A stretch of DNA of 64,000 nt from a virus (taxonomy: Duplodnaviria > Heunggongvirae > Uroviricota > Caudoviricetes). Of this stretch, positions 1 through 64,000 are shown piece after piece. Both the position numbers and the translations under genes were made by a program. Position 1 is the stretch's first letter. Each line of letters starts with the position of its first letter. Location of the stretch: IMG/VR virus record IMGVR_UViG_3300035034_002381, positions 64,001 to 128,000 of that record; one strand, given 5' to 3'. Under the pieces are notes generated by a model. The model was not told the origin of the DNA. It made no database searches and was given only the letters and a program-made list of their open reading frames with translations.

Positions 1-1230
1 GTTTTAGTTTATCATTCTGAAGTAAATGTGACCGATAAAGTTTTTAAATTAGAAGCAGATTATTCAGGTGGGTTCGACATGTTTGAATTAATCACAGGAC
101 CCCTTGATTACTCTGAAGCTCGCAAAACTATCATTAGTGTTTTAGATTGGATAAGTTTGTATGGATATACAAATGATCGTTGTTCTATACATCTAAATGT
201 TTCTTTTGGGCCCAAATTAAAATCAACAATTGAAGTCACAGATCTAAACGTACTTAAGTTTATTCTTAACTTTGACGAAAAAAGGGTATATGAATATTTT
301 CCAGAACGTGAAAATTCTGTGTATGCAAAAAGTATCAAAAAGGATTTAGAACATACGATTTTTTTCCAGAATTATATACCAGTAGATTTTAATTTACAGG
401 ATTTGGTAAAAGTTCCTAATGAAAAATACTATGGAATAAACTTTCTCAAGAAAAATGATAATTATATAGAATTTAGATATTTAGGTGGAAAAAATTATGA
501 AAACAGAACTCCCAAGATATTAGAGATGATGGACTTCTTTATACAGAGTTTATTCTATAATATTAATCATCCTGAATATACCCAAGAAGAAGAAAACAAA
601 CTGAAAAACTTATTTAAGATTTTCCAGAAAAATTTACGAAGTATTAACGCATATCATAATTTTAAAAAGGATTATAAAGATGTAAATATAAGTATTGATC
701 TAAAAAGAGATGATCAAGTAATTGTCACTTATTGGGAACATATTAAATACCGCGTTTTTGATTTAGTCGCAAGATGTGGAGTTAAAAAAGGTCAAATCAA
801 TTATGATACCGAAGTGGGTAAATTGCAAATCTTTGAGTGTGATATGACTTATGCATCAATTACTGATTTAGACGTTATTAAATGTAAGATATCAAATTCG
901 AATGTGACTAGGTGTGAATTGTTTTATAATAAAATAGACAACTCGATAATTCATAATGCGAATGCTGTTAGAGAAAATGAGTTTGAAGATTGTAAAATTA
1001 AAGACACTAATCTTTATGCGACAAATATATGTAAAGATTGTGTAATCGAAAATGAGATACATACTATTAATGGTCAGTTCATTAATGGCATAATTAGAAA
1101 AGGAACTGTGGGTTCGTTAGCTAAATTAGATGGTACTATTCAAGTCGAAGAACAAATCGCAAAAAATACCAAGCCAGATAAAAAAATTATCAAGGACTGG
1201 AAGTGGTTAAAAAGTATACAAAAAACATGA
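1..1230 (+). CDS. Putative amidoligase (COOH-NH2 ligase-like), 5'-truncated by window edge
   Basis: Frame is open from base 1. Motifs ELITGP, CSIHLNVSF, KYYGINF and IEFRYLGG fit phage amidoligases. The C-terminus has short periodic beta-helix-like repeats. Confidence 0.65.
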   Translation, partial: VLVYHSEVNVTDKVFKLEADYSGGFDMFELITGPLDYSEARKTIISVLDWISLYGYTNDRCSIHLNVSFGPKLKSTIEVTDLNVLKFILNFDEKRVYEYFPERENSVYAKSIKKDLEHTIFFQNYIPVDFNLQDLVKVPNEKYYGINFLKKNDNYIEFRYLGGKNYENRTPKILEMMDFFIQSLFYNINHPEYTQEEENKLKNLFKIFQKNLRSINAYHNFKKDYKDVNISIDLKRDDQVIVTYWEHIKYRVFDLVARCGVKKGQINYDTEVGKLQIFECDMTYASITDLDVIKCKISNSNVTRCELFYNKIDNSIIHNANAVRENEFEDCKIKDTNLYATNICKDCVIENEIHTINGQFINGIIRKGTVGSLAKLDGTIQVEEQIAKNTKPDKKIIKDWKWLKSIQKT

Positions 1231-2141
1231 ATAAATTAAAAACTTTCCAAGAATTTATCAATGAATCTGAAGTCAATGAAAAGATGGCTTTGATTGATTA
1301 TAATAATTATGCGCAAATAATTCTTGACGCATTTAATGCAGCACCTAAATTTGATAGGTCCGCGACTAAACATTGGGATTCACTCTTAGATTCTTCAAGG
1401 GACTGGTATAAACGCATGATGTCAGATATTGAAATCGAAATGGTTGATAAAGAAGTTTATAACAGTGTACCTGAAATGATTAAGCGAGTTAAAGCGGAAA
1501 AGAAAATTTATGTGACTCGGGAATATAGAGATCATCCATATTGGAATGACGAAGAATATCGTATGTTTAGAGCTGTACATGATTATATAGTTCATGTTTT
1601 AGGAAAATCCAATTTCGATTTAAGAGGTGAAATGAAAGCAACAAATTTACATATGAAACTTATTCCTGAACTTGCAAAACCCGCGTTATTTATGGAAATA
1701 CCTTGTAATGTAGCAAATATAATTATTACTGGTAAAGCTCCTGACCAAATTAAAATAGCTGCATTAAATCAATTTGATTTCGAAAATATTGGTAACGTAG
1801 AAGGTTATGAGGTTGTCAATAAAAAATTAGTAAAAACAACAAATGAAAATATTGACGAGTCAAAATCTAATATAATAGGACAAACTAAATCCAGTAAAGA
1901 AATTTATTTAAACCCATCATTAAGTGATGTGGATGATTATACCAAGGAAGACCATAAAGAAGCAGCTGCTTTACATCATACATTATATACTGAAGCACCC
2001 AAAAATATGAGAAATCATAAAAAATATCAGAATCATAAAAGACAAGCCAAGTTCCACTCTGATTGGTCCAGCGGAAAGAGCGATAAGTCGACAAGTTATG
2101 GAAGTGTAAAAAACTTCACACCTACAAAAAGAACAATATAA
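1227..2141 (+). CDS. Leader-bearing putative internal head protein (MNKLKTFQEFINE), multi-module
   Basis: ATG at 1227 gives the leader. Contains an FRAVHDxxxH...GE motif and an internal TNENIDES linker. Confidence 0.6.
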   Translation: MNKLKTFQEFINESEVNEKMALIDYNNYAQIILDAFNAAPKFDRSATKHWDSLLDSSRDWYKRMMSDIEIEMVDKEVYNSVPEMIKRVKAEKKIYVTREYRDHPYWNDEEYRMFRAVHDYIVHVLGKSNFDLRGEMKATNLHMKLIPELAKPALFMEIPCNVANIIITGKAPDQIKIAALNQFDFENIGNVEGYEVVNKKLVKTTNENIDESKSNIIGQTKSSKEIYLNPSLSDVDDYTKEDHKEAAALHHTLYTEAPKNMRNHKKYQNHKRQAKFHSDWSSGKSDKSTSYGSVKNFTPTKRTI

Positions 2142-2146
2142 ATACA

Positions 2147-2668
2147 ATGAAAAATTTAAAAACATTTGACGAGTTTGTCAACGAAAAGAAGAAAGATACA
2201 TACGCAGAAGAACTTACTAAACTTGAAGGAAGACTTTTTGATTTAGGAAGCAACAAACTACATAATCCAACTACTGAAGCAGGTAAGCGGAAATTAAAAG
2301 CCCAACTTGAGAAAAGAATAAAAAAAGTTAAAGAAAAGCTTAGCGAAGGTATCATCAACGAAGGATCATACGAGGATTTTATTTCTACTTATGGTAAAGA
2401 AGTCAAAAGTCTCATAAAAACAATTGAGAAGATTGGTAAACAATGGGAGAAGGGTGAAATTTTAGACGACTCAGTACAAGCAGCGTTTGTGAAGATTGAT
2501 AAGATTTATGACCCAGAAGTCGGTCGTTTGATAGACAGTATTTTGGGTGGCCGAAGTATTGTACAGGACGTTGGTCAAACTGCAATAGATATACTAAACA
2601 AATATGGTACCGAGCCGATGCAAGTTGTGAATGCAATGAGCGAATTCACATACAATAAATTCAAATAG
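2147..2668 (+). CDS. Leader-bearing putative internal head protein (MKNLKTFDEFVNE)
   Basis: N-terminal leader; an internal LSEGIINEG linker separates two modules. Confidence 0.6.
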   Translation: MKNLKTFDEFVNEKKKDTYAEELTKLEGRLFDLGSNKLHNPTTEAGKRKLKAQLEKRIKKVKEKLSEGIINEGSYEDFISTYGKEVKSLIKTIEKIGKQWEKGEILDDSVQAAFVKIDKIYDPEVGRLIDSILGGRSIVQDVGQTAIDILNKYGTEPMQVVNAMSEFTYNKFK

Positions 2669-2723
2669 GTAAATGAATCTGGTGTGCAGTGGGATGCTAA
2701 TAAGAAAAAATAAATAAAAGGTA

Positions 2724-3455
2724 ATGACGCGTAATGAATTCATACTACAAGTAAAGGATGAGATCAAAGGATCTTGTGCATTGCCGTATAGTATACCTGA
2801 TAAAGAAATCAACAGGATCATTAATCAATCCAAGAAATGGTTTTTCCGAAACTATAATGAATCAGTCGAATCACAATATTATGTGGTTCCTCGTGATCAA
2901 TTTAAATTACCTGAGTTTAAAAATGGTAGAACTATTCAATTACCTAAATGCGTAGTGGCTGTTACTGAGCTTAAAGAAATTTCAGGTGGAGGAAGATTTT
3001 TTGGAAATGACCTAGATTTTACTGATGATAAATATTTTGCATCAGAAATTTTTCTATCTCCGTTCCAATCAGACGATTTAGTTATGCGGACTGCTCAATA
3101 TGCTTATTGGGATTTATCTAAGGCGTTTTTTCTAGAAGTTATTGCACATGATTTTAATGAAAATACTGGCAAATTAAAGATTAAAGGAAGAACTCCTAAG
3201 AAAGATGTATTTATTGATACATATATTCAAATACCTGAGGAGGATTTATTTGAAGATTGGTATTTTATTAGATTTGTGACTGCGACAGTCAAAAAAGCAT
3301 TAGGCAGAATTCTCGGTTTTTTTGAATATAATTTACCGGGTGGAGTGACTATTAATGTCGCCGATATTAAATCCGAGGGTGAGGATGAACTAAGAGATCT
3401 TAAAGAAGATATTGATAATCAGAATTCACCTGACTGGTTCTTCATGTTCCACTAA
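2724..3455 (+). CDS. Neck protein, T4 gp13-like
   Basis: The C-terminal LPGGVTIN...GEDE motif, 243-aa size and position before baseplate genes fit gp13-like neck proteins. Confidence 0.7.
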   Translation: MTRNEFILQVKDEIKGSCALPYSIPDKEINRIINQSKKWFFRNYNESVESQYYVVPRDQFKLPEFKNGRTIQLPKCVVAVTELKEISGGGRFFGNDLDFTDDKYFASEIFLSPFQSDDLVMRTAQYAYWDLSKAFFLEVIAHDFNENTGKLKIKGRTPKKDVFIDTYIQIPEEDLFEDWYFIRFVTATVKKALGRILGFFEYNLPGGVTINVADIKSEGEDELRDLKEDIDNQNSPDWFFMFH

Positions 3456-3467
3456 AATAAAAAAGTT

Positions 3468-3818
3468 ATGAAAACATTTAAAGAATTTATTAACGAGGGT
3501 TATGAAGATCTGCGAGATGAAGTTGCCCAGGCTGAATTTGGAATGGATTATGATCAATTAGGACCAGGAGAAAAAGAATGGGTGCGTGATGAATTAAACG
3601 AAAATGAGATTGAAGGAGGACTTTCTGACGGAAAGTCTATCGAGGACATTGCTGATAAACATGGAGTTTCACAAAAAGTTATCCAGGATCAATTAAAAAA
3701 GGGAATAAAGGTTGAAATGGAACATACAAATAGTAAAAACCAAGCCGAGGAAATTGCATTAGATCATTTGGTAGAAATGCCTGATTATTACGATAAGTTA
3801 GAAAAAATAGAAAAATAA
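3468..3818 (+). CDS. Leader-bearing protein (MKTFKEFINE) with DUF5661-like C-terminal module
   Basis: Leader is nearly identical to T4 internal-protein starts. QLKKGIKVEMEHT...EIALDHL.E.PDYY.KL module. Confidence 0.6.
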   Translation: MKTFKEFINEGYEDLRDEVAQAEFGMDYDQLGPGEKEWVRDELNENEIEGGLSDGKSIEDIADKHGVSQKVIQDQLKKGIKVEMEHTNSKNQAEEIALDHLVEMPDYYDKLEKIEK

Positions 3819-3820
3819 TC

Positions 3821-4072
3821 GTGGATTATTGTATAAGCTATAAAATATTGTATGAAAGTAGAGCTACACACATAGATATTAACAAATTACCAAAAAAGGA
3901 ATTTGATTATCTTATGAGATATTTACAATCTCCAACTCACATGGGAAAATTTGATGATGCCAAATATTATAGTTTGCGCACAGGTATTGATGTAGCTGAT
4001 TTACTTATTATGAAAATAGCACATGGAGACAAAAAATCTGTAGATTCGTTTAGAAAATATCATACTGTATGA
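3821..4072 (+). CDS. Hypothetical protein, weak leader variant
   Basis: GTG start, tightly packed ORF; begins VDYCISYKILYES. Confidence 0.45.
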   Translation: MDYCISYKILYESRATHIDINKLPKKEFDYLMRYLQSPTHMGKFDDAKYYSLRTGIDVADLLIMKIAHGDKKSVDSFRKYHTV

Positions 4073-5061
4073 ATAAGTTATTAAAATTCAAAGAATTTTC
4101 CCAGGATCCTAAAATACAAATATTGATGCGAGGGACTATTGGTCTAACATCAAAGGCAGATGAATTAGTTACAAAACTAATGAAAGAACTTTATGATGAT
4201 TGGATTCATTTAGTTTTAATCAAAAAATATCAGGATTATAATCGAGCAGAAAGAATACCAGATAATCGCAGATGGAATGATATAAACTATTCATTACCTA
4301 TATTGAATATGACTTCTAGACCACATGTACTCTTAGAAAACCCACGGGCAAAAATCTATAATAAAATACATGATTATCCAGTATCTGCAGATAAAGTCAT
4401 GTTTTCAAAAATTTTTAGTGGCTCTAAATTTTTACCCAAAACAGTTTTTCAAGAAAGAGAAATTAACCAATTAGAATTTCCAATTATTGCTAAGCCTAAA
4501 GCAGGTTTTTCGGCTCAAGGAATTGAATTGTTTAAAACAAAGGAAGAAGCTTTAGAATCTATGACAGAATTTGATCTATGGTCAGAAGCTAAAAATATTA
4601 AGACAGAGTTTAGATTGTTTATTATGAATGGTGAAATAATTCATTTAGCCGAAAGAATAAAAAATTCTAAAAATGATAAATCTGTAGGATCAAAGGATAA
4701 AGACGAAAAAATTGATCTTGTTTATATTGACCAAGATTGGAAAACATTTCCAGAAAATTTAAAGTCAAAATTACTTATTCTACATGAAGAAGTAAAACAA
4801 AAGGTTAATTTAGATTTTTATGATATTGATTTAATCTTAGATACTGAGGAAGAGTTTTGGGTACCTGAAATAAACGGTGCGCCAGGCATTGGACCTTCTA
4901 TGTTTTCTGCTATTTATACAGCATGGATAGAAATGACTCTTAATAGACCACCTAAAGAATCAACAATACAAAGATTAAATCAAATCAGAGATATTCATCG
5001 GGAGTTTATGAAAAATACTTACAAAAAGGAATATCAGGTATCGATTAATCCTGTGAAATAG
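4069..5061 (+). CDS. RimK-like ATP-grasp ligase with partial leader (MNKLLKFKEF)
   Basis: ATP-grasp motifs FPIIAKPKAGFSAQGI, EFRLFIMNG, DIDLI and VPEINGAPG. Confidence 0.75.
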   Translation: MNKLLKFKEFSQDPKIQILMRGTIGLTSKADELVTKLMKELYDDWIHLVLIKKYQDYNRAERIPDNRRWNDINYSLPILNMTSRPHVLLENPRAKIYNKIHDYPVSADKVMFSKIFSGSKFLPKTVFQEREINQLEFPIIAKPKAGFSAQGIELFKTKEEALESMTEFDLWSEAKNIKTEFRLFIMNGEIIHLAERIKNSKNDKSVGSKDKDEKIDLVYIDQDWKTFPENLKSKLLILHEEVKQKVNLDFYDIDLILDTEEEFWVPEINGAPGIGPSMFSAIYTAWIEMTLNRPPKESTIQRLNQIRDIHREFMKNTYKKEYQVSINPVK

Positions 5062-5079
5062 GATATTGGTTTAAAGTAA

Positions 5080-5087
5080 GATATATA
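5080..5087 (+). promoter_or_regulatory. GATATATA candidate late promoter
   Basis: Intergenic, 12 nt before the gp25-like start; recurs before many virion genes. Confidence 0.55.
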
Positions 5088-5099
5088 TTCTAATAACTA

Positions 5100-5465
5100 A
5101 TGCCTATACAAGAAATATATATAAGACAACCTGAAGATCCTAAATTTAATGCTACAACGTTAGATTTTTCAGATGAATATGAGATTATCATATCTAAAAT
5201 ATTCATGATATTAAATACTCGTAAAGGTGAAGTTTTGGGTGATTATAATTTTGGTGTAAGTTTGGAAGATCTTCTTTTCACATTTGAAATTAACGATACT
5301 GAAATAGAAACTAAAGTGCTAAATCAGATTCGTACATATATTCCTGAATCAATTAAATTTGATATTAAACTAAGTGTAAAAAGATATAGAGGAGAAGTAA
5401 GAGATATTATCCTTCTAGATTTTATAATTGATGGCCGCCAATCATTTGGTGTGTTAGTAAAATAA
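5100..5465 (+). CDS. Baseplate wedge subunit, gp25-like
   Basis: LNTRKGEVLGDYNFGVSLEDLLF is the gp25/GPW signature; 121 aa. Confidence 0.85.
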   Translation: MPIQEIYIRQPEDPKFNATTLDFSDEYEIIISKIFMILNTRKGEVLGDYNFGVSLEDLLFTFEINDTEIETKVLNQIRTYIPESIKFDIKLSVKRYRGEVRDIILLDFIIDGRQSFGVLVK

Positions 5466-5473
5466 GTTTGAGA

Positions 5474-7159
5474 ATGAACGAGATTTTTAGTACAACAAGA
5501 TTAAAGTTTGCGGAAATGTACCAAGACAGTGTAACATTTCTAGAAAAAACTTATGGTACTGTTGGTAATTATTTTACTAATGCTAGTCCTTTTGGGCAAT
5601 TACTTCGTGTATCGTTGAATTTAGCTCGATTGATTTTTTATTATATTGAGGATTCAATTACCGAGTTAAACATTTTCACAGCAACCCGAAATAATTCAGT
5701 TAGAGGATTAGCACAGTTGGTGGGTCATAATGTCACTCGTCCTATTGCCGCTTCAGGAGATCTCAAGTTCACATATAATGGAAAGCCTGTCAATATGTAT
5801 GGAAATTCTGTCATCTTACCTAATCATACAGAATTAAAAAATGGAGTCAACGGACTAAAATATACTATGTTTCTTTCAGGTGATTCTGTATCGCTAGAAT
5901 TAAATGCTCGTAATTCTATTGATGTAAGAGTTCAACAAGGTTCCATGGAAGTTCAAGTATTTACAGGTACCGGAGAAAAACTTCAATCTTTTAATGCTGC
6001 TACTCGTGGTGGTAAAAATATTGACCATCATGAAGTAACTGTTTTTGTCAACAATCAAAAATTCAAAATCTATAAATCGTTATTCGATATTCCTAAAGAT
6101 GCAAATGGATGTTTGGTAAGAACTTCACAAGGTGAAGGTATAGATATTTTCTTTGGAAATTCATATAATGGAGCAATTCCAGCAACAGGATCTGAAATCA
6201 GAATCGAATATTTAACTACTCAAGGTCAAGAAGGTAATATCAATACTACCGATACTGATATGCAATGGGAGTTTATTGATAGTGGATTTGATTTAAGTGG
6301 TGAAGAAGTAGATTTAAATGACATTATAAATGTTTCCATATCCAAACTTATTTCGTTTGGTTCTAGTTTTGAACCTATTTTCTTAACAAGAATTATTGCT
6401 CCTAGGACTTCGCGATCATATGTCTTAGCTAACCCTGATAATTACATTGTTTTTCTAGAAAAATTTAATTATTTCAGTATTATTGATGCATTTAATACTT
6501 TTGATGATGAGTATTTAGATGATGATAACGTCATTTATCTTTTCCTAATACCCGATGTCAATAAAAGAATTTCGGGTAATGATAATTATTTTACCATAGA
6601 CAAATCATATTTTACTTTAACTAAAGACGAAAAAGATAAGATCTATATTCTGATAGAAGAATCTGGTCAAAAAATGGTTACAGCAGTCAATACAATAATT
6701 GATCCAATCATCAAAAAATATATTTTGAATATCTCATTAGTAGTTTTTGAAGGCTTTAGTCGAAGTTTTATCAAACAGCAAATTATTTCTAAAATGTCAG
6801 AATACTTTATTTCGTTCAGAAGAAGAGATCGAGTACCAAAATCTGATTTAATTCGAATAATCGAAAATATCGAAGGTGTTGATTCTGTTAATTTATGGTT
6901 CACATCTCAAGAAAATGAGGCAAATAAAAAATCTAATCCTGATGCAGAAGCTGTAGGTTTAGATGAATTTGGTGATATCATTATCGGTAGAGGTGAATTA
7001 CCACTTATACGAGGTGGTTGGGAAGACAGAAACGAAGTGGTTTACGAAGATTCCACAAATGACGAAAAGCCCAGCTCAATCAATATTTCTGTTAAAAAGG
7101 TTATTCCCAAAAATTATAATTCTGAAGTACACAGAATTAATGTTGATAAAATCAGATGA
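5474..7159 (+). CDS. Baseplate wedge protein, gp6-like
   Basis: Follows gp25-like gene. Shows NIFTATRNNSVRGLAQLVGHN, the baseplate J/gp6-like N-terminus. ATG at 5474 preferred over TTG at 5468. Confidence 0.75.
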   Translation: MNEIFSTTRLKFAEMYQDSVTFLEKTYGTVGNYFTNASPFGQLLRVSLNLARLIFYYIEDSITELNIFTATRNNSVRGLAQLVGHNVTRPIAASGDLKFTYNGKPVNMYGNSVILPNHTELKNGVNGLKYTMFLSGDSVSLELNARNSIDVRVQQGSMEVQVFTGTGEKLQSFNAATRGGKNIDHHEVTVFVNNQKFKIYKSLFDIPKDANGCLVRTSQGEGIDIFFGNSYNGAIPATGSEIRIEYLTTQGQEGNINTTDTDMQWEFIDSGFDLSGEEVDLNDIINVSISKLISFGSSFEPIFLTRIIAPRTSRSYVLANPDNYIVFLEKFNYFSIIDAFNTFDDEYLDDDNVIYLFLIPDVNKRISGNDNYFTIDKSYFTLTKDEKDKIYILIEESGQKMVTAVNTIIDPIIKKYILNISLVVFEGFSRSFIKQQIISKMSEYFISFRRRDRVPKSDLIRIIENIEGVDSVNLWFTSQENEANKKSNPDAEAVGLDEFGDIIIGRGELPLIRGGWEDRNEVVYEDSTNDEKPSSINISVKKVIPKNYNSEVHRINVDKIR

Positions 7160-7419
7160 GAATTAAGAAAACATATTTAGTTAGAAAAAGTTTGTTTAGA
7201 CATATTCAGCACCGAAATGATTTAGGGCATCAGTTAGGTTTTGATTATGAAGATAAACTACTTGAGAATTCGATCAGTAGTTATTTTTTCGGTGAAGAAA
7301 AAAGAGTTTCGATAATTAAAAATATTGAAGAACTTTACGTCTTTATGGTCGATGGTGTTAAAAATATTAAAAAGACTTTTCATATTGCAATAGAGAAAAA
7401 TTCCAGAAACATAAACTAA
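7156..7419 (+). CDS. Small baseplate-operon protein
   Basis: Translationally coupled between the gp6-like and gp7-like genes. Confidence 0.55.
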   Translation: MRIKKTYLVRKSLFRHIQHRNDLGHQLGFDYEDKLLENSISSYFFGEEKRVSIIKNIEELYVFMVDGVKNIKKTFHIAIEKNSRNIN

Positions 7420-10400
7420 TGATATTTTTACAAAATTGGAAATTCTTTTCGAAAAAAGGTAATCAATTAAATCTTTCGAGAAAACAAAAGATCAGCATTA
7501 GTATTGCTGATTCTAGTGGAAATGGTGTCGAAATTCAACCTATTACATCACCTAGTGGTGATTTAGTTTTTTTGGAAATAATCAATGGTGGGCTAGGTTA
7601 TTCAACACCAGAAATAACTTTACTTGACGAATTAACACAAGAATCTCATGTCATTCCTGCAGGTGATATTATTATAGATGGTGACGGGATAATTACAGCT
7701 ATAAATTTAGGTACACCTAATACTAATTGGTCATATCCGGCTTTTTCTCTAGAAGGAAGCATTTTTATAGATGAAAAAATTCCCACTAATTTAATTGAAA
7801 CAGAACATATTTTTATTCTGGAAGAAGTACAAGATCTTATAGTTTCTACACAAAGAAATTATGTATTTCCAAGATATTGTAATGACTTGGTAGCCCCATG
7901 TACTTCAAACCAACCCAAAATAGAATTTTCTTGGACTACAAAAGAAACAGATGAAGCTGATAAAGATGCATTTTTTATCTTTGATGTAGACACAACAAGC
8001 GAACTTACTCCATATATTGAAAAAATCGATACATTGGCAGCAGATTTACTTGATGGATCAGTTAATGATTACAATTTAACTTCAACAAGATTAATCAGAA
8101 TATTGGGGGAAGAAAATCCGCGAGTAATCAAATCAAATATCGGATTTTCTTATGAAGAAGAAGGAGTATTTGAAAGAACTCTAGAAATATACGATGCTAG
8201 TCAAGAGACAAAGTATTTAATTGCAGAAATTAAAATACATGCTGAGACTGAATCAGAAGATCCAAGATTTAAAACTATTTTAGATAATCTTGGGCAAAAA
8301 ATTAATGCTGATGAAGAATTTATCTTTAGAGATTCTGATGTTAGTGAATCTTTACCAAATGTTAAGCTTCTAAATGAAAAACGTAAAGAGTTCATATTAG
8401 AACATGCAAACATTATTTCATATATTGGATCATACAAAGGTATTTTTAATGCTTTAAACTGGTTAGGTTATAACGATCTCAAGTTACAAGAATACTGGGT
8501 GAATGTTAATGATCAAACTATAAATTATCTCAAGTATAAACCTGTTGATATTCCTTTTGACCTTGCAAGAAAAGGTGAAGATATAGTTTCATCTCAATTA
8601 TTACCATCAAACAAATATAAGAAAACAAATTTATTTTCATTATCATATGATATTAATCGTGAAAGTGGTGAAATTGATGAGTTTGGTATTCCGATTACTG
8701 AGGATGCCTTTGAATTTACAGATGAGGAAGTTCTAATTAAACTTTTTGCTCTAAAAAAATATTTGAAGGATAAATTTCTGCCGTTAAATGCTAGAATCAT
8801 TGATATTAATGGTCAGGGAGTTTATTTTGAAAGATATGCGATAAGTTCTTGGACAGATGGTACACAAATTTTGGATATAAGTTTAACTAGAGAAGCTGAT
8901 TTTACTTGTCTACCCAAAGAATCTACAATTATTGATTTAAGATCTTTAGAAGAATATGATTATTTTCAACCTGCACAAATTACACCAGTATTAACACCCA
9001 CAGGTCAAATAGGATCTTTATCATTAGTTGATCCAGGATTTGGTTATGTAGGAACTGTTACTGTCAAAATTACTGGTGGAGCGCCAAGTGTACCTGCGAC
9101 TGCATCTGTTGTGTTAAATTCTTTAGGTGGAGTTGATAGTGTAAGTATTATTAATCCAGGATCTGGATATATTTATCGTCCAGAGATCAAAATTATTCCA
9201 GAAGCGACAAATCCAGATAAAGACTCTACAATTATACAAGAAATTAAATCCAGATTGTTAGGATTTTTTGATGGAATCAATGATCTTAGTGTTCTACCAG
9301 ATAAAGCAAATACTCCAGTTGGTGCTCCAGTATTTTTAGACGTTACTACATTTAACGATGTCATTTGGGATGACATCACACAACCATGGAATTCATTTTA
9401 TTATAATTATCGCCAGGCAGAAATTAATTTATTTGTAGATGGTAGTGGTACAATTTCAGGATTTGAGATCATCGATGAAGGTGAAGGATATGTTTCCGCT
9501 CCAACTGTAACTTTACAAGGTGGAAGTCCAACTGTTCCAGGAGCAATTACACTTACAATTACTGCAGGAAGTGTGACTAACGTTACAATCAATACTCCAG
9601 GTAGTGGATATGTTGCAGAACCTATTGTATCTTTATCGGGTGGTGTCCCAGTTTCTGCATTAAATACTTGGGATAGTATTGGTTTCGGAGATTTTTATGA
9701 AATAGAATGGATCATTAGAGGTCAAAATCCGCTAGTTTACGAATATCGCAGAAGAGGTAGAGTAGATGATTTGGCTAAACACATGGTCATATTACCAAAT
9801 ACTGGTGTATATGATATTGAACTAATTTTATATGACACTGACAATAATTGGACTAACGAAATTAAGAAAGGCTGTGTAACTGTTAAACAACCGGAAATTA
9901 CATTTGTAAATTTCTCAAGATTTTTACAAGGATGGCAAACATGGAATGACTTAGACAAAATAACGTGGGATGAAGCTACATTTGAATGGTTAACTCCAGT
10001 TAGACATAAGACAACTTGGGATGACCTTGATTTAACTTGGAATGAGTTAGAGATGGCGTATTATACACAAAACGAATTTAATAAGTTCACGCCGTTATTA
10101 ACACAAGATATTCTAAGAGTTTCCGAATATGACAGATATTTAGGTCAGATAACCGAAGTTGATATTTCTATTAATGAAATCACAGTAGTCAATGCGCCTG
10201 TTAGACCACCAAACACACCTGGTGATTATATTTATTTGCGCCAAGATGAAACGATTATTAGAAAACAAATAGTTTCAATTGATCATAAACATTTTATTGA
10301 TTCAGTAGAGGTTGATACACCAGGATCATATACAATTAACATTAATTTTGGTACAGGAGTTATCAATAATGCTAGACCTATTGCTGTTATTGATCCACCC

Positions 10401-12743
10401 ATAGGAATTGGTGAAACCGCGACTGCTAAGATTAGAATCGATGGTACTATGTCTCAACCTACATACGAGGATGCAGGACAAGGTTATCTAGTAGCTATAA
10501 ATTCGGCAGGTATCGAGGTTCCACTTGTACCACTTGCAGGATCTGGTGGTGGAACAAATAAATTAAATATTGAATTTGCTGATCCCGAATTGAATATTGG
10601 AGTTCCTGCTGTAGGAATAGGAAATTTTGATGATACCACAGGAAGTTTTATTTCATGGGATTCATTTACTTCAGCAAGTGGATATACTATGCCACCTAAT
10701 GCGTTTGTTATTACAGATGATAATGGAAATAAGGTTATTAATTCTTCGTATATAACGCCACAAAATTTAACATTTGAAGTTGAAATTGTAGGACCGATAG
10801 AAGATTGTATCGTTACTAATCAAGGATCAGGCTATACAACTATACCAACAATTACTATCACACCAGGTGGTGGTTCAGGAGTTTTATTTGCGAAATTATC
10901 AAGTATTAGTGATGAAAGTGTAATTGTTCTGAATAGTCTTCCGATAGGTTTTAATACTACATGGGAAATACTTAGAGAAATTGGGCAGACTATTTTAGTA
11001 GAAGACGATTTGGTCTTTACAGAAAATAATCTTCAGGGAATCAAAATTGGTGATTGGTTATCGATTGAAGGTAAAGACGATATTGACAAGATAGAAAAAA
11101 TAGAAATAGTAGAATCAGTTTTTAATTCACAAGATCTTTTAGCCGGTATATCTTTAGCTGGTGATTATACTGGACAATTTATAACTGGAGAAAAGGGTAA
11201 GGTTTATAAATTTAGAAGTATTGAATTTGGTACTGGTTTAGGATCAGACGAATTTAGTGTTGATACATTAACTGATATTATCACAATTAACGCACCCACA
11301 TTTGATCCATTTGAAGAAATTGTTGCAGGATATCATATGATAACTTTGAATAATATAGATTCTTCTGATCCATTAAATCCTACAATTTTTTCACAAAGAT
11401 TTTTAGTTGAAAATATTATTGAAAATGGATCCGATACTGATTTAAAATTAATCGCGATTGATGGAGATTTGTCATTATTCAATAATGATGCATTATCTAC
11501 ACTTGAATATAAATACTGGGAATTTCCAACAAAGGTAGTATCATTTTCATATGATTCTGTTAATACTGATGTTGTATTGAATTTTAATGATTGGCCAGAA
11601 AATAAAAACTTTGATGATACAAGTACTTGGTTTTTTGATTATGGAACAGCATCAGGGTTATATAATGCAAAGGTAATTGATATAGGTAACGAAGGTACAA
11701 ATACAATTGTAACTGTTGATGATCCTAATTCGTATTTATGGGAAGTGAGCACATCATTTGGATTAAGATGGCGAGTATTTAATGAAAAAGAAGCAAATCT
11801 AAGATCATCATTTAAAAACTTTACATGGGATTCATTTGACAATATTACGTGGGATGATATGGCTTTTACTACTTGGGATATGTTAGAGTATAACCAATAC
11901 AATTATTGTGGGTTTAGAATTAATGTCGTTACTGTCTCAGGACAAATACAATGGAATGAAGAAAGTATTTTTGAGTTTACTGGAATTACCGGAGGTATGA
12001 CAACTACTCAAAAAATAAACCAAGCTGTATTAGAATTAAATGAGACAGATAATTGTGGATTAACAAGATTTGATTATATTGCTATGCCAGATGCAATAAC
12101 ACCAACATACATTCAGGCTGTTGCTACTACACCTGGTTCAGAAAATCTAGGATACATTAGATTTTTTAACGGTACTGAGGGTGAATATACTGCTGATCCT
12201 ACAATATCACATACATTCCCAATTAATAACGCTAATAACCCAGATTGGTTATCAGGTTCGTTTGGACCAGACAATAATCCTGCAAACTGGGATGTTGCGT
12301 ACAGAACATATCGAGAATATGGAGTCGATCCAAATGCTGACATTGGATGGTACCCTGCTGATTCTTTACCTAATCTTTATTCATCAACACAAGATTTATG
12401 GAAATCAGAAAGAATCCCTTATAAAAATGCAATTGACGGAGTTTTTACATGGTCTGATTTGATGTGTTCGCCGCGAAATTCTATGATACCATTATATGCT
12501 ACAGTATTTTTTAGCGCGAGTGGTTGCAATATAGCAGGTAAATCTGGATATTTATGGAGAATAATTGATCAAGATGGCAATATTTTAATTGAAACAATAT
12601 CCCCGAATTTAATATGGACTTTTAATAATGAAGGTAAATATGATATTGAATTAAGTATTACAGATACTAATGGAAATGTCAAAACTAGAAGACGTAAAGA
12701 GTTTATGGAAATTGTCGGCGTAACAGCCTTGGAATATGAGTAA
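7419..12743 (+). CDS. Large baseplate wedge protein, gp7-like, with GSGY beta-repeats and PKD-like domains
   Basis: YIGSYKGIFNALNWLGY wedge motif; repeated PG(S/F)GY..P.V.I.GG units; PKD-like GxYDIELxxxD motifs; Trp-Asp repeats. Confidence 0.65.
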   Translation: MIFLQNWKFFSKKGNQLNLSRKQKISISIADSSGNGVEIQPITSPSGDLVFLEIINGGLGYSTPEITLLDELTQESHVIPAGDIIIDGDGIITAINLGTPNTNWSYPAFSLEGSIFIDEKIPTNLIETEHIFILEEVQDLIVSTQRNYVFPRYCNDLVAPCTSNQPKIEFSWTTKETDEADKDAFFIFDVDTTSELTPYIEKIDTLAADLLDGSVNDYNLTSTRLIRILGEENPRVIKSNIGFSYEEEGVFERTLEIYDASQETKYLIAEIKIHAETESEDPRFKTILDNLGQKINADEEFIFRDSDVSESLPNVKLLNEKRKEFILEHANIISYIGSYKGIFNALNWLGYNDLKLQEYWVNVNDQTINYLKYKPVDIPFDLARKGEDIVSSQLLPSNKYKKTNLFSLSYDINRESGEIDEFGIPITEDAFEFTDEEVLIKLFALKKYLKDKFLPLNARIIDINGQGVYFERYAISSWTDGTQILDISLTREADFTCLPKESTIIDLRSLEEYDYFQPAQITPVLTPTGQIGSLSLVDPGFGYVGTVTVKITGGAPSVPATASVVLNSLGGVDSVSIINPGSGYIYRPEIKIIPEATNPDKDSTIIQEIKSRLLGFFDGINDLSVLPDKANTPVGAPVFLDVTTFNDVIWDDITQPWNSFYYNYRQAEINLFVDGSGTISGFEIIDEGEGYVSAPTVTLQGGSPTVPGAITLTITAGSVTNVTINTPGSGYVAEPIVSLSGGVPVSALNTWDSIGFGDFYEIEWIIRGQNPLVYEYRRRGRVDDLAKHMVILPNTGVYDIELILYDTDNNWTNEIKKGCVTVKQPEITFVNFSRFLQGWQTWNDLDKITWDEATFEWLTPVRHKTTWDDLDLTWNELEMAYYTQNEFNKFTPLLTQDILRVSEYDRYLGQITEVDISINEITVVNAPVRPPNTPGDYIYLRQDETIIRKQIVSIDHKHFIDSVEVDTPGSYTININFGTGVINNARPIAVIDPPIGIGETATAKIRIDGTMSQPTYEDAGQGYLVAINSAGIEVPLVPLAGSGGGTNKLNIEFADPELNIGVPAVGIGNFDDTTGSFISWDSFTSASGYTMPPNAFVITDDNGNKVINSSYITPQNLTFEVEIVGPIEDCIVTNQGSGYTTIPTITITPGGGSGVLFAKLSSISDESVIVLNSLPIGFNTTWEILREIGQTILVEDDLVFTENNLQGIKIGDWLSIEGKDDIDKIEKIEIVESVFNSQDLLAGISLAGDYTGQFITGEKGKVYKFRSIEFGTGLGSDEFSVDTLTDIITINAPTFDPFEEIVAGYHMITLNNIDSSDPLNPTIFSQRFLVENIIENGSDTDLKLIAIDGDLSLFNNDALSTLEYKYWEFPTKVVSFSYDSVNTDVVLNFNDWPENKNFDDTSTWFFDYGTASGLYNAKVIDIGNEGTNTIVTVDDPNSYLWEVSTSFGLRWRVFNEKEANLRSSFKNFTWDSFDNITWDDMAFTTWDMLEYNQYNYCGFRINVVTVSGQIQWNEESIFEFTGITGGMTTTQKINQAVLELNETDNCGLTRFDYIAMPDAITPTYIQAVATTPGSENLGYIRFFNGTEGEYTADPTISHTFPINNANNPDWLSGSFGPDNNPANWDVAYRTYREYGVDPNADIGWYPADSLPNLYSSTQDLWKSERIPYKNAIDGVFTWSDLMCSPRNSMIPLYATVFFSASGCNIAGKSGYLWRIIDQDGNILIETISPNLIWTFNNEGKYDIELSITDTNGNVKTRRRKEFMEIVGVTALEYE

Positions 12744-13950
12744 TGAAAATTTTCCTAGAATCGAGGACGCGAATTCCGGTAATTCAATTCTAAAAATATC
12801 GGCTAATTCAGAAATAAATACCACAGTATTACTTAACAGAAATACGGTATTAAATTCTATCGAGGAATTAATCAACAATAAAATTCTTTTTAGATTAAAT
12901 GGTTCATTTTTAGATGATTCCGAATACGGTAATCTTATTACGATTTCTAATTTACTTAGAGTCTATTCCGAAACACAAGATGAATCTTGGGTGGACATTA
13001 CTATCACTGATGTATATTATGATATAGCATATCCTGGAGAGACTATCATTGAGGGAATAATTATAGATGGTTTATTTTCTTCGATCAGTGTGGGTGACGA
13101 AGTTCAATGGGGATTCTGGAAACAAAAGACTCCAGATAAAGATCAATTATTATCTACTCGGGTAACTAATATTACTGACACAAGTGCACAAATATCAATT
13201 ATCAATCTTTTAAAAAGTGATAACAATCTTTTTTATCAAGTAAAACATAGACTTCAAGAAGATACTTCGTGGGAATATTCAATTTTAGGTAATTGGATAT
13301 TCGAGTTCAAAGTTATCATAGAGGCTACAAATTTACCCAAGCCTAATAGGACATTTTCAGGTAAAAATGTTTTATGGGCACAAACACCAGAACCTGATAT
13401 TGAAGATGGTGTTCGAGCGAGTGCATGGGTAGAAATCATCAATGGTAATTTTGGTGAAATCTTTTTTCTGCAGGATGGTGGTGGATATCGTCAAGAACCC
13501 AAAATTGAATTTTATTACACAGACCCAGAACCACTAAAAATTATTAATCCACATTATCGTAAACCTTTTTGGTCAACTAACGAGATTATCATAGAAGAGG
13601 ATTCACATGGTTTTATTGACGGAGATGAAATACAATTTGATGGTGATATCATCAAAGGATTGTTCGAAATTTTTGATTCGACTGTCAATACATTCAAAAT
13701 TACAAGTCCTTCTTTTATTATGTTAGAAGATGATAATTTACTGAAACAGGAAGAAGGTCAAATCAATCTTAAAAATCTTGTGAGTGTTTCTAAGCCAGGT
13801 GAGTTAAAACCAGTTATTTCTAAAGATAAATATAATATAAAACTATTAAGTACAAATAGAGTTTATGAATATGCTGTCATACCATATTTCTCTAATGACT
13901 TAAAAAGTTTTGGTGAATATACTAAATCAGAGGAATTTACTACAAGATGA
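12736..13950 (+). CDS. Putative virion structural protein
   Basis: Overlaps the upstream wedge gene and carries one GGGYxxxP repeat of the same type. Confidence 0.5.
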   Translation: MSNENFPRIEDANSGNSILKISANSEINTTVLLNRNTVLNSIEELINNKILFRLNGSFLDDSEYGNLITISNLLRVYSETQDESWVDITITDVYYDIAYPGETIIEGIIIDGLFSSISVGDEVQWGFWKQKTPDKDQLLSTRVTNITDTSAQISIINLLKSDNNLFYQVKHRLQEDTSWEYSILGNWIFEFKVIIEATNLPKPNRTFSGKNVLWAQTPEPDIEDGVRASAWVEIINGNFGEIFFLQDGGGYRQEPKIEFYYTDPEPLKIINPHYRKPFWSTNEIIIEEDSHGFIDGDEIQFDGDIIKGLFEIFDSTVNTFKITSPSFIMLEDDNLLKQEEGQINLKNLVSVSKPGELKPVISKDKYNIKLLSTNRVYEYAVIPYFSNDLKSFGEYTKSEEFTTR

Positions 13951-13960
13951 TTATGATAAA

Positions 13961-14728
13961 ATGGGAAAGTCACTTAAAAAAATCCTTCAGTATAGAGAGG
14001 AGGAAGAAGAATTATTAACAATAAATAATTGGAGCAAATTGGAAGAATATAAAGCAAAAAAGGAAATATTTTCAAAAATATCAATACAACTAAAATGTGA
14101 AACGCCAGGTCAAAAAAAGTTAGTAAATGCATTTAAACATAAAGAGGTAACATTTGCTTCTGGACAGGCAGGGACTGGAAAAACATATTTAGCTTGTGCA
14201 ACTGCACTAAAATTACTTAAAGGTGATGCAAAATATGAAAAAATAATCATTGCAAAATCTGTTACTCCGATTCCAGGTGAAGAACTTGGATATCTAAAGG
14301 GTACAGTCGAAGAAAAAATGGATCCGTATATGTGGTCTTTTTGGACAAATTTTGAAAAAATCATTGGTAAAATAGAATGTCATAAACTCAGAAATGCAGG
14401 ATTAATTGAAGTCTGGCCTCTGGCATTTATTCGTGGTTCAAATATTGATAATTCAATTACTATAGTAGATGAAGCACAAAACATTTCTAAAAGTAGTATG
14501 AAAACTATTTTGACAAGAATAGGAAAGGATTCGAAAATGATTTTTCTGGGAGATTCTGATCAAGTAGATTTGAAAAAGAAAAGTGATTCATGCCTAGCAT
14601 TTTATATGAAGGAATTTAAAGATTTTGAAGAATTTGGAATGGTTGAATTGACTGATAAGGATCAAGTAAGAAATCCATTAATTGGAAGATATCTTGCAAA
14701 ATTAGAAGAAATAGAAAATAAAAGATAA
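13961..14728 (+). CDS. phoH: PhoH-family ATPase
   Basis: GQAGTGKT Walker A, GEELGYLKG, VDEAQN and LGDSDQVDL motifs. ATG at 13961 is the likely start. Confidence 0.92.
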   Translation: MGKSLKKILQYREEEEELLTINNWSKLEEYKAKKEIFSKISIQLKCETPGQKKLVNAFKHKEVTFASGQAGTGKTYLACATALKLLKGDAKYEKIIIAKSVTPIPGEELGYLKGTVEEKMDPYMWSFWTNFEKIIGKIECHKLRNAGLIEVWPLAFIRGSNIDNSITIVDEAQNISKSSMKTILTRIGKDSKMIFLGDSDQVDLKKKSDSCLAFYMKEFKDFEEFGMVELTDKDQVRNPLIGRYLAKLEEIENKR

Positions 14729-14730
14729 AT

Positions 14731-15108
14731 ATGAAAAATTTAAAATCATTCAAAGAAAAAGAACGCCAAGAAAAAGTCGCATTTATATGGAAATCAAAGA
14801 ATTTACATTTTACACATCAAGGTAAATCACCAGCGTTAAAGAGTCTCAAAGCTTTTGCAGCAGAATTTAATGAGTATATCAAAATTTCCCATCCTAATCT
14901 TAATAGCCCTCGACTTCTACATGCTATGAATTTCAAACCAGCAGGATCAATAACTTTGAATATTGGTAAAGGTATTCAAAAAAATGTTATTGCTCTGAAA
15001 TATGGTACGCGGAATAATCCAGTTGAACCTAATAGTCCTGATAGTGTAATAGAAAGATTAATCGATTTTTATCCGTTGTTTCTTGATAAAAAGTTATTGT
15101 TGAATTAA
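14731..15108 (+). CDS. Hypothetical protein with partial leader (MKNLKSFKE)
   Basis: Leader-like N-terminus; packed ORF. Confidence 0.5.
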   Translation: MKNLKSFKEKERQEKVAFIWKSKNLHFTHQGKSPALKSLKAFAAEFNEYIKISHPNLNSPRLLHAMNFKPAGSITLNIGKGIQKNVIALKYGTRNNPVEPNSPDSVIERLIDFYPLFLDKKLLLN

Positions 15109-15111
15109 AAT

Positions 15112-15948
15112 ATGAAAATTAAGAAGTTTTCTGAGTTTTTATTTGAAAAAGAAAATGTCAAGGAATTGAGATTATGCTTTGTTGGAGATATTATGCAACA
15201 TGATAAAGTCGTGACTGACGATTCATTCGAAAACGTGAGGTCACTTCTAAAATCTGCTGATATCTGTGTGGGAAATTTAGAAACTATAATTACTGGTGAA
15301 AACAATAATGAAATAATTGATGGGCAAATTAAATTTAGTGCTGATGAAAGTCTTATCAAAGTTTTAAAAAATGTTGGCTTCACACATTTATCTCTCATTA
15401 ACAATCATTCACTTGACTATGGAATCGCAGGATTTCAAAAATCACAGACTGCGGTTGCTAAAGAAATAAAAATACTTAGTAAAGAAACAGAAATTTCCAA
15501 GAATGATCATAAGATCAATCTAGTTAACTTTACTACACATGTTAATAATAATATTAATAATGAATTTTCGGATCATCTAATGACACCTGACGGTTATTCT
15601 AGTAAAGCTAAGAGCATTAATATAGGATATATCCATTGGGGAGGGCAATATAACCCTAAACCCGATTCTGAACAAAAATCTCTAGCATCTAATCTAATTA
15701 ATAATGGATATCCTATTGTTATTGGTTCAGGCCCACACGTTAATCATAAAGTTGTTCGAGATGGTGAATCGATTATTGCGTATTCTTTAGGAGATTTTAT
15801 AAGTAAACACAATGATGATAGAGCTAAAGATCAAGGAAAGATTTTGATTATAGATTTTAAAAATGATATCATTGATAATGTTATGGTTTATACGACACAG
15901 ACCGATAAGAATAACGTTATCCAAATTAAAAAAAGAGAAATAATTTAG
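15112..15948 (+). CDS. CapA/PGA_cap-family metallophosphoesterase-like protein with leader (MKIKKFSEFLFE)
   Basis: CapA motifs FVGDIMQH, GNLET, NNHSLDYG, IHWG, GPHV and YSLGDF. Confidence 0.8.
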   Translation: MKIKKFSEFLFEKENVKELRLCFVGDIMQHDKVVTDDSFENVRSLLKSADICVGNLETIITGENNNEIIDGQIKFSADESLIKVLKNVGFTHLSLINNHSLDYGIAGFQKSQTAVAKEIKILSKETEISKNDHKINLVNFTTHVNNNINNEFSDHLMTPDGYSSKAKSINIGYIHWGGQYNPKPDSEQKSLASNLINNGYPIVIGSGPHVNHKVVRDGESIIAYSLGDFISKHNDDRAKDQGKILIIDFKNDIIDNVMVYTTQTDKNNVIQIKKREII

Positions 15949-15961
15949 AGTATTAGAAAGA

Positions 15962-15969
15962 GATATATA
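15962..15969 (+). promoter_or_regulatory. GATATATA candidate late promoter
   Basis: Intergenic, 19 nt before ATG 15989. Confidence 0.55.
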
Positions 15970-15988
15970 ACATAAATTAAAACCCAGT

Positions 15989-17242
15989 ATGAAAAGAAAC
16001 ATATTATCATTTAGCGAATTTTTGCTCGAGTCTGTCGCAATACCCCAAGATGTTACAAAGTCAATAGCAGAATTTCATAAATTACAATCAGAAATAACTC
16101 GAGTTACTGCAGAACTTGAATTTCTAAAAGATGAATTTAAAGAGTTCGACGAGATGGTCGATCCTGTACTCACAGGATTAAAGGAGACTAACAAAAAAAT
16201 TGCGATTACTGAGGGTTATGCAATTAAAATTTCTCGTTTTGGTTATGAACGCACAAATAAATCTTATGCTAAAGCTTTTAAAATGGCTTTATCGAAAGTT
16301 AATAAGTCAACTCAAAAAATTCTAAGTGAGGCATTGGAAGCTTCTGCAACTACGTCAAAGATAAAATCCTCATATTCGATTGATAAATTATCAGAAGGTG
16401 AAATTAACGAGGCAGGAATTTGGGCTAAGATTGGAAAGGCGATTAAAGGTGTAGTCGGAAAATTTCTAAATATTTTTAAAAGAGAAATCAAAACTATTGA
16501 TCAATCAAATAATGAACTTGAAAAACTTGCAAGTCAATTAAGCGAATCTATTGATGAAAAAAAATCCGAAATTGAATCTATCAATGAAGCCATGAAAGAT
16601 ATTTCTAGACTAGAAAGTATTAAAAAGAAATCTGGTGGAAATCCTAATAAAGCTGCTATGTATGCTCGAAATATGGCCAAGTCTATTAAAGATAAACATA
16701 AAGCTTATGCCCGAGGAAAGGCGGCAATCGAAGTTTTTGGTGACGAGGGCGGAGAATTGGCAAGAATCTTTTTTGATAAAGCTAAAACTTTAGGTTATGA
16801 TATTGCTAAATCAGAATATCAAGATTTGAAGGTTATTGAAAAACCGATGCCAAGAACTTTGAAAAAAGGAAAGGATTTAACAGAAGCTAAAAAGCACGAT
16901 GGTAGAGAAGGATCTTCATGGGGTCATGGTCGTGATGGTGATCCAATTTTACCTATAGGTTCTGTTAATTTTATCAGTGGAAAAAATAAATATTTTAATG
17001 TTTATGAAACCTGGCCAGACAGTGTTTTGGAAATTTGGAAGACTAGAGATGGTAAATATCGAGCAGTCTGTACAGCGGGTAAAGGACCTATTTATAAAAT
17101 AGGCACAAGTAATTCGTTTATTCATGATCAAAACAGTAGATATTTATTTGGTGGTGAAATGGTTGATTGGGTAGAAGTTGAAGGTATGATGAATCTTGTA
17201 GATCTTTATGGTAAATCAATGCCCACATACACATATAAATAA
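15989..17242 (+). CDS. Leader-bearing polyprotein-like internal protein (MKRNILSFSEFLLES)
   Basis: Leader plus internal LSEGEINEA, LSESIDE, INEA and LTEA linkers. Confidence 0.6.
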   Translation: MKRNILSFSEFLLESVAIPQDVTKSIAEFHKLQSEITRVTAELEFLKDEFKEFDEMVDPVLTGLKETNKKIAITEGYAIKISRFGYERTNKSYAKAFKMALSKVNKSTQKILSEALEASATTSKIKSSYSIDKLSEGEINEAGIWAKIGKAIKGVVGKFLNIFKREIKTIDQSNNELEKLASQLSESIDEKKSEIESINEAMKDISRLESIKKKSGGNPNKAAMYARNMAKSIKDKHKAYARGKAAIEVFGDEGGELARIFFDKAKTLGYDIAKSEYQDLKVIEKPMPRTLKKGKDLTEAKKHDGREGSSWGHGRDGDPILPIGSVNFISGKNKYFNVYETWPDSVLEIWKTRDGKYRAVCTAGKGPIYKIGTSNSFIHDQNSRYLFGGEMVDWVEVEGMMNLVDLYGKSMPTYTYK

Positions 17243-17253
17243 AAACTAAAACT

Positions 17254-18852
17254 ATACTAAATTTCAAAGAACATTTAAACGAATCTAAAAGCGATTTCGT
17301 GGTTTATCATAATCAGTATTCAACAGCAATTAATGAGGGTGAAAAATATGCGAAAGCTAGAGGTTATGAATTAGATCAACAGGAATATTCAAATGCGTAT
17401 TTAGACGCATTCTTTAAACCTGAAGAAGGTAAGACTAAAAAGGATAGTTTTAAGCTTTTTAAAAATGATAAAGAACAAAGAAAACAACTACATGTTCAAA
17501 TATACAATCGCGGTATGAAAAAGTTTGAACTAAATATGTACATAAACAATAAAAAACTAATGAAAAGAAATCTTAAATTATTTGAAGAATTTATAAATGA
17601 ATCTTTTTGGTCTTTATCTAAATTAGGTGATAAATTCGATCAATTATTATCAAAAGAACTTAAAAAAATTAAAGGCTGCATATTTTATGTGAAAGGAAGA
17701 GATTTATATTGTAATGATGAATTACTTTTTAAAATAAATGGTGATAAAGATTCTGTAGAAAGTATTGTCAAAAAAGTTAGATTAAAGTTGAACGAATCTT
17801 TAATTAATGAAAAAGAATCTTATGAAAGAGGTTGTGCCATGCTATACTTTGAAAGTAATTGCACCAAAGAGGTTCGTGAGATGATTAAAGAAGAGGATTT
17901 ATATGTTGAGGAAGGCGATGTTTCTTTTGGTAAAGAAACAGAACCTCATTGTACTTTACTTTATGGGTTTGATAAAAAGGTAGAAGCAAATGAAGCATTG
18001 AAAATTTGTGAGAATTTTACATTTGAAGCATGTGAAGCACATAACATTTCTTTATTTGAATCTAAAAAATATGATGTTTTGAAATATGATATCAAAGGTA
18101 AAAATATTAAGGAATGTAATGAAGCCCTTTCTGATTTACCCTTTGAATCTGATTTTCCTGATTTTCACCCTCATATGACTGTTGCATATCTTCAACCAGG
18201 TAAAGGAAAGGAATATACTAAAATGATTAAAGAGTCTCATGCAAGATTGCAAGTGAATCCAGAAAAAATTGTTTATTCTCATCCTAATGGTAAGAAAGAA
18301 GAAATCCAAGTTTTAACGGAAGTTAAAGAAAATGAAAAAGATAATCCTTGCTGGGATGGTTATGAAATGATCGGTATGAAAACTAAAAATGGTAAAAAAG
18401 TTCCTAATTGCGTACCTATAGATGAATCAATTACCGAAAGTCGTGGGCCTAATAGTTTTGAACACTATTTTAAAAACGCCAAGAAAAAACTATCTAGATC
18501 CGGTTTCAAGATAAAAGAAGTTAAAGATACTTATATTAAAGATCATACTGCTATTGTTATTATTTATACTGAGTCTGGTCCAGGTGGTGGAGATAATGAA
18601 TGGATACAAATATTTTATAATACTGAGGAAGAAAGAAAGAAGATTTATAAAGAGTTTGATATCGATGAATCTGTAAGCGAAGGGAAAAAGGATGATAAAA
18701 AAGGCTGGTATAAGGATAAGAAAAAATGGAATCAGGCAAGAAAAAAACTAACTAATGTAGCCGATGACAATGAAATCTGGAGCAAAAATGCGGATGCAGA
18801 TATTATTGCCTTTTGGTATGACGAAAAAGACGAAGGTTGGGTACAAAAATAA
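17254..18852 (+). CDS. Leader-bearing polyprotein containing an Acb1/gp57B-like 2H phosphoesterase
   Basis: In-frame ATA at 17254 gives (M)LNFKEHLNES. A second leader MKRNLKLFEEFINES starts at 17560. HCTLLYG and HMTVAY are the two HxT motifs. A CWDGY...VPNCVP module follows. Confidence 0.65.
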   Translation: MLNFKEHLNESKSDFVVYHNQYSTAINEGEKYAKARGYELDQQEYSNAYLDAFFKPEEGKTKKDSFKLFKNDKEQRKQLHVQIYNRGMKKFELNMYINNKKLMKRNLKLFEEFINESFWSLSKLGDKFDQLLSKELKKIKGCIFYVKGRDLYCNDELLFKINGDKDSVESIVKKVRLKLNESLINEKESYERGCAMLYFESNCTKEVREMIKEEDLYVEEGDVSFGKETEPHCTLLYGFDKKVEANEALKICENFTFEACEAHNISLFESKKYDVLKYDIKGKNIKECNEALSDLPFESDFPDFHPHMTVAYLQPGKGKEYTKMIKESHARLQVNPEKIVYSHPNGKKEEIQVLTEVKENEKDNPCWDGYEMIGMKTKNGKKVPNCVPIDESITESRGPNSFEHYFKNAKKKLSRSGFKIKEVKDTYIKDHTAIVIIYTESGPGGGDNEWIQIFYNTEEERKKIYKEFDIDESVSEGKKDDKKGWYKDKKKWNQARKKLTNVADDNEIWSKNADADIIAFWYDEKDEGWVQK

Positions 18853-18859
18853 AAAGAAT

Positions 18860-18892
18860 ATGAAAACATTTAAAGAATTCTTAAACGTTTGA
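18860..18892 (+). pseudogene. Leader-only mini-ORF MKTFKEFLNV*
   Basis: ATGAAAACATTTAAAGAATTCTTAAACGTTTGA; the first 20 nt are identical to the start of ORF 3468. Confidence 0.6.
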
Positions 18893-18917
18893 GTAAAGCT
18901 GGGGCTATCAAAATATC

Positions 18918-19283
18918 GTGAAGTATATAATCAGTTATAAAGATCTTAATGAAAAAGTTGATTTGGATAAAGTCGAGCGATACGCAGATTTTCAAATGGA
19001 TCCCACTGATGTCGAGTTTAGTCGGCATTTTTTCGATAGACTTACAAGAATCGAACATAACGATGATGAGATAACTGATGATGATTTAATGGGATTTTTT
19101 AAAAGGTTAGCTAAACATAAAAAGAAGTTTCAAGATTTTATTGATCGTTATGATCAATTTATAGTTAAAGACAGAGAAACTCAAATTAATATTCCTTTTC
19201 AGAAAAGAATTGACCAAATAATTGCTAAAACTATTATGCGTAAAAAGGATTTTAAAACTCGAGATAAAGCTTACGTTATGTAA
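18918..19283 (+). CDS. Hypothetical protein with leader variant (MKYIISYKDLNE)
   Basis: Leader followed by a VEFSRHFFDR-containing domain. Confidence 0.55.
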   Translation: MKYIISYKDLNEKVDLDKVERYADFQMDPTDVEFSRHFFDRLTRIEHNDDEITDDDLMGFFKRLAKHKKKFQDFIDRYDQFIVKDRETQINIPFQKRIDQIIAKTIMRKKDFKTRDKAYVM

Positions 19284-19302
19284 AAGTGACTTCTATTTTT
19301 GG

Positions 19303-19310
19303 GATATATA
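19303..19310 (+). promoter_or_regulatory. GATATATA candidate late promoter
   Basis: Intergenic, 40 nt before ATG 19351. Confidence 0.5.
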
Positions 19311-19350
19311 CTAAAATTAAAACTGTAGGATAATCCCAAAAGTAAAAATA

Positions 19351-20586
19351 ATGAGTAATTTCAACAAATTTTTAAGCAACTTACCCACTGTGAAAGAAGT
19401 GGAAATCAAATCTTCTAATTCCAAGACATCAGTCATTTATCTTAAATCAACTGATAGGAATTCTCTCAAAGAAAATTTTTCAAAATATATTTCTGATATT
19501 GGTCTAGAATCAATTGAAAAAAGATCAAGTAGATCTAGTGTTAAAGCTGAAATAGTCAATACAGAAAATATCAATTATGAAATATTTTTTAAGCCTGTTT
19601 CTGGGGGTCAGTCTGAATCTACATTAAATGCTGCAATCACAGAACTTTTCCCTTGTATTGCCTTTATAGAAAATTTTCCAAATATTCAAGAGTCTCAAGA
19701 TTTTTATCAATTAATCTTAGAATCAGATACTCTCAAATGTTATCTCTCCGAAAATGATGCTGAGATGGGTAAAAGATTTATCACACAAGCTAAATATTCT
19801 ACTAAATTTGATGAAAAAATACAAAATGCGATTGCAATTTATAACTACATTAAAACACTAGATGAACAACAAAAAATCTCAGAATTGTTTTGGTGCCCAA
19901 GAGCTAAACCTGAAGGTATTGATAAAAACCATCCTGGTGATATATTCGTAAAGTTTACCAACCATTCATACATTGGAATTTCATTAAAGACAGGTAGCCA
20001 AAAATCAAATGAACCCAAACTTAATACTTATGTCAAACCTATTTTAGAATTTTTTAATGAATCTACCACAGATATTCAAAGGGAGTTAGGTGAATTAACA
20101 TATCAAAACTTAGGATTACCGGAAAGTTATTATACGAAGGAACATAAAGAAAGGACCTTTGACTTTCTTGAGAAATTAGAAGAAAACAATAAAGATATAT
20201 ACGAAGGATACTACAACAAAAACCTAGATTATTTACGAAGCAGATTAATTAAAGTTTTTACTGAGAATAATGATATTTTTGTAGATTTTATTAAACAAAA
20301 AATACTTAAAGATTTTGCAGAAGTACCTACAGTAGTTATTAAAGCAATTAATAAAGATTGGCAAGAAATTACTGAAAGTGATGAACTTTCTAAAGATATC
20401 GAACAGATTAAAAATATCACTGGAAGAATCCATCCAACAAGAAAACAACAATTTGAAATTGATTTAGATTTAGGTAATCAAGTTAAAAAAATGTCATTTT
20501 CAATTAGAACAAATAAACCGGCAGGTGTTATGCATAAATTAGGTCAATTTTATAATTTGGCAGTAAAATTTAATCATTACGAATGA
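19351..20586 (+). CDS. Putative PD-(D/E)xK restriction-endonuclease-like protein
   Basis: HPGDIFVKF...IGISLK arrangement of catalytic D and K. Confidence 0.55.
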   Translation: MSNFNKFLSNLPTVKEVEIKSSNSKTSVIYLKSTDRNSLKENFSKYISDIGLESIEKRSSRSSVKAEIVNTENINYEIFFKPVSGGQSESTLNAAITELFPCIAFIENFPNIQESQDFYQLILESDTLKCYLSENDAEMGKRFITQAKYSTKFDEKIQNAIAIYNYIKTLDEQQKISELFWCPRAKPEGIDKNHPGDIFVKFTNHSYIGISLKTGSQKSNEPKLNTYVKPILEFFNESTTDIQRELGELTYQNLGLPESYYTKEHKERTFDFLEKLEENNKDIYEGYYNKNLDYLRSRLIKVFTENNDIFVDFIKQKILKDFAEVPTVVIKAINKDWQEITESDELSKDIEQIKNITGRIHPTRKQQFEIDLDLGNQVKKMSFSIRTNKPAGVMHKLGQFYNLAVKFNHYE

Positions 20587-21191
20587 AAAGAAAACTTAAA
20601 ACTTACGATATGTTTCTAGAAAGCAGTGGAGATGAGCTGAATCTAAAAAGAAACAAATGGAAAAAAATGTCACGAAAAGACGCTGAAAAAGTAAGTGATG
20701 AAATCTATAATCTAATCGAAATAGCATATTCAGAAATTGGTGGTCATTTAAAGGTTAATAGTCCTGATGATGTTACTAAAGATGAATCTTGGAATTTTTG
20801 GGAAGGTGTTGATATTCACGATAGCCCTGATTTAGATGTAGTTATTTGGGGAAAGAAAACTAAATATGGTGTCAAATTTTCTGGAGTTGGACATGACGGA
20901 AAAAAAGATTCAAAAAGAAAATATTTAGATCAAAGAGGTTCTGATTTGAAAAATTTAGGATTTTTTATTGAGGTAAGCGGAAAACTTGCAGAAATTTTAA
21001 TGGCAAAATACGAAGTACCGTATGTCGAAGGAGAAGAAAATATCAACAAAATTCTTAATAAACAAGTAGAATATCATGGTGATCATCCTGTAGATGCTTC
21101 TTTACCTGGTAAAGGATGGTATTCAAGAAAAATAGGTGGAAAGCTTATGTCTAAAATTGTTTTAGGAAGACCGAAAGGAATTAAGTCATGA
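20583..21191 (+). CDS. Leader-bearing hypothetical protein (MKRKLKTYDMFLES)
   Basis: Leader present; the domain (IYNLIEIAYSEIGG, GVKFSGVGHDG) is not assigned. Confidence 0.55.
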   Translation: MKRKLKTYDMFLESSGDELNLKRNKWKKMSRKDAEKVSDEIYNLIEIAYSEIGGHLKVNSPDDVTKDESWNFWEGVDIHDSPDLDVVIWGKKTKYGVKFSGVGHDGKKDSKRKYLDQRGSDLKNLGFFIEVSGKLAEILMAKYEVPYVEGEENINKILNKQVEYHGDHPVDASLPGKGWYSRKIGGKLMSKIVLGRPKGIKS

Positions 21192-21886
21192 AGATAATGT
21201 ATTTACATGGCCTTGAAAGTAAAGGGTCAACAAAAAAGGATAAAATACTGCGGGAATATGGAGAGTTATATTCACCGGCCTGTTATTATAAATCTAATCT
21301 AAATACAATCTATAAAAGCCTACTTTATGAGGCGGCAGTTTTTGAACCTGATATAATTATTGGTTCTTCAATGGGTGGATTAATTGCTTATCATCTAGGT
21401 AATAGATTAAACAAACATTTGATTTTATTTAATCCAGCTTTGTATGAACAATCAATAGATATTCAATATAAATTTGATGCATCAAATTCTAAAAATGTAA
21501 TCATTCTTCAGGGCGACAAAGATGTTGTTGTTGATCCTAAAGTTACACAGAAATGGTTAAAAGATAATCATAAAGGATCATACACAATTGAAAAATATTC
21601 AGGTGGTCATAGAGTACCAGTCAATGTTTTCAAAGACGCAATGAAAAAATTTATGATTAGTGAAAGATATGTTTATAAGTATTCTGATTTACTTTTAGAA
21701 AAAGCAACTTCAAAAGCTCAACAAAGAGCAGCCGGAATGGCTTATTCAGCTAAAAAGGGCGATATGGATCCTGATGAATTAGAAGGAGCTGCCAAAGAAA
21801 TGTATGACGGTATGTCAGAAGAACAATTAAAGAAATTTGCTAAAACTAAACACAAAAATTTACCAGATAAAGTTAACAAAAAATGA
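21188..21886 (+). CDS. YqiA-like alpha/beta hydrolase fused to a DUF3008-like module
   Basis: YLHGLES, GSSMGG nucleophile elbow, GDKDVVV and GGH motifs. C-terminal ATSKAQQRAAGMA...KTKHKNLP. Confidence 0.75.
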   Translation: MKIMYLHGLESKGSTKKDKILREYGELYSPACYYKSNLNTIYKSLLYEAAVFEPDIIIGSSMGGLIAYHLGNRLNKHLILFNPALYEQSIDIQYKFDASNSKNVIILQGDKDVVVDPKVTQKWLKDNHKGSYTIEKYSGGHRVPVNVFKDAMKKFMISERYVYKYSDLLLEKATSKAQQRAAGMAYSAKKGDMDPDELEGAAKEMYDGMSEEQLKKFAKTKHKNLPDKVNKK

Positions 21887-22194
21887 AAAAAGCACAAAAG
21901 AAACCTATCATTATAGAGTTTATTCGACTCACAGATTCTAATATAAAGGAAGTTTACGAAGCAATTCATACAACAAAGGTGAACACACCAAACCTCAAAG
22001 CTCAAGATAGTTGGGATATCTATGAAGACATCGTAAAAAATAATGGTATGCACTTAAAAACACCTGAAAGTGGAGGTGAAACGCAAATAGCGTCAATAGG
22101 TGACTATATTGTCTTTGGTAACTCAGAAAAATTGGGACGCCATTGTTGGCCTGTTAAACCAGATTACTTTGAATCAGCATATGATATTTTATAA
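21883..22194 (+). CDS. Conserved phage protein (KKPIIIE...IGDYIV...PVKPDYF family)
   Basis: Matches the common KKPVVIEA...GD.I...PCKPDIF phage pattern. Confidence 0.6.
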   Translation: MKKAQKKPIIIEFIRLTDSNIKEVYEAIHTTKVNTPNLKAQDSWDIYEDIVKNNGMHLKTPESGGETQIASIGDYIVFGNSEKLGRHCWPVKPDYFESAYDIL

Positions 22195-23199
22195 AAGTTG
22201 TTGCCATTTCCATGCATGTATGAGTGCATCAGATAAGGTATATTGAGGACGCCATTTGAGAATTTGGTTTGCCTTTTTAGTGTCAGCAAAAATCGCTTCC
22301 ACGTCTCCTGCTCTTCTTGGACCATACTTCACTAGAAATTTTACTCCGTTTTCTTTTTTAAATGTATCAATAATTTCATCTACACTGTTTCCCTTTCCAG
22401 TACCAATGTTAAAAACATCATATTGAGGAGCTTCTTTTTGGCCGGTATATTCTAATGCTTGCACATGAGCTTCTGCTAAATCACACACATGAATATAATC
22501 TCTCACACATGTTCCGTCAACTGTTTTATAATCGCTTCCGAAAACTGTCAGTTCCTTCCTAATACCTGCCGCAGTTTGACAAACAAAAGGAATTAAATTG
22601 TCAGGTTTACCCAAAGGTAATTCACCGATTAGAGAAGAAGGATGAGCCCCAATAGGATTGAAATACCTTAATGAGATAAATTTTGTATCAATATTAGTAT
22701 TAGATAAATCCTCTACCATTCTTTCTCCAACTTGTTTAGTATAACCGTAAGGACTAAAAGCATTACCCATAGGCGTTTTTTCAAATACTTTAGTTGAGTC
22801 GGGTGATCCATAAACTGTACATGAGGATGAAAATACAAATCTTTGTATATTAAGTTTCTCAACTACATGAAGAATGGAAATCATAGATTTTAAATTATTA
22901 TCATAATATTTAAGTGGATTTTCTACAGATTCACCCACAGCTTTAAATGCTGCAAGGTGAATAATTCCTAAGATACCACCTTCCCTTTTGATAAGACTTA
23001 AAATTTCGTCAGAATTTCTACAGTCAATTTCATGAATCTTTTCTTTAAAACCTGTAATTTGTGAAATTCTTTTAGCAACTATACGTTTTGAGTTAGACAA
23101 GTTGTCTAATATAATAGGAGTGTAGCCAGCAGCACGAAGCGAAACAGCAATGTGCGAACCGATAAAACCAACACCACCTGTAAGTAAAATTTTATTCAT
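22189..23199 (-). CDS. galE: UDP-glucose 4-epimerase
   Basis: TGGVGFIG NAD-binding motif, SSSCTVYG, YGYTK (YxxxK), LRYFNPIGAH and RDYIHV. Confidence 0.93.
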   Translation of the reverse strand: MNKILLTGGVGFIGSHIAVSLRAAGYTPIILDNLSNSKRIVAKRISQITGFKEKIHEIDCRNSDEILSLIKREGGILGIIHLAAFKAVGESVENPLKYYDNNLKSMISILHVVEKLNIQRFVFSSSCTVYGSPDSTKVFEKTPMGNAFSPYGYTKQVGERMVEDLSNTNIDTKFISLRYFNPIGAHPSSLIGELPLGKPDNLIPFVCQTAAGIRKELTVFGSDYKTVDGTCVRDYIHVCDLAEAHVQALEYTGQKEAPQYDVFNIGTGKGNSVDEIIDTFKKENGVKFLVKYGPRRAGDVEAIFADTKKANQILKWRPQYTLSDALIHAWKWQQLL

Positions 23200-23203
23200 T
23201 TTC

Positions 23204-23476
23204 TTAGATTTTAATATAATCCTCTATAATATCATCATCAATATCCGGACAATTCCATTCAGAAGAAAGATAATTAGCAAAATCTCGGAGTTCTATAAGC
23301 TTTAATATTTCATCAATTTCCGCATCAGAAAAATCACTCGTACTTTCATATCCTTTTTGGATACCGTGTTCGATAATTTGTCTAACTTGAGATTTAGATA
23401 ATCTGTTTCCTTTGTGAGAAAATGCACGATAAATTTTATTTAGGTTTTTTAAAGAACCCTCAAGATTAGCATGCAT
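23204..23476 (-). CDS. Hypothetical protein
   Basis: Packed in the minus-strand operon upstream of galE. Confidence 0.55.
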   Translation of the reverse strand: MHANLEGSLKNLNKIYRAFSHKGNRLSKSQVRQIIEHGIQKGYESTSDFSDAEIDEILKLIELRDFANYLSSEWNCPDIDDDIIEDYIKI

Positions 23477-23479
23477 AGT

Positions 23480-23734
23480 CTATGTTATTAAATTTGTTTT
23501 GTTAGGTTTCGCCTCATCAGGGATTCCACCAGGAATCTTTTCAGATACAAAGTCAGGAATTTTTCCACATAATGTACATTGAAAAGCGTCAATAGGAACA
23601 ATTTCTTCCTTACCGGTTTCTGACATAATTGCTGATAATCTTTTAATTAATGTCACAGGTTGAAACATTAAATTTTTTTGTGGGCAGCCACAGTCTTTGT
23701 AATCAAGCTTGGCAATATCAATTTGTTTCTGCAT
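23480..23734 (-). CDS. Small Cys-containing (probable Zn-binding) protein
   Basis: CKDCGC-type and CTLCG cysteine pairs (DCGC, CTLC); first gene of the minus-strand operon. Confidence 0.6.
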   Translation of the reverse strand: MQKQIDIAKLDYKDCGCPQKNLMFQPVTLIKRLSAIMSETGKEEIVPIDAFQCTLCGKIPDFVSEKIPGGIPDEAKPNKTNLIT

Positions 23735-23841
23735 AGTTTTTGAAAATTTTGAAAAGCTTCTTTAGTTTTAAAGCTTTTAAGTTTATAAAATAAGTCTAAG
23801 CCGAATGTATACCTTACAGTTTTTAGGATACTTACAGTAAA

Positions 23842-23870
23842 TTATATTAGGTCTTGGGCCAAAAAGTTTT
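23842..23870 (-). promoter_or_regulatory. AAAACTTT-N15-ATATAA candidate promoter (leftward)
   Basis: Same bipartite motif as at 23914, 46195 and 59958; oriented toward the galE operon. Confidence 0.45.
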
Positions 23871-23913
23871 AGTTTTTTACTTTTTAACAAATATTTAACA
23901 TTCAAGGTTTTTT

Positions 23914-23941
23914 AAAACTTTCTATAGTCAATATTATATAA
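23914..23941 (+). promoter_or_regulatory. AAAACTTT-N14-ATATAA candidate promoter (rightward)
   Basis: Ends 10 nt before ATG 23952; divergent from the 23842 copy. Confidence 0.5.
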
Positions 23942-23951
23942 AAATAAAACT

Positions 23952-24629
23952 ATGGCAAATTTACTATATATAGATGCAGAATGGGTCCCAATTTCAAAAG
24001 ACTTTTCTACTCTCCAAACTGAATTTCCACTTCATGCTGAGGCTTGGTCCCGTAGATGTGAAAAATTTAGAAATCAAGGTAAGCATGAAGGTTTATCAGA
24101 TTCAGAAATTTATTCTAATGAAGCAGGATTTTATCCCGAATTCATTAAAATGATTTGTATTAGTGCAGGTTATTATAAAGAAGATGAATGGCGCTGCGAC
24201 TCTTTTTACGGCCATGATGAAAAAGAAAATCTGGAGAAATTTGCAGATCTACTTTCAAAAACACAAAGCCATTTTAAACTTTGTGGTCATTCAATTAAAA
24301 GATTTGATATGCCCTTTATTGCTAAGCGTATGGCTATCAATGGAATCAAAATTCCTTATGATTTAAATAACGGTGATAAAAAACCGTGGGAAATCACAGC
24401 AGTTGATATCGCAGAAGAATGGGGATTTGGATGTAACCAAGAAAAATACACACCATTAGATTGGATTTGTGTATCACTTGGAGTACCGACACCCAAAACA
24501 GATATTAGCGGAGCACAAGTTGCTGGAGCTTATTATAATGATAATCGTTTGGAAGATATTAAAGACTATTGTGAACGTGACGTTAAAGCTACTGCCGATA
24601 CATATCTCAAAATTAAAGAAGTAATATGA
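23952..24629 (+). CDS. Stand-alone PolB-type 3'-5' exonuclease (DEDDy)
   Basis: YIDAE, GHSIKRFDMPF and YCERDV Exo I/II/III motifs. Confidence 0.85.
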   Translation: MANLLYIDAEWVPISKDFSTLQTEFPLHAEAWSRRCEKFRNQGKHEGLSDSEIYSNEAGFYPEFIKMICISAGYYKEDEWRCDSFYGHDEKENLEKFADLLSKTQSHFKLCGHSIKRFDMPFIAKRMAINGIKIPYDLNNGDKKPWEITAVDIAEEWGFGCNQEKYTPLDWICVSLGVPTPKTDISGAQVAGAYYNDNRLEDIKDYCERDVKATADTYLKIKEVI

Positions 24630-24737
24630 CACTTACAACTGAAGAAATTGGAATTGTGATACTATCATTAGTTTAGTTTGTTACCTTTTATAGTAATTTC
24701 TACTGCTAAGTTTCAAAGAATTTAAAATAAAAACATT

Positions 24738-25249
24738 ATGCCAGAATGGGCCGAATTAAGAATAACCTCCGACTTTGTAAATAAGATTAGTGTTGGTAAA
24801 GGATTTATTAAAGCAGAAAAGTCTGATGTTTCCAAAGTGAAAACAGATTTAAGTTTTATGAATATGAATAGACCCTTTACAATTACCGCAGAATCTAGAG
24901 GTAAAGAATTGCGATTATCAATATCAGACCAAAAGGAAAGTAAGTATTTACTTATGTTTATGGGCATGAGTGGTGGATTTGCTTTGATTAGTCCTAAATA
25001 TAAGGACTATGATAAAGTTATGAAACATTCACATTTAAGATTCTATCGTGAGGATGGAATGATTTTATGTTTTCACGATATTAGAAGATTTGGTAAATGG
25101 AAGTGGGCCGACGAATGGTCAAATAAGTTCTAATGAACCAAAAATTATTTAGTGGTGTGGGTAATTATTTACGCGCAGAAATTCTGTGCAGAACTCAAGA
25201 TAATCCCTGGAAAAAACTTTCTGAATTTAATGCAGAAGAATTAGAATAA
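24738..25249 (+). pseudogene. Fpg/Nei (MutM-like) DNA glycosylase, broken
   Basis: MPEWAE N-terminus and FHDIRRFG end at a stop at 25133. The H2TH motif MNQKLFSGVGNYLRAEIL continues in another frame at 25133-25249, with the linker missing. Confidence 0.75.
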
Positions 25250-25397
25250 TACCTGTTAGATATAATCATGGTGTAATGGTTGAATCTATAAATCCAGATG
25301 GCACACTCAAGTCCCGACATCTTTTAGATATCAGACAATTAAACAAGGATATAATATTTGCAAGTAATGTTGAACAATTAGCAACAAAAAAATAAAA

Positions 25398-25607
25398 ATG
25401 AGAAAAATGAGAAAAATACTTACCGGACTTTATATAGTACTAGAAAAAAGAGAGAAAAAACCTTTAGGCGATATTTATACATATAGAAAAATGAATCCGT
25501 ATCCACTTACATGGTTCTTTATTTTCTTTGCCATACCTGTTTTAATTTTCCAGGTCGGATATACTGAAATGGGTGAAACATTGAAGGGTGTTTTTCAATG
25601 GAAATAA
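25398..25607 (+). CDS. Small membrane protein
   Basis: Hydrophobic stretch WFFIFFAIPVLIF. Confidence 0.5.
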   Translation: MRKMRKILTGLYIVLEKREKKPLGDIYTYRKMNPYPLTWFFIFFAIPVLIFQVGYTEMGETLKGVFQWK

Positions 25608-25646
25608 GTATTGATATGAATAAACCTAAGAAAAATATCTAATATA

Positions 25647-25654
25647 GATATATA
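25647..25654 (+). promoter_or_regulatory. GATATATA candidate late promoter
   Basis: Intergenic, at the head of the 25686-44649 structural block. Confidence 0.55.
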
Positions 25655-25685
25655 CTTCAAATCATAATAAAATCTTATTTGAAGT

Positions 25686-26513
25686 ATGGCTACAATAACA
25701 TTAAAAGACATTTTAGGAACTGATAATGTCGCATCATCTAGATTAGATGTTGCTCAGAATTTTCAAACAGTTCAAAATGCACTGAATACACTAGAACAAT
25801 TTCTAAACACTACTCCAGCAGGAGGTGATATAGGAATTGGGAATATTAAAGTGAACATTGGTGCAAATGCAGTAACGGACGTTCTGTTCGATCTCGAAGC
25901 TTCAGGTACAGTTGATGGAAACTTTTCAGTAAGTGGAGATTTGACAGTATCTGGTGCAATTTCATTAAGCGGAAATATTTCTGCGACCAATAAACTTTTA
26001 ATTACTGGTGCTGGAGCATCACCTGAATTTACTTTAGGAGGTGCGGGCGTTGTACCTTTTACTTTACAAGATGTAGTTTTCATCGACACTAAAATAGGTG
26101 CACCTGATTCTTACGATCCAACAGCTGAAACAGTTGGTGGTACAGGTAGACATGAATATGACCCAACTGAAAAACGTGGAGTAACTTTAGATTATACTCC
26201 TCTTGCTTCTAATGTCGGCGCATCAGTAATTCAACTCGCTGCTGGTGTAATTGGTCAAAGATTATATGTGACTGTTAGCGATCATGGAGATCCTGCAGAT
26301 ACAGATTCTGGTATTTATTTCGCAGACGCAAATTTCAACGCAAAATACGATGTTCTAGGGAGTGTTTCTACATATAACGGTAATTCCACAAACGTATCTA
26401 TCGGGTTTACTGGTACTACAGCGAATGAATTCAGAAGACAATGGGTCGAATTGGTTTATAAAGCTACAGGTTGGGAAGTTTATAATGCACACCCAGATGT
26501 TGTAGGACTTTAA
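25686..26513 (+). CDS. Putative virion structural protein
   Basis: Gly/Thr/Val-rich beta composition; fibre-like VDGNFSVSGDLTVSG segment. Confidence 0.5.
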   Translation: MATITLKDILGTDNVASSRLDVAQNFQTVQNALNTLEQFLNTTPAGGDIGIGNIKVNIGANAVTDVLFDLEASGTVDGNFSVSGDLTVSGAISLSGNISATNKLLITGAGASPEFTLGGAGVVPFTLQDVVFIDTKIGAPDSYDPTAETVGGTGRHEYDPTEKRGVTLDYTPLASNVGASVIQLAAGVIGQRLYVTVSDHGDPADTDSGIYFADANFNAKYDVLGSVSTYNGNSTNVSIGFTGTTANEFRRQWVELVYKATGWEVYNAHPDVVGL

Positions 26514-26527
26514 AAAATAATTAAAGA

Positions 26528-28687
26528 ATGGCTGTATCACCTTTTATAAAACCCATCCGGACTTCCGGTGGTTCATTTTACACATTTACTTCGGCATCTG
26601 AAGATTTAGGTTTTTCATTTAATAATGATGATAAGAAATTTAGATTTTCTAATTACGTGTGCCTTAATATTCCAGATATTCGAGGCGCTGACGCTAATCA
26701 AAATTGGGCACAATTTGATTCAGTACCAGGTAATTTTTCAATAGATGGTTCTAAATCATTAAATACATATTTAGGTGAGAGTTTACAAAATTATGCGCTT
26801 AACTTAGAAACTTCAATAATCACGGCGGATAGTTATAATCCCAATTTAGACAGATCAGTTTCCGAAAGAGTTTTCTTTAAGTGGTTAAAAGAAATCAATG
26901 TAATACGTTTTCGAGAAGCAAACTTATCTGAATTATCTGATGAGGTTTTTGGAGTACATTACGTTGAAGAAGACGAATCTGAAATATACTCAAAGGTAAT
27001 TCAATATATCGGCGGTATTGATGTAATTAATAACGTCAGAAATAAAGAAAACGCATATAGCGAGGTTTATGTACATATTCCCACTTCCCATGGTCGCCAG
27101 CCATCTATACTTTTCACAACCGAGGAAGATGATAACTATCGCCCAGACCTAGAATTTACAAATGATCCAGAAGATCCTTTAGATGGACCATATATTGTTG
27201 GTCGCAGTGTATCTGATATTCATCCCGCAGGACTGGATTTTGAGGCGCATTATGATTCTGAATTTGGAACATACGCTGCAGAATCTCCCACTTCAGGTGT
27301 ATCACCTGCCGCAGAATTATTTTATTGGGATGCAGTTAATTCACAATGGATAGACGAGACAGACCCTGATTTTTATTGGTGGTATCCAATACCTAAAGTT
27401 AATACATATTATTTAGAAAGAGATTTTTTCACAGATCCAGGCAACGATAAATTTAAAATTGATGATGGATCAAAAGTAGTTGAGTTTGTTAGAAGCCGGT
27501 TAGATGGAGTTTCAATGCAATTTAATCCAGCAACATACGCGGATATTGCGTCAAGTGCTAATATCAATAATTTTGGAGAACTTGCAGAATCGGGTTTAGC
27601 TGAAAATTTTGAATTCAACGCGGTACTTATTTATTATGAACTTTTTGATCCGTTGGATCCTGCAAATGCAGTTAGAAATTTATTTGGAGTCTTATTCCTA
27701 GATAATGTTGATCCTAAATCAGGCGGCGGTGGAGAAATTCCTAGATTAAAGAAATGGAAACCTAACCCAATAACCGGAGATAATGGTAACGCATATTCTC
27801 TTAAAATTAATTTAAAATTTGACGTCAACGCAGAGGATGTTTCTTCTGAAGTCACAATTAATGATTATAATACATTTTCCTTAGATTTATATGTGGACGC
27901 ATTAAACGAATTAAAGGAAACAACAAGAATTTTTAGAGAAAATTCAGCAAAATTAAGTGAAATTGAGACATTGTTAAATGATACTCGTGGTTTAGTTTTA
28001 GACAGCACAAATTCGGGAGAAATTTTATCAAGACTGAATTCTCTTGAAACTATAATTAATTCAAATCAAGAACTTTTTACAAACGCCAATCAACTGACTT
28101 CTTTAATTGAGAAAAACTATCAAGAAATACTTAATATCTATAACGGCGATACTTCTGTTGATGTAACATATAATTTAGATACCTTTCAACAAGGTCCTGG
28201 TATATTACTTAAAAAGAACGCAAATAACACAGTAGAAATATCTTCAGCTAATCAAGCATTTTCATTAACTAATTCACCAAGAGTTAGTGTAATGTCAGAT
28301 TTTGTTACTACTGCAAATAGATTTACATACGAAACTAATTTATTAAATTTTTCAAATTATTTAAGAATTACAGATGGTAGTGTTGACACACCCTTTGAAG
28401 TAGATCGAGATGTAGTCATTCAAATTAAAGACAATCCTTTTACTTGGAAAAAGGGTCAAAGATTTAGAATATCTTTTACACATGGGCTTAATTTATCCAA
28501 CACAAACGGTAATTTTAATTTCTTGATTTATACAGATTCTCAAGACACATTAAATACAGGCTTCAATTATTCAGCCGAAGTCGGAGTAGTTTCGTACACA
28601 CAATTTATTGCTCGAGGTAATGATCCAGTAATAGAAATAGTATGTATAGATCCATTAACCTTCGATTTTGATATAGATATATATTAA
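26528..28687 (+). CDS. Putative virion (tail/baseplate) protein
   Basis: 719 aa acidic ORF inside the structural block; no enzyme motifs seen. Confidence 0.5.
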   Translation: MAVSPFIKPIRTSGGSFYTFTSASEDLGFSFNNDDKKFRFSNYVCLNIPDIRGADANQNWAQFDSVPGNFSIDGSKSLNTYLGESLQNYALNLETSIITADSYNPNLDRSVSERVFFKWLKEINVIRFREANLSELSDEVFGVHYVEEDESEIYSKVIQYIGGIDVINNVRNKENAYSEVYVHIPTSHGRQPSILFTTEEDDNYRPDLEFTNDPEDPLDGPYIVGRSVSDIHPAGLDFEAHYDSEFGTYAAESPTSGVSPAAELFYWDAVNSQWIDETDPDFYWWYPIPKVNTYYLERDFFTDPGNDKFKIDDGSKVVEFVRSRLDGVSMQFNPATYADIASSANINNFGELAESGLAENFEFNAVLIYYELFDPLDPANAVRNLFGVLFLDNVDPKSGGGGEIPRLKKWKPNPITGDNGNAYSLKINLKFDVNAEDVSSEVTINDYNTFSLDLYVDALNELKETTRIFRENSAKLSEIETLLNDTRGLVLDSTNSGEILSRLNSLETIINSNQELFTNANQLTSLIEKNYQEILNIYNGDTSVDVTYNLDTFQQGPGILLKKNANNTVEISSANQAFSLTNSPRVSVMSDFVTTANRFTYETNLLNFSNYLRITDGSVDTPFEVDRDVVIQIKDNPFTWKKGQRFRISFTHGLNLSNTNGNFNFLIYTDSQDTLNTGFNYSAEVGVVSYTQFIARGNDPVIEIVCIDPLTFDFDIDIY

Positions 28688-28937
28688 AATAACAAAAAAT
28701 ATCAAAACATTTAACGAATTTATCACCTGGACAAATTTGACAACATATTCTTCAAAATCTGAAAATTTTGAAGAATATTTAATATTTTGATATAGATATA
28801 TATTAAAAATAACAAAAAATATGAAAAATATCAAAACATTTAACGAATTTATCACCGAGTCCAGTTTAAATGAAAGCTTCTGGACAAATTTGACAACATA
28901 TTCTTCAAAATCTGAAAATTTTGAAGAATATTTTAAT
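28665..28937 (+). repeat. Imperfect tandem duplication of promoter plus leader-gene 5' end (119 bp and 154 bp copies)
   Basis: Copy 1 (28665-28783) equals copy 2 (28784-28937) minus ATGAAAAAT, minus a 24-nt segment, and minus two single bases. Confidence 0.9.
28795..28802 (+). promoter_or_regulatory. GATATATA candidate late promoter (second copy at 28676-28683)
   Basis: 18 nt before ATG 28821. Confidence 0.55.
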
Positions 28938-29228
28938 GTGGCAGGTGTACCTGGAAGTAGCGTCTCCTTCTTAAAAAAATTACAAACTGAACTAGATTCG
29001 TCTGATAATGAAATTACCCAAGAAATTGTTGATATGATAAAAATGAAACTACCTAAAAGGGATCTTAATATCATAGAATCTAAAAAGGATAAAATGTCAT
29101 CTGATGACATTTGGGAAATGTATGATGAATTAAGAAATACGAGTCCTAAATACGCAGGTCTCGTAGCATTTTATGTATGGATGCATCAAAATATTGGTAA
29201 AACTATACAAGATAGACTTTCATATTAA
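28821..29228 (+). CDS. Leader-bearing protein (MKNIKTFNEFITESSLNES) inserted in the structural block
   Basis: Clear leader with two (I/L)xE sites. Confidence 0.65.
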   Translation: MKNIKTFNEFITESSLNESFWTNLTTYSSKSENFEEYFNVAGVPGSSVSFLKKLQTELDSSDNEITQEIVDMIKMKLPKRDLNIIESKKDKMSSDDIWEMYDELRNTSPKYAGLVAFYVWMHQNIGKTIQDRLSY

Positions 29229-29232
29229 AACT

Positions 29233-32200
29233 ATGACAGATACAAAAAACAGCTTTTCATCAATACTTGCCCAATTTGCAAGACTACAAACCCAGACTCT
29301 AGAAATTTTACAAGGACTTTCTGAGGCAGTGGGTTCTAATTCTGAAAACGTGACTCTCGAATTTTCGACTGCTGATGGAGAAGAAGTTGTTTATCAAATA
29401 CCAAGTTTTGGTTTTATTGAAGCTCAACTAAATAGAATTGATCACACACTAGAACAATTAATGGGACTTGACGGTTCTGACGCAAATATTAGAAGTGCGG
29501 ATGGATCGTTTAAAAAGATTTTAGAATCAAGATTAATCAACTCACCAGATAGAATAACCGGACTTATGGTGCCTGGAGAATTTGAGTATAAAAATAATTG
29601 GTTTTTCGAATCATTTTTAAGTCCTTCTTTATATACTACTGTTAATGTCACACCTTATGTAGATCCTTCAGCAAATAAAATTCTCACAAAGAGAATGATA
29701 TTGAATTTGGAATCTCAGGAAGAAATAGATTATTTCAATGATACTTATAATAATCAAAACAACATTGTCTATGAGGATCTATTGGTAGATTTACAAAACA
29801 GAGGTATTGAGTTTTTTCTTGATGAAACCGTCGAAGATTTACCTTTAGCAGTTATTCGATATGAGGGAACTTTTGATGTATATAAATATGATGATATAGA
29901 TTTTACTAATCCTGACGGATCCATTTCTAAAAGACGAAAATATTTCTTAGATAAGCTAACATATTCCGACGTTTTATCAAACGTGTTGGATACAGTAGAT
30001 TTAAAGGTTAATGATAAAATTGTTATAGGCGAAACGACTTATAAAATAGAAGTAATTGATAAAGATAATAATGCGATAATTCCTAAGAGAATTAGTGGTT
30101 ATGAATCTATTATAGTTGGAGCTGATGTTTTAAGAATTTATTCTGATAAATTCTCAATCAAAGAAGCGCAGATAGGTTTAGGATTTGATGAACATCAGGT
30201 AATTTTCTTTAAATCAGTAGACCCAAATTTTAATGTTGTATCAACTGACTGGTCAGATGGAATCGCATTCTATTCAAACGATCTAATTATTACGACTTCA
30301 AATGGCAATAAATCTCTTGAAGAATTTTATAAATCAGAAGTCGCAGATTTTGGTTTACAATTTATTTCAGCTGCTAAGGATAAACTTATACCAGCTGTCT
30401 ATGGAAATATTCCAGATCCACCTGTTATAGACGAAAATAATTTCGAAGTCACAAGAATAAATGATCATAAATTAGATACTTCTGAGGTTACTAAGATCAA
30501 CAACAAAGCTTCTGATAAACTAAGAATTCAATCGGAAATCTCTGAAATTGAAAAGTCAATTGAGACCAAGAAGGAAGAGCTTTCAAATAAAAAATTCAAC
30601 TCTGAAGCTGAACGAAGAGGTACTAAAAACGATTTAGATTCTTTAACACAAGAAAAAACATCTAAATCTAAACTTTATACATCAACAGTATCAGAATTAG
30701 CTGTGTTATCAAAGGATAAACCAGTAGTTCTAGAAAAACCTAAATACAGAGTTAGAGGATTTTTTGAGTTGCCTGAACCTAAGCAAAACTCACGAACTGG
30801 TGAACAAAACGTTATTCAATTCATTACTGAATATCGATATATTAGAACTGATGGAAGTGCAACAAATTCTAAACAATATGATTTCACAGATTCTCAGGGA
30901 CAAGTAAAAAGAGGTACTTATTCTAATTGGGTAAAACATACATCCGAAATTAGAAAAAAAGAATATGATACACAAACCGGCAAGTATATTTGGGCAACCG
31001 AAGATATTGAAAGCCCGGATATAAATAATGTTAATCAAGTAGACATTCCTATAAGTAAAGGTGAGCAAGTCGAATTGAGAATAAAAAGTGTTTCTGAAGC
31101 TGGTTGGCCAATTAATCCTATAGTTTCAGAATACTCAGCACCTGTCATTATTAGTTTTCCTGAAGATTTATTGGCTGAAGATGAAGCGACCAATGCAATC
31201 AAAGAAGCCAATGACGAAATGATTCGTATTTCATTTCAACAAGAACTTGATGCAAGAGGATTAGATTTACATTTAGCTCGAGCCTTTTCAAGCGGTGAAA
31301 AATATTATGCACATGATACCGAATCAATTGCATCAGGGTTTTTTACTAATGAGGGTAACGTCATTAATTTATTTGAAAAAATTAAGTCTTTAGAAAACGA
31401 ACTTTCTTTATTACGAGCAAAAGTTGAAGATATTCGTGGTGTTCTTAAATTAAGTCTTATAGATAATAATGGTACTAAAATACCAATCAAAAATAACTCG
31501 ACTGTTAATGTCTTTGCAGGTTACTATAAGGATTATATAGATTCTTTACCTGTAGGTGAACAAAAGGGTGCAATTATAACAACTACATATACGCTAGTTT
31601 TAGAAAATGGCGAAAGTAATCCTTTAGAATTAATTTCCAGATTACCTGGTGGAATTGGTGAAAGATTACCAAGTACAATTGATCCTTATGGCAATGCACC
31701 GTCATCTATAAATAATTCGTGGGTTAATGATGCTATAACTCCGCCTGATGCAAACTATAATTCAGCAAGAAGATATGATATTGTACCGATAGTAAACAAT
31801 TCTGTTGATAGTTCTGAGACAAACAACGCCTCAAAAATATCCGCTAACTTTTTACAGTCACAACAATTAATGTCACAATTCATTTATTCAAGATATACCG
31901 ATATTGGATTACGACCAAAATCTGGTGATTTATATTTTGATGCTGCAGGAAAGAGTAGTGAAAGTAGATATTCTGGTATTTATGAACCAAGAAAAAGATC
32001 ATTATTTCCAGTAACTGATTCAGGATTAAATGATGCATCGTTTATTTGGGATTATATAGCAGGTTATGATACAGCTAATGTGCCTATCGGTAATGGTAAA
32101 TTATCCAGATTTTGTATTCATACCTTACATCCATTACTTAATACTGGTTTAAGTATTCCATTTGTTGAATTACAAAATCCTGGATTCACATTATCTGGAT

Positions 32201-32988
32201 TTATTGAAGATGATCTTTATGGAAATATACCATTTTCAAATTCTGAGGAAGTTATTCCTGCGTTTAAACATTCATTGGGTATAAACATTCAAAACATACC
32301 TACAGATTTGGTAGATTCTAAAGAAATCACTAAATTAACTGGTGCCAAAAGAACACAACTTAATTATAGAAATAATTGGAATGAGTTAGGGGAAGATAAA
32401 TGGAAAAACAATTTCTTTGGTGGAGATGAAGTCGATGAAATAACATATCCAATCGCAATCAGCGCCGGAGATTACGACTCTGCTTCAAACAACCAATATA
32501 TTCTACCTGATAAATTTGGTTTTACTGAAAACGATAGATACTTAGTAGGTATTGATACCTGTGGTTCTTATTTATATATGGCTCCGGCGACATTTGATCA
32601 GTTATTGGTAGACGGTACTGACAATAGAGCACTTAAAATATTAGAACAAGGGACAGAAAACGGAATTCAAATTCCGATAGTTTTCCAATTTAGAATGACA
32701 GATTTTCATGGTGAAGGTAATGTCGGTAGTGGAATAATTGGTGGATTTGATCCTTCTTCTAGTTCGCAAATTACAAAAGCAAAAAGCAAAATTAATCTCA
32801 CATACGAAAATACTATCGGTTTAGATATATACACTAAGGATGAAACCACATTCTCGGTAGATCTAAACTTTTCGGTTAAATATAGACGAGAAAGTCTATC
32901 ACAAAAAACTGATTCTGTCGGGAACACAGTATCTAATACCAGACAACAAGTATCAGTTGATAAAAGCCAGATACGTAATTTGAGATAA
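29233..32988 (+). CDS. Large putative virion protein with coiled-coil segment
   Basis: ATG at 29233 in an AAAACT-ATG context is the likely start; heptad-like IQSEISEIEKSIETKKEEL region. Confidence 0.55.
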   Translation: MTDTKNSFSSILAQFARLQTQTLEILQGLSEAVGSNSENVTLEFSTADGEEVVYQIPSFGFIEAQLNRIDHTLEQLMGLDGSDANIRSADGSFKKILESRLINSPDRITGLMVPGEFEYKNNWFFESFLSPSLYTTVNVTPYVDPSANKILTKRMILNLESQEEIDYFNDTYNNQNNIVYEDLLVDLQNRGIEFFLDETVEDLPLAVIRYEGTFDVYKYDDIDFTNPDGSISKRRKYFLDKLTYSDVLSNVLDTVDLKVNDKIVIGETTYKIEVIDKDNNAIIPKRISGYESIIVGADVLRIYSDKFSIKEAQIGLGFDEHQVIFFKSVDPNFNVVSTDWSDGIAFYSNDLIITTSNGNKSLEEFYKSEVADFGLQFISAAKDKLIPAVYGNIPDPPVIDENNFEVTRINDHKLDTSEVTKINNKASDKLRIQSEISEIEKSIETKKEELSNKKFNSEAERRGTKNDLDSLTQEKTSKSKLYTSTVSELAVLSKDKPVVLEKPKYRVRGFFELPEPKQNSRTGEQNVIQFITEYRYIRTDGSATNSKQYDFTDSQGQVKRGTYSNWVKHTSEIRKKEYDTQTGKYIWATEDIESPDINNVNQVDIPISKGEQVELRIKSVSEAGWPINPIVSEYSAPVIISFPEDLLAEDEATNAIKEANDEMIRISFQQELDARGLDLHLARAFSSGEKYYAHDTESIASGFFTNEGNVINLFEKIKSLENELSLLRAKVEDIRGVLKLSLIDNNGTKIPIKNNSTVNVFAGYYKDYIDSLPVGEQKGAIITTTYTLVLENGESNPLELISRLPGGIGERLPSTIDPYGNAPSSINNSWVNDAITPPDANYNSARRYDIVPIVNNSVDSSETNNASKISANFLQSQQLMSQFIYSRYTDIGLRPKSGDLYFDAAGKSSESRYSGIYEPRKRSLFPVTDSGLNDASFIWDYIAGYDTANVPIGNGKLSRFCIHTLHPLLNTGLSIPFVELQNPGFTLSGFIEDDLYGNIPFSNSEEVIPAFKHSLGINIQNIPTDLVDSKEITKLTGAKRTQLNYRNNWNELGEDKWKNNFFGGDEVDEITYPIAISAGDYDSASNNQYILPDKFGFTENDRYLVGIDTCGSYLYMAPATFDQLLVDGTDNRALKILEQGTENGIQIPIVFQFRMTDFHGEGNVGSGIIGGFDPSSSSQITKAKSKINLTYENTIGLDIYTKDETTFSVDLNFSVKYRRESLSQKTDSVGNTVSNTRQQVSVDKSQIRNLR

Positions 32989-32991
32989 TAA

Positions 32992-35900
32992 ATGCCAGAT
33001 TTTACTAAAGATACCAAATGGTATAGTGTTAATTTTTCTAATGAAAACGTTCTTCAAGGACAACAAACACAGTTCCTAAGATTTAAAAATAGAACGCACA
33101 CTTCTGATATAGATAACCCCCGAAAAATTTATATTATGCCTATTGTCGAACTTTTAGGCATGGATGAATCTTTATCGGATGAAGAATTAGCCGAAAAATA
33201 TAGCAATCAAATATTTTTCAATGGGGCCGACATTTTCGATCTTAACACAATATTCAAATCTCCAACCAACTATACATTTCCAGAATCAGAGGGTCTAAAA
33301 GTATTATGGTATGGTGGTCCCAAAAATCATACTGACCCAGAAGATTTTGGGCAATATTTTCCAGATACACAAGCTGGTCTAAACATTGGTATTAATACTA
33401 CTCAATGGATTGGCGCCCCTTTATCAGGACCAGATGGACCGTTTACTACGCCAGGAGAAAAAACTAATTTCAGAATAGATTATAAGGGTGATCTAGATAT
33501 AATTGCCAAGATAACATTTTTTATAACCACTTCTGATCCCACTGAACCAGATTTTTGGGACACATTCCCAGTAATTAGAACTGATATGTCTACTCCTAAA
33601 CAAGGTGACGTTACTAAAAATGGTAGTGAATTTAATTTCTTTGATGGTAGTAACTGGGTATCATTTACAGATTCTACATTAGAAGAACCTATATATGGAA
33701 TTAAGCATTTACATCAAGAAGGATATTATCTACCTACAGGACCCCAAGATCATTGGCATGATTTTCAAGAAGTTTATTTGATAGGATACAAAGTAAATGA
33801 AAATAAACCCAACAGAGATAAATATTGGGTAGAAAAACAACTTGAAAATAAAAAGATATATGATGAGAAATCTTCATATATGTTAATGCGAACTAATCCT
33901 AAACTTTCCGGTAACATAAAATTCGTTATCGATAATGACTCCAATATGTATTTAGATACTATTGAAGCTAACGATGATTTATCAAACACAAAATTCAAAA
34001 GAAATCGAGTAAACGCTAAAGGTAATTACATTTCAGACCTAAAAAAATATTACTCTTCTCTTAATTCTGAAGTAATGTTTGATGTTTTTGAAAAAGATGG
34101 ACAATATCTGAATTCAAAAACGGCATACAAAGATCAATACGATTTTTATTATGGATATGGTGCTAGTCAATTAAAAAGCAAGTTTTATGATGAACATTTC
34201 AGATTATTTGCTCCACTTTGGGTAAAGGACAAACTTCCCGAATTTTTCGTGATATTCAAAGGCGAAGGACCTTACAATCCTGGTACATATGATAATTTTT
34301 CTAAGCAAGAAATTCTCGAAGAGCTTTTCACAAGCTCTAAGATCATTAAAACATATGATCTTAGGGATCAAAGTAATATCGGCACGTATTTATCAACTAT
34401 TACTAAAGACGCCAGATTTAAAAGAGTACCTCTAAATATTAATTATGAAAGTAATACGTTGTCTACATGGAATGGAATAGATTATCGTAAAGGCGTTCTT
34501 GGTGAAAAGGGCGAATATCTTCATGATTTTTTCAAAACAGATAGAGCGATTGTAGACTTTGAAGAATCTGTAACTAATGGATTCCAAAGAAATGGCTTGA
34601 TTTGTCCTAATCTTTTCAATTTTGAATTTTTGTTTTATGACGAATATTCTGATGATTATGATATTAATCGATATTTCGGATTTTATGTTAATGCAATAGA
34701 TTTAGCAAAAACAGAAATTTTTACAGAAGGTTTTTCTAAAATAGCTGAACAAGAACCCAAACCAATATCAGAAGTTGATATTGCCCCATATTCAAGAAAG
34801 GAGTTTAATCAAACTAACCCAGAAGGAATAGTATTGCCTATTGAATATAACCAAGGAGAGTTAATTGGTGAACCTTTAACGCGCGGAAATACTACCGGGA
34901 TTATACCTCTAGATACACACGTACAGGATAAAGCAAGATTCTTTTTTGTTCAGGGTAAAGATAATCAACTTTATAGAATAAACGCAATTAAAGATTATTC
35001 TTTAGGCAACGAAAATGCAAGTAATCAACAAGCATATACAGGAATACAAATATATGATAAGTCTTTTGATATTAGTAATTTCACTGGATTAGTTAGTCTT
35101 AAATCTCAGTTAGATTCAGAATTATTAAACGAAGGTCAAGCTCAATTAGTAATTAATCTACAAAGTTTAGATACAAGAGATTTAATATTTGAAGAAGGTG
35201 AAATTCTTGAATTTGAATATGTTGATATTAATCAAAATTTACAAAAATGGAAATGCAACGCAAATTCTACCGGACTTCAAAAGGGTGATGCATGGAATTA
35301 TCCTGTTTATGATTATTCCAATTTAATTTTTGAAAACAATTTTAATCCTAAAGGTACACCTAACGAAGTTGCTAAATCTTTAGTTAAATGTATTAATACA
35401 TTTGAAAACAACGTTATTTTCGCTTATCAAAACGATAATGAAGTAATTCTTAAAAGTAATTTAGATAATGCTGGCGGAAACGGAATAATCTTTAGAAGAA
35501 AACTTGTACCAAATTCGGTATTTGATAATACTTTAATCTACTCAAAAATACCCAACCGGGATTCTATCTTAAATGAGGATGATAAATCAGTAGATGTGTC
35601 TACTAACGGTGAAGTTCTTTCGTTTACTATGAAAGAACCTTCGCTAAGAAATAATACATACCTACTAAAACTTACAAACGCAGGTCCTGGATATGCAGTA
35701 GTTAATATAACAATCAACGGCGGTTTTTATAAAGAAAAGACTTTAGTTTTAGATGTAACTAAAAAATCTGTGATTTTTTCAGATGATAAATTTGATATCG
35801 AATTTTTATCTGTTGAAACTGATATAAACGGAGATCCTGTTGAAGATATTAATAGTGATTACACATTAGTAGATTATACATTAAATGATGAATGGGAATT

Positions 35901-38900
35901 TTCTTATTCTACACAAATAATTGAACAGCGATTTATTGGTGGTACACAAAGAAATCGTTCACGATGTAAAATTATAACAGAGGATGCTGAAAACATAGAA
36001 AAATTAGAATGGTTTCAGGTACAGAAAAATAAATACTCCAGACTCCAAAATTGGAATGTCCAGGGTCAAGATCTAGTTTACATTTATAATCTAGAAAACG
36101 AGATTTTAGATGAAGGTAATAACATCGTCGGTTATGATAATCTACTTTCACATTCTATAATACAACTTGATGATAACCAAAACGAATTTTATAGATCTTT
36201 AGATAGAAAAATATTAAGTTATGATAACTATAAACCTAGAGTTGGTATGTTATCGTTTTTACCGATTAAAGATTTTGATTTTGATTTAATTCGTTCAGAC
36301 TATGCGTATACACCTTCTGCAGAAATATTCAATTATTTTGATAAAATTTCACTAGGGCCTAACGATGAAAAGGAATTAGATTTAGGTCAATATTATGAAA
36401 TTGAATCAGGTAGTGTTGAGCTTTGGGGATTTAATACTAATTCTGATGAATGGGAAAAAATTCAAGTATCCGAAATAGATGTTTGGTCTGACACTTCTAC
36501 TGATGTGGTCTTTGATCCTGATAATGTAAAAAACTTTAATACTTTACTACCATCATATTATTATGAGTCTGATAAAGATTTATCTGATAAACTTGCAAAT
36601 ACTCCAACAACTAATACTAAAAGTTATTTTTATAGAGTTTATAAAGCATTAGAAAATATCCAGGTATATAGTAAACTTAAAGTTGTTGCTATTGATCCAT
36701 CAGTAATTGGTAAATATTTGTATGCTCAAGATGAAGATCTTAGTAATTTTTCCGGATTCTTAGGTTTAAGTGATTTCTTTTCTATCGAGGACGAAAATAA
36801 ATTACAAGAACTTATTGAAGATGAAGACATCGATAGATTCTTCTTCGGGCAATTATTATCAGAGTATAATCGATTAAGAGAAAACTTTAATAAAAATTAT
36901 GCCGTAAAATCTAGAGTTGTTCCATATATCAATAAATGGGTTAATCCAGGAACAGACTGTAGAGATAATCCATATAGACTAAATAATTCATATGCATTTG
37001 GGTTAACCGGATTTTCACCTGATAACGAAATTAATGAGAAAAATGCAAGCCTGCATACCCACGAATTTTATTATCTTGATGAATTCCCAGAAAATTTTGA
37101 AAACGAGTTTTTAGAAAATTCTAGATCTTACTTTTTTGAAAATATTTCTGATGATAATGTTATAATAGAAGATTCGGTAACTAATTGGTTAAGTTTATTT
37201 AAAGATTCTTCTAACGATTGGTTTATGAAATATTTCTCCGTTGGTTATCCAACTGATAAAAATAAAGAGGGTGAATCTATAGCTAAAAAACTTGAAGAAC
37301 GTTATACATTCATGAATTTTGTGCCTGGGGTTGAAAGATCGCAGTGTATATTCCGTGGGGCTAAAATAGAAGTTGTTGATATTAACCCTGATAATCAACA
37401 AGAAATTCAGTCTTCTAGAAAATATAATGACTATAAATTTTCTTCAATCTTACGCATAAAAACTCTACAAACTGATTCCAATAATGAGTCTCGGAATATT
37501 GAATTTGTTGCTAATGATCAATACAAGACAATTGTGATGATCACTACATTATTTATAGATGACTATAAAATCCAAAACAGTGGATATGGTTATTCATTTT
37601 TATATTCTGCTGAAGATTCCCTTAGAAGTTCAAGTCAGAAGAATGAAAATATGTTGTATGAGAGTAATAGTGGTTATGCTCATTGGAACGATGGAGTCAA
37701 TGATTTAATTGGTGGATTTGAAACACAAAAACATTATAATGCATTCCTAGGTTCTTCAGTTATAGATTTTTCAGATATTAAACTTCCAGGTATTTTTGAC
37801 ATTAATGTTTTTAATAGTACTTTTCCTAAAAATCTTAACGCAGTATCTAACACCGGTACTGAGTTTTCTCCGTTGAATGAAATAAAATCCATTAACGGTA
37901 ATGTTTATAACAAGAGAAATTTTTATAACATCTTAGGCGATAATGAAACTATTATCGACAGTGGAAATGTGCATATAGATTCACTGGAAAGAGGAGAATA
38001 TTCAGAATTTTCTCAGTATATTCCAAACTATCCAAATGATGGTGATGTATATATTGTTAATAATCAACCTGGTTTAGATCAAAATATTGAAATATTAGAA
38101 GATAAGATTATCATAGATCAGAATGCAAATTTAACATATTCCACATCATCAAGAACAAATACTTCAGTCACATTCCCGACTCGAAGAAAGTTCGGTTCAC
38201 CATCATTTGATTTAAACAACAATGATATAAGTCTGTGGTACTTATCAGGTGGAGAAGAATACCTTAATAAAAGAATTTCTACGATTTCCTTTGCAGAAAT
38301 TTTCAATAGTGTAAATTCTGGTGAAGACATTAAATTTGTTTCAATCCATAGTGATGGGTCTACATCAGAAAACAATTATCAAATTAATTTTATTGAATTC
38401 GATAAAATAATAAAAAACAATACATTATCTGTTATCGAAGACATAGATAAGCCTGATCTTTTTATAGAATACGGAATCATAGGATTTGATATTGAAAATA
38501 ATAATACACTAGAATCTGTTTACCGTCATAGAGGAAGATTTGAACCTAAAACACGTAAAATAATTGATTTTTGGGTTAGAGAAAATGAAAGTATGACTAA
38601 TCATTTTGATCGTGACTTTTTATTAAGTAATACAAGAATGTTAATCGAAAATCAATTTGTAGGAGACATTTCAAACTTATATTACACCAAAATATCTGAT
38701 GGTAGTATAGTTAAACTTTCAAATACTTCTAACTACCAATCACTTTATCCATTAGTTGATGAAATTTCTATAGATTTTAAAGATTTTTTCACATTCAATT
38801 CTAACTGGGATAACGATTATTACAATTTTTATCAAGTGAGATATGGTTCAATAAGTAGATCAAAGTATTTTACAATTAATGATAAATTAGAAGGTACTAT

Positions 38901-39522
38901 AGAACTCCAAGAACAAAAATCATTTTTTGGTAGTAAGTTAATGAAAACTCCAAATATTTATGAAGTCGATGAATTTAATTCTTTAGAAATTTCATTTGAA
39001 GTCGAAGAACCTATTATATCTACAGACATTACAGATTTCACCGAACCAATTCGTACACAAGATGGTGGACCGTCAGGTATTGGAATTAATAGAAATAGAT
39101 TTAATGATGGTAAATCAAGGTTAATCATTTCAATTAATACTGATGAAATTTTGACTAGATTAATGTTAGAAAATAATGCGATTAAAGAATTTTTGAAAAT
39201 TAAAAATTCAGGTAAAACTAGATTTGCATCGCTTACTGAAGAAGAACTTATTGAATTATGTAAAGAATATCTACAGAAAAACATACTTAACCTCTTCAAA
39301 ATAGATAAAATATCATTATTCGAAAAGACTGATGCAGTTAATAGGGGCCAAGAAATTTTTAGATTAGACTTATCAGAAAACGAAAAAAGATCTTTGGGAT
39401 ACATTAAAACGCAGAACGTTAATTTAGAAAAACTAAGTTCTTCTGAATATGAACTTATTCAAATATTAGATACGAAAAAATTTATCACTTATTCTATATC
39501 CATAAGTTTTATCAGGATCTAA
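32992..39522 (+). CDS. Very large (2176 aa) putative virion protein
   Basis: Uninterrupted ORF within the structural block. Confidence 0.55.
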   Translation: MPDFTKDTKWYSVNFSNENVLQGQQTQFLRFKNRTHTSDIDNPRKIYIMPIVELLGMDESLSDEELAEKYSNQIFFNGADIFDLNTIFKSPTNYTFPESEGLKVLWYGGPKNHTDPEDFGQYFPDTQAGLNIGINTTQWIGAPLSGPDGPFTTPGEKTNFRIDYKGDLDIIAKITFFITTSDPTEPDFWDTFPVIRTDMSTPKQGDVTKNGSEFNFFDGSNWVSFTDSTLEEPIYGIKHLHQEGYYLPTGPQDHWHDFQEVYLIGYKVNENKPNRDKYWVEKQLENKKIYDEKSSYMLMRTNPKLSGNIKFVIDNDSNMYLDTIEANDDLSNTKFKRNRVNAKGNYISDLKKYYSSLNSEVMFDVFEKDGQYLNSKTAYKDQYDFYYGYGASQLKSKFYDEHFRLFAPLWVKDKLPEFFVIFKGEGPYNPGTYDNFSKQEILEELFTSSKIIKTYDLRDQSNIGTYLSTITKDARFKRVPLNINYESNTLSTWNGIDYRKGVLGEKGEYLHDFFKTDRAIVDFEESVTNGFQRNGLICPNLFNFEFLFYDEYSDDYDINRYFGFYVNAIDLAKTEIFTEGFSKIAEQEPKPISEVDIAPYSRKEFNQTNPEGIVLPIEYNQGELIGEPLTRGNTTGIIPLDTHVQDKARFFFVQGKDNQLYRINAIKDYSLGNENASNQQAYTGIQIYDKSFDISNFTGLVSLKSQLDSELLNEGQAQLVINLQSLDTRDLIFEEGEILEFEYVDINQNLQKWKCNANSTGLQKGDAWNYPVYDYSNLIFENNFNPKGTPNEVAKSLVKCINTFENNVIFAYQNDNEVILKSNLDNAGGNGIIFRRKLVPNSVFDNTLIYSKIPNRDSILNEDDKSVDVSTNGEVLSFTMKEPSLRNNTYLLKLTNAGPGYAVVNITINGGFYKEKTLVLDVTKKSVIFSDDKFDIEFLSVETDINGDPVEDINSDYTLVDYTLNDEWEFSYSTQIIEQRFIGGTQRNRSRCKIITEDAENIEKLEWFQVQKNKYSRLQNWNVQGQDLVYIYNLENEILDEGNNIVGYDNLLSHSIIQLDDNQNEFYRSLDRKILSYDNYKPRVGMLSFLPIKDFDFDLIRSDYAYTPSAEIFNYFDKISLGPNDEKELDLGQYYEIESGSVELWGFNTNSDEWEKIQVSEIDVWSDTSTDVVFDPDNVKNFNTLLPSYYYESDKDLSDKLANTPTTNTKSYFYRVYKALENIQVYSKLKVVAIDPSVIGKYLYAQDEDLSNFSGFLGLSDFFSIEDENKLQELIEDEDIDRFFFGQLLSEYNRLRENFNKNYAVKSRVVPYINKWVNPGTDCRDNPYRLNNSYAFGLTGFSPDNEINEKNASLHTHEFYYLDEFPENFENEFLENSRSYFFENISDDNVIIEDSVTNWLSLFKDSSNDWFMKYFSVGYPTDKNKEGESIAKKLEERYTFMNFVPGVERSQCIFRGAKIEVVDINPDNQQEIQSSRKYNDYKFSSILRIKTLQTDSNNESRNIEFVANDQYKTIVMITTLFIDDYKIQNSGYGYSFLYSAEDSLRSSSQKNENMLYESNSGYAHWNDGVNDLIGGFETQKHYNAFLGSSVIDFSDIKLPGIFDINVFNSTFPKNLNAVSNTGTEFSPLNEIKSINGNVYNKRNFYNILGDNETIIDSGNVHIDSLERGEYSEFSQYIPNYPNDGDVYIVNNQPGLDQNIEILEDKIIIDQNANLTYSTSSRTNTSVTFPTRRKFGSPSFDLNNNDISLWYLSGGEEYLNKRISTISFAEIFNSVNSGEDIKFVSIHSDGSTSENNYQINFIEFDKIIKNNTLSVIEDIDKPDLFIEYGIIGFDIENNNTLESVYRHRGRFEPKTRKIIDFWVRENESMTNHFDRDFLLSNTRMLIENQFVGDISNLYYTKISDGSIVKLSNTSNYQSLYPLVDEISIDFKDFFTFNSNWDNDYYNFYQVRYGSISRSKYFTINDKLEGTIELQEQKSFFGSKLMKTPNIYEVDEFNSLEISFEVEEPIISTDITDFTEPIRTQDGGPSGIGINRNRFNDGKSRLIISINTDEILTRLMLENNAIKEFLKIKNSGKTRFASLTEEELIELCKEYLQKNILNLFKIDKISLFEKTDAVNRGQEIFRLDLSENEKRSLGYIKTQNVNLEKLSSSEYELIQILDTKKFITYSISISFIRI

Positions 39523-39526
39523 TTTT

Positions 39527-39534
39527 GATATATA
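39527..39534 (+). promoter_or_regulatory. GATATATA candidate late promoter
   Basis: Intergenic, 24 nt before ATG 39559. Confidence 0.55.
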
Positions 39535-39558
39535 ACTAAACCCAAATATATTTATCAT

Positions 39559-42078
39559 ATGATTATTAATCTACAGACATTAACTAAAGACGAAGATATT
39601 GGTAGTATCATTGAAAAACTGAATGCTAATTTTTCACAGATATCTACTTTAGGTGGTGGACCCCAAGGTTTACGAGGTAAACAAGGTCTTCCAGGACTTC
39701 CTGGTTTACGAGGTATTTCAGGGCCGAATGGTGAGAGTGGTAATGATGGAATAATTGTACAATTTATTGGTTCTGATGAAAATTGGGACGTTTTATATGC
39801 TGGAGACCCTAACCAAAATGTCGATGCGTCAAACGCAATTAATCAGGGTTATAATGTAGGAGATATTTGGATTGATAATGCTAATGGAGTTTTTTATGAA
39901 ATTGTAGAAACTACTCCTGGAATTTTTGAATTTGTACCTAGACCTATTTCTCCAGCAGCGCTAAGTTCTGGTGAGTTTTTTGTATCCGATACAAATTCAA
40001 ACAGGGATGCAGATGGTGTAAATAAAGGTGTTAGAAATGCGAATAGATTTGCATCATTTTCTGTAACTTCAACACAAAAAGGTACACCAACAGATCCTGG
40101 CGATACTGCAGAATATGACGAAAATGATTTAACGTTTAGTCAAATTGGTGGATATAATAGATCGGCGTTTAAACTTAGTCTTGATCAATTAACAACATTA
40201 GACCGAGTTAATGCACCATCAAACAACCTTGCTTTCATGCAACAAGAATTTGGTGACTTTTCACCAATTCTATATTTAGGAAGCTCAGACAATCCTGAAA
40301 CTTCTTTAGGATTCTTACATGGTTATTTTAGTAATTTAGAAGGTGACACAAGAATGTTATTACTTTCTGGTAATGATGGTTCAGCAGTACTCTCAACATT
40401 TGGAATCGATACTGATTTCATAGGAGTCGAAAGTAAAAACATGTACTTTTCGTCAAGCTCAAGCTCAGGAATAAATATGTTAAATCCTGCTACACCTGAA
40501 GATTCAGAATTTTGGTTGGCGTACTCATTAAATCCTGGTGTTATACCCGCTGGTACAAGTTCAATCACAAATACTTTCGGTCTTAGATTATTTATAGATA
40601 ACGCGAATACTCGGGGAAATATAGAATTTTATACAGCAGAAGATTCAACAGCAGATAATGCTGCACACGTGATGACTATTAATGGTTTACAAAAGGTAAA
40701 TATTGGTGATACACCAAGTAACATTTTAGAATCAAGATTTTCTGTTCATGCCAAACCAACAGAAGAACATCAAATTGCATGGTTTTTAAATAATCCAGCC
40801 ACCGATGATATTCATTTAGGAATAGGAATTACGATTGATGATACTGATCCATCACCAGAAATTAGACCTATGATTTATAGCGAAACTGGTCTAACAGGAA
40901 CAAAAACTCCTGCACAATTAGTTTTACAACCAGATGGTATATACAAATCTGATTGGGATGATTTCACAGATGAACAAAGAAATGATGGAGAATATGCAGG
41001 TACAGGAGTAGGACACACCGATCCAAAATCAAGACTTTCTATTTCGGGTAATTTGACTGTCGGGAAAAGAAATATTCAAGCACCAGATGAAGGTATGGTT
41101 GTAGAAGGCAATGTTTTGTTTTCTGGTACAGCCTCTGACACATTTGCTTTGAGTGCTTTACCCCTCAACTGGCCACAAGGATTTCAGAGATCGCCAGGAG
41201 TATTCCAAGAACCACCTACCGATAACGCTAAGTTTACTATAGGCCAAAACTTTAAATTTTGGAACTTTTTTACTAATGACTCAGATCCTGGGCAAAATGG
41301 ATTAAGTTACACATTCTTTTTACAAGATGAACAAGCATCTAGAATGATGCTCTCATCATTTACTAAAAAATTAGTATTTGGTATTGAACCGGTATCCTTT
41401 AATTCCGACACTGTATTTAAAGGACAAGATATTGTACTTTCACATGGGGGAAATACAGTATTTGGAATTCCCAATGAATTTCCATACCTAAGTTTATTGG
41501 ATCCTAAACAACGTGTTGCTATAACGAAGAAAAGTGTCAATGCAACTGAAGGATTACAAATAACTGATGGTTCTATAGGATATGAGGCTGATGAAGGATT
41601 TCAATTTAGAACAAATGGAGAAGGTCATGGTCAAATATACATGGGTCAAGATAAGAAAATAGAAATTTTTGTAAGAAAGAATAAGCGTTACGAAATCAAT
41701 AATGATGGCCGTACTACAATTAGACCTACAACAACGATTATTTATCCATTCGAAGAAGTTAAGAAAGGAACCACTTTAAGAATTCAGGGTGATGAATATA
41801 CAGACACTTATAACCAGGAAGTAAATATTGGTGCCATGAATGGCGATGCTATTGCAGGAATGAGCACAGGCGCTGGGTATGTGGGATATAACGCGTTTTA
41901 TGATGATGAAGAAAATGATGTAGTATTTAAAAGTAATCCAGGCGATACAACACCGAATAATGGTGCCGGTGTATTTACCTTTAGTGACTCAATTGGCGGA
42001 TATCATATAGCATGTTCTTATCTTACTACAGAATCAGGTGGTGGAGTAGTAACTACTCCACCAGTTTTAGGAAATTAA
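39559..42078 (+). CDS. Tail fibre-like protein with collagen G-X-Y repeat
   Basis: GPQGLRGKQGLPGLPGLRGISGPNGESGNDG; fibre-like VGIG/GNLTVG segments. Confidence 0.7.
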   Translation: MIINLQTLTKDEDIGSIIEKLNANFSQISTLGGGPQGLRGKQGLPGLPGLRGISGPNGESGNDGIIVQFIGSDENWDVLYAGDPNQNVDASNAINQGYNVGDIWIDNANGVFYEIVETTPGIFEFVPRPISPAALSSGEFFVSDTNSNRDADGVNKGVRNANRFASFSVTSTQKGTPTDPGDTAEYDENDLTFSQIGGYNRSAFKLSLDQLTTLDRVNAPSNNLAFMQQEFGDFSPILYLGSSDNPETSLGFLHGYFSNLEGDTRMLLLSGNDGSAVLSTFGIDTDFIGVESKNMYFSSSSSSGINMLNPATPEDSEFWLAYSLNPGVIPAGTSSITNTFGLRLFIDNANTRGNIEFYTAEDSTADNAAHVMTINGLQKVNIGDTPSNILESRFSVHAKPTEEHQIAWFLNNPATDDIHLGIGITIDDTDPSPEIRPMIYSETGLTGTKTPAQLVLQPDGIYKSDWDDFTDEQRNDGEYAGTGVGHTDPKSRLSISGNLTVGKRNIQAPDEGMVVEGNVLFSGTASDTFALSALPLNWPQGFQRSPGVFQEPPTDNAKFTIGQNFKFWNFFTNDSDPGQNGLSYTFFLQDEQASRMMLSSFTKKLVFGIEPVSFNSDTVFKGQDIVLSHGGNTVFGIPNEFPYLSLLDPKQRVAITKKSVNATEGLQITDGSIGYEADEGFQFRTNGEGHGQIYMGQDKKIEIFVRKNKRYEINNDGRTTIRPTTTIIYPFEEVKKGTTLRIQGDEYTDTYNQEVNIGAMNGDAIAGMSTGAGYVGYNAFYDDEENDVVFKSNPGDTTPNNGAGVFTFSDSIGGYHIACSYLTTESGGGVVTTPPVLGN

Positions 42079-42091
42079 AAATAGAAAATAA

Positions 42092-42640
42092 ATGGCAAGT
42101 AATTTACCAACAACAGAATTAGAAGAAAAAGTAATTTTTAGCGTCGTTCCAGGAAATAATGGAAAGGTAGGAATAAAAAATACCGAACCTACAGAAAGAT
42201 TTGTTGTTAACGATCCTATTAGAAGAAGTTTCAGTATTGGAAATAATTTTACTACATCAGGTACTCCATCAAATGTACAGGAAGCATTTTTTTACGGTGA
42301 AGGAAGTAGATTATATTTACAAGGAAGATTAAACCTTGAATTCAATGAAACATATACGGTCAATGATACTGCTCCAGTGGCGGAAATTCCATCAGGTTAT
42401 AGACCACTTAAAAATTTTAATGTAATTGCCAATTGTTTTTTTGTGGTAGGAGGTTCCGATGTCTGGGTAACCTGTACATTGACTATTAAAACAAACGGAC
42501 AAATAACAGTAAAAAGATTAGGTAGTGGATTAGTATCAACCAACACGTATGTGGGTGTCACTGATTCTTCACCAGCAGCTCCAGGCTCATTTTATGTGGA
42601 GTTTGATAACATTGACTTTATTTACAAACAACCAGTATAA
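42092..42640 (+). CDS. Fibre-associated protein
   Basis: GKVGIKNTEP fibre repeat; EIPSGYRP...LTIKTNGQI distal-domain pattern. Confidence 0.6.
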   Translation: MASNLPTTELEEKVIFSVVPGNNGKVGIKNTEPTERFVVNDPIRRSFSIGNNFTTSGTPSNVQEAFFYGEGSRLYLQGRLNLEFNETYTVNDTAPVAEIPSGYRPLKNFNVIANCFFVVGGSDVWVTCTLTIKTNGQITVKRLGSGLVSTNTYVGVTDSSPAAPGSFYVEFDNIDFIYKQPV

Positions 42641-44649
42641 TGGAAACTTCTAGATACATACAGATAAACGATTGGGCATTACTAGAATATGAATATCTTT
42701 CTGAAGAAATTCAATTAAGTAACGCAAAACCATTTAGAATTGAAAATGCGTATAATGATGAATATGTCTTTGTCAATAATAATATTGCCAAAAATCTTAC
42801 TAACAATATACAGGACAATAGTTCAATCGAAATTAGTACAGTAGGTAATCGGTGGGCATATTTAGATACCGATACTATTATTACTGCAATAGAAAGTGAT
42901 TCTAAGTTAGAATTATTTGATGAAAGTGTAAATTTTAATACTACGATAGATTATGATCGAGTCAAAATTCATATTATCTCTGGATTTAATCTTGAAGGTT
43001 TAGATGGAATAATTGCCAGTATTAAAATCAATGAGTTAAATGGACAAAGGGTATCTTTGGCAAATCATACGTTTTTAACAAGCGATGGTAATTATGAATT
43101 TAATTCGACTCCTTTATTTTTAGGTGAGAAGCTATATGACAAATATATAGAATTCAAAATTCCTGCATTAAGTCAAATACTTGCAGAATTTCAAGCTAAT
43201 CCTACAAATGATGGCTCTTTTGGTTATATTTATTCACATGAAAATCTAGGGTTTCAGTTTGATAGTCTAATAGATTTTACTTTACATGAGATTTCTAACA
43301 CAGAAATTTTAAATGGTAATCGTTTCTTTATTACTGGAGAAAAATATGAGACTTCTTTTTTACCAGCAGATATTTATGGTCTTTTAGGTGCAACAATTCG
43401 AGAAAGTTCTAATGGTGATTATTATGAATATTTTACAACGTTTGATGGCGGATTTGCTGAAAATTATATTGCTAATCTGAATGATTCTGGTGGTCAATGG
43501 GTAATCATTCACCAAATTGAAGTATATGAACAAGTGGGTGCTGAAACTATCAGAACACATAATATGACAGTACTTCAAGAAAATGAATTTGATAAACCCA
43601 ATATTTATCGTCCTGTAATCATTAATGCAGATATTGCCTTTTCTTTTTCTATAGATTATACGATGAGATTTTTAAATAAAGCTGATGGACAGCAAATAAT
43701 TAGAAAGTCATCATTAACTTCACTTGAACCTAAAAAATATGGTAGAGAGATTGAAAGAATCCAAGTATCAAATGGATACAGACCTATTAAAGTCTATAAT
43801 AAAATAGTAAATACTGAGGATAGAACAGCAAAATCATTTTTAGATGCCGCACCTGGAACATTCAAAAATTTAAAAGCAACTAAATATGTTCCAATATTTT
43901 TCAGTAATTCTAACATATCTATTTCAACCATAGGAAAAACCTCCCAAAGATTAGATCAAACTATTTGGGCACAGGGTAAAGCAACTATATTATTAAATGA
44001 ATTTGATAATCGATTGAAATTCAAAGTTTATGATAAAAATATTGACGGAGAATTAGAAAGTCTAGATTTAACAACTAATGCTAAATTACAATTAAGTTTT
44101 ATTATAGATGATCGCTCAAAAATTTATATTGATTCAATAATTTCAAAAGATGTTGATCCAAATGCTGGAGAAATAGAATTTCTAATTCCAGGTGATGTTT
44201 CTGGTAAACTTTTAAGTCAAGAAAACAAAAACTTTTATATTATTTCTGTAGTAGGGAATCAGGAAAGTGAGACTGTGATTTATCAAGGAAAATATGAAAA
44301 CTTTACAAATCGTGATGAAGTCATTACAGAATTAAATCGAGAAGTAGAATCTGCAATCGATCAGAAAATTTTGACTCTTAGAGGTTTAGAAGAAGGTAGA
44401 AATCAATTACAACGTAGTACACCAGAAAAAAGTATCTTAAAGGCTGAAGAGTCTAAACTAAAAAATCAAGATCAATTAGATAATGAATTAGTATCATCAA
44501 CTCGAGTGCGCACACAAGAACAATTACGAGACGGACAAAATGATAAGAATTTTAAGCTTCGTGAAATACCTGGCAGAAGTATTTCTTTATCTTCAGGATT
44601 CAGATCAATAACACCTATTCAAGAAAATGAAAATACTGGAGGCCGATGA
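42640..44649 (+). CDS. Putative virion structural protein
   Basis: Coupled to neighbours; ends the structural block. Confidence 0.5.
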   Translation: METSRYIQINDWALLEYEYLSEEIQLSNAKPFRIENAYNDEYVFVNNNIAKNLTNNIQDNSSIEISTVGNRWAYLDTDTIITAIESDSKLELFDESVNFNTTIDYDRVKIHIISGFNLEGLDGIIASIKINELNGQRVSLANHTFLTSDGNYEFNSTPLFLGEKLYDKYIEFKIPALSQILAEFQANPTNDGSFGYIYSHENLGFQFDSLIDFTLHEISNTEILNGNRFFITGEKYETSFLPADIYGLLGATIRESSNGDYYEYFTTFDGGFAENYIANLNDSGGQWVIIHQIEVYEQVGAETIRTHNMTVLQENEFDKPNIYRPVIINADIAFSFSIDYTMRFLNKADGQQIIRKSSLTSLEPKKYGREIERIQVSNGYRPIKVYNKIVNTEDRTAKSFLDAAPGTFKNLKATKYVPIFFSNSNISISTIGKTSQRLDQTIWAQGKATILLNEFDNRLKFKVYDKNIDGELESLDLTTNAKLQLSFIIDDRSKIYIDSIISKDVDPNAGEIEFLIPGDVSGKLLSQENKNFYIISVVGNQESETVIYQGKYENFTNRDEVITELNREVESAIDQKILTLRGLEEGRNQLQRSTPEKSILKAEESKLKNQDQLDNELVSSTRVRTQEQLRDGQNDKNFKLREIPGRSISLSSGFRSITPIQENENTGGR

Positions 44650-45197
44650 TATTAGGAAGTAAAAATAATAGTTTCAGAGTAACTTTCCCTAAGAATTTCT
44701 TATATCCTCAGATAGAAGAAAAATATTCTAAGTTTATCAAAAAGTTGAATAGCCCATATGAATCTACGATAGATTATTTAAACTCGTCTATACAACAGAT
44801 AACATTCCCTGGCGCCAATACTGAAACTGTTCGCCAAACATTGCATGAAGATCCAGTTCAATGGAAAGCTGGTTATAGAATGGGTATTGAATTTGAAAGA
44901 GAATTCGATATAACATTTAAGAATTATGAAGGATATCTTAATTATTGGATCATGTTTGAACAATTAAGAGAATATCTTGATTATGATCAAAAAGATGAAT
45001 TTATGCCTAATATGTCAATTCAATTTTTAGATTATTCAGGTTATGAATTTGTGTCATTAGAATATAAACAAATTATAATGCGTTCAATTACTGAACTAGA
45101 TTTAAATTATTCTTCTAATACACCAGAATTTCAGACTTTTTCATGTGGATTTTCGTTTAACTATTTTGAGCTTAAGCAAAGACTTGAAAAGAATTGA
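44646..45197 (+). CDS. Tail tube / tube-initiator-like protein (gp19/gp54-like)
   Basis: 183 aa; pattern QQITFPG...FDITF...LDLNYS...FQTFSCGFSFNYF typical of tube folds. Confidence 0.6.
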   Translation: MILGSKNNSFRVTFPKNFLYPQIEEKYSKFIKKLNSPYESTIDYLNSSIQQITFPGANTETVRQTLHEDPVQWKAGYRMGIEFEREFDITFKNYEGYLNYWIMFEQLREYLDYDQKDEFMPNMSIQFLDYSGYEFVSLEYKQIIMRSITELDLNYSSNTPEFQTFSCGFSFNYFELKQRLEKN

Positions 45198-45203
45198 TAT
45201 ATA
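45196..45203 (+). promoter_or_regulatory. GATATATA candidate late promoter
   Basis: Directly before ATG 45208. Confidence 0.45.
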
Positions 45204-45207
45204 AATT

Positions 45208-45546
45208 ATGAAAAGTTATAAAAATTTAATTGGCCATGAATCTGCTATTTTCGAAAGTCACGAAATTGAAGGTTTGACTTTAACTGAGGTTGCCGATGCC
45301 GAACGCATATATGAAGAACTTGAAATTATATACGAAAGTGAAGGACTCGAAGGATTGGCGAGTTTGGATGAAGGATTTTTATCTAAAATTATTGGCGGTG
45401 TTGCCGGATTTGTTATTGGTCCTTCTGTAGGAAAAATTATTGCAAAGGCTCTAGGAATAAATAGGGGTCTTTTGTATGATATGTTAACATCTAGATTAGT
45501 AGGAACTGCGTTAGGATCAGCCCTGACCAAAAACTTACGTAAATGA
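45208..45546 (+). CDS. Small protein with weak leader and glycine-zipper hydrophobic C-half
   Basis: MKSYKNL...IFES; LDE followed by GFLSKIIGGVAGFVIGPSVG. Confidence 0.55.
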   Translation: MKSYKNLIGHESAIFESHEIEGLTLTEVADAERIYEELEIIYESEGLEGLASLDEGFLSKIIGGVAGFVIGPSVGKIIAKALGINRGLLYDMLTSRLVGTALGSALTKNLRK

Positions 45547-46214
45547 TTATATCAATAGATTTTAGTATTCTCTCACCTGGTGTATGTATTTTAGACAATG
45601 ATCAAAAAATACATTTCGCTTGTTTCCCATATAAAGATGTAGTTAAACAACATATTGTAGATTCTTTAAGAGATTCTGGTGTTTACTGTGATATTAGAGA
45701 AAGAAATGAAGATAAATCTAATCTAAATACACAGTCTAGATTTCATACTGAGGAAGCTATCAATCTAGGTAAATTAATGGCCAAATACATTGAAACATTC
45801 GATTACGATAAAGAAAATATTGTAATATTTGAAGGATTCTCGTTCAATTCAGGTGGTAATAGACTTGCGCAAATTTCTGGTTATCAATATCTATCCCGAT
45901 ACTTCTTACTTGATAAATTTTCAAAAATTGATTCTTTGTTTATCTATGCCCCACAATCAGTCAAATCTACTGCCAGAGCTGCCAAGAAAGGAATGGGTAA
46001 AGTCGATATGATTACATCATTTATTGATGATGATAGTTCAATTTTAAAAGGAAATAAATTTCATGAAGATATTTCTGATGATCCGATGAAATTCAAAAAT
46101 ATTCCTACTAAAAGAACAAAAAAGATAGTCTTTCAGAAACCTATTGATGATATTGTTGATTCTTATTGGTTATTAAAAACATATTTCAAAAAGGAAAACT
46201 TTATCCTAAAATAA
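45543..46214 (+). CDS. RuvC-like Holliday junction resolvase
   Basis: ISIDFS, FEGFSF, PQSVK and DDIVDSY RNase H-fold acidic motifs. Confidence 0.8.
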   Translation: MIISIDFSILSPGVCILDNDQKIHFACFPYKDVVKQHIVDSLRDSGVYCDIRERNEDKSNLNTQSRFHTEEAINLGKLMAKYIETFDYDKENIVIFEGFSFNSGGNRLAQISGYQYLSRYFLLDKFSKIDSLFIYAPQSVKSTARAAKKGMGKVDMITSFIDDDSSILKGNKFHEDISDDPMKFKNIPTKRTKKIVFQKPIDDIVDSYWLLKTYFKKENFILK

Positions 46215-46243
46215 GAATATAAATTTAAATCACCAAAAAGTAA
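46195..46243 (+). promoter_or_regulatory. AAAACTTT-N14-ATATAA promoter plus conserved AAATTTAAATCACxAAAAAGTAA leader
   Basis: Near-identical element at 59958-60008. Confidence 0.55.
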
Positions 46244-46401
46244 TGGAAAATAATAAATATAGTTTAAAAACAAAATCTGGAGAAGTTATAAAAAGTCTTT
46301 ATGCTCAGGATTATCAACTTGCTGTAATAAAATTTTCCATTATTAAAAATCTTGAACCTACCAAATTAACCAAAATTTACGATGTCACTATCTCAAATTA
46401 G
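46243..46401 (+). CDS. Small hypothetical protein (52 aa, below ORF-track cutoff)
   Basis: MENNKYSLKTKSGEVIK...ISN*, read directly; follows the promoter element. Confidence 0.55.
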   Translation: MENNKYSLKTKSGEVIKSLYAQDYQLAVIKFSIIKNLEPTKLTKIYDVTISN

Positions 46402-46651
46402 AATAGATTCTAGTATTATCTGTGAAATTTATAATGAATATGCAGAATTGCATAAAGGCGCAGACTCTATTAAAAAACAAATCAAAGCGCTAGAAGATAA
46501 ACTTAGTGAATTTCATTCTAAAACTCAACATATTAGAGAACAAGAAGAATCTTTTTATAACAGTATTTCTAAAAAGTATAATGTTCCAGTCGAAGAAGTC
46601 AAAAAATTTGTCGGGGATGCAATTCTGAGAATTAAAACACATAATGAATAA
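46382..46651 (+). CDS. Coiled-coil hypothetical protein
   Basis: Heptad pattern IKKQIKALEDKLSEF. Confidence 0.5.
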   Translation: MSLSQIRIDSSIICEIYNEYAELHKGADSIKKQIKALEDKLSEFHSKTQHIREQEESFYNSISKKYNVPVEEVKKFVGDAILRIKTHNE

Positions 46652-46997
46652 AGATAATCTAATTATTGCATTAGATCATTACATGCAAAATTTTAAAGAT
46701 TCACTGAATTCTCAAGTAGAATTATATTCTTTAATAGAATCAGCATTTATTGATAAAGAAATTTTCTTTGAAAAAATCAGAGAAGTCGCACTGGAAAACT
46801 ATAAATTCACTAATGATTTTGTAGTTAATGTTGGCCAATTTAAAAAAGTTTATATGGAATGCATACATAATAAGGTAAAATCAGAGTACGATTCTCTAGT
46901 AGATGAAGGTTATATTTCTGTCGAAAATGCAGTAACTATGATGACTCAAAAAGGAAAAAAAGAATTAAAAATACACAAAAATACACAAAACAATTAA
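46644..46997 (+). CDS. Hypothetical protein
   Basis: Packed ORF. Confidence 0.5.
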   Translation: MNKDNLIIALDHYMQNFKDSLNSQVELYSLIESAFIDKEIFFEKIREVALENYKFTNDFVVNVGQFKKVYMECIHNKVKSEYDSLVDEGYISVENAVTMMTQKGKKELKIHKNTQNN

Positions 46998-47005
46998 CAA
47001 AAAAG

Positions 47006-47013
47006 GATATATA
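47006..47013 (+). promoter_or_regulatory. GATATATA candidate late promoter
   Basis: Intergenic, before the gp32-like gene. Confidence 0.5.
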
Positions 47014-47071
47014 ATATCTAATATATTAACAACAGTAACTAGCGCTAATTACTAAAAACTAAAACTAAAAA

Positions 47072-48034
47072 ATGGAAAATCAATTACAAGATTTATTTAA
47101 TCTCTCCGCGGACGATCTAGTCCAAACAAAAAAAACAACAAACACAGATCTTTATAAACCTACTCCTGAAAAAGGAAAGGAAAATGTTTATTCTTCTGTG
47201 ATTCGTTTTATTCCTTGGCACAGTGACGCAAAAAAGTCTATTATGCAAAAATGGACTGCATGGCTAACTGATCCTTTATCTGAAAAGTCACGTTACGTTG
47301 ACTGTCCTTCAAGTGTAGGCAAAGAATCCATATTACGTAATGTATGGAACAAACTTAATTACTCTGATAGTGCTGCTGATCAGCAGTTGGCGAAAGCATT
47401 TTCACGAAGACGTCAGTTTGCATCTTTAATACAAATTATTAAAGATGATAATAATCCTGACTTGGTGGGTAAAATCCTGGTTTATACTTATGGTGTTAAA
47501 ATCCATGACAAAATCCAAGAAAAGCTTAAACCAGAATTTGGTGAGTCTCATAATCCTTTCGATGTCTTTGAAGGTAAAGCATTTCACTTAAAACTTACAA
47601 AAGTTGGTGGTTATAATAACTATGACAGCTGTAAATTTTTAGATAATGGTGCACCGATTATGATCGATGGTCAACCTGCTGTTAAAACAGAAGAAGGAAT
47701 GAAACAAGTTGTCGAATTTCTTAAAACTGAATCTCCAGATCTTGCAAAATATGATTATCAAGAATGGGATGAGCAAACTCACGAGTTTGTAAATAACGTT
47801 GTAAGAAACACTATTCCTGCTGGTCGCAAAATTGCTGGCGTACAGACTGAAAATGTAGGTGCTCCTGCTTCTGCATCAAAGGCTGTTGTTACAGATGATC
47901 CGTTAGGAGACGAGAATGATGCTCCTTTGGAAGATAAGCTACCAAAAATCGAAAATGCAGAATCTGGTGGTTTAGATGATCTAGATGATCTAGAAGATGA
48001 AGATTTCGATGAATCACTTTATGACGACATGTAA
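47072..48034 (+). CDS. Single-stranded DNA-binding protein, T4 gp32-like
   Basis: SVIRFIP, DCPSS, YTYGVKIHDKI, NPFD..EGK.F.LK and YNNYD motifs; acidic C-terminal tail. Confidence 0.9.
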   Translation: MENQLQDLFNLSADDLVQTKKTTNTDLYKPTPEKGKENVYSSVIRFIPWHSDAKKSIMQKWTAWLTDPLSEKSRYVDCPSSVGKESILRNVWNKLNYSDSAADQQLAKAFSRRRQFASLIQIIKDDNNPDLVGKILVYTYGVKIHDKIQEKLKPEFGESHNPFDVFEGKAFHLKLTKVGGYNNYDSCKFLDNGAPIMIDGQPAVKTEEGMKQVVEFLKTESPDLAKYDYQEWDEQTHEFVNNVVRNTIPAGRKIAGVQTENVGAPASASKAVVTDDPLGDENDAPLEDKLPKIENAESGGLDDLDDLEDEDFDESLYDDM

Positions 48035-48036
48035 AA

Positions 48037-49170
48037 ATGTCTGATCCACAAACTAAGAGAACACCAAATTCGGTGTTCTCTTTTTCTCTTGAAGACGAAA
48101 AATCTTACTCTGTAACTGAGTTTGTTGATATTGCACAAACTAAACTTGGTAAAGTATTACGAGAAAGATTTAACGGTCTAACTCCAAAACAGTCAATTAA
48201 AGTAATGACGGACAGGCTTAATTTTGCTTGTCCCTATTGTGGTGATTCCCATGAAAACCCATACAAAAAACGAGGTAATTTATATTTCGAGGGTTTTAAT
48301 TTTCATTGTTTTAATTGTCATGAACATACGTCGTTTGAGTCATTACTTAAAGATTTCGATGAAAAAGTTACACACAACGAACTTTCATTTCTAATTGACC
48401 AGCATGAAAAACATGCAATCGAAAGTTCAGTATCGAAAGTAAATTCTCAGGTATTTTTAGATTCATCAAGTGTGGACATGTGGGCCATAGATAGAAATGA
48501 ACTAATTAAGGTTATGGGTTTTCAAGAAATAAAAGGAAGTTCAATTGAAAAATATCTTCTTAAACGTAACCAAAAAAGATTTCATAAATTTGCCTGGAAT
48601 CCTAATACACAAAAATTGGCCCTTTTTAATCTGAACCCAGATAATACAAAGGTCATAGGAATGCAACTTAGAAATTTTGATAAATCCAAGAAAGGAGAAC
48701 CAAAGTATTTAACGTTTAAATTATCGAAAATCTATGAAGACATTCTAAAATATGAAAGTTTACCTCAAGATTCAAGATTTCAATATGCTGACGAAATCTC
48801 GACAGTCTTTGAATTGTTACATATAGATATTAGTAAAGATATTTATGTATTTGAAGGGCCAATGGATGCTTTTCTTCTAAAAAATGCTGTTGCGTTATGT
48901 ACAGCAGGAAGAGATTTTCCATTTAATCTTCCAGTAAAATGGATTTTTGATGATGATAAAACAGGTCAAAGAGAATCTATTAAAAGAATTAAACAAGGTC
49001 AGCCTGTATTCCTCTGGAAAAAATATATAGAAGAGATACATATTAAAATACATAATAAGTATAAAACTGATTTTAATGATCTTGTGAATATTGCAAAATC
49101 ACAAAATATAAAATTACCTTCGATCAAAAAATACTTTTCGACTGATAAATACGATTTATATTACTTATAA
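48037..49170 (+). CDS. DNA primase, T4 gp61-like
   Basis: CPYCGDS...KKRG...FHCFNC Zn ribbon; TOPRIM VFEGPMDA and FDDD. Confidence 0.85.
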   Translation: MSDPQTKRTPNSVFSFSLEDEKSYSVTEFVDIAQTKLGKVLRERFNGLTPKQSIKVMTDRLNFACPYCGDSHENPYKKRGNLYFEGFNFHCFNCHEHTSFESLLKDFDEKVTHNELSFLIDQHEKHAIESSVSKVNSQVFLDSSSVDMWAIDRNELIKVMGFQEIKGSSIEKYLLKRNQKRFHKFAWNPNTQKLALFNLNPDNTKVIGMQLRNFDKSKKGEPKYLTFKLSKIYEDILKYESLPQDSRFQYADEISTVFELLHIDISKDIYVFEGPMDAFLLKNAVALCTAGRDFPFNLPVKWIFDDDKTGQRESIKRIKQGQPVFLWKKYIEEIHIKIHNKYKTDFNDLVNIAKSQNIKLPSIKKYFSTDKYDLYYL

Positions 49171-49315
49171 AAAAAAATTAAAAGTTATGAATAAATTAGA
49201 AGTTTACGACAGATCCTTTATTAAAAGAATCAAAACATTTACATAATCATTTCATTGGAAAGTATAGCTTAACTGCAAAACCAGATCACATTGAAAGCAC
49301 TATTAAAAGATTAAA

Positions 49316-49531
49316 ATGATGACCGATATTGATATACCAAGCGAAATAGATATGGGACTTTCTGAAGAGGATGATAAAATTAAGACTAGTATTGTAATTA
49401 AGTCTAAAGACTATGAAAAGTCTAATGCCAAAAATTTTACACCTGAACCTCCTAAGAAAAAAACTAACGCAATTGTAATCACTCAATCAAATGGAAGAAG
49501 AAAACATAAAAAATCATCCCCTCTTTTTTGA
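49316..49531 (+). CDS. Small hypothetical protein
   Basis: Packed ORF between primase and the UvsY-like gene. Confidence 0.4.
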   Translation: MMTDIDIPSEIDMGLSEEDDKIKTSIVIKSKDYEKSNAKNFTPEPPKKKTNAIVITQSNGRRKHKKSSPLF

Positions 49532-49991
49532 TAATCCTCCACCTAATGAAGATGATCAAGGAGGAGAAGAAGATTCTTTAAGCATTAGACTTGAAAAAGA
49601 ACGTACAGATCGTATGAAAACTATTCAGGAATTATCTAAAAGAATAAAGGATATTAATTTTATTCATGAACTACAAGTTGATGTTTATTCAGAAAGACAA
49701 AATCTTCTTGAGCGATATCATTATCTATTTACATTATTGGCAAAACAAAATGCTAAGATCAGAGCAAAAAAGAAAAAAAGATTTGAGTATTATGCAAATG
49801 AATATCAATATAATGCGACACCTAAACAAAGAGAAGAAATGATTCGAGTAGATTTAGAATCAGAATATGATGTTCGTGATGAATTGGATAATCAAATGAA
49901 ATATATTAGTGGCTCAATGTCAACTATAGATAATATCATTTTTGGTATAAAACATAGAATAGATGTAGAAGAGTATAGAAGAAGGATGTAA
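49491..49991 (+). CDS. Recombination mediator, UvsY-like
   Basis: All-helical, 166 aa, ending IFGIKHRIDVEEYRR; lies just upstream of uvsW. Confidence 0.55.
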   Translation: MEEENIKNHPLFFDNPPPNEDDQGGEEDSLSIRLEKERTDRMKTIQELSKRIKDINFIHELQVDVYSERQNLLERYHYLFTLLAKQNAKIRAKKKKRFEYYANEYQYNATPKQREEMIRVDLESEYDVRDELDNQMKYISGSMSTIDNIIFGIKHRIDVEEYRRRM

Positions 49992-50809
49992 TGTGGGTTT
50001 ATAAAATTACAAATAAAATTAATGGAAAGATTTATGTGGGTCAATCACACAAGAAAAGATCTATGTATTTAGGTAGTGGTAATCTTATAAAAGCCGCAGT
50101 GAATAAATATGGTAAAGAAAATTTTATTAAAGAGTGGATAGATCAAGCTTTGACACAAGAAGAATTAGACAAAAAGGAAATTTATTGGATAAAGAATTTG
50201 AATGCGCAAGATAAAAATATTGGATATAATATTGCTGACGGTGGATGGAATGCCTTTACGATGAATGATGAAACTAAAAAGAAAATTTCAGAAACATTAA
50301 AGGGTAAGTATGTTGGTGAAAATGCCTTTAGAAAAGGAATAAAACTTAGTGAAGAACACAAGCTTGCAATATCAGAAGCTAATAAAGGAAGAAATAAATT
50401 AGTTTCTGAAGAAACAAGAAGAAAGATGTCTTTATCGAGAATCGGTATTAAATATTCCGATAATACAAGGAGAAAGATGTCCGAAAGCCATAAAGGTAAG
50501 AAACTTTCCATTAGACATAAATTGAAAATATCTGAATCTATAAAAGGAAGACAATTTTCAGCTGTGTCTATAGAAAAAATTCGAAAATCTAATATGGATA
50601 AGCAACAAAAACATTCAATACCAGTAATTTTAGAAAACCAAGATACTGGAGAAATACTAAATTTTAATAACTTATCTTCAGCCGCAAGATATTTTGATAC
50701 TTCTAGACATATAGTTAAAAATAACAAAATTTCAGGTTGGGAAATACAATTGGGTTACCCAATTGTTAAAATAACACAGCTACGTAATGAAAGCACGCGT
50801 GACGGATGA
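49991..50809 (+). mobile_element. Free-standing GIY-YIG homing endonuclease with NUMOD3 repeats
   Basis: VYKITNKINGKIYVGQ...GSG...E...GYN catalytic domain; repeated (H/T)xxKxSxxxKG NUMOD3 units. Confidence 0.9.
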
Positions 50810-52339
50810 TGGCCGTTTTATACAAATAGTAGAGTGTTCAGAATTGGAACATTCGCAAATGCAACTGTCTTTTCGTAAGAGAATCGGACACTGGAGGTTT
50901 CACCCTCTGGTGAAAAAAAAAAAATATGGGATGGCTATATCAATTTTTATGATAAACATCGAAGAATTCCATTAGGTCTTTGGAATAGACTTCAGTCTGA
51001 ATGTAAAAAATATAAGTTTAAGTTAAATTTTCAAGGATCCGAGTTTATTGTTAACAAAGATTTTGATGCAGAAAGCTTTGAAGAGTGGGTATGGGATTTT
51101 TTTAAAGACACACGATATGGTAAAGGAGGATCTCGAGAACTTCGAGATTATCAAATTAAAGCTTGTAAAGACACTTTGACTTTTTATAAGTCAAGATCAG
51201 AGCTAGCGACATCTGCTGGTAAAACTATTATCATGTTTACGGTTTTTGCGTATCTTTTTGAACAACAAAATATTGAGCACCAACTTATAATCGTTCCTAA
51301 TGTTTCTTTAGTAATTCAAACACAAGAAGCATTTCTAGAGTATGCCGAAAATACTCGTCTTGAGAATGATTTTAAAATCCAAATGTTTGGTGGTGGTCGC
51401 TCGACTAAAGATAAAAATGCCCAAATTTATATTGGTACTTATCAAACATTGAAAAAATTTGATATTGAGTTTTTTGATAAAATTCAATGTATCTGTGTTG
51501 ATGAAGCTCATCATACACATGCAAAAAGTATCAAGGATATTATTATTAAATCTTACGATTCAAAATATCGATATGGATTATCAGGTACACTTGATCAAGG
51601 TGATACAGTAGAAGCGATGACACTTGATGCTTATTTGGGACCTATTATAAACAAGGTATCAGCAAAATATCTGATCAAAAACAATTTCGCTACAAAAATT
51701 CTTGTGAAGGCTATTTTCTTGGATTATTTCAAAGATGAAGCAAAAGAAAAGCTTTACCAATTAAGAGAACGTAGAGGTAAAGACATTGACGGTACTAAAC
51801 TTTTAGATATTGAAAGAAAACTTGTAATTGAAAATCGCACAAGATTCAAATTTGTATGTGAGACTATTGCTAAAACTAATAAAAATTCTTTAGCATTATT
51901 CCTTGATGTTAAACATGGATATGGTAAAAGAATATATGACTATCTTCGTGAAAACACGGATAAAACAGTCTTTTATATTGACGGCGGTACAGCATCTGAT
52001 GCTCGAGAAGAATATAAAACTGAAATGGAATCGGGATCAAATAAAATCCTGATTGCATCATTTGGTACCTTTGCCACTGGTATTTCTATACATAACTTGC
52101 ATCATATATTTTTCTTAGAATCATATAAGTCAGATAGAATAGTTAGACAATCGATAGGAAGAGGAATGCGATTACTTGAAGGTAAAGATAAAGTTTATCT
52201 ATGGGATTTTATTGATGATTTTTCCTGGGGAAGTGATAATCGCTTTAAAAACAATTATCTAATACGTCATGGAAGAGAAAGACTTAAAACATATAAAGCA
52301 CAAGGATTTCCCTTTAAAAAATATAAAGTAAAATTGTAA
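50787..52339 (+). CDS. uvsW: UvsW-like SF2 helicase, frameshifted at an A12 run (50913-50924)
   Basis: The 62-aa ORF continues in the -1 frame as IWDGYINFY...LRDYQ...ATSAGKT...VDEAH...GLSGT...QSIGRGMR, in frame with ORF 51176. Confidence 0.88.
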
Positions 52340-52349
52340 TATATACATT

Positions 52350-52598
52350 ATGGAATATGTTAAACTATACGAAGATTTTAATCCTTCAGTAAGTAGACAA
52401 AGAAATAATGAACGCAAAAAGAAATTAGTCGAAAGATATAAAAGGCGTGATGAACAAATCAAAAACACCAAAGATAAAGGAGACGAATCTAAAGCTAACT
52501 TGTATACTAAACGAAAGGAAGTTGATAGATTAGAAATCCAGAAAATTGATGTTAAAAACGAAATTATCAATATCAAGGAAAAAAGAAGAAAGAAATGA
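52350..52598 (+). CDS. Basic small protein with partial leader (MEYVKLYEDF)
   Basis: Preceded by the AATATATA promoter variant at 52338. Confidence 0.5.
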   Translation: MEYVKLYEDFNPSVSRQRNNERKKKLVERYKRRDEQIKNTKDKGDESKANLYTKRKEVDRLEIQKIDVKNEIINIKEKRRKK

Positions 52599-52843
52599 AA
52601 AAATTTGAAGAATTTGTAAACGAAAAAATAGTATTTGGTATTTATGACAAATTTAAAAATACATCGGTAGGTGCAAAAGAATTTGCTTCTGCAATCAGCT
52701 CAGATGATGATGCAGTAGAGGCGTCAATAGATTTTTTAGATGCTATGGAAATTTGGTTTAAAAAAACCCAAAAAGGAAATTGGGAAGATGTTCAACAAGA
52801 ACTAGCAGACAATATTCCTAATGATATAGAATCGTATAGATAA
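52595..52843 (+). CDS. Leader-bearing small protein (MKKFEEFVNE)
   Basis: Clear leader. Confidence 0.6.
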   Translation: MKKFEEFVNEKIVFGIYDKFKNTSVGAKEFASAISSDDDAVEASIDFLDAMEIWFKKTQKGNWEDVQQELADNIPNDIESYR

Positions 52844-52857
52844 AAATAAATAAGAAT

Positions 52858-53033
52858 ATGAAAAAATTTGAAGAATTTGTAAACGAAGGATCAACTTTCG
52901 ATAGTATCGCTGATCATTTGAGAAACAAAAAAATATCAGATGCTGTTTATAAAAAGGAACAATGTCATTATTATTAGACGATAATAGCACTCTAGAATTT
53001 ACATTTAATGACAATACTAAAATAAAAAGATAA
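52858..53033 (+). pseudogene. Leader-bearing small gene (MKKFEEFVNE), apparently frameshifted
   Basis: Stops at 52977. A -1 shift in TATAAAAAGG continues as KGTMSLLLDDNSTLEFTFNDNTKIKR* to 53033. Confidence 0.5.
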
Positions 53034-53035
53034 TT

Positions 53036-53266
53036 ATGAAATCATTTACAAAATTTGTAGAAACAACAAGATCACTTAACGAAAAGGAAGATCTAGAAAA
53101 GGAGTATAAAGAAGTCTTTGATGCTCTATTAGATAAATACGAAGTATCTTCACCCGCAGAACTTAGCGACGAAAAGAAAGCTGAATTTTTTGATGAAATT
53201 AAAAAACATTATACTGCAGGTAAAGGCGCAACCGATAAAGGCGAAGATCTTGTAGGAAAGGAGTAA
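53036..53266 (+). CDS. Leader-bearing small protein (MKSFTKFVE..SLNE)
   Basis: YKEVFDALLDKYEVSSPAELSDEKKAEFF module. Confidence 0.6.
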   Translation: MKSFTKFVETTRSLNEKEDLEKEYKEVFDALLDKYEVSSPAELSDEKKAEFFDEIKKHYTAGKGATDKGEDLVGKE

Positions 53267-54540
53267 TGCAATACGTCCACGGATATACACAATTTCTTAA
53301 TGAACAATTGATAATGGAAGGTGGCGCTTTTGGTCACCTTCATCATCCATTTGAAGATCATAGTTTAACATTTAATGATTTATCAGAAATGATAGAATTA
53401 ACTGTAACTGGAGCGTTTAATCAAAACAATTTTGTTCAAGAAAAAACTGATGGTCAAAATCTCATGTTTACATGGAAAAATGGCGAAATACGTGGTGCCC
53501 GAAGCAAGAAACATTTAAGAAATCAAGGTGAAAACTCATTATCCAAACAAGAAATAAGTCAAATGTATTCTGGTCGTGGTGAAATTTTTACAGCATTTAC
53601 AGAAGCTATTAATGATTTAGAATCAGCAATTAAAAGTCTTTCTTCTAAACAAAAAGATAGAATTTTTTCTGAAGGAAGTAAATTCATGAGTGTAGAAATT
53701 ATTACACCTATGACACAAAACACGGTACCATACGGTTTATCAATGTTAGTCTTCCATGGTACTAATGAATATGATATCGAGGGCAATGTTTTAAATCAAT
53801 ATAAAACTGAGGCTAAAATTCTTGCAGGAATGATTAAGCAAATAAACCAAGACGTACAAAATACGTTCTTTATCCGTGGTCCGCAAAATATTAATTTAGA
53901 AGCTTTACCCAATACTGCTAAAAAGAAAAATTACTATCAAGGTAAGCTACGTAAATTAGTAAATAAATACAATTTGTCTATGTCAGATTCTATACCAGAT
54001 TATTTGTATAAAGTATGGCGAGATAAAACTATTGACATTTTATCTAATAAAAATTATACAGAAGAAATAATCGATGGATTAGCTATGCGCTGGGGTAAAA
54101 AACAAAAATCATATTCAATACCTAATATCAAAAAAGATCTTGGTTCAGAATTTTCTGATTGGGTCAAAAACTTTGAAAAGCGTGGCGGAGAGTATGATAA
54201 ACTCTGGAAAGAATATATTGCACCTGTCGAAGGTTTATTTTTAGAACTTGGTGCAGATATTTTAACCAATATTGAAAGTTTCTTAACAGCAGATCAAAGA
54301 AATGCGACTGAAGAAATGCGTCAAGAAATTGAAAGTACAATAGAAAAGATTAGAAATTCTGATGATGTTACAGCTATTGAAAAGTTGGAACATCAATTAC
54401 AAAGAATTGATACAGCAGGTGGACTAAAAAGATTAGTGCCTTCTGAAGGTATTACATTTTTATATAAAGGAAAACTCTATAAATACACAGGACTATTTGC
54501 TGCTATTAATCAAATAGGTTCACTCATAAGATATAACTAA
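53266..54540 (+). CDS. Leader-bearing RNA/DNA-ligase-fold nucleotidyltransferase (KxDG)
   Basis: MQYVHGYTQFLNE leader; GGAFGHLHHPFED; motif I EKTDG; C-terminal EGITF..KYTG. Confidence 0.65.
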   Translation: MQYVHGYTQFLNEQLIMEGGAFGHLHHPFEDHSLTFNDLSEMIELTVTGAFNQNNFVQEKTDGQNLMFTWKNGEIRGARSKKHLRNQGENSLSKQEISQMYSGRGEIFTAFTEAINDLESAIKSLSSKQKDRIFSEGSKFMSVEIITPMTQNTVPYGLSMLVFHGTNEYDIEGNVLNQYKTEAKILAGMIKQINQDVQNTFFIRGPQNINLEALPNTAKKKNYYQGKLRKLVNKYNLSMSDSIPDYLYKVWRDKTIDILSNKNYTEEIIDGLAMRWGKKQKSYSIPNIKKDLGSEFSDWVKNFEKRGGEYDKLWKEYIAPVEGLFLELGADILTNIESFLTADQRNATEEMRQEIESTIEKIRNSDDVTAIEKLEHQLQRIDTAGGLKRLVPSEGITFLYKGKLYKYTGLFAAINQIGSLIRYN

Positions 54541-55394
54541 TGACAACTGTTGAAAATACGAAAGTTTTAAAAGAATTTACGCAACCTATTCTTAACTCAG
54601 ATGTTCCAGAAGTCTTGGGATTTTTGAATAAATATATTTTGCCTGAAATAGGACTATACGGATTAGATGAAGATGCAACAATAATTGGTTCTGCTGGAAA
54701 AAAGTTATTAAATCAAACCAGCGGTGATATAGATATTGCAATCTTACGAGGTTCCGTTGCTAAACATTTTGATAGGGATGATGTATTAATGGCTATACAT
54801 GAAAAACTTTCATCAATGGGATATAGAACAAATATTCAGAAAGGATTTAGTCAAGTTAACTTTGCTCTTCCAGCACCAAATGGGTTTGTTCAAGTTGATT
54901 TAATGATCACTGATAATTTGGATTGGGCAAAATTTGTTTTTCATTCTCCAGATTATACTAAATCTGAATCAAATTATAGGGGTGTCTACCGAGGAATGTT
55001 ATTAAATGCTGTTGCATCTGAAATTGTTAAAAAAACAGTCAAAAAATTAGATGGGGAAATTGAGGAATATGAACAATATGTAATACGTTCTACCTTTGGT
55101 TTATTTAAAGTACGTAAAACTCTTTTAGGAAAAAATGGTAAGCTAATCAAGACACCTAAACTTTTAGATAAATATGAGCAACGCATCTCCAATAATCCTA
55201 TTGATGCTGTAAAATTACTTTTTGGTAAAGACGTTAGAATCGATGATATAAGTACATTTGAAAAAATGTTGAATGTAATCAAGAGTCAAAAATTCTTATA
55301 TCCTGGAAAGGTTGGAATTATCAAAAATAAATTTATGTGGTATCTTGGAAAAACCAATTTAAATATACCATCAGAAATAACTAATATACCATGA
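54540..55394 (+). CDS. Pol-beta-superfamily nucleotidyltransferase
   Basis: IGSAGKK...SGDIDIA and third acidic residue in VQVDLM. Confidence 0.75.
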   Translation: MTTVENTKVLKEFTQPILNSDVPEVLGFLNKYILPEIGLYGLDEDATIIGSAGKKLLNQTSGDIDIAILRGSVAKHFDRDDVLMAIHEKLSSMGYRTNIQKGFSQVNFALPAPNGFVQVDLMITDNLDWAKFVFHSPDYTKSESNYRGVYRGMLLNAVASEIVKKTVKKLDGEIEEYEQYVIRSTFGLFKVRKTLLGKNGKLIKTPKLLDKYEQRISNNPIDAVKLLFGKDVRIDDISTFEKMLNVIKSQKFLYPGKVGIIKNKFMWYLGKTNLNIPSEITNIP

Positions 55395-55831
55395 AACATA
55401 TAAAATCATATAAAGAAATTCTTAACGAGTCTATTAATTCTCGAGTACGTTCAAAAATTGTTAAGTTACTCAAGACTCAAGGAATTCAGCATAAAGTAGA
55501 TTATGAATATTCTGCTGGACATTTTTTGGTGCCTACTATAGAAGCAGCTGAAGATATTGCTGATGCGATCGGTGATAAATTTCATGTGACTATTTTAGAT
55601 AGAAAGGGTAAAGAAGGAAATACACTTGTAATGATAACTGAAGATGTTAATGAGGCTATCGATTATATGGAAATGGATTATAATTCAAGAAAAGAAATTC
55701 TTAAAAAAACCTTTCCAGATCTTATGGAAGATTCAGTAAAAGATTACGCTTTAAAAACATTTAAAGAATTACCGCCAGAAATGCAAAAAGAAATAGCTGA
55801 ACAATATAACGTAATACTAAAAGATCAATGA
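55391..55831 (+). CDS. Leader-bearing two-module protein (MKHIKSYKEILNES)
   Basis: Leader; internal ITEDVNEA linker. Confidence 0.6.
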   Translation: MKHIKSYKEILNESINSRVRSKIVKLLKTQGIQHKVDYEYSAGHFLVPTIEAAEDIADAIGDKFHVTILDRKGKEGNTLVMITEDVNEAIDYMEMDYNSRKEILKKTFPDLMEDSVKDYALKTFKELPPEMQKEIAEQYNVILKDQ

Positions 55832-56571
55832 AAAATTTTGTAAGTTTCTCAAACTTTGTTAATGAATCTCAAAAAGATACACAGGGAAATACACCTGTCA
55901 ATATTTTGATTGGTAGATTTGATCCCTTCCATATCGGGCATTATTCTGCTGCGAAAGAATTAGTTGATAAAAATGGCTATCCTGTAGTAATTGTTTCTGT
56001 TAGAGGAAAGGGAGATTTTGGAAAGGGTACAACAGTAAGTAAAGAACTTTTTGATAAAATGGTTTCAAAGCTTGTAAAGACTGTGCCATTTATTAACGGA
56101 CACATAGAAATAACTAATGTTTCTTTTGATAAACAATTGTTTGTGAATCTTAGACCTAAGTATGAACCTGTACTTTTAGGAGCAGGCGCAGACAGAATCA
56201 AAGGATATACTGCGCAAATGAATTCTTTCAGAGACAAAAAGGGCAATGTAATTAATATGCGCCAAGATTTTGATGTAGTTCAAACTTCACGAAAAGCAAG
56301 TGGCACTGAGGTCCGTGAAATAATTTCTAAAAAAGATAAAAAGAATTTCTTAAGATTAATGCCTAAAGAACTTCATAATTTTTGGGATGAACTGGTCAAA
56401 GAACTTAATGAGACAAAAAGACCATTATCTTACCATATTGATATATATGATAAGGCCATACAAAAATTGGTAGAAAGTAAGAAAAAAGATAACAAAACTA
56501 TTTCAACAATAGAAAGATTAATAGTGGAGAAGACTAAACTAATCCAAAATTATTCTGATCTTATTAAGTAA
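55828..56571 (+). CDS. Leader-bearing HIGH-motif cytidylyl/adenylyltransferase-like protein
   Basis: MKNFVSFSNFVNES leader; IGRFDPFHIGH; GAGADR; ASGTEVR. Confidence 0.8.
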   Translation: MKNFVSFSNFVNESQKDTQGNTPVNILIGRFDPFHIGHYSAAKELVDKNGYPVVIVSVRGKGDFGKGTTVSKELFDKMVSKLVKTVPFINGHIEITNVSFDKQLFVNLRPKYEPVLLGAGADRIKGYTAQMNSFRDKKGNVINMRQDFDVVQTSRKASGTEVREIISKKDKKNFLRLMPKELHNFWDELVKELNETKRPLSYHIDIYDKAIQKLVESKKKDNKTISTIERLIVEKTKLIQNYSDLIK

Positions 56572-56576
56572 AAGAC

Positions 56577-58358
56577 ATGCCAGGAATAAAGAAATTAGAC
56601 AGAATTTATCAATCAGACGGATTGATCGAAGCTAAAAAACATTTAGAAGGTAACATAACGATTACTGAAAAATTGGATGCTCATAGATTTTCGTTTCAAG
56701 TAAATGAAGATAAAAAAGTTTCGTATTATAAGAAAAACGATAATCGTGAGATTTCTAAAATTGATCGGATTATTACTGATTTATATGAGCGAGCAATAGT
56801 TCATATCGAATCTTTACCTAAGTCTATTCTTAAAAACATTCCTAAAAATACGAGGTTTGGATTTTCATATTTTCCGAATCAGAAACCTCTTAGAATAAAA
56901 TATTCAAAAATTCCAGAAAGCAGATTAGTACTAACTGATATATCATCAAGATCTGATGTAGGTAAAGTCCGCAAGGTTTATGAAGATCAAAAATATTTAG
57001 ATAATTGGGCAGATATTCTTAAAGTTTCTAAGCCCCCAATAATTTTTCAGGGTGTACTTGAAGAAAATCAAAGAGATCATATTCTTAATCTTGTGAAGGG
57101 AACAGATTCTACTGTTGCGTTTTTCTCACAACATATCGAGGGAATATTTGAAAAAACATTTTCTGGCAATAACATTATTGAGGCGCTAGTTTTCAAAAAT
57201 AAAAATGGCTTAACTCAATTAAGGGATCCATCATATAAAATTTTTAATGAAGCTGCTCGACCTACAGTTAGTCGGGATTTTTATGACTTGACAATTATAC
57301 AAATTCAAGAATTCATGGAGAATTATGAATTCGGTATTTTTCGAGATAATCTTTCAGAAAATGAACGATATATCAATTTAATATCTGATGCATATAACAA
57401 ATTTATTGATGCCGATTTAATCGATGAAAATTTTAATCCTGAGTTTCTTAAACCTAATATTATTGGCACGCATGGTTGTTTAGGACGCAAATTTATCAGA
57501 AATAACGAAACTCTTCAAAAAATAAATAGATCAGCTTTAAACGAGGAACTATTTAAAGTATTTTTGATTAGTCTACATCGTAAAAAATCTCCTCATGGAT
57601 TATTGAATCAAAGCATAATCAACAGTTTTAATCAGACTATCGAAAAAATTCAAGAAAGTATAAGTGCAAATGATGGCGAGGGTCTTCTTTCGTATCATGA
57701 AACTATTAAAATTCTCGAGGGTAATAACGTTAAATTAGACGATCAACAACCTAATTATATCAAGGTAGTTTCTTCATTACAAAAATCATTCAATAAAGAA
57801 ATTAAACATAAAGAAATTGAGCCTTTACCTAAAGCTATATGTATTATTGGCAAATTCGATTTTATTACAAAAAAACATATAGATTTAATCGAAGGATTTT
57901 CGGCAGAAAATGTAATCATTGTCAATCTTTCTAAAAAGAAGTTGAAATTATCTAAAGAACTTTTTCAACTTGAGGATCGTGAGGTTGATAAAATACTTAA
58001 ATCTTTACAAGATGAAAACGATAACATTAAAGAAATTGTTAATTGTTCATATTATTCTCTTGAAAAGATTTTTTACAAAGTTAGAAAAGTGGGATATGAA
58101 CCGATTAATTTTTATGTAAATGAAAAATCAATTGCTAATTATTCGATTCAATATAATACGATCAAACATATTTTAGGTGATCGTTTAAAAATCTCAAAGG
58201 ATTTTGATATCTCTGGTTTTTCTATTGATGATAAGCGCACTATTTTCAGATCAATTGAAGATGATGATTATGTAAAATTTAAAGAAGTCTCACCTAAAAT
58301 TCTTAAGAACTTCTGGGAGATATATAAATCCAGATATAACATTTGGAAAAAAGAATAA
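56577..58358 (+). CDS. Fusion of degenerate ligase-fold domain and degenerate HIGH-transferase domain
   Basis: ITEKLDAHRF (KxDA instead of KxDG), IEALVF and IGKFDFITKKH (HIGH lost). Confidence 0.6.
   Translation: MPGIKKLDRIYQSDGLIEAKKHLEGNITITEKLDAHRFSFQVNEDKKVSYYKKNDNREISKIDRIITDLYERAIVHIESLPKSILKNIPKNTRFGFSYFPNQKPLRIKYSKIPESRLVLTDISSRSDVGKVRKVYEDQKYLDNWADILKVSKPPIIFQGVLEENQRDHILNLVKGTDSTVAFFSQHIEGIFEKTFSGNNIIEALVFKNKNGLTQLRDPSYKIFNEAARPTVSRDFYDLTIIQIQEFMENYEFGIFRDNLSENERYINLISDAYNKFIDADLIDENFNPEFLKPNIIGTHGCLGRKFIRNNETLQKINRSALNEELFKVFLISLHRKKSPHGLLNQSIINSFNQTIEKIQESISANDGEGLLSYHETIKILEGNNVKLDDQQPNYIKVVSSLQKSFNKEIKHKEIEPLPKAICIIGKFDFITKKHIDLIEGFSAENVIIVNLSKKKLKLSKELFQLEDREVDKILKSLQDENDNIKEIVNCSYYSLEKIFYKVRKVGYEPINFYVNEKSIANYSIQYNTIKHILGDRLKISKDFDISGFSIDDKRTIFRSIEDDDYVKFKEVSPKILKNFWEIYKSRYNIWKKE
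58319..58326 (+). promoter_or_regulatory. GATATATA candidate late promoter
   Basis: Inside the end of the upstream ORF, 38 nt before ATG 58365. Confidence 0.4.
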
Positions 58359-58364
58359 AAAAAC

Positions 58365-59315
58365 ATGAAAAATATTAGATCATTTCGAGAATTTGAAGCT
58401 TTAACCGAAGCTAAGAAATTTTATACTACAAAGGATATTGTAAAAATGGCAAAAAATGCTGGTGATATTGTCATAGATGCCAAATACGCAATTGAGGATT
58501 TGGGAGTAGCTTATGGAAATAAAGTACCATCAACTGAATTGGATAGAGTTTTGACTCAATATGATTTAGAATTAGAAGATTTAAATGAGGGTCGTAAAAA
58601 AATCCAACTTAAAAGAAAATATGGAGAACGTTCTGCAGTTACCGCCGGTAAGCGTGCACCTGTCAGAGATAGGATATTAGGAAAAATCGCTGAGTCTGAA
58701 GAAGGCAGAATGTCCAGAAGTTCATTACAAGCATTTATCGCATCCACAAACGAAGATTCAGGTAGAAAAACCACTTTTTCATGGGTCCGAAAAAACTCAC
58801 GATATTTTAAAACTGTTAAAGAATCTGGTACAACATACTATAAATTAAGTATGTATGGTAAGCGTGCACTAAAGCGCGGAAATCTTAATGAATCTGAATC
58901 TTTAAATGAAGGACAGTTTTCTTGGTTGACTCAAGATGGTGGGACTCAAATTGGAAGTGAAAGAAAAAATACTATAACCGTTTATATGTTTGATGACAAA
59001 GGAAATAAATGGGAAGAAAGAAGTTATGAGGGTTATGGAGAATTTGGTGGAAAAGATTATTTTGATCTTTTAGCTGAAATGAATGGTTATTCTCAAGAAG
59101 ATGCTAAAAGTAAAAGTCGTAAAATAGGCGAAGATCTTCGCGAAATAGGTATTGATCTAATGTATGATAAAGGTATTAAACCTAAAAATGGTGGTAAGGT
59201 ATTATTTCCAGCTTTAGTTTCAAATAAAAATTACAATTGGAAACGACACGATTTTACAAAACAACCCGAATACGATCCTAACCAAGGTTGGTATACTGAA
59301 GATTACGGTTGGTAA
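58365..59315 (+). CDS. Leader-bearing three-module polyprotein (MKNIRSFREFEALTE)
   Basis: Modules separated by LTE|A, LNE|G and LNESESLNE|G. Confidence 0.6.
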   Translation: MKNIRSFREFEALTEAKKFYTTKDIVKMAKNAGDIVIDAKYAIEDLGVAYGNKVPSTELDRVLTQYDLELEDLNEGRKKIQLKRKYGERSAVTAGKRAPVRDRILGKIAESEEGRMSRSSLQAFIASTNEDSGRKTTFSWVRKNSRYFKTVKESGTTYYKLSMYGKRALKRGNLNESESLNEGQFSWLTQDGGTQIGSERKNTITVYMFDDKGNKWEERSYEGYGEFGGKDYFDLLAEMNGYSQEDAKSKSRKIGEDLREIGIDLMYDKGIKPKNGGKVLFPALVSNKNYNWKRHDFTKQPEYDPNQGWYTEDYGW

Positions 59316-59328
59316 AAAAACAAATATT

Positions 59329-59790
59329 ATGAAAAAATTTAATGAAACTGAAGCAAGTCCAGTAAATACTCCAGGTATGGGAAATGTTGTTCCAGGAGAA
59401 GTAGGATCTGGTGATGATTTTGGTGATGAAGAAGAAGAAGAAAAAGTTCGCCGAAAAAGACTTAAAAATCTTAGAACATTTGAAGAATTTGAAACAGCAG
59501 GTATCAACGAGGGTAGAACATATGAGGGACGGCCAATAACTCCTTCAATTTATACTACTGCTGATATTAGAAAACCTATCACTAAGAGATCACAGCTTAA
59601 AGATGGCATGAATGTTATGATATTAGACCATGGATTAAACCAATGGATAGCTTATATGAGATATATCGGATTTGAACAATTTATGCATAAATTTAATTCT
59701 GCTAGCCAATATGAAGACATGGTTTTCGATTATTCGACAGAAGAATTAGAAGATGCTATTAAGAATGGCGAGATTCTTATGATGAAATAA
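59329..59790 (+). CDS. Leader-bearing two-module protein (MKKFNE; internal LKNLRTFEEF..INE)
   Basis: NTPGMGNVVPG..GSGD module followed by a second, internal leader. Confidence 0.55.
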   Translation: MKKFNETEASPVNTPGMGNVVPGEVGSGDDFGDEEEEEKVRRKRLKNLRTFEEFETAGINEGRTYEGRPITPSIYTTADIRKPITKRSQLKDGMNVMILDHGLNQWIAYMRYIGFEQFMHKFNSASQYEDMVFDYSTEELEDAIKNGEILMMK

Positions 59791-59808
59791 TAAATTCAGT
59801 TAAAAATT

Positions 59809-59845
59809 AAAGGGATAGAGATTAGGTTCTTTATCCCTTTCTATG
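59809..59845 (+). terminator. Rho-independent terminator closing the leader-gene cluster
   Basis: AAAGGGATAGAGA / TCTTTATCCCTTT stem with 6-nt loop; A-rich before and T-rich after. Confidence 0.65.
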
Positions 59846-59957
59846 TTTAATCTAGTGATCATTAGATTAACTTTCTACTATTAGATAATAATATACCTAT
59901 CCATTTTTAAATAATGTCTTAGATTGAATCTATTGACATATTTTGTTATTCATATGT

Positions 59958-60008
59958 AAAACTTTTATCAAAAAATCTAATAAAAAAATTTAAATCACAA
60001 AAAAGTAA
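59958..60008 (+). promoter_or_regulatory. AAAACTTT-N14-ATAAAA promoter plus conserved leader
   Basis: Matches 46195-46243; heads the dUTPase-PolB-RNR unit. Confidence 0.55.
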
Positions 60009-60013
60009 AATTT

Positions 60014-60481
60014 ATGGCAAACACAGATAATGAATGTAAAGATCTAGAGATAAAAGATTTTTACGAACAATCAAAAACACATCTTGCAGATATTATGGAA
60101 CATCAAAAGGAGATGCAAGAAAAAACGTATAATATCGATTTTTCCGAGATGACTATTCGAGAAATTATGGATTTCTGGTTAGTTAATATTCATGCATTAA
60201 ATGATGAAATTCATGAAATGGTTGATGCTCTTGGTGGAATTAAAGACGGTTCAGGAAACGCTGTTTGGAAATATTGGAAAAAGGACCATTTCCGTTATGC
60301 AAACATGACTATAAATGATTTATCAGAAAATGATAAGAAGGAACTTTTTATGGAATGGGTAGACGGTCTACATTTTTTCATGAATTTTCCAGCATCAATT
60401 GGTCTTGACGCAAAAACTGCATACAATTATTATTTTGCAAAAGCCGAAGAAAACAAACGCAGACAAAAAGACGGATATTAA
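60014..60481 (+). CDS. Dimeric dUTPase / MazG-like NTP pyrophosphatase
   Basis: DEIHEM, EWVDGLHFFMN and C-terminal K..EN..RQ..GY. Confidence 0.8.
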   Translation: MANTDNECKDLEIKDFYEQSKTHLADIMEHQKEMQEKTYNIDFSEMTIREIMDFWLVNIHALNDEIHEMVDALGGIKDGSGNAVWKYWKKDHFRYANMTINDLSENDKKELFMEWVDGLHFFMNFPASIGLDAKTAYNYYFAKAEENKRRQKDGY

Positions 60482-60484
60482 AAT

Positions 60485-61876
60485 ATGATAGTAGATATTT
60501 CTCAAGAATTAGGAAAGTTAGAAGTCTCTTATATCGGTGAAGAAGGTGAACTTAGACTTTTACAATTAGATATTCCAGCCAGCGAACAGTATATTTGGGA
60601 TTATGTAAATCCTTCGCAGCGCAAAGATCCAAATTTTAAAAGCTGGGATAATAAACCAGTAAAGAAAACCAAAAGTAAATTTCTTAACAAATATAGGATT
60701 CAGGAATTTCTTTTGAATCAACCTAAACACATAAAGGATAAGTTATATGCAAAACATTTACCTAAAATGTTTTTCTGTGATATTGAAACTGAGGTAACAG
60801 ATGATGGATTCCCAGAACCCAAACAAGCAAAAAACGCAGTTACAGCAATAGCGTTTTCAACAGGAAATAAAATCATTGCTTTGGGTACAAAGAAATTAAC
60901 AACCAATGAAATTCTTGGAATTAAAGAAAAAATTAATGTTTATTTCAAAGATTTCAGATCCGAAATAGATTTTAATTATCTTTATTTCGAAACAGAATTT
61001 GATATGCTTTATTCTTTTATGGGTAAAGCAACTCATAAAATGCCGTTAATTACAGGATGGAATTTTATACGATTTGACTGGGAATATTTATTGAATCGTT
61101 GTAAAAGATTAAATATTGATCCAGCAATATCATCACCTAGAAATGAACTTACGTATAAGAACTTACCATTACATAGAATTATAGTCGATTACTTAGAAAT
61201 TTATAAAAAGTGGGATAAAAGTATTGACGTTAAGGAAAACAATAGTCTTAACTTCGTGTCACAAGAAGTTCTAGGTATTAAAAAGATTAATTATTCTGGT
61301 AGTCTTCAAGATTTATATGAACAAGATTTCGCAAAGTATATTTATTATAATGCTGTTGATACTTATCTGGTTCAATTAATTCACGAAAAACTACAGACTA
61401 TTCAAACATTTTTTACTTTAGGAATTTTAACAGGCGTCGAATTACAAAAAGTTTATTCGCCAATTAATATGGCAGAAACAGCGATGCTGGCCGAATTCTA
61501 TAAGCGTGGATGTATTTTTCCTAGGGTTAAAAAATCTAATGATAACGAGAAAAAGGGTTATAAGGGTGCATTTGTATTTAAACCCAAACCTGATATGTAT
61601 GAATGGATAGCTGCGTTTGACTTTGCATCACTATATCCTTCTATTATGAGACAGTTTAACATTTCTCCAGAGAATTATATCAAAAACATAGAACCAGGAG
61701 AAGAAATAGAAGCAGGTCAAGTAGTAACTAAATCTGGAGCTGTGTTCGATGATACTGAAGATAGTGTTTTCAGAACTGTTCTTACTGAATATTATGCAAA
61801 AAGAAAGGAAGCTAAAAGTGAAATGTTTGCCATTGAACAGGAAATTGATTTCTTAAAAAAATATATACATCAATAA
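60485..61876 (+). CDS. Family B DNA polymerase, N-terminal part only (exonuclease plus motif A)
   Basis: CDIETE, GWNFIRFD, YNAVD and DFASLYPSI present. Ends after KRKEAK with no KxxxNSxYG or YGDTDS. Confidence 0.88.
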   Translation: MIVDISQELGKLEVSYIGEEGELRLLQLDIPASEQYIWDYVNPSQRKDPNFKSWDNKPVKKTKSKFLNKYRIQEFLLNQPKHIKDKLYAKHLPKMFFCDIETEVTDDGFPEPKQAKNAVTAIAFSTGNKIIALGTKKLTTNEILGIKEKINVYFKDFRSEIDFNYLYFETEFDMLYSFMGKATHKMPLITGWNFIRFDWEYLLNRCKRLNIDPAISSPRNELTYKNLPLHRIIVDYLEIYKKWDKSIDVKENNSLNFVSQEVLGIKKINYSGSLQDLYEQDFAKYIYYNAVDTYLVQLIHEKLQTIQTFFTLGILTGVELQKVYSPINMAETAMLAEFYKRGCIFPRVKKSNDNEKKGYKGAFVFKPKPDMYEWIAAFDFASLYPSIMRQFNISPENYIKNIEPGEEIEAGQVVTKSGAVFDDTEDSVFRTVLTEYYAKRKEAKSEMFAIEQEIDFLKKYIHQ

Positions 61877-62010
61877 AATAATTATTTATTATCTATGAAA
61901 CAATGCCTCTACAATCCAAATATCAACAACACGATTAAAGACTGCATTGTTTTCCTTTTTTATTCTTGGTCCACCTAAGAATAATTTACAATTTTTTCCA
62001 AAGATTTTTC

Positions 62011-62031
62011 AGGATTCTAATTTAGAATCCT
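62011..62031. repeat. 21-nt near-perfect palindrome before nrdB
   Basis: AGGATTCTAA-T-TTAGAATCCT. Confidence 0.7.
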
Positions 62032-62061
62032 TAAATTTTTAAGCTCAAAAATAAGAAATTT

Positions 62062-63042
62062 ATGTCAGATATTTTTACTAAACGAGATTCTTATAAGCCC
62101 TTCGAATTCGGGTATATTACTAATCCTTTAATTAACGCAATGTGGTCAGGTCACTGGACTCACAATGAATTTACTTTTCGGAGTGACGTCCAAGATTTCA
62201 AAACACAATTAACAATAGAAGAACAACAGGTAATTAAAAGATCTGTATTATTAACATCACAGGTCGAAGTAGCAGTCAAATCTTACTGGTCAAATATTGG
62301 TAAATTAATTCCTAAACCTGAAGTTGCAGACATGGGTGCAGTCTTTGGTGGAGTCGAGGTCATCCATTCAAGAGCTTACAGTGAAATTTTAAGTAAATTA
62401 GGATTTGAAGACGAATTTGATGAGTTATTCAAAGAACCAGTTGTTGTAGGTCGGGTTAATTATTTGAACAAATATTTAAATAAGGTATACAAAAAGGATC
62501 ATAAAAACATTACTTATTCATTAATACTTTTTACATTATTTACAGAATATTGCGCATTATTTTCGCAATTTTATATTATTCTTGGTTTCAATAGATTCAG
62601 AGCAATTTTTAAAGATATTGCTAACGTTGTACAATATACATCAAAGGAAGAAAACCTTCATGCAGAAGGTGGTATAGCTTTGGTAAACGCTATTCGTAGT
62701 GATCATCCAGAGATTTTCGACGCCGAGTTCAATGCAAGAATTCAAGAAGAAGTCCAAGAAGCATTTATAGCAGAATCGCAGTTAATAGACTGGATGCTGC
62801 AAGATTACAGTAACGAATTTCTTTCAAAAGAAATATTAAAAGGATATGTTCAAAGACGGTTGAATGATTGTCTGTTAAAATTAGGATTCAATAAAGTTTT
62901 CAATGTTAACGAAGAAATCATTCAAAAAACTAATTGGATGGAAGAAGAAGTATATGCTTCTGCAATGACAGACTTTTTTCATAAAAAACCTATTGACTAT
63001 TCTAAAAATTCAAAATCATATGACACAAATGAATTATTCTAA
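62062..63042 (+). CDS. nrdB: Class Ia ribonucleotide reductase beta subunit
   Basis: WTHNEF, EVIHSRAY, EYCALFSQF and EENLHAEGG di-iron ligands; DFFHKKP. Confidence 0.95.
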   Translation: MSDIFTKRDSYKPFEFGYITNPLINAMWSGHWTHNEFTFRSDVQDFKTQLTIEEQQVIKRSVLLTSQVEVAVKSYWSNIGKLIPKPEVADMGAVFGGVEVIHSRAYSEILSKLGFEDEFDELFKEPVVVGRVNYLNKYLNKVYKKDHKNITYSLILFTLFTEYCALFSQFYIILGFNRFRAIFKDIANVVQYTSKEENLHAEGGIALVNAIRSDHPEIFDAEFNARIQEEVQEAFIAESQLIDWMLQDYSNEFLSKEILKGYVQRRLNDCLLKLGFNKVFNVNEEIIQKTNWMEEEVYASAMTDFFHKKPIDYSKNSKSYDTNELF

Positions 63043-64000
63043 TTTTTATTGGCTAAACGAAAACTCTCGAAAATTTTTAGAACGAGGATATTTACTTCCA
63101 GGAGTCACAGGTGAAGAACGAGTAAAACAAATAGCAGACAGGGCAGAAGAACTTTTAGGAATAGAGGGTTTTTCTGATAAATTTTATCATTATATGGCTA
63201 AAGGCTATTTTAGTTTAAGCACACCTGTTTGGACTAACTTTGGATTAGGGAGAGGACTTCCTATTAGTTGTTATGGGATTGATATTCAAGATGACACAGC
63301 AGATATTTTGCGTGCAGCAGCTGAAATAGGCGTACTCACAAAACAAGGTGGTGGAACTGCTGGTTATTTTGGAAAAATTCGACCACGAGGATCTGTCATT
63401 AATAATAACGGAGTCACGAATGGTTCAGTTGCAATGATGGAACTTTTCCAGACAGTTACTGGTGTTATTTCGCAAGGTCAAGCAAGAAGAGGCTTTTTTG
63501 CTGCATACCAAGACGTTGATCATGGAGATTTTTGGGAATTTATTAAATGTCGTGACGAGGGACACGCTATACAAGATTTAGCTATTGGAGTTTGTATTTC
63601 TGATGATTTTATGATACGAGCAAAGGATGGTGATCCTGAGGCTAGGAAAAGACTGATGGCTATTCATAAAAAGAGAGACGAATCTGGATTTCCTTATATT
63701 TTCTTTAGTGATAATGTTGAACGTGGAAAACCCCAAGTTTATAAAGATAAAAAAATGCGAATTAATCATTCGCAAATGTGTACAGAAATAATCGAATATA
63801 CTGATGCAGAAAAAACATTCGTTTGTTGTTTATCATCGGTTAATCTTTTACATTGGGATGAAATTAAACATACTGATGCAATTGAAACATTGACATATTT
63901 TTTAGATGCAGTCTATAGTGAGTTCATTGAAAAGGCTGATGGGTTACCATTTATGGAAAAAGCTGTTAAATTTGCTAAAGAACATCGCAGTATTGGAGTC
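63029..64000 (+). CDS. nrdA: Class Ia ribonucleotide reductase alpha subunit, 3'-truncated by window
   Basis: Read directly: MNYSNFYWLNENSRKFLERGY...STPVWTNFG...LPISC...GGGTAG...RRG...SQMCTEI...FVCCLSS. Confidence 0.95.
   Translation, partial: MNYSNFYWLNENSRKFLERGYLLPGVTGEERVKQIADRAEELLGIEGFSDKFYHYMAKGYFSLSTPVWTNFGLGRGLPISCYGIDIQDDTADILRAAAEIGVLTKQGGGTAGYFGKIRPRGSVINNNGVTNGSVAMMELFQTVTGVISQGQARRGFFAAYQDVDHGDFWEFIKCRDEGHAIQDLAIGVCISDDFMIRAKDGDPEARKRLMAIHKKRDESGFPYIFFSDNVERGKPQVYKDKKMRINHSQMCTEIIEYTDAEKTFVCCLSSVNLLHWDEIKHTDAIETLTYFLDAVYSEFIEKADGLPFMEKAVKFAKEHRSIGV

What the first reader, a model, noticed from the sequence alone, without database searches (positions are those of the whole stretch)
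1227..59790. About 20 unrelated genes share a T4 capsid-targeting-like N-terminal leader: a candidate large virion-delivered cargo arsenal
Seen: leaders of form M(K/N)xx(K/R)(T/S)(F/Y)xEFxNE start ORFs at 1227, 2147, 3468, 15112, 15989, 17254, 18860, 18918, 20583, 28821, 52595, 52858, 53036, 53266, 55391, 55828, 58365 and 59329. Partial versions occur at 4069, 14731 and 52350, and weak ones at 3821, 19351 and 45208. The downstream domains are unrelated. No neck, baseplate, tail or replication gene carries the leader. Known: T4 internal proteins use an approximately 10-aa capsid-targeting sequence (MKTYQEFIAE type) removed by prohead protease gp21 after (I/L)xE, and IPI* is injected to inhibit the GmrSD nuclease. 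Inference: this phage tags enzymes and small proteins for packaging and injection at infection, on a far larger scale than T4. Whether this expansion is already described in related jumbo phages is unverified.
Basis: partly seen in the sequence, partly recalled or inferred. Interest (0 to 1): 0.9.

Follow-up and report, generated by a model that had tools for sequence, protein, structure and literature searches.

The report
Capsid-loading leader on many phage genes
About a sixth of the genes of this large uncultured T4-related phage start with the short address tag that phage T4 uses to load proteins into its head. The tag ends in the same three residues that recur in the phage's own head-protease substrates, so these proteins, several of them enzymes, are probably packed into the virus particle, though no virion has been analysed.

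Summary
A leader M-K-x(0-4)-[KT]-[FY]-x-[EQ]-F-[ILV]-N-E opens 10 intact genes and 2 remnants in the window at high confidence, and about 8 more in diverged form. Genome-wide it opens about 19 strong and about 10 diverged genes out of roughly 190. Start 17254 has no ATG, and the real leader there is at 17560.

The T4 reading is well supported by sequence:
- The genome, outside the window, encodes an S77 (gp21-type) prohead protease with the catalytic His and Ser, a gp23-type capsid protein and a gp20-type portal.
- T4 IPI starts MKTFKEF, as window gene 3468 does.
- The four T4 tag positions shown by mutagenesis to matter are the conserved ones here.
- [ILV]-N-E, which ends the leader, occurs 12 times in the scaffold-like tail of the protease protein (p = 2e-8) and twice in the capsid-protein propeptide.
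- In 118 homologues of gene 53266, a variable extension ends in [LIVM]-x-E directly before the invariant body.

Cargo includes an RNA-ligase-like enzyme, a 2H phosphoesterase (Acb1/LigT-like), a nucleotidyltransferase and a CapA-like phosphoesterase.

Packaging, cleavage and injection are not shown. The mechanism is known from T4; the scale and the cargo are new. This scan had already noted the leader in this genome's preceding window and in other genomes.

The parts
1227..2141 (+). Leader gene, 304 aa, MNKLKTFQEFINE; body matches phrog_3170 (function unknown)
   Evidence: HMM score 20
2147..2668 (+). Leader gene, 173 aa, MKNLKTFDEFVNE; no family match
   Evidence: best HMM score, 22.8
3468..3818 (+). 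Leader gene, 116 aa, MKTFKEFINE (first 7 residues identical to T4 IPI); body is DUF5661, a domain that in Vibrio phage VPs20 lies under a gene annotated as a DUF2213 domain-containing protein
4069..5061 (+). Diverged leader, MNKLLKFKEFSQD, with no hydrophobic-x-Glu end; 330-aa ATP-grasp-like protein
   Evidence: HMM score 4; weak
14731..15108 (+). Partial leader, MKNLKSFKEKE; 125 aa
   Evidence: score 9.7
15112..15948 (+). Leader gene, 278 aa, MKIKKFSEFLFE; CapA/PGA_cap metallophosphatase-type body. Close homologues carry the leader; more distant ones start directly at the body.
15989..17242 (+). Leader gene, 417 aa, MKRNILSFSEFLLE; coiled-coil-like body; preceded by GATATATA
17254..17559 (+). 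In-frame stretch with no ATG (starts at ATA, ILNFKEHLNES) that runs without a stop into the next leader gene. It is either a decayed leader gene or the N-terminal part of a two-leader polyprotein; this is unresolved.
   Evidence: public gene call starts at GTG 17299
17560..18852 (+). The body is a 2H phosphoesterase (Acb1/LigT-like) with HCTL at residue 130 and HMTV at 205. Residues 262-287 form a DUF3721-type PCWDGY...VPNCVP module.
18860..18892 (+). Leader remnant: MKTFKEFLNV followed by a stop
20583..21191 (+). Variant leader, MKRKLKTYDMFLE; 202 aa. Its homologue in relative G005 has a canonical leader, MFKKFRQFINE.
28665..28783 (+). First copy of a tandem duplication of about 119 nt holding the GATATATA motif and an ATG-less leader start
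28821..29228 (+). Leader gene, 135 aa, MKNIKTFNEFITE; preceded by GATATATA
52595..52843 (+). Leader gene, 82 aa, MKKFEEFVNE
52858..52977 (+). Short leader ORF, 39 aa, MKKFEEFVNE
53036..53266 (+). Longer IPI-like variant, MKSFTKFVETTRSLNE; 76 aa
   Evidence: compare T4 IPI, MKTFKEFTSTTTPVSTITE
53266..54540 (+). Leader gene, 424 aa, MQYVHGYTQFLNEQLIME then GGAFGH. It belongs to a conserved family of more than 1000 proteins with an RNA-ligase-like fold and an invariant KxDG motif.
55391..55831 (+). Leader gene, 146 aa, MKHIKSYKEILNE
55828..56571 (+). Leader gene, 247 aa, MKNFVSFSNFVNE; cytidylyltransferase-like nucleotidyltransferase with a HIGH motif at residue 35
58365..59315 (+). Diverged leader, MKNIRSFREFEALTE; 316 aa; GATATATA lies 38 nt upstream
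59329..59790 (+). Short leader, MKKFNETE, then NTPGMGNVVP (the same motif follows SLNE in the capsid-protein propeptide) and an acidic run; 153 aa. This is a possible head-core protein. Its homologue in G005 carries a canonical leader.

Best explanation
The leader is a capsid-targeting propeptide of the T4 kind.

Proposed mechanism:
- The tagged proteins are made alongside the head proteins.
- The N-terminal tag docks them onto the scaffolding core of the prohead. The aromatic and Phe positions correspond to T4 CTS residues 4 and 7. The core here is the long C-terminal tail of the protease protein.
- Once the shell has closed, the gp21-type serine protease cuts after the Glu of [ILV]-N-E (T4 CTS residues 8 and 10). 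This frees the mature protein inside the head.
- The same protease, at the same tripeptide, dismantles the scaffold tail and trims the capsid protein.
- The freed proteins stay with the DNA and at least some enter the host at infection.

Shown by sequence: the tag, its selection at the amino-acid level, the T4-type head machinery, the shared tripeptide in the presumed substrates, and the detachable nature of the tag.

Inferred, not shown: docking, cleavage, retention in the head, ejection, and any counter-defence role.
For: (1) The motif is strongly tied to gene starts.
- Odds ratio 41, p = 1e-18.
- An HMM built only from a relative's leaders finds 19 hits on the + strand and none on the - strand.

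(2) Selection acts on the protein, not the RNA or DNA.
- The Glu codon is GAA 8 times and GAG 7 times, against 85:15 genome-wide.
- The aliphatic position uses at least 8 different codons.

(3) T4-type head genes are present.
- Peptidase_S77, E = 5e-12, with GELDHP and SISSRA aligned to T4 gp21 H85 and S140.
- Gp23, E = 4e-35, and Portal_T4, E = 6e-65 (catalytic residues from PMC12991175).

(4) T4 sequences read from the T4 record match the leader: IPI is MKTFKEF..., IPII and IPIII are MKTYQEFIAE. T4 mutagenesis places targeting at CTS residues 4 and 7 and processing at 8 and 10 (PMC9026906). These are four of the best-conserved columns of the leader (the Lys two residues before the aromatic is as conserved).

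(5) [ILV]NE is concentrated in the presumed protease substrates.
- It occurs 12 times at residues 165-645 of the 691-aa protease-scaffold protein, where 1.4 are expected (Poisson p = 2e-8). This is the top protein in the genome.
- The capsid protein has LLNE at residues 3-6 and SLNE|A at 40-43.
- The site that closes the protease domain is RINE|S here and aligns with ITE|S in T-even-type gp21.
- As a positive control, the same enrichment test with [ILV]xE[AS] picks out gp22 in two T-even-type contigs (p = 6e-8).
- Relative L129 has 11 [ILV]NE sites in its protease-scaffold protein and QLNE/ALNE|A in its capsid protein.

(6) In 118 homologues of gene 53266, an N-terminal extension of 8-81 residues ends directly before the invariant GGAYGH. 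At that junction P3 is L/I/V/M in 117 and P1 is Glu in 114. AlphaFold gives residues 1-22 a pLDDT below 50 and the body 85.

(7) The same bodies occur with and without the tag.
- CapA-like: 9 close homologues are tagged, 3 more distant ones start at the body, and bacterial-type ones carry a membrane anchor.
- Most homologues of the 2H phosphoesterase are tagged.

(8) The tag is widespread and goes with the protease.
- At least 120 IMG/VR stretches match KTFxEF[ILVM]NE, and 97 of 126 matches (by a strict count) lie at ORF starts.
- All 5 long contigs tested encode an S77 protease.

(9) A strand-specific motif, GATATATA, occurs 30 times on the + strand and once on the - strand. It precedes the protease, baseplate, portal and tail genes, and also six leader genes or clusters, which fits co-expression with head genes.
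Against: - There is no virion proteomics, N-terminal sequencing or expression data for this phage or any close relative. The cultured relative MA9V-2 has none either.
- The capsid-protein site SLNE|A does not fall in the same alignment column as the T4 gp23 cleavage site, so that site is predicted, not homologous.
- The GATATATA motif is only presumed to be a late promoter. Many leader genes have no copy of their own and lie among replication genes.
- Several listed genes (4069, 14731) lack a hydrophobic-x-Glu end, so they could be targeted without cleavage or not at all.
- About 30 cargo species, some of 45-50 kDa, would have to share the head with 173 kb of DNA. Copy numbers may be low, and some may be core components that are degraded rather than cargo.
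Confidence: 0.72

Rival explanations
1. The tag is a prohead-core or scaffold accessory signal. The tagged proteins enter the prohead and are cut, but most are degraded or expelled like scaffold fragments, or stay as structural internal proteins. They would not be an injected enzyme arsenal.
For: - Several tagged proteins carry extra internal [ILV]xE[AS] sites: 17560 has 7 and 15989 has 6.
- Gene 59329 is small and acidic and shares a motif with the capsid-protein propeptide, as a core protein might.
- In T4, gp67 and gp68 are cut into fragments (PMC5694885).
Against: - Intact catalytic motifs are kept in several bodies: KxDG in the ligase-like family, two HxT motifs, and HIGH. This argues that the mature enzymes are used.
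- The cargo set turns over quickly between relatives. Only 4 of 30 are shared with G005, as with the T-even internal proteins.
Confidence: 0.15
2. The shared start is a nucleic-acid-level feature, such as a translation-initiation-optimised A/T-rich 5' coding region or a recombination cassette that shuffles gene bodies. The peptide itself would have no function.
For: - The region is A/T-rich and the genome shows no Shine-Dalgarno pattern.
- Leader remnants and a tandem duplication of promoter plus leader (18860, 28665-28783, genome position 7416) show that recombination or decay happens at these sites.
Against: - Synonymous codons vary freely, and the rarer GAG and AAC codons are over-used.
- The amino-acid pattern is kept across distant genomes and in T4.
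- Highly expressed structural genes lack it.
- The hydrophobic-x-Glu junction in front of conserved bodies has no explanation at the RNA level.
Confidence: 0.04
3. The tag is a recognition leader for another enzyme or compartment, for example a modifying enzyme as in RiPP-like systems, or an export or localisation signal. It would be unrelated to the capsid.
Against: - The first seven residues are identical to T4 IPI.
- The tag's end matches the tripeptide enriched in this phage's own protease, scaffold and capsid proteins.
- An S77 protease was found in all 5 tagged long contigs tested.
- The Pfam and PHROG scans of neighbouring genes turned up no candidate modifying enzyme.
Confidence: 0.05

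Closest known systems
Capsid targeting sequence (CTS) of phage T4 internal proteins IPI, IPII, IPIII and Alt, removed by the prohead protease gp21 (Mullaney and Black 1996, as reviewed in PMC9026906, PMC5694885 and PMC3012670)
   Same: - A 10-19-residue N-terminal tag of nearly the same sequence: MKTFKEF / MKTYQEFIAE in T4 against MK(x)nTFxEF[ILV]NE here.
- The same functionally mapped positions are conserved (4, 7, 8, 10).
- It ends in hydrophobic-x-Glu, the gp21 site.
- It sits on unrelated, fast-turning-over proteins.
- It coexists with S77 protease, gp23-type capsid and gp20-type portal genes.
   Different: - Scale: about 19-29 tagged genes here and 28 in a relative, against about 4-6 in T-even-type genomes.
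- A lineage-specific P2 residue (Asn) is shared with the scaffold and capsid-protein sites.
- A 3-4-residue insertion (MKNLK...) often precedes the aromatic.
- Cargo includes sizeable enzymes: ligase-like, 2H phosphoesterase, nucleotidyltransferase and metallophosphatase.
- The scaffold is fused to the protease rather than being a separate gp22.
- There is no experimental evidence here.
Long N-terminal propeptides of inner-body and ejection proteins in phiKZ-like giant phages (SPN3US, 201phi2-1, phiKZ), cleaved by a gp21-related protease at S/A/G-x-E (PMC5694885, PMC7411985)
   Same: Many head-internal and ejected proteins are processed after Glu by a T4-related prohead protease, and the propeptides are inferred to target proteins into the prohead.
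   Different: Those propeptides are 80-130 residues long, are not a shared short consensus tag, and use a small P3 residue. Here the tag is short, near-identical between genes, and of the T4 type.
T4 Acb1 (gene 57B) and LigT-type 2H phosphoesterases
   Same: Window gene 17560 matches Pfam Acb1 (3e-6) and phrog_755 (3e-9) and has the two HxT motifs.
   Different: The score is barely over the Pfam cut-off (27.4 against 27 bits). It cannot be told apart from an RNA-end-healing LigT-type enzyme. It carries a leader, an extra N-terminal domain and a DUF3721-type module that T4 Acb1 lacks.

Membership tests
T4-type capsid targeting sequence (CTS) | Short N-terminal peptide with the conserved aromatic (position 4) and Phe (position 7) needed for targeting | tested here: met
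   The column with F/Y and the column with F are among the lowest-entropy columns of 19 aligned leaders. T4 sequences come from the T4 record and the position mapping from PMC9026906.
T4-type capsid targeting sequence (CTS) | Ends in a gp21 cleavage site, (I/L)-x-E | tested here: met
   Strong leaders mostly end in [ILV]-N-E, with variants LFE, LLE, ITE and ELE. Several diverged ones (4069, 14731) lack it.
T4-type capsid targeting sequence (CTS) | The genome encodes a gp21-family (S77) prohead protease with the catalytic His and Ser | tested here: met
   Genome 17120-19195: Peptidase_S77, 5e-12; phrog_207, 3e-40. GELDHP and SISSRA align with T4 gp21 H85 and S140.
T4-type capsid targeting sequence (CTS) | The tag is present on unrelated proteins and absent from tail, baseplate and replication proteins | tested here: met
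   BLASTP of the bodies, annotation of untagged genes and the HMM scan.
T4-type capsid targeting sequence (CTS) | The tag is sufficient for packaging into the prohead and is removed by the protease | not testable with these tools
   This needs virion mass spectrometry or reporter fusions. Indirect support comes from the junction analysis of 118 homologues and the shared tripeptide in scaffold and capsid protein.
T4-type capsid targeting sequence (CTS) | Mature proteins are ejected into the host with the DNA | not testable with these tools
   No data.
Acb1 (anti-CBASS 2H phosphodiesterase), for window gene 17560 | 2H fold with two H-x-T/S motifs, and a family HMM match over the cut-off | tested here: inconclusive
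   HCTL at 130 and HMTV at 205. Pfam Acb1 scores 27.4 bits against a cut-off of 27, and 2_5_RNA_ligase2 and LigT also match. Activity on cyclic oligonucleotides was not tested.
ATP-dependent RNA ligase (Rnl1/Trl1-like), for window gene 53266 | Nucleotidyltransferase fold with motif I, KxDG | tested here: inconclusive
   K60, D62 and G63 are invariant in 38 sequences. The top 20 or so Foldseek PDB matches are nearly all RNA ligases (one is a putative DNA ligase), but they are weak (best E = 1.7e-3, probability 0.96, TM about 0.25). There is no sequence-level PDB or Pfam match.

The most novel reading that the evidence does not exclude
This lineage of large T4-related phages of Bacteroidota-type hosts pre-loads its head with two to three dozen different proteins. 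Among them is an RNA-repair or anti-signalling set: an RNA-ligase-like enzyme, a 2H phosphoesterase and a nucleotidyltransferase. These would be delivered with the DNA to disarm host defences before any phage gene is expressed. If so, the injected proteome of thousands of uncultured phages can be read from sequence with a leader model plus the lineage's own protease tripeptide.
Probability: 0.35. Interest if true: 0.8.

Novelty: new variant of a known kind. Interest (0 to 1): 0.62.

Why it matters
- If the tag works as in T4, it is a sequence-only marker for proteins carried inside virions. That would give a direct list of candidate first-strike effectors in uncultured phages.
- The list here holds enzymes of classes tied to counter-defence in T4: a 2H phosphoesterase of the Acb1/LigT kind and an RNA-ligase-like protein. 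Packaging them would change when and how such enzymes are thought to act.
- The tag's last three residues match the scaffold and capsid cleavage sites. This offers a way to infer each lineage's protease specificity, and so its cargo, without experiments.
- The tag could also be used to load foreign proteins into heads of phages outside the enterobacterial T4 group.

Tried and rejected
- T4-type late promoter TATAAATA: 16 copies on the + strand and 15 on the - strand, with no link to gene starts. Rejected as this phage's late promoter; GATATATA took its place.
- Complex prediction of protease residues 1-220 with the first 40 residues of gene 2147: the verdict was "no answer" (score 0.00, controls not run). 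This is not evidence either way.
- The search for related loci with the single protease protein gave only one relative. I went on through the leader pattern and genome handles instead.
- The profile of the 53266 family found no significant sequence match in the PDB. Pfam found nothing for 53266, 55391, 58365, 59329, 19351 or 2147.
- BLASTP of T4 Acb1 and nrdC.11 against this proteome gave nothing significant.
- tblastn of the 17254-17559 stretch against all fetched loci gave no hit, so its status stays open.
- The cultured relatives PTm1, MaF61 and immuto have no F-x-x-F-[ILVFM]-N-E pattern above the control. The MA9V-2 paper reports no virion proteomics.
- The alignment of capsid-protein N-termini did not place SLNE|A in the column of the T4 gp23 cleavage site.

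Full report
**What the window is.** The window is bases 64001-128000 of a single 173,506-base virus record with about 31% G+C. Nearly all genes lie on the + strand. The head genes lie outside the window:
- A 691-aa protein at genome 17120-19195 whose first 200 or so residues are a gp21-type prohead protease (Pfam Peptidase_S77, 5e-12; phrog_207, 3e-40).
- Directly after it, a gp23-type major capsid protein (Pfam Gp23, 4e-35).
- A gp20-type portal at 150005-151603 (6e-65), a large terminase and a tail sheath.

Aligned with the gp21 of two T-even-type contigs, the protease keeps the residues corresponding to T4 gp21 His85 and Ser140, as GELDHP and SISSRA (residue numbers from PMC12991175). The nearest capsid proteins in the phage collection belong to an uncultured 462-kb phage, the Prevotella Lak phages, and Tenacibaculum, Chryseobacterium and Flavobacterium phages. 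This is therefore a distant T4 relative of the kind that infects Bacteroidota. PTm1 shows the same gene order of protease-scaffold, capsid protein and endonuclease-like gene.

**Checking the observation.** Translating from each listed coordinate confirms a shared start of the form M-K-x(0-4)-[KT]-[FY]-x-[EQ]-F-[ILV]-N-E at 1227, 2147, 3468, 15112, 15989, 28821, 52595, 52858, 53266, 55391 and 55828.

- 18860 is followed by a stop after ten codons.
- 3821, 18918, 19351 and 45208 show nothing, and 52350 is weak.
- 4069, 14731, 20583, 53036, 58365 and 59329 are diverged versions.

Statistics:
- A tight form of the motif fills 17 of 1488 positions in residues 3-10 of proteins, against 14 of 50253 elsewhere (odds ratio 41, p = 1e-18).
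- To avoid circularity I built an HMM from the 28 leaders of another genome only (G005) and scanned all six frames of this genome. It gave 19 hits scoring 10 or more on the coding strand and none on the other strand. All but one sit at a Met.
- In the window this gives 10 intact genes and 2 remnants at high confidence. Genome-wide there are about 19 strong and about 10 diverged cases among roughly 190 genes.
- The bodies behind the leader are unrelated by all-against-all BLASTP, apart from one weak match between 55828 and its neighbour.
- The baseplate wedge protein, the very large structural proteins, PhoH, gp32, a GIY-YIG endonuclease, a helicase, DNA polymerase, the RNR small subunit and an epimerase in the window have no leader.

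**Protein signal or nucleic-acid signal.** Codon by codon, the conserved Glu is GAA 8 times and GAG 7 times, where the genome uses 85:15. The Asn is AAC 7 times and AAT 4 times, where the genome uses 24:76. The aliphatic position is written with at least eight different codons. So the constraint is on the peptide.

**Comparison with T4, from the T4 record itself.** IPII and IPIII start MKTYQEFIAE and IPI starts MKTFKEFTSTTTPVSTITE. Window gene 3468 starts MKTFKEFINE. The review of Black's work reports that only the first ten residues of IPIII are needed for incorporation. Targeting depends mainly on residues 4 and 7, and processing on residues 8 and 10 (PMC9026906). gp21 cuts after Glu in I/L-x-E (PMC12991175). 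In the leaders here these four positions (aromatic, Phe, aliphatic, Glu) are among the best-conserved columns.

**An internal test: does the tag end in this phage's own protease site?** I counted [ILV]-N-E in every protein.
- The protease protein has 12 copies, all at residues 165-645, behind the catalytic domain. About 1.4 are expected (p = 2e-8), and it is the top protein in the genome. This tail therefore looks like a fused scaffold with many cleavage sites.
- The first of these sites, RINE|S, aligns with ITE|S at the end of T-even-type gp21.
- The capsid protein has LLNE at residues 3-6 and SLNE|A at 40-43 in its N-terminal extension.
- As a positive control, the same enrichment test with [ILV]xE[AS] on two T-even-type contigs picks out the separate scaffold gp22 at p = 6e-8. 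[ILV]NE is not enriched there.
- The one close relative found through the protease (L129) has 11 [ILV]NE in an 812-aa protease-scaffold protein, and QLNE and ALNE|A in its capsid protein.

So the tag's last three residues follow the lineage's presumed cleavage motif: Asn at P2 here, other residues in T-even phages.

**Comparative test of the propeptide idea.**
- Gene 53266 has more than 1000 homologues. In 118 of the best 120, the invariant body starts at GGA[YF]GH. It is preceded by an extension of 8-81 residues (median 26) that starts with the aromatic-x-x-hydrophobic pattern in 111 cases. The three residues directly before the body are L/I/V/M at P3 in 117 and Glu at P1 in 114, with Asn the commonest P2. 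A variable stretch ending in an invariant protease-type site at the edge of the conserved fold is what a cleaved propeptide looks like.
- AlphaFold on a 38-sequence alignment gives residues 1-22 a pLDDT below 50 and the rest a mean of 85.
- For the CapA-like gene 15112, nine close homologues carry the leader, three more distant ones begin at the body (M..LHLLFAGDIMQH), and bacterial-type ones have a membrane anchor.
- Most homologues of the 2H phosphoesterase 17560 also start with the leader. A few have only a short ...[IL]NE stub or nothing.

The tag is therefore a detachable module.

**Distribution.**
By a strict count 97 of 126 matches lie at the start of an ORF, and several more follow a Met directly. 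Some of the exceptions are a conserved internal stretch upstream of a GPPG P-loop motif (my reading: a clamp-loader-type ATPase).
- All five long contigs tested have an S77 protease.
- A 254-kb contig of the same lineage (G005; capsid protein 44% identical, fused protease-scaffold) has 28 tagged genes. A 294-kb contig has 13 strict matches, all on one strand.
- Two T-even-type contigs have about 6 and 4.
- Only 4 of the 30 tagged proteins here have a homologue in G005, and 3 of those are tagged too. The cargo set therefore turns over fast, as the T-even internal proteins do (PMC3012670).

**What the cargo is.**
- 53266: a family with invariant K-x-D-G whose model matches almost only RNA ligases in the PDB (fungal Trl1, T4 Rnl1 and Rnl2, archaeal and Naegleria ligases). 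The matches are weak: best E = 1.7e-3, probability 0.96.
- 17560: a 2H phosphoesterase with HCTL and HMTV (Pfam Acb1, 3e-6; phrog_755, 3e-9). It could be an Acb1-type nuclease of cyclic signals or a LigT-type RNA-end healing enzyme. It also holds a PCWDGY...VPNCVP module (PF12518 type). In other phages this module is fused to portal proteins, S78 prohead proteases and DUF5661 proteins, which hints at a head-internal location.
- 55828: a HIGH-motif nucleotidyltransferase.
- 15112: a CapA-type metallophosphatase.
- 3468: DUF5661, a domain that in a Vibrio phage lies under a gene annotated as a DUF2213 domain-containing protein.
- 4069: ATP-grasp-like, with a weak leader.
- The rest have no family.

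**Timing.** The T4 late promoter TATAAATA shows no strand bias. GATATATA occurs 30 times on the + strand and once on the - strand, mostly 4-40 nt before starts. It precedes the protease (and so the capsid gene), baseplate genes, the portal, tail genes and gp32. It also precedes the leader genes or clusters at genome 6577, 22890 (cluster 23236-26081), 46797, and window 15989, 28821 and 58365. I read it as the late promoter, but that is inference.

**What is not shown.** Nothing here demonstrates packaging, cleavage or ejection.
- The predicted SLNE|A site of the capsid protein is not in the alignment column of the T4 gp23 site.
- The complex prediction gave no verdict.
- No paper in the searchable library describes this expansion or gives proteomics for a leader-bearing relative.
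- Chryseobacterium phage MA9V-2 is cultured and has four such genes around its protease and at its right end, plus a 1207-aa protease-scaffold protein with 16 [ILV]NE. It is the obvious test system.

**Earlier notes of this scan.** Two follow-ups on the preceding window of this same genome (e1-1889958, e1-1835408) and several on other genomes (for example e1-1591152 and e1-4335524) reached the same reading. I re-derived the claim independently. New here are the tripeptide enrichment in the scaffold, the homologue-junction analysis, the tagged-versus-untagged homologues, the candidate promoter and the cargo folds.

**Verdict.** The T4-CTS interpretation is the best-supported one (about 0.7 for targeting plus cleavage; about 0.35 for a delivered counter-defence arsenal). 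It is a new variant of a known mechanism: much larger in scale, with a lineage-specific cleavage tripeptide and enzymatic cargo.

Noticed in passing
whole genome; in the window e.g. 5080, 15962, 19303, 25647, 28676, 28795, 39527, 45196, 47006, 58319: GATATATA occurs 30 times on the + strand and once on the - strand, mostly 4-40 nt upstream of gene starts, including the protease, baseplate, portal and tail genes. It is a candidate late promoter that replaces T4's TATAAATA, which shows no strand bias here.
   Followed up: partly
window 28665-28933: Tandem duplication of about 119 nt covering the GATATATA motif and the 5' end of leader gene 28821. The first copy lacks the ATG and a 24-nt segment, and it overlaps the end of the 719-aa gene.
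   Followed up: partly
window 17254-17559: A 102-codon frame opening at ATA with a leader-like ILNFKEHLNES and no ATG until 17515. It has no stop before the next leader gene. It is a decayed gene, a non-ATG start, or a two-leader polyprotein. The public gene call starts at GTG 17299.
   Followed up: partly
window 18343-18420 (residues 262-287 of gene 17560): A PCWDGYEMIGMKTKNGKKVPNCVP module (PF12518 type), 70-90% identical to copies fused to portal proteins, S78 prohead proteases, DUF5661 and Dps-like proteins in many uncultured phages. It is possibly a capsid-interior or DNA-binding module.
   Followed up: partly
window 59329-59790 and genome 19214-21007 (capsid protein): The small acidic leader protein has NTPGMGNVVP right after its short leader. 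The capsid protein has NTPGMGNVTP soon after its predicted SLNE|A site. Similar Gly-rich stretches follow the leader in several IMG/VR hits.
   Followed up: no
L166 (Flavobacterium phage immuto, MW353176.1, 93207-133416): This T4-like flavobacterial phage has two other families of shared N-termini: MKKSQLRxIIKEx on at least 4 genes, and MENxFDLKKFLVENKLT on 3 genes. These may be lineage-specific equivalents of the tag.
   Followed up: no
L171/L172 (Chryseobacterium phage MA9V-2, OR513085.1): A cultured phage with four leader genes (MKNFFSFINEA, MKTFTYFINEA, MKTFFTFVNES, MKNFFQFINES). One lies directly upstream of a 1207-aa protease-scaffold protein with 16 [ILV]NE sites.
   Followed up: partly
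L128 (T4, NC_000866, genes 57B and ipI): T4 Acb1 (57B) starts MMEFKDF and lies next to ipI (MKTFKEF). The start resembles the first half of a CTS but has no hydrophobic-x-Glu end.
   Followed up: no
window 55828-58358: The tagged nucleotidyltransferase (55828) shares a 119-residue similarity (30% identity, E = 1e-7) with the C-terminal part of the untagged 593-aa neighbour at 56577.
   Followed up: no
genome 7416-7500 (outside the window): Another short leader-only ORF, MKTFKEFINESEYMVVNGK..., of about 25-30 codons. Together with window 18860 and 52858, it suggests frequent birth and decay of tagged genes.
   Followed up: no

What the first reader, a model, noticed from the sequence alone, without database searches (positions are those of the whole stretch)
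15989..18852. Polyproteins: cargo modules strung together with (I/L)xE|(S/G/A) protease-type linkers
Seen: ORF 15989 has LSE-GEINE-A, LSE-SIDE, INE-A and LTE-A between compositionally distinct blocks. ORF 17254 has FINE-S, LNE-SLINE, LTE, IDE-SITE-S and IDE-SVSE-G separating at least six modules, including a 2H domain and a CWDGY...VPNCVP two-Cys module at 18340-18417. A complete second leader (MKRNLKLFEEFINES, ATG 17560) sits in frame internally. Known: gp21 cleaves after (I/L)xE. Inference: one leader loads a chain of small effectors that head maturation releases as separate proteins, and these chains form by gene fusion.
Basis: partly seen in the sequence, partly recalled or inferred. Interest (0 to 1): 0.8.

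Follow-up and report, generated by a model that had tools for sequence, protein, structure and literature searches.

The report
Phage head-cargo chains with protease-site linkers
Two genes of an uncultured T4-like phage string unrelated small protein modules together, and every joint carries the cutting motif of the phage's own head protease, so they are probably loaded into the capsid and cut apart, although nobody has measured the cutting.

Summary
The motifs are real and not chance. [IL]xE[SGA] occurs 8 times in ORF1 (1.3 expected) and 7 times in ORF2 from ATG 17560 (1.0 expected); no shuffle out of 5000 reached either count. In AlphaFold models and homology maps, all nine leader or module junctions carry an [IL]xE. 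Four strict-motif sites lie inside modules: two in the 2H fold and two in ORF1's helical module A.

Relatives hold the same modules as free-standing genes with a T4-CTS-like leader, or in another order. The genome encodes an S77 (gp21-type) protease and a gp23-type capsid protein.

One sub-claim fails. "ORF 17254" has no ATG. Its first codon is ATA where relative L083 has ATG. In near-identical strain L086 that upstream module is frameshifted and ends in TAATAA. The window lost 8 nt there, which put the module in frame. So the "internal second leader" is the normal start of a 430-aa gene.

Best reading: capsid-addressed cargo chains, including an Acb1-like 2H phosphodiesterase, cut at their joints by the prohead protease. 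Cutting and packaging are inferred.

This scan has noted similar chains in other genomes. I found no paper describing them.

The parts
15989..17242 (+). ORF1, 417 aa: a leader-tagged chain of four modules
   Evidence: It has 8 [IL]xE[SGA] sites against 1.34 expected.
15989..16030 (+). ORF1 leader MKRNILSFSEFLLE|S, which resembles the T4 capsid-targeting sequence
   Evidence: The same pattern starts at least 12 genes of this genome.
16031..16390 (+). ORF1 module A (aa 15-134), helical
   Evidence: With module B it forms the stand-alone leader-tagged gene P0070. The model is helical with pLDDT 50-65.
16388..16411 (+). Linker LSE|GEINE|A (aa 134-141)
   Evidence: It falls in the low-confidence stretch 118-139 of the model.
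16412..16588 (+). ORF1 module B (aa 142-186), a cationic amphipathic helix GIWAKIGKAIKGVVGKFLNIF, followed by the spacer SIDEKKSEIESINE|A
   Evidence: The PSM-alpha match is weak (E 0.04) and only a hint.
16589..17239 (+). ORF1 modules D (aa 201-299, helical, pLDDT 80-90) and E (aa 300-417, beta-rich, pLDDT 81-92), joined by a disordered stretch that holds LTE|A
   Evidence: D plus E is a stand-alone leader-tagged gene in P0072 and P0073. In 7 of 7 homologs it is preceded by [ILV]xE, whatever lies upstream.
17239..17559 (+). Former separate gene: leader (I)LNFKEHLNE|S plus an alpha/beta module of about 90 aa. It has no ATG and is in frame with the next gene
   Evidence: ATA 17254 aligns with the ATG of the free-standing 97-aa gene L083 2803..3096. 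Strain L086 has two frameshifts here and keeps the TAATAA stop. The window lacks 8 nt at that stop. Model pLDDT is about 95.
17560..18852 (+). ORF2 proper, 430 aa: a leader plus five modules
   Evidence: Called as a 430-aa gene in L086. Orthologs P0002 and P0003 start with the same leader. It has 7 sites against 1.0 expected.
17560..17601 (+). Leader MKRNLKLFEEFINE|S
17602..17811 (+). Module B (SFW..., alpha/beta, pLDDT about 70), ending in the hinge LNE|SLINE|K
   Evidence: In P0002 the same module follows a different module and the motif SLNE|S. Model pLDDT is below 50 at residues 190-193.
17812..18321 (+). 2H phosphoesterase module, Acb1-like, with HCT and HMT motifs. It ends in LTE|V
   Evidence: Pfam PF23474 scores 27.5 bits against a cut-off of 27. 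Model pLDDT is about 97. PDB neighbours are viral cGAMP phosphodiesterases, Acb1, Usb1 and LigT.
18322..18438 (+). CWDGY..VPNCVP mini-module, followed by the linker IDE|SITE|S
   Evidence: This is the only part with DNA matches in cultured phages. The same motif sits on podovirus portal proteins and Dps proteins. It is unstructured in the model.
18439..18849 (+). Module E (aa 401-477), linker IDE|SVSE|G, and module F (aa 482-537)
   Evidence: pLDDT is 50-69 for E and low for F. Few homologs exist.

Best explanation
ORF1 (15989..17242) and ORF2 proper (17560..18852) are cargo genes of a deep-branching T4-like phage. Each starts with a 14-residue peptide that resembles the T4 capsid-targeting sequence. 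Each then strings four or five unrelated modules together.

Every junction carries [IL]xE followed by a small or polar residue, the cutting rule of gp21-type (S77) prohead proteases. The likely course is as follows.
1. The leader docks the chain on the scaffolding core of the prohead.
2. The prohead protease removes the leader and cuts the exposed junctions.
3. The pieces, among them an Acb1-like 2H phosphodiesterase, stay in the head and enter the next cell with the DNA.

Shown here: the motifs, their enrichment, their position at module boundaries, the free-standing leader-tagged versions of the modules, and the presence of the protease and a gp23-type capsid protein.

Inferred: packaging, cutting at internal sites, delivery, and what the modules do.

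The stretch 17239-17559 is probably a dying neighbour gene, not part of the chain.
For: 1. Enrichment. There are 8, 9 and 7 sites against 1.0-1.3 expected, and 0 of 5000 shuffles reach those counts. Other leader-tagged genes sit at background: 6 sites in 2206 aa, or 0.27 per 100 aa. So the excess belongs to the multi-module genes.

2. Position. All 4 junctions of ORF1 and all 5 of ORF2 proper hold an [IL]xE. They lie in low-pLDDT or hinge segments: ORF1 14-16, 118-139, 281-315; ORF2 190-193, 367-405, 479-493. The exception is ORF1's B/D junction, which sits in a modelled long helix.

3. Comparative evidence.
- P0070 is leader plus ORF1 modules A-B. P0072 and P0073 are leader plus ORF1 modules D-E.
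- L083 2803..3096 is leader plus ORF2's upstream module.
- P0002 has ORF2's modules in a different order, and homology starts right after SLNE|.
- Of 90 homologs of the 2H module, 72 have [ILVMF]xE 4-14 residues before the conserved Cys. That is 56 of 69 stand-alone genes and 16 of 21 embedded copies.
- Many stand-alone N-termini read like the T4 sequence, for example MIFKTFEQFIAES.

4. Machinery. Peptidase_S77 scores 46-48 bits and Gp23 scores 122 bits. The capsid protein has SLNE|A at residues 41-44, where T4 gp23 has its propeptide cut (the T4 position is from memory). The protease ORF itself has 12 sites.

5. Level of selection. Codons at the sites differ at silent positions, so the conservation is in the peptide, not the DNA.

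6. Published background. gp21 prefers I/LxE (PMC12991175). The first 10 residues of IPIII suffice for head loading, and core proteins are cut many times (PMC9026906).
Against: There are no proteomic, N-terminal or expression data; no RNA run was listed.

Four strict-motif sites in the two genes lie inside modules. LFE|S and IKE|S are in the 2H fold. ITE|G and LSE|A are in ORF1's helical module A. The motif alone therefore does not predict cutting.

The ORF1 junctions at 184-200 sit in one long modelled helix, not in a loop.

In T4 itself, cargo proteins lose only terminal propeptides. Multiple cuts are known for scaffold proteins and propeptides (PMC9026906, PMC10052503).

The sites could be leftovers of leaders after recent fusions.

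Enrichment in 21 homologs is weaker: 56 sites against 21 expected.
Confidence: 0.5

Rival explanations
1. These are multi-domain cargo proteins that lose only the N-terminal leader. The internal [IL]xE motifs are relics of leaders left behind when leader-tagged genes fused, or simply flexible acidic linkers, and they are not cut.
For: Fusions with a retained whole leader exist. Window gene 21188 residues 160-231 match L082 8686 residues 2-73 at 68% identity, leader included. T4 cargo proteins (IPI-III, Alt) lose only terminal peptides (PMC9026906). Some sites lie inside folded domains.
Against: The junction motif survives where the rest of the leader is gone. Upstream sequences are unrelated in 7 of 7 homologs of ORF1 module D. 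It also survives in 16 of 21 embedded 2H copies at only 35-45% identity. That argues for selection on the site itself.
Confidence: 0.25
2. ORF1's helical N-terminal half (aa 15-200) is a scaffold-binding propeptide or core-like component. It is chopped up and expelled to make room for DNA, as happens to T4 gp22/gp67/gp68 and to the long propeptides of phiKZ and SPN3US. Only the C-terminal D-E part would remain as mature cargo.
For: Six of ORF1's eight sites lie in aa 73-200, which is modelled as long helices. Multiple cuts inside propeptides are documented (PMC10052503, PMC9026906).
Against: Modules A-B form an independent leader-tagged gene with a different C-terminal module in P0070. That fits a module with a role of its own. 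ORF2's modules are compact alpha/beta domains and an enzyme, not scaffold-like.
Confidence: 0.15
3. The proteins are not packaged at all. The shared N-terminal peptide serves another purpose, such as translation start context or localisation, and the motif excess has some unrelated cause.
For: There is no direct evidence of packaging. No T4-type late promoter is enriched: TATAAATA occurs 16 times on one strand and 15 on the other, and sits upstream of only 6 genes.
Against: The leader matches the T4 sequence in pattern and ends in the protease motif. The same motif marks the predicted capsid-protein maturation site. Leader codons vary at silent positions. The protease family is present.
Confidence: 0.1

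Closest known systems
T4 internal proteins IPI, IPII, IPIII and Alt, with their capsid-targeting sequence cut by gp21 (PMC3012670, PMC9026906)
   Same: A short N-terminal peptide with the same pattern (aromatic-x-E-F-hydrophobic-x-E). It sits on unrelated, fast-changing proteins, ends in the I/LxE protease motif, and occurs in a phage with S77 protease and gp23-type capsid.
   Different: Here one leader heads a chain of four or five modules with further protease motifs at every joint. T4 cargo proteins are single units that lose only terminal peptides. Nothing has been measured here.
Multiply cleaved propeptides and inner-body or ejection proteins of phiKZ, 201phi2-1 and SPN3US (PMC10052503, PMC9026906)
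   Same: Head proteins with several x-x-E cleavage motifs, cut many times by a gp21-related prohead protease.
   Different: In those phages the multiple cuts remove one long N-terminal propeptide. Here the motifs separate distinct folded modules that exist elsewhere as genes of their own.
Polyvalent proteins of phages and conjugative elements (Iyer et al. 2017, PMC5512222)
   Same: Many unrelated effector-type domains in one polypeptide, thought to travel with the DNA. The 2H phosphoesterase is among the listed domains, and processing into pieces is proposed.
   Different: Those are proposed to be processed by peptidase domains embedded in the chain, such as zincin-like MPTase. Here there is no embedded peptidase. 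The joints instead match the separate head protease, and a capsid-targeting-type leader heads the chain.
Acb1 anti-CBASS 2H phosphodiesterase (T4 gene 57B family; PDB 7T26 and 7T27)
   Same: 2H fold, two HxT motifs, and a Pfam Acb1 match just above the cut-off.
   Different: It is embedded in a leader-tagged chain, and its relatives mostly carry a cleavable N-terminal peptide. The substrate is unknown. Structural similarity to Acb1 is no better than to Usb1, LigT or poxvirus cGAMP phosphodiesterase.

Membership tests
T4-type capsid-targeting / internal-protein system | N-terminal peptide of about 10-15 residues with the capsid-targeting pattern, ending in (I/L)xE | tested here: met
   ORF1 has MKRNILSFSEFLLE|S and ORF2 has MKRNLKLFEEFINE|S. 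At least 12 genes in the genome share the pattern.
T4-type capsid-targeting / internal-protein system | A gp21-family (S77) prohead protease and a gp23-type capsid protein in the same genome | tested here: met
   PF03420 scores 46-48 bits against a cut-off of 27. PF07068 scores 122 bits.
T4-type capsid-targeting / internal-protein system | The protein is found in the head and its leader is removed by the protease | not testable with these tools
   This needs virion mass spectrometry or cleavage assays.
Protease-processed polyprotein | Cleavage motifs lie between, not inside, independently folding modules | tested here: met
   All 9 junctions carry [IL]xE. Of the strict-motif sites in the two genes, 4 lie inside modules: two in ORF1's helical module A and two in the 2H fold.
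Protease-processed polyprotein | The modules exist as separate products | not testable with these tools
   Only indirect evidence exists: the same modules are separate genes in relatives.
Polyvalent proteins (Iyer 2017) | Two to fifteen unrelated effector domains in one phage polypeptide | tested here: met
   There are four to five modules per gene, and none is related to another.
Polyvalent proteins (Iyer 2017) | A processing peptidase domain (MPTase or similar) embedded in the chain | tested here: not met
   No peptidase family matched either ORF in Pfam or PHROGs.
Acb1 (PF23474) | Profile match above the curated cut-off, plus two HxT/S motifs | tested here: met
   27.5 bits against a cut-off of 27, which is marginal. 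HCT and HMT are present.
Acb1 (PF23474) | Hydrolysis of cyclic oligonucleotide immune signals | not testable with these tools
   The fold search places it in the 2H superfamily without separating subfamilies.
DUF3721 (PF12518), the CWxGY mini-domain | Profile match | tested here: inconclusive
   There was no hit at E<=1 for residues 355-400. Proteins that share the motif do carry PF12518 in precomputed tables.

The most novel reading that the evidence does not exclude
In a widespread group of uncultured T4-like phages, the head-protease cutting site doubles as a universal joint. Any small protein that carries the leader can be fused to any other and still be delivered as a separate, ready-made protein with the DNA. 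This would include enzymes that destroy immune signalling nucleotides before the host can respond. It would be a modular, shuffling injected arsenal far larger than T4's handful of internal proteins.
Probability: 0.35. Interest if true: 0.7.

Novelty: new variant of a known kind. Interest (0 to 1): 0.55.

Why it matters
If the joints are cut, packaged and injected proteins could be predicted from sequence alone in the many T4-like phages that cannot be grown. It would also show how phages enlarge and reshuffle that set, by fusing leader-tagged genes.

A pre-made Acb1-like phosphodiesterase delivered with the DNA would be a counter-defence that acts before any phage gene is expressed. A recent preprint reports that gp21 protease activity itself triggers CBASS (PMC12991175), which makes a protease-linked anti-CBASS cargo worth testing.

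The leader-plus-joint grammar could also be used to load several proteins into T4-type capsids from one gene.

Tried and rejected
- Late promoters. TATAAATA is not enriched and does not favour a strand: 16 against 15 copies, upstream of only 6 genes. This gives no evidence on timing.
- Frameshift from ORF1 into the upstream module. The frame relation differs between the window and L086 because of a 7-nt indel, and there is no slippery site. Rejected.
- GTG 17299 as start. It reads TCA in L086. Rejected.
- DNA-level recombination linker, as reported for other genomes in this scan. Site codons differ at silent positions, so this does not apply here.
- Viral-contig searches. The ORF2 scan returned only CWDGY-module hits, the ORF1 scan returned nothing, and the leader-2 DNA pattern returned nothing.
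- Fold searches for ORF1 in PDB Foldseek, AFDB clusters and VIA wide gave nothing above noise. The best was Z 8 on a helical stretch.
- Protein atlas searches for ORF2's upstream module and for ORF1 modules D-E gave no usable hit.
- Pfam on single modules gave nothing significant.
- Sequencing runs. No RNA holder was listed. The contigs laid down show a variant strain but cannot show expression.
- Internal-site enrichment as a general trait of leader-tagged genes: not found.
Full report
**Setting**

The window is bases 64001-128000 of a 173.5-kb uncultured virus record with about 30% G+C. The genome encodes a Peptidase_S77 (gp21-type) domain at the start of a 691-aa ORF, and a Gp23-family major capsid protein. 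The nearest capsid proteins in the cultured or deposited phage set are only about 40-43% identical (Lak megaphages and an uncultured phage, with many cyanophages further off). This is therefore a deep-branching T4-like phage with no close isolate.

Contigs that match the region come from lake and salt-lake metagenomes.

Earlier notes of this scan on the same genome (e1-1889958, e1-1835408) already described a family of genes that start with a T4-CTS-like leader. I found the same family independently.

**The observation**

ORF1 runs 15989..17242 (417 aa) and starts MKRNILSFSEFLLES. The second frame is open from 17239 to 18852.

[IL]xE[SGA] occurs as follows:

| Stretch | Observed | Expected from shuffles | Shuffles reaching the count |
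|---|---|---|---|
| ORF1 | 8 | 1.34 | 0 of 5000 |
| Frame from 17239 | 9 | 1.14 | 0 of 5000 |
| Gene from ATG 17560 | 7 | 1.0 | 0 of 5000 |

The proteome background is 0.33 sites per 100 aa.

The excess is not a trait of leader-tagged genes in general. The other eleven have 6 sites in 2206 aa, which is background, and the single-domain PGA_cap cargo has none. The excess belongs to the multi-module genes.

The protease ORF itself has 12 sites.

Codons at the sites vary at silent positions (TTA/TTG/CTT, AAT/AAC, GAA/GAG, TCT/AGT/TCA). What is conserved is therefore the peptide, not a DNA junction.

**Where the sites lie**

The AlphaFold2 models have mean pLDDT 66.8 for ORF1 and 73.5 for ORF2.

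ORF2, numbered from 17239, resolves into these parts:
- a compact alpha/beta module at 21-104 (pLDDT about 95)
- a helix at 105-129, which is the second leader
- a small alpha/beta module at 131-191
- a 2H domain at 198-357 (pLDDT about 97)
- an unstructured stretch at 367-405 that holds CWDGY..VPNCVP
- a module at 406-472
- a low-confidence tail

Low-confidence hinges at 190-193, 367-405 and 479-493 coincide with LNE|SLINE|K, IDE|SITE|S and IDE|SVSE|G. The 2H/CWDGY junction has LTE|V.

ORF1 has low-confidence stretches at 14-16, 118-139 and 281-315. These hold LLE|S, LSE|GEINE|A and LTE|A. The B/D junction (LSE|S, IDE|K, INE|A) lies in a long modelled helix.

So all four junctions of ORF1 and all five of ORF2 proper carry an [IL]xE.

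Four strict-motif sites in the two genes are not at junctions: ITE|G and LSE|A in ORF1's helical module A, and LFE|S and IKE|S inside the 2H fold. A fifth, INE|G, lies in a helix of the upstream module.

**Relatives**

ORF1's parts occur separately:
- P0070 is leader MKHIKLFEQFINE plus modules A-B plus an unrelated tail.
- P0072 (MKNLQDYEDFILESLVLE|ASQKD...) and P0073 (MKAKFVKETLNE|AFGQKD...) are leader plus modules D-E.
- P0069, P0071, P0074 and P0075 put other modules in front of D.
- In 7 of 7 cases D is preceded by [ILV]xE, while the sequence further upstream is unrelated (alignment A2).

ORF2's modules recur in other arrangements:
- P0002 is leader, X, B, CWDGY, two others, then 2H.
- P0003 is leader, X, 2H, then another module.
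- Homology begins right after the motif: ...SLNE|SFWPKSKL against ...FINE|SFWSLSKL, and ...SLNE|KASYERGC against ...LINE|KESYERGC.

A search of 1.84 billion representatives gave 6339 hits. The 2H module is mostly a free-standing protein of 165-195 aa. Of 90 aligned homologs, 72 have [ILVMF]xE 4-14 residues before the conserved Cys (56 of 69 stand-alone, 16 of 21 embedded). Many N-termini are close to the T4 sequence, for example MIFKTFEQFIAES, MKQYIKLFEQFICEN and MRQVITFEEFILES.

In 21 homologs the strict motif is 2.7-fold enriched overall, at 56 sites against 21 expected.

**The second leader**

Loci L082 and L083 are syntenic relatives. They share the gene order giant protein, 404-aa protein, PhoH, PGA_cap, variable cargo genes, UPF0227.

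In L083 the upstream module is a free-standing 97-aa gene, MKKFKEYLNES...ELNMYIN*. Its ATG aligns with the window's ATA at 17254-17256.

L086 is a near-identical strain. Its ORF1 is the same apart from one extra Glu. L086 shares the ATA, has two 1-nt deletions that frameshift the module into a TAG, and keeps TAATAA after ...NMYIN. An ATG follows, opening a 430-aa gene that starts MKRNLLLFEEFINES. Contigs from two further salt-lake runs show the same variant.

The window lacks 8 nt at that stop. This removes the stop and puts the module in frame with ATG 17560.

GTG 17299, the first canonical start in the frame, reads TCA in L086. Two other assemblies are identical to the window, ATA included.

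The simplest reading has three parts:
- The upstream gene lost its start in the common ancestor and is decaying.
- The in-frame join is a recent accident.
- MKRNLKLFEEFINES is the ordinary N-terminus of the gene.

Translation from ATA cannot be excluded. I put it at about one in three.

**Fusion is real elsewhere**

ORF1 is a stable fusion found in both strains. Window gene 21188..21886 joins a UPF0227 hydrolase to a DUF3008 module through RYVYKYSDLLLEK. That segment and what follows are 68% identical to the start of L082's free-standing gene MKHLKSYKELLLEK.... L082's own UPF0227 gene has the same internal peptide followed by a different module.

**The modules**

The 2H module matches Pfam Acb1 at 27.5 bits against a cut-off of 27, and 2_5_RNA_ligase2 below its cut-off. 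It has both HxT motifs.

Its nearest solved structures all have TM about 0.5-0.6 by target:
- penguinpox cGAMP phosphodiesterase
- a Burkholderia phage phosphodiesterase
- Usb1
- Acb1
- LigT

The fold is certain. The substrate is not.

The CWDGY mini-module is the only part with DNA matches in cultured phages (S-TIM5-like cyanophages and others). It recurs on podovirus portal proteins and Dps-like proteins.

The ORF1 model as a whole found no fold match above noise. ORF2's smaller modules were not searched on their own, and the ORF2 hit list is filled by the 2H domain.

**Mechanism**

In T4, the first ten residues of IPIII suffice to load a protein into the prohead core. gp21 then cuts after Glu in I/LxE motifs. 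It removes terminal propeptides from cargo and chops core proteins into many pieces (PMC9026906, PMC3012670, PMC12991175). In phiKZ-type phages, long propeptides carry several redundant sites (PMC10052503).

This phage has the protease, the capsid protein and the leader. Its capsid protein has SLNE|A at residues 41-44, where T4 gp23 has its maturation cut (the T4 position is from memory).

I therefore think it most likely that both proteins are loaded through the leader and cut at the leader and at exposed junctions. That would release separate small proteins, which leave with the DNA.

The main rivals are these:
- Only the leader is cut, and the internal motifs are relics of past fusions.
- ORF1's helical half is a disposable propeptide.
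- The proteins are not packaged at all.

**Novelty**

The targeting sequence, protease specificity, multiply cut propeptides and polyvalent proteins (PMC5512222) are all known. I found no paper describing chains of independent cargo modules joined at head-protease sites.

This scan has flagged similar chains in at least eight other genomes. The pattern is therefore recurrent but untested. I class it as a new variant of a known kind.

Noticed in passing
window 18860-18892: An orphan 10-codon mini-ORF, MKTFKEFLNV*. It is a capsid-targeting-type leader cut short by TGA, just after ORF2. In strain L086 a 62-aa ORF occupies about the same position. The next gene (18918, GTG start) begins MKYIISYKDLNEK, which is also leader-like.
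   Followed up: partly
window 21188-21886: A UPF0227-type hydrolase fused to a DUF3008 module through an internal leader-like peptide, RYVYKYSDLLLEK. In relative L082 the DUF3008 part is a separate gene that starts MKHLKSYKELLLEK. The hydrolase itself has no N-terminal leader.
   Followed up: yes
window 15112-15948: A PGA_cap (CapA-like metallophosphatase, 134 bits) carries the same leader in the window and in two relatives. It has no internal protease motif.
   Followed up: partly
window 16412-16480 (ORF1 aa 142-164): GIWAKIGKAIKGVVGKFLNIFKR is a cationic amphipathic helix flanked by protease motifs. It has a weak Pfam hint to phenol-soluble modulin alpha (E 0.04). If released, it could be a membrane-active peptide.
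   Followed up: no
window 18349-18417: The CWDGY..VPNCVP mini-module is 75-81% identical in DNA to stretches in S-TIM5-like cyanophages, Synechococcus phages B3 and B23, and a Paraglaciecola virus. It recurs, sometimes in tandem, on podovirus portal proteins, Dps-like proteins and others.
   Followed up: partly
window 17240-17246: A 7-nt indel (TAAAAAC, a near tandem repeat) between ORF1's stop and the ATA codon differs between the window and the salt-lake strain. The upstream-module region shows clustered third-position differences against 99% identical flanks, which suggests a recombination patch.
   Followed up: partly
outside the window: genome 17120-19195: The S77 protease domain is the first 215 residues or so of a 691-aa ORF with 12 [IL]xE[SGA] sites. 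This looks like a protease fused to a scaffold-like tail.
   Followed up: partly

What the first reader, a model, noticed from the sequence alone, without database searches (positions are those of the whole stretch)
17821..18310. Acb1/gp57B-like 2H phosphoesterase embedded in a leader-tagged polyprotein
Seen: two HxT motifs (HCTLLYG at 17947, HMTVAY at 18172) with SDFPDFHPH before the second, flanked by INE and LTE linkers. Known: T4 gp57B (Acb1) is a 2H phosphoesterase that degrades CBASS cyclic oligonucleotides and has a similar DFDDYTPH-IT-SY arrangement. Inference: this could be a pre-packaged anti-CBASS or anti-type III CRISPR signal nuclease that acts before phage gene expression. A 2',3'-cyclic-phosphate RNA repair role is the alternative.
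Basis: partly seen in the sequence, partly recalled or inferred. Interest (0 to 1): 0.75.

Follow-up and report, generated by a model that had tools for sequence, protein, structure and literature searches.

The report
Leader-tagged phage 2H phosphodiesterase cargo module
A huge lake phage encodes an intact two-histidine (2H) phosphodiesterase, distantly like the anti-CBASS enzyme Acb1, inside a multi-module protein that carries phage T4's "load me into the head" tag and head-protease cut sites, so it is probably injected ready-made with the DNA, though its substrate and its packaging remain untested.

Summary
Residues 172-341 of the ORF (window 17812-18321) form a confident 2H phosphoesterase fold with both HxT motifs (H217, H292).

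It belongs to a large phage family, about 3,500 clusters at 50% identity. The nearest named family is Acb1: Pfam PF23474 at 29.8 bits (cut-off 27), and phrog_755 is the only PHROG hit. Sequence and fold do not separate it from LigT, Usb1 or CPDase-type 2H enzymes, and it lacks Acb1's C-terminal lid. The substrate is therefore open. Cyclic-oligonucleotide signals lead; healing of RNA 2',3'-cyclic-phosphate ends is close behind, because relatives are fused to CCA-adding enzymes.

The packaging idea is well supported indirectly:
- The leader MKRNLKLFEEFINE matches T4's capsid-targeting sequence. A profile of this phage's leaders finds only the ipII, ipIII and 61.1 N-termini in T4.
- The genome encodes an S77 prohead protease-scaffold and a gp23-like capsid protein with the same (L/I)NE sites.
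- 65 of 72 stand-alone relatives carry such a leader.

One correction: the true gene most likely starts at 17560 (430 aa). The upstream 87 codons are a start-less remnant, fused in frame where 8 bp holding the stop are missing.

This scan has already noted leader-tagged 2H enzymes in at least 23 other genomes. Injected 2H domains were predicted in 2017.

The parts
17254..17547 (+). Remnant of a small leader-tagged gene ('M1'). It has a leader-like ILNFKEHLNE-S without ATG (ATA at 17254), then a module ending ...ELNMYIN. Most likely a pseudogene piece, not part of the functional protein.
   Evidence: the module is a separate 97-aa gene starting MKKFKEYLNE-S in relative L086:2803-3096, and is C-terminal in P0008, P0010 and P0013; in the 95%-identical relative L088 it has no ATG and two frameshifts.
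17548..17559 (+). Junction. Relative to L088, 8 bp (TAATAAAA) holding the stop codon of M1 are missing here, so the remnant reads in frame into the next gene.
   Evidence: pairwise DNA alignment; frames.
17560..17601 (+). Capsid-targeting-type leader MKRNLKLFEEFINE, the probable true start of the cargo gene, ending in an INE|S protease-type site.
   Evidence: relatives P0004, P0005 and P0233 (430 aa) start here; a leader profile finds 26 sites in this genome and only the ipII, ipIII and 61.1 N-termini in T4.
17602..17811 (+). Module M2 (no known family), ending in the linker LNE-SLINE.
   Evidence: homologous block in P0004 after ...SLNE|SFW; no PHROG; pLDDT 62-78.
17812..18321 (+). 2H phosphoesterase domain (aa 172-341), bounded by L-INE| and V-LTE|.
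17947..17955 (+). First catalytic HxT motif (H217-C-T219). H is invariant in 86 family members.
18172..18180 (+). Second catalytic HxT motif (H292-M-T294). H and T are invariant in the family.
18322..18426 (+). Linker plus two-Cys module PCWDGY...VPNCVPIDE. It is not Pfam DUF3721. The same module is repeated in C-terminal extensions of portal proteins and occurs on Dps-like and XkdF-protease proteins.
18427..18669 (+). Module M5 (unknown), between IDE|SITE|S and DIDE|.
   Evidence: pLDDT below 50 at both linker clusters.
18670..18852 (+). Module M6 (unknown, Lys/Trp-rich) after SVSE|G, plus the stop codon.

Best explanation
The gene 17560-18852 encodes a head-cargo 'train'. It consists of a T4-type capsid-targeting leader, then five modules separated by (L/I)xE sites. 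The third module (aa 172-341 of the long ORF) is an active 2H phosphodiesterase.

Proposed mechanism:
1. The leader takes the precursor into the prohead core.
2. The phage's S77 (gp21-like) protease cuts after the Glu of the leader and the linkers.
3. The freed enzyme of about 19 kDa stays in the head and enters the host with the DNA.
4. There it hydrolyses a phosphodiester or cyclic-phosphate bond by the metal-independent two-His mechanism.

My leading candidate substrate is a nucleotide immune signal (CBASS or type III CRISPR cyclic oligonucleotides, or 2'-5'-linked ones), as for Acb1 and other viral 2H PDEs.

Shown: the fold, the intact catalytic motifs, family membership, leader homology to the T4 CTS, and the presence of protease, scaffold and capsid protein with the same site motif. 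Inferred: packaging, cleavage, injection and substrate.
For: Fold and catalytic motifs:
- Invariant H..T twice across 86 family members.

Nearest family is Acb1:
- PF23474 scores 29.8 bits, above the cut-off of 27.
- phrog_755 is the only PHROG hit (E 3e-10), and T4 gp57B scores 228 bits to it.
- PDB hits by sequence profile include Acb1 entries.

Leader matches the T4 CTS:
- T4 IPII and IPIII start MKTYQEFIAE and IPI starts MKTFKEF.
- A profile of 14 window leaders searched on all six frames of T4 returns only the N-termini of ipIII, ipII and gp61.1.
- The same profile finds 26 sites in this genome, all on the coding strand. Codons of the leaders vary.

Head machinery is present:
- Peptidase_S77 (48 bits) is fused to a coiled-coil tail with ten [LI]NE sites.
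- The gp23-like capsid protein has SLNE|A at residue 45.

Family-wide pattern:
- 65 of 72 stand-alone relatives have [LIV]xE in their N-terminal extension, mostly 6-8 residues before the first strand. Shuffles give 28.8 +/- 4.
- IMG/VR relatives mostly start MKxIKLFEEFxxE.
- 15 of 21 large viral contigs with the family, and 6 of 6 that are at least 90% complete, encode S77.
- Embedded copies are also preceded by [LIV]xE.

Other support:
- [LI]NE[SAG] is 5.6-fold enriched in leader-tagged proteins beyond residue 20 (Fisher p 5e-4).
- The linkers after LTE, at IDE-SITE and at IDE-SVSE fall in segments with pLDDT below 50.
- The two-Cys module is shared with portal, XkdF-protease and Dps-like proteins.
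- Injected 2H domains that degrade defence nucleotides were predicted by Iyer et al. 2017 (PMC5512222).
- Viral 2H PDEs do degrade such signals (PMC9117128; 10.1101/2025.08.21.671373).
Against: - There is no virion proteomics or cleavage data for any family member. I found no cultured phage with both the leader-tagged form and a proteome.
- Acb1 membership is marginal. 2_5_RNA_ligase2 scores 26.3 bits on this domain and matches 83 of 86 members, against 81 for Acb1. hhalign to T4 Acb1 covers only 32 columns. Acb1-named BFVD entries rank 14th or lower, with TM about 0.5-0.6.
- Acb1's C-terminal lid with W147 has no counterpart.
- Two structural groups of viral 2H PDEs were inactive on an 18-signal panel, so fold does not predict substrate.
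- CCA-adding-enzyme fusions point to RNA ends rather than signals.
- The Maribacter phage Molly homologue has no leader although the phage has S77.
- 26 tagged genes in 173 kb is a very large cargo set.
Confidence: 0.4

Rival explanations
1. Same packaged, protease-released 2H enzyme, but its job is RNA end-healing. It would open the 2',3'-cyclic phosphates left on tRNA or other RNA by metal-independent defence RNases (anticodon nucleases, HEPN RNases), so that a CCA-adding enzyme or a ligase can restore them. It may work with the leader-tagged metallophosphatase encoded nearby.
For: - 5 of 20 multi-domain relatives carry a CCA-adding enzyme (PolyA_pol +/- RNA-binding and tRNA_NucTran2 domains). 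Three of them have it directly after the 2H domain. Two also hold a tRNA-ligase-CPD-type 2H domain.
- Pfam 2_5_RNA_ligase2 and LigT_PEase match most members.
- LigT-like PH0099 and plant CPDase score as well as Acb1 by sequence profile and by Z.
- A leader-tagged PGA_cap metallophosphatase and a PhoH-like ATPase are in conserved synteny with the 2H gene in three phages.
Against: - No RNA ligase (PF09414) and no CCA-adding enzyme were found in the 173-kb fragment, which is 60% complete.
- Iyer et al. 2017 never saw the polyvalent-type 2H domains associated with RNA ligases.
- Polyvalent proteins string together unrelated effectors, so fusion is weak evidence of a shared pathway.
- The nearest phage family by Pfam cut-off and by PHROG is Acb1.
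Confidence: 0.25
2. The protein is an ordinary cytoplasmic multi-domain phage enzyme. The conserved N-terminal peptide would serve another purpose (translation efficiency, regulation, or recognition by another enzyme), and the (L/I)xE motifs would be by-products of a Lys/Glu/Asn/Leu-rich proteome. The 2H enzyme would then act only after it is synthesised in the infected cell.
For: - No direct evidence of packaging exists.
- General [LI]xE frequency is no higher in tagged proteins than in untagged ones (1.38 against 1.51 per 100 aa).
- T4 Acb1 itself is not known to be packaged.
- Another shared phage leader was reassigned to a radical-SAM partner in an earlier finding of this scan.
- The Molly homologue works without a leader.
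Against: - The leader profile picks out exactly the experimentally defined CTS proteins IPII and IPIII in T4.
- No radical-SAM gene is present in the fragment.
- The specific [LI]NE[SAG] motif is enriched 5.6-fold in tagged proteins, and it also marks the scaffold and the capsid-protein propeptide.
- The position of [LIV]xE relative to the first strand is conserved across the family far beyond shuffles.
- Upstream DNA is not conserved and leader codons vary.
Confidence: 0.2
3. The 2H domain is an offensive RNase or 3'-end trimmer of the Usb1 type. Once delivered, or once made early, it would attack host RNAs rather than defend against signals or repair damage.
For: - Iyer et al. 2017 proposed this for polyvalent-protein 2H domains.
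- Relatives are fused to ADP-ribosyltransferase effector domains.
Against: - Usb1 is tied with five other 2H families within about 1 Z unit, and sequence identity is 8%.
- No sequence-level link to Usb1 appears in Pfam or in the PDB profile searches.
Confidence: 0.1
4. The locus is decaying and the protein is not functional.
For: - The upstream M1 cassette is a start-less remnant fused by an 8-bp deletion.
- A leader-only mini-ORF follows the gene.
- The 7 codon differences to relative L088 are all non-synonymous.
Against: - The 430-aa frame is intact and 98.6% identical in L088, whereas M1 has frameshifts there.
- All invariant family residues are kept.
- 0 synonymous out of 7 differences is not significant.
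Confidence: 0.05

Closest known systems
Acb1 (T4 gp57B; Erwinia phage FBB1 Acb1, PDB 7T26/7T27; Pfam PF23474; phrog_755)
   Same: Phage-encoded single-domain 2H fold with two HxT/S motifs. The D-F-x-D-[YF]-x-P-H-x-T-x-[AS]-Y block is shared. Aromatic residues stand at the positions of Acb1 W74 (invariant F253 here) and F107 (F286). The domain passes the Pfam gathering score narrowly, and phrog_755 is its only PHROG hit.
   Different: - No C-terminal lid or W147, and no aligned Y12.
- About 20 residues longer, with a conserved G-x-E-x-E-P loop before the first His.
- Made with a capsid-targeting leader or inside a multi-module precursor.
- Substrate untested.
Phage 2H PDE-9 of Burkholderia phage BCSR5 (PDB 9Q2G/9Q2Y) and the structural groups of viral 2H PDEs (Doherty et al. 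2025, bioRxiv 10.1101/2025.08.21.671373)
   Different: PDE-9 uses its own N-terminal 15 residues as a lid. Here the N-terminal peptide is a leader shared with unrelated proteins and is predicted to be removed. That paper does not mention capsid packaging.
T4 internal proteins IPI, IPII, IPIII and Alt: capsid-targeting sequence plus gp21 processing
   Same: Same leader consensus (MKT[FY][KQ]EFI.E against MK..K.F.EF[ILV]NE). The cleavage motif (L/I)xE is followed by a small residue. The genome has an S77 protease, a gp23-like capsid protein and a scaffold rich in the same sites. Cargo genes are variable and exchangeable.
   Different: The cargo set is far larger (at least 26 tagged genes in 173 kb). 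The cargo here is a multi-module precursor with internal sites, not a single small protein. It carries an enzyme class not known among T4 head proteins. Packaging has not been demonstrated.
2H domains of phage 'polyvalent proteins' (Iyer, Burroughs, Anand, de Souza, Aravind 2017, PMC5512222)
   Same: A 2H domain in a multi-domain phage protein predicted to be packaged and injected, and proposed to degrade defence nucleotides or act as an RNase. Relatives of this domain carry ART-PolyVal, GNAT and other effector domains.
   Different: Those were described as fusions to MuF or portal domains, with metallopeptidase processing. Here targeting is by a T4-type leader and release is by prohead-protease sites. 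Only one recognisable enzyme domain is present in this protein.
LigT / 2'-5' RNA ligase-type cyclic phosphodiesterases (E. coli LigT, Pyrococcus PH0099; Pfam PF13563, PF02834)
   Same: Same fold and motifs. Profile hits are as good as to Acb1.
   Different: The score is just under the Pfam cut-off for this domain (26.3 against 27). No associated RNA ligase was found. The family is phage-specific and leader-tagged.

Membership tests
2H phosphoesterase superfamily | Two HxT/S motifs on the two lobes of the fold | tested here: met
   H217-C-T219 and H292-M-T294. Both His and the second Thr are invariant, and the first Thr is conserved in at least 90% of 86 relatives.
2H phosphoesterase superfamily | 2H fold (two pseudo-symmetric beta-sheets forming a cleft) | tested here: met
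   [not shown]
Acb1 (PF23474 / phrog_755) | Score above Pfam's curated gathering cut-off | tested here: met
   29.8 bits for the domain and 27.4 for the whole ORF, against a cut-off of 27. The margin is narrow.
Acb1 (PF23474 / phrog_755) | Closer to Acb1 than to other 2H families | tested here: inconclusive
   [not shown]
Acb1 (PF23474 / phrog_755) | C-terminal lid (residues 145-152, W147) that closes over the ligand (PMC9117128) | tested here: not met
   After the last strand comes V-LTE and a low-confidence linker. There is no Trp-bearing tail, and stand-alone relatives end 4-6 residues after the strand.
Acb1 (PF23474 / phrog_755) | Base-stacking aromatics Y12, W74, F107 (PMC9117128) | tested here: inconclusive
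   By hand alignment on the hhalign block and the conserved strands, W74 corresponds to invariant F253, F107 to F286 (aromatic in relatives), and Y12 to A180, which is not aromatic. No coordinates-based superposition was made.
Acb1 (PF23474 / phrog_755) | Hydrolysis of 3'3'-cGAMP and other CBASS signals; rescue from CBASS | not testable with these tools
   Needs the enzyme assay and phage or host genetics.
LigT-type RNA 2',3'-cyclic phosphodiesterase | Pfam PF13563/PF02834 above cut-off | tested here: inconclusive
   26.3 against 27 bits and 20.2 against 23.3 bits for this domain. Many relatives pass (best E 6.5e-15).
LigT-type RNA 2',3'-cyclic phosphodiesterase | Genomic association with RNA ligase or kinase repair partners | tested here: inconclusive
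   No PF09414 and no CCA-adding enzyme in the 60%-complete fragment. However, 5 of 20 multi-domain relatives are fused to CCA-adding enzymes.
T4-type capsid-targeted head cargo (internal proteins) | N-terminal leader homologous to the T4 CTS | tested here: met
   The leader profile A2 hits only the ipIII, ipII and 61.1 N-termini in all of T4 (E about 3e-3 each), and 26 sites in this genome including 17560.
T4-type capsid-targeted head cargo (internal proteins) | (L/I)xE cleavage site ending the leader, followed by a small residue | tested here: met
   F-INE|S at residues 98-102. The same motif stands in the capsid-protein propeptide and the scaffold.
T4-type capsid-targeted head cargo (internal proteins) | Cognate S77 (gp21-like) prohead protease and gp23-like capsid protein in the genome | tested here: met
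   PF03420 scores 48.3 bits and PF07068 scores 114.7 bits in the same record.
T4-type capsid-targeted head cargo (internal proteins) | Presence of the processed protein in virions and its ejection | not testable with these tools
   No proteome of a relative was found.
Polyvalent proteins (Iyer et al. 2017) | Several effector or enzymatic domains in one polypeptide of a phage or conjugative element | tested here: inconclusive
   Only the 2H domain is recognisable here. Relatives of the domain do sit in proteins with ART-PolyVal, GNAT, Topo I and CCA-adding domains.

The most novel reading that the evidence does not exclude
A whole phage-only family of 2H phosphodiesterases (thousands of sequence clusters) is, as a rule, pre-loaded into the capsids of T4-type and huge phages through the T4 capsid-targeting leader. 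It would be freed by the prohead protease, sometimes from multi-module 'cargo trains' assembled by fusing leader-tagged cassettes. Such phages would then inject a ready-made enzyme against nucleotide-based immunity (or RNA damage) before any phage gene is expressed. This would make prohead-protease-processed polyproteins a general delivery system for counter-defence enzymes.
Probability: 0.3. Interest if true: 0.75.

Novelty: new variant of a known kind. Interest (0 to 1): 0.55.

Why it matters
Known anti-CBASS and anti-signal nucleases are thought to act only after they are synthesised in the infected cell. A pre-packaged one would act from the moment of DNA entry. That would change how the timing race between nucleotide-signalling defences and phages is understood.

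The family is large and mostly tagged, so one proteomic or biochemical test on any cultivable member would decide the matter for thousands of phages.

The locus also shows how such cargo evolves. Leader-tagged cassettes are shuffled, fused and lost within a syntenic slot, much like the polymorphic internal-protein loci of T-even phages.

The component ideas are all in print or already noted by this scan: the T4 CTS, Acb1, diverse viral 2H PDEs and injected 2H domains. This is therefore an extension, not a new principle.

Tried and rejected
- **Direct PDB sequence search** with the whole ORF gave no hit. Only the family profile reached Acb1 and LigT-like entries.
- **Resolving Acb1 against LigT by structure.** Foldseek (pdb), VIA-align and BFVD were run. 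All 2H clades are tied, so the subfamily stays unresolved.
- **Two-Cys module as Pfam DUF3721.** Rejected. DUF3721 lies next to it in portal proteins but does not cover it.
- **Cultured relative with a virion proteome.** Only Maribacter phages Molly and Colly (leaderless copy), uncultured huge phages, and weak actinophage hits were found. No usable paper on Tenacibaculum phage PTm1 was found.
- **Correlation 'leader present only where S77 is present'.** Molly has S77 (27.1 bits) but a leaderless 2H, so there is no clean rule.
- **Radical-SAM-tag alternative.** No PF04055 in the fragment.
- **Programmed frameshift joining ORF 15989-17242 to the next frame.** No slippery heptamer was seen at the junction. 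Not pursued.
- **Whole-precursor model.** Only the 2H module was confident, so the folds of M2, M5 and M6 remain unknown.
- **Sequencing runs.** No RNA holder is listed. The DNA holders listed are lake and salt-lake metagenomes, one of them possibly the source. The first attempt failed.
- **Selection test against L088.** 0 synonymous and 7 non-synonymous codon differences, too few to interpret.
- **Literature.** No paper links Acb1 or 2H PDEs with a capsid-targeting sequence.
Full report
**1. What is there**

The window is bases 64001-128000 of a 173.5-kb, 31.5% G+C IMG/VR record of a huge phage. It was recovered from lake-type metagenomes.

- H217-C-T219 at 17947-17955.
- H292-M-T294 at 18172-18180.
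- S-D-F-P-D-F-H-P-H before the second motif.
- L-INE (17800-17811) in front of the domain and V-LTE (18310-18321) behind it.

**2. The domain is a real 2H phosphoesterase**

- Pfam gives Acb1 (PF23474) at 27.4 bits for the ORF and 29.8 bits for the domain alone, against a cut-off of 27. 2_5_RNA_ligase2 scores 26.3 (cut-off 27) and LigT_PEase 20.2.
- An exhaustive HMMER search found 3,489 clusters at 50% identity with E<=1e-3, and 1,265 with E<=1e-10. Most are proteins of 175-190 aa; some are domains of proteins up to 2,332 aa.
- In an 86-sequence alignment both catalytic His, the second Thr and five further positions are invariant.
- AlphaFold2 on that alignment gives pLDDT 91.8.
- Foldseek and VIA-align return only 2H structures:

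|---|---|
| Human Usb1 | 12.8 |
| Burkholderia phage BCSR5 PDE-9 | 12.7 |
| Plant CPDase | 12.3 |
| PH0099 (LigT-like) | 12.0 |
| Penguinpox cGAMP PDE | 11.6 |
| FBB1 Acb1 | 11.3 |
| E. coli LigT | 10.7 |

The two flanking (L/I)xE sites lie in the low-confidence stretches just outside the fold.

**3. Is it Acb1?**

For:
- The Pfam cut-off is passed.
- Among 38,880 PHROGs the only hit is phrog_755 (E 3e-10). T4 gp57B belongs to that family at 228 bits.
- The block around the second HxT aligns with T4 gp57B.
- Positions equivalent to Acb1's stacking residues W74 and F107 are aromatic.

Against:
- Family members match 2_5_RNA_ligase2 as often as, and more strongly than, Acb1 (83 against 81 of 86).
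- A family profile hits Acb1 and LigT-like PDB chains with equal E-values.
- In BFVD the close matches are family members from Maribacter, Tenacibaculum and uncultured phages. Acb1-named entries appear only from rank 14, with TM about 0.5-0.6.
- Acb1's defining C-terminal Trp lid (PMC9117128) has no counterpart.

I therefore treat this as a separate family of viral 2H phosphodiesterases whose nearest named relative is Acb1, not as an Acb1 orthologue. Doherty et al. 2025 show that viral 2H PDE groups differ sharply in substrate and that two groups cleaved none of 18 messengers. Fold alone therefore cannot give the substrate.

**4. Gene structure: a correction**

Relatives P0004 and P0005 begin with MKRNLKLYEEFIN(E/D). 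This is the peptide found internally here at residues 88-101, with its ATG at 17560.

A 95%-identical phage (L088) has the same gene called as 430 aa (P0233), 424 of 430 residues identical, starting at that Met.

The upstream 87 codons (M1) correspond to a separate leader-tagged 97-aa gene in relative L086. In L088 this piece has no ATG, two frameshifts, and a TAA after ...MYIN. In the window it also lacks an ATG (ATA at 17254), and 8 bp containing that stop are missing, so it reads in frame into the next gene.

The functional gene is thus most likely 17560-18852. Its layout is leader, module M2, the 2H domain, a two-Cys module, and modules M5 and M6.

**5. The leader is the T4 capsid-targeting sequence**

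- T4 IPII and IPIII begin MKTYQEFIAE and IPI begins MKTFKEF. This sequence directs proteins into the T4 prohead core (PMC3012670).
- At least 26 genes of this genome begin with MK(N)(L)K(T)F.EF(I/L/V)NE. Their codon choices vary and their upstream DNA is unrelated.
- A 15-position profile of 14 of these leaders was searched over all six frames of T4. It returned three hits only: the N-termini of ipIII, ipII and gp61.1 (MKTFKEFIKE...).
- The same record encodes a Peptidase_S77 (gp21-like) domain fused to a long coiled-coil tail with ten [LI]NE sites. A gp23-like capsid protein follows, with ...SLNE|A at residue 45.
- [LI]NE[SAG] is 5.6-fold enriched in the tagged proteins beyond their first 20 residues (p 5e-4).
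- No radical-SAM gene is present that could offer another role for the tag.

**6. The tag is a property of the 2H family**

- Of 72 stand-alone relatives with an N-terminal extension of at least 10 residues, 65 have [LIV]xE in it, mostly 6-8 residues before the first strand. Shuffled extensions give 28.8 +/- 4, with a maximum of 42.
- IMG/VR relatives mostly start MK.IKLFEEF..E. A few start exactly at the predicted mature end.
- Embedded copies are likewise preceded by [LIV]xE.
- 15 of 21 large viral contigs with the family encode S77, including all six that are at least 90% complete.

The leader is shared with unrelated proteins in the same genome: a PGA_cap metallophosphatase, DUF5661, an ATP-grasp-like protein and a cytidylyltransferase-like protein. 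It is therefore not a 2H-specific lid like the N-terminal lid of PDE-9.

**7. The 'polyprotein'**

- Module borders coincide with (L/I)xE sites that look like the C-terminal half of the leader (...SLNE|S...FNE|S), both here and in P0004 and P0005. This is what fusion of leader-tagged cassettes would produce. The M1 fusion shows one such event in progress.
- In a model of the 430-aa precursor only the 2H module is confident. The segments after LTE, at IDE-SITE and at IDE-SVSE have pLDDT below 50.
- The two-Cys module recurs in tandem in C-terminal extensions of portal proteins, and on Dps-like and XkdF-protease proteins, all of them head-interior proteins. It is not DUF3721.
- Synteny (PhoH, PGA_cap, variable cassettes, 2H gene, phrog_2496 gene, UPF0227) is kept in three phages while the cassettes differ. 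This recalls the polymorphic internal-protein loci of T-even phages.

**8. Function**

I consider packaging and release of the 2H module likely (about 0.7). It is inferred from homology to the T4 system, not shown.

For the substrate, two readings remain:
- *Nucleotide immune signals.* Supported by the Acb1/PDE-9 kinship and by the 2017 prediction that 2H domains of injected polyvalent proteins degrade defence nucleotides (PMC5512222).
- *RNA 2',3'-cyclic-phosphate ends.* Supported by fusions of the family's domain to CCA-adding enzymes in 5 of 20 multi-domain relatives. Others carry ART-PolyVal or ADP-ribosyltransferase, GNAT and topoisomerase domains. The syntenic leader-tagged metallophosphatase fits this reading too.

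The fragment holds no RNA ligase or CCA-adding enzyme.

I rank signal degradation first (about 0.45 of the functional space), RNA end-healing second (about 0.35), and a Usb1-like RNase third.

**9. Novelty**

All the component ideas are published: the T4 CTS and gp21 processing, Acb1, diverse viral 2H PDEs, and 2H domains in injected polyvalent proteins. I found no paper that joins a 2H PDE to a capsid-targeting leader.

This scan has already reported leader-tagged 2H enzymes in at least 23 other genomes and CTS-like cargo sets in many more.

New here:
- The multi-module precursor form.
- The documented cassette fusion.
- The T4 cross-genome test of the leader.
- The family-wide statistics.
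- The CCA-enzyme association.

Verdict: observation confirmed; interpretation partly supported; a new variant of a known kind.

Noticed in passing
L087:167-331 (T4 NC_000866 18966-19130, gene 61.1): T4 gp61.1, a 54-aa hypothetical protein, begins MKTFKEFIKE. Besides ipII and ipIII it is the only place in T4 hit by this phage's leader profile, so it may be an unrecognised CTS-bearing head protein.
   Followed up: partly
L002:13592-14411 (T4 genes ipI and 57B): T4 acb1 (57B) lies directly beside ipI. It begins MMEFKDFSTG, resembling IPI's MKTFKEFTST but without an (L/I)xE site. The leader profile does not hit it.
   Followed up: partly
window 18346-18420: A two-Cys module of about 25 aa (PCWDGY...NG..VPNC[VI]P) recurs as three tandem copies in the C-terminal extension of portal proteins (next to, but distinct from, DUF3721). 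It also occurs on Dps/ferritin-like and XkdF (S78) prohead-protease proteins. It is an unnamed module of head-interior proteins.
   Followed up: partly
window 17254-17559: A start-less remnant of a 97-aa leader-tagged gene, which is intact in L086:2803-3096. An 8-bp deletion that removed its stop codon has fused it in frame to the next gene. The same remnant is frameshifted twice in relative L088.
   Followed up: yes
genome G000:C1:17120-21007 (about 45 kb before the window start): The S77 prohead protease is fused to a coiled-coil scaffold-like tail of about 500 aa with ten [LI]NE sites. It is followed by a gp23-like capsid protein whose N-terminal 45 residues end in SLNE|A. The 600-700-aa protease-scaffold fusion recurs in about nine related huge-phage contigs.
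   Followed up: partly
window 18860-18892: A leader-only mini-ORF, MKTFKEFLNV-stop, sits directly after the cargo gene. Its first seven residues are identical to the T4 IPI N-terminus.
   Followed up: no
window 19351-20586: The phrog_2496 gene starts MSNFNKFLSNL here, but its orthologues in L085 and L086 start with the full leader (MKRNLRLYEEFINE / MQRKLKMYDEFINE). The tag can evidently be lost or replaced.
   Followed up: no
window 15112-15948: A PGA_cap (CapA-type) metallophosphatase (134 bits) carries the leader MKIKKFSEFLFE. It keeps its place beside PhoH and near the 2H gene in three related phages, making it a possible partner phosphatase.
   Followed up: partly
proteins P0124, P0136, P0141, P0195, P0210 (metagenomic relatives): Giant phage proteins join this 2H family to CCA-adding enzymes, ART-PolyVal ADP-ribosyltransferases and a second, tRNA-ligase-type 2H domain. 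Each 2H domain is preceded by [LIV]xE.
   Followed up: partly
window 52595-59315: A run of leader-tagged genes lies here, including a cytidylyltransferase-like HIGH nucleotidyltransferase (55828-56571, PF01467). The others have no Pfam match.
   Followed up: no

Follow-up and report, generated by a model that had tools for sequence, protein, structure and literature searches.

The closest described counterpart of the locus reported here is the capsid targeting sequence (CTS) of bacteriophage T4, MKTYQEFIAE (PMC8442874). In T4, the first ten residues of the internal protein (IP) IPIII suffice for loading a protein into the prohead, with residues 4 and 7 directing targeting and residues 8 and 10 directing cleavage by the prohead protease (PMC9026906). 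T-even phages carry their IP genes at two small loci flanked by promoter and stem-loop elements (PMC2839356). In phage RB15, the small genes ip5-ip9-ip7-ip8 (Repoila et al. 1994; GenBank Z35082) lie in tandem and have only the leader in common, their cargo being variable; IP gene shuffling in T-even phages was hypothesised in the same work (cited through PMC4122927 and PMC2839356). The PeSL cassettes of T4-type phages likewise place short conserved sequences between variable genes, and modular shuffling was proposed for them (Arbiol et al. 2010, PMC2839356). [quoted passage not shown]

The stretch of DNA analysed here (the window, 64,000 nucleotides) was taken from a virus record of IMG/VR, 173,506 bases long and estimated to be 60% complete, of which it spans bases 64001-128000. 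Coordinates are window positions unless marked as genome positions. The relevant features are:

52595..52624, + strand: leader copy 1, MKKFEEFVNE, a predicted capsid-targeting propeptide with a predicted cut after Glu10; exact repeat
52858..52887, + strand: leader copy 2, the same 30 nt as copy 1; exact repeat
52595..52843, + strand: gene 1, 82 aa, the leader plus a 72-aa acidic orphan cargo (pI 4.3); ORF with a strong in-frame codon signal
52823..52831, + strand: GATATAGAA, a one-mismatch variant of GATATATAA and weak candidate promoter, 35 nt before the gene 2 ATG
52858..52977, + strand: gene 2, 5′ reading frame of 39 codons (leader plus 29 aa) with coding-like codon usage
52953..52974, + strand: interval in which the frame must change by -1, from three-frame translation and read-through
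52962..53033, + strand: gene 2, 3′ part in the -1 frame, a 23-codon ORF with codon usage above 99.2% of spurious stop-free ORFs
53036..53266, + strand: gene 3, 76 aa; its N-terminus, MKSFTKFVETTRSLNE, is a longer leader-like sequence with a predicted cut after LNE16
53266..54540, + strand: gene 4, 424 aa, with leader MQYVHGYTQFLNE; ORF whose relatives keep a leader-like N-terminus
G000:C1:17120-19195, outside the window: prohead protease ORF, 691 aa (locus L224); Peptidase_S77, phrog_207

The 30-mer ATGAAAAAATTTGAAGAATTTGTAAACGAA opens two plus-strand ORFs whose starts, 52595 and 52858, lie 263 nt apart, and the 30/30 match bears out the preliminary description of one leader DNA on two adjacent genes. 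The whole 173,506-base record holds exactly two copies, even with three mismatches allowed; other IMG/VR viral contigs lack the 30-mer, and no other DNA encoding the exact peptide MKKFEEFVNE occurs elsewhere in IMG/VR. Identity runs from the A of the ATG to the last base of the Glu codon (GAA) and, as had been described, is lost right after it, the next codons being AAA ATA in one gene and GGA TCA in the other. The 40 nt upstream of the two ATGs do not align. Local alignment of the cargo proteins of genes 1 and 2 remained at shuffle level (p=0.49, or p=0.84 with gene 2 read through), as did alignment of the cargo DNA (p=0.30). The two genes are thus unrelated apart from the leader, as had been claimed, and the homology through the cargo by which a plain gene duplication was to be recognised is absent.

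Like the T4 CTS, the leader is ten residues long, which falls within the span of about 10-19 residues known for T4-type propeptides. It carries aromatic residues at both targeting positions (F4 and F7 here, Y4 and F7 in T4), and its processing positions hold the aliphatic residue (V8, P3) and the Glu (E10, P1) that the T4 CTS requires. The same arrangement of aromatic residues 4 and 7, aliphatic residue 8 and Glu10 characterises the leaders of T4 IPII and IPIII (Mullaney & Black 1996; reviewed in PMC9026906 and PMC3012670). Five positions differ: K3, F4, E5, V8 and N9 here, as against T, Y, Q, I and A in T4. DNA identity stops exactly at the Glu after which the T4-like cut is predicted, and the earlier view of the repeat as a leader with a cleavage site at its end agrees well with the CTS. 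Moreover, the mature parts of genes 1 and 2 are unrelated and only the leader is common to them, which is how members of a CTS system are recognised.

The 30-nt block probably encodes a T4-type capsid targeting sequence, with the two leaders identical through recent copying. If the leader is a CTS, genes 1 and 2 would accordingly be internal-protein-like cargo genes: the ten-residue N-terminal propeptide would carry each protein into the assembling prohead and would then be removed by a gp21-type prohead protease cutting after V-N-E, and the mature products would lie in the head and be injected along with the DNA. We infer packaging, cleavage and injection of the leader-bearing proteins from their sequences. 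With a pI of 4.3 for the mature part of gene 1 and 8.1 for the gene 2 fragment, the pair departs from the classical small basic T4 IPs; the acidic cargo of gene 1, known here from sequence, counts against likeness to the T4 proteins, which are basic, abundant and experimentally proven. Basic charge is not required of CTS cargo in general.

As in T4, a gp21-type protease is encoded in the same genome. The Peptidase_S77 match in the record scores 48 bits, above the cut-off, and the phrog_207 head maturation protease profile matches with an E value of 3e-40; the motifs GELDHP and ISSRA align with GELNHP and VSSRG of T4 gp21, so that the His- and Ser-containing motifs are retained. Within the 691-aa ORF, the protease occupies ~170 residues at the N-terminus, followed by a coiled-coil-like tail of 521 aa. 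This tail holds 11 [LIV]NE sites, 14 times the proteome density (p 1e-9), as would be expected of a scaffold degraded by the protease at that motif, and the ORF, judged by its sequence, looks like a protease-scaffold fusion. Relatives G001-G003 encode 639-640-aa versions of the ORF, and contigs of T4 proper encode proteases of ~220 aa. In pairwise alignment, the Gp23-family capsid protein, which is closest to that of Lak megaphages (40% identity), places SLNE|AF near the FLTE|AE maturation site of T4 gp23, and cleavage there is predicted.

Leaders of this type are widespread in the genome. Across 187 ORFs, enrichment of the leader motif within the first 9 residues is 20-fold (p 2e-12), and for ~23 genes a propeptide is predicted that is 10-22 residues long and has [LIV]xE at its end. 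Candidate packaged proteins are thereby numerous, as they are in phiKZ and SPN3US; the propeptides of those phages are often >100 residues long and end in A/S-x-E, whereas the T4 type found here is short and ends in [LIV]-x-E. Six leader-bearing genes form a tandem run, with starts at 52595, 52858, 53036, 53266, 55391 and 55828, and overall such genes lie at no fewer than eight places in the genome.

Beyond this genome, at least 120 IMG/VR contigs match a degenerate DNA pattern for MK.F.EF.NE, with almost all matches placed at the start of an ORF and in front of very diverse cargo (median 127 aa). Peptidase_S77 scored above the family cut-off in 10 of 16 leader-bearing contigs >100 kb and in all six that are at least 90% complete, a co-occurrence that lacks a base-rate control. 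One contig matched by the pattern encodes a protein with the leader MKTFKEFINE that is 100% identical to RB15 Ip7, and the same Ip7 protein is annotated as an internal head protein in Tequatrovirus phage vB_EcoM_G8. A named T-even leader thus fits the pattern of the leaders seen here. We set aside the notion that phages unlike T4 carry the leader as well: contigs with fused proteins of 1200-1400 aa appear to be T4-type too, since their representative L064 encodes Peptidase_S77.

The main alternative is that the leader is some other N-terminal element, for instance a signal for degradation or localisation, an export leader of the bacteriocin type, or a feature of the mRNA or of translation initiation. 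The scatter of leader genes over at least eight loci, as against two in T-even phages, counts against a capsid-loading tag, and there are many more leader genes here than in T-even phages, enzymes included. Several of these enzymes, namely an Acb1-like phosphoesterase, a PGA_cap protein and a cytidylyltransferase-like protein, could well act in the cytoplasm and need not be virion proteins, which likewise speaks against a tag; besides, the predicted assignment to the virion was made from sequence, and an A/U-rich start region could favour translation. However, the leader is conserved at the peptide level while its codons vary, which argues against an RNA element. It ends in V-N-E and has no Gly-Gly cleavage motif, and no C39-peptidase ABC exporter of the double-glycine leader systems was matched by Pfam in the ten genes scanned (49991-56571), whose only Pfam families are cytidylyltransferase, helicase and homing endonuclease. 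The leader's end motif is, in turn, enriched in the scaffold-like tail of the protease and present at the predicted maturation site of the capsid protein, and the same leader type stands on a named T-even internal protein. On balance, we regard a role other than capsid loading as rather unlikely.

Some leader-bearing products were assigned to families. A 278-aa protein (window 15112-15948) belongs to the PGA_cap family (E 7e-39), and a 430-aa protein (window 17560-18852) has an Acb1 / 2H-phosphoesterase domain at 27.4 bits against a cut-off of 27. A weak match (E 0.0014) links a 304-aa protein (window 1227-2141) to the PHROG of RNA polymerase ADP-ribosylase (Alt-like), and a further leader-bearing protein is cytidylyltransferase-like. 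Directly 3′ of the Acb1-like gene lies a leader-only stump of 10 codons (window 18860-18892; ATG AAA ACA TTT AAA GAA TTC TTA AAC GTT TGA, encoding MKTFKEFLNV followed by a stop); it is followed by a 121-aa ORF in another frame that opens with the degenerate leader VKYIISYKDLNE. A leader ORF of 23 codons was also found at genome 7422.

Returning to the repeat, MKKFEEFVNE encoded twice independently with this genome's codon usage would give the same 30 nt in 1.7-3.5% of cases. As a comparison set we used 121 leaders of pattern MK.F.EF.NE from other IMG/VR contigs, among which 30/30 identity was seen in 2 of 7149 leader pairs with unrelated cargo and in 2 of 137 pairs with the same peptide. Codon bias alone, raised beforehand as a way in which such identity might be expected, accordingly falls short. 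Likewise, the genome-wide all-against-all comparison that had been proposed singled out 52595/52858 as the sole identical pair among 21 leader-type gene starts, the next best pair matching at 24/27 positions. Identity beyond the codon-bias expectation suggests that the leader DNA was recently copied.

Comparable cases exist. The neighbouring T4 genes ipII and ipIII have 47 nt of identical sequence in common, made up of 15 nt of ribosome-binding region, the 30-nt CTS and 2 nt more, and their mature parts are unrelated (p 0.99). Both systems thus combine adjacent genes and unrelated cargo with identical leader DNA; the identity in T4 includes the ribosome-binding region and 2 nt past the Glu codon, whereas here it spans exactly ATG to GAA. 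In L258, a related metagenomic phage, two leaders share 42 identical nt from the ATG (MKHIQTFEQFVFEN) and then diverge completely, with cargo similarity at p 0.33; this pair consists of an 88-aa orphan and an adjacent 200-aa cytidylyltransferase-like gene (L258:4476-5364, contig Ga0214192_1000829). A second adjacent pair in the present genome (genome 23493/23712) is identical at 30/32 nt from the ATG. By contrast, adjacent leaders in the relative L006 and in RB15 differ at synonymous sites; those of RB15 are identical at 19-25/30 nt and have the common upstream sequence aggaaaataaa, as against 30/30 without a conserved flank here. Selection keeps the peptide while the DNA normally drifts, so that identical DNA marks a recent event. 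Such events appear to be occasional, given that 87 neighbouring leader pairs at the fetched loci are barely more alike (mean identity 18.3/27) than unlinked pairs (17.0/27).

The most economical account would be that one leader was recently copied onto its neighbour, giving identity at every synonymous site. The two leaders would already have been alike, and the route would be unequal recombination between them or short-patch gene conversion, possibly in the course of the replication by recombination that T4-type phages typically use. If only the leader was copied, the limits of the identity at the ATG and at the Glu codon would be explained, and a dedicated cassette would be unnecessary. A length of 30 nt is short for ordinary homologous recombination, which counts against such copying. 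Duplication of a leader that thereby captured new cargo fits equally well. The proposal that the leader is copied as a DNA cassette with its junction at the cleavage site therefore stands in part: recent copying and a junction at Glu are found for the 52595/52858 pair, but gene conversion gives the same boundaries, and the junction lies elsewhere in other pairs, with identity ending mid-leader at genome 23493/23712 and starting 15 nt upstream in T4 ipII/ipIII. That the leader may also be a recombination platform for exchanging cargo was proposed too, and stays a hypothesis; the strain comparison suggested for cargo swaps yielded no strain-level relatives, the best protein identity for the 424-aa gene being 47-48% in IMG/VR and in metagenome contigs.

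A bolder extension, which we regard as possible though unlikely, is that leader-coding DNA is a unit of gene turnover and that leader-targeted recombination recurs, rather than amounting to occasional conversion. Short leader homology would then repeatedly capture or convert neighbouring sequence, making packaged proteins from orphan sequence and leaving behind broken genes and leader-only stumps, of which gene 2, the stump at window 18860 and the ORF at genome 7422 would be examples. Its footprint would be the leader-bounded identity seen independently in T4, in L258 and in the present phage.

Compared with recent copying of the leader, plain tandem duplication of a whole gene, with bodies that diverged and a leader kept by purifying selection, is improbable. 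In its favour, the two genes are neighbours with a common orientation and were originally of similar size, and leader genes in this genome and its relatives do occur in tandem runs. Yet selection on the peptide leaves synonymous sites unprotected, and all nine degenerate codons are identical; the cargo has no residual similarity in protein or DNA, and older adjacent pairs do show synonymous drift. An old duplication may be the origin of the pair, but a later conversion would still be needed for its identity.

The second gene had been described as frameshifted, and its codon usage supports this, since both overlapping ORFs are coding-like in their own frames: the 39-codon ORF scores 12.6 bits and the 23-codon ORF 8.3 bits, as against a mean of -6.4 bits for 793 spurious stop-free off-frame stretches, of which 0% reach 12.6 and 0.8% reach 8.3. 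The interval of the frame change overlaps the A5 run in TAT AAA AAG G (52948-57), and joining the frames by -1 at this point gives a 58-aa product. A programmed -1 frameshift, though possible, was set aside as unsupported: T AAA AAG is only near-canonical, and there is no RNA structure downstream (z -0.8). Gene 2 may equally be decaying or carry a sequencing or assembly error. About 2 kb upstream, a ResIII/DEAD helicase gene (window 50787-52339) is frameshifted within a 12-A run (50913-50924), its N-terminal 40-odd residues lying in one frame and the remainder in another, by homopolymer assembly error or slippage; this makes an assembly error in gene 2 possible. A free-standing GIY-YIG / NUMOD homing endonuclease gene (window 49991-50809) lies directly upstream of the helicase gene.

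One might extend the assembly argument to the repeat itself, with the second copy and/or the gene 2 frameshift being artefacts: the record is a metagenome-derived contig, the helicase A12 frameshift makes homopolymer errors plausible in this assembly, and the frame of gene 2 changes at an A5 run. We consider this highly improbable, because both copies are flanked on each side by unique, coding-like sequence where a collapsed or chimeric repeat would put one copy, not two, at a junction, and because an A5 run is short for a homopolymer error, which could in any case account for the frameshift and not for the repeat. Coincidence, by which independent leaders of one family would have arrived at the same peptide and codons under peptide constraint in an AT-rich genome, is hardly tenable: most codons are indeed the preferred ones (AAA 80%, TTT 78%, GAA 85%) and chance alone gave 30/30 identity in two unrelated IMG/VR leader pairs, but the per-pair probability is ~3e-4 given the strict pattern and 2-3.5% even with the peptide granted, Asn is encoded by its minor codon AAC (24%) and Val by GTA (36%), of 210 pairs it is the adjacent one that is identical, and the same is seen for adjacent genes in T4 and L258.

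As for transcription, GATATATAA occurs 12 times on the plus strand and 0 times on the minus strand genome-wide (in the window at 5080, 15962, 39527, 45196, 47006 and 58319), usually 12-46 nt upstream of a start codon; among the genes so preceded are several with leaders, one for a baseplate wedge protein and the one for the protease-scaffold protein. The motif is a late-promoter candidate, different from TATAAATA of T4. The T4 late promoter sequence itself showed no strand bias in this genome (16 vs 15) and was not used as evidence. Only the one-mismatch variant precedes gene 2, and none precedes gene 1; the GATATAGAA site is weak evidence, since the looser motif also matches inside genes. A sigma-70 and terminator scan of the locus gave background levels, and two terminator-like hairpins fall inside gene 1. 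The conserved promoter and stem-loop of PeSLs do not flank genes 1 and 2, whose upstream sequences do not align; PeSLs are non-coding units, whereas the unit repeated here, the leader, is coding.

Gene 1, whose start overlaps the stop of the upstream ORF (ATGA), is an orphan: a search of 5.8 billion proteins returned only the protein itself, and there was no Pfam or PHROG match, no IMG/VR relative and no useful ESM Atlas lead. T4 Ip1-3 inhibit GmrSD-type restriction (PMC12373910), and by analogy an early anti-defence role of gene 1 would be a reasonable guess. At the nucleotide level, blastn of the locus against GenBank phages gave short weak matches only (E at least 0.01 among the ten listed), and megablast of 50000-58000 against the same phages gave none.

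The cargo of gene 3 holds a small SPAELSDEKKKEFF domain (phrog_28651), and in L162 a homologue of this cargo stands behind the canonical leader MKSFQEFVNE. The cargo consists of a module of ~40 residues, Y..FF..L.KFGV.SPAELSDEKKKEFF, which elsewhere (L085-L095, L162) occurs alone without a leader, behind a leader, or inside proteins of 390-600 aa, one of which opens with a P-loop kinase-like GGPGSGKS segment. The module behaves as a small mobile domain.

Gene 4 has no Pfam, PHROG or PDB sequence match. On our reading, a KxDG motif in its body may correspond to those of ligases; it also has a conserved GGA[FY]GHLxHPF box. In the loci compared (L015, L018, L040, L064 and L074), its domain either forms the C-terminus of 1200-1400-aa proteins of other T4-type contigs, whose N-terminal GGPGSGKS segment is P-loop kinase-like, or follows, as a fusion, a cytidylyltransferase-like HIGH-motif domain (716 aa). 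These contexts suggest an RNA-repair-like module.

Taken as a whole, the locus exemplifies a system already known, that of the T4 CTS and its internal proteins, in a lineage far from T4; its mechanism is not new. The principle was established in T4, where ipII and ipIII bear the same DNA signature, so that the value of the finding lies in an annotation rule and in a further example from a distant lineage. If the reading is correct, packaged and probably injected proteins would be predictable from sequence alone in uncultured T4-related phages, and genes 1-4 together with ~20 others would be candidates for counter-defence in the first minutes of infection, comparable to the action of T4 Ip1-3 on GmrSD (PMC12373910). 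The identical DNA on neighbouring genes would then indicate that the set of leader genes is still being remodelled.
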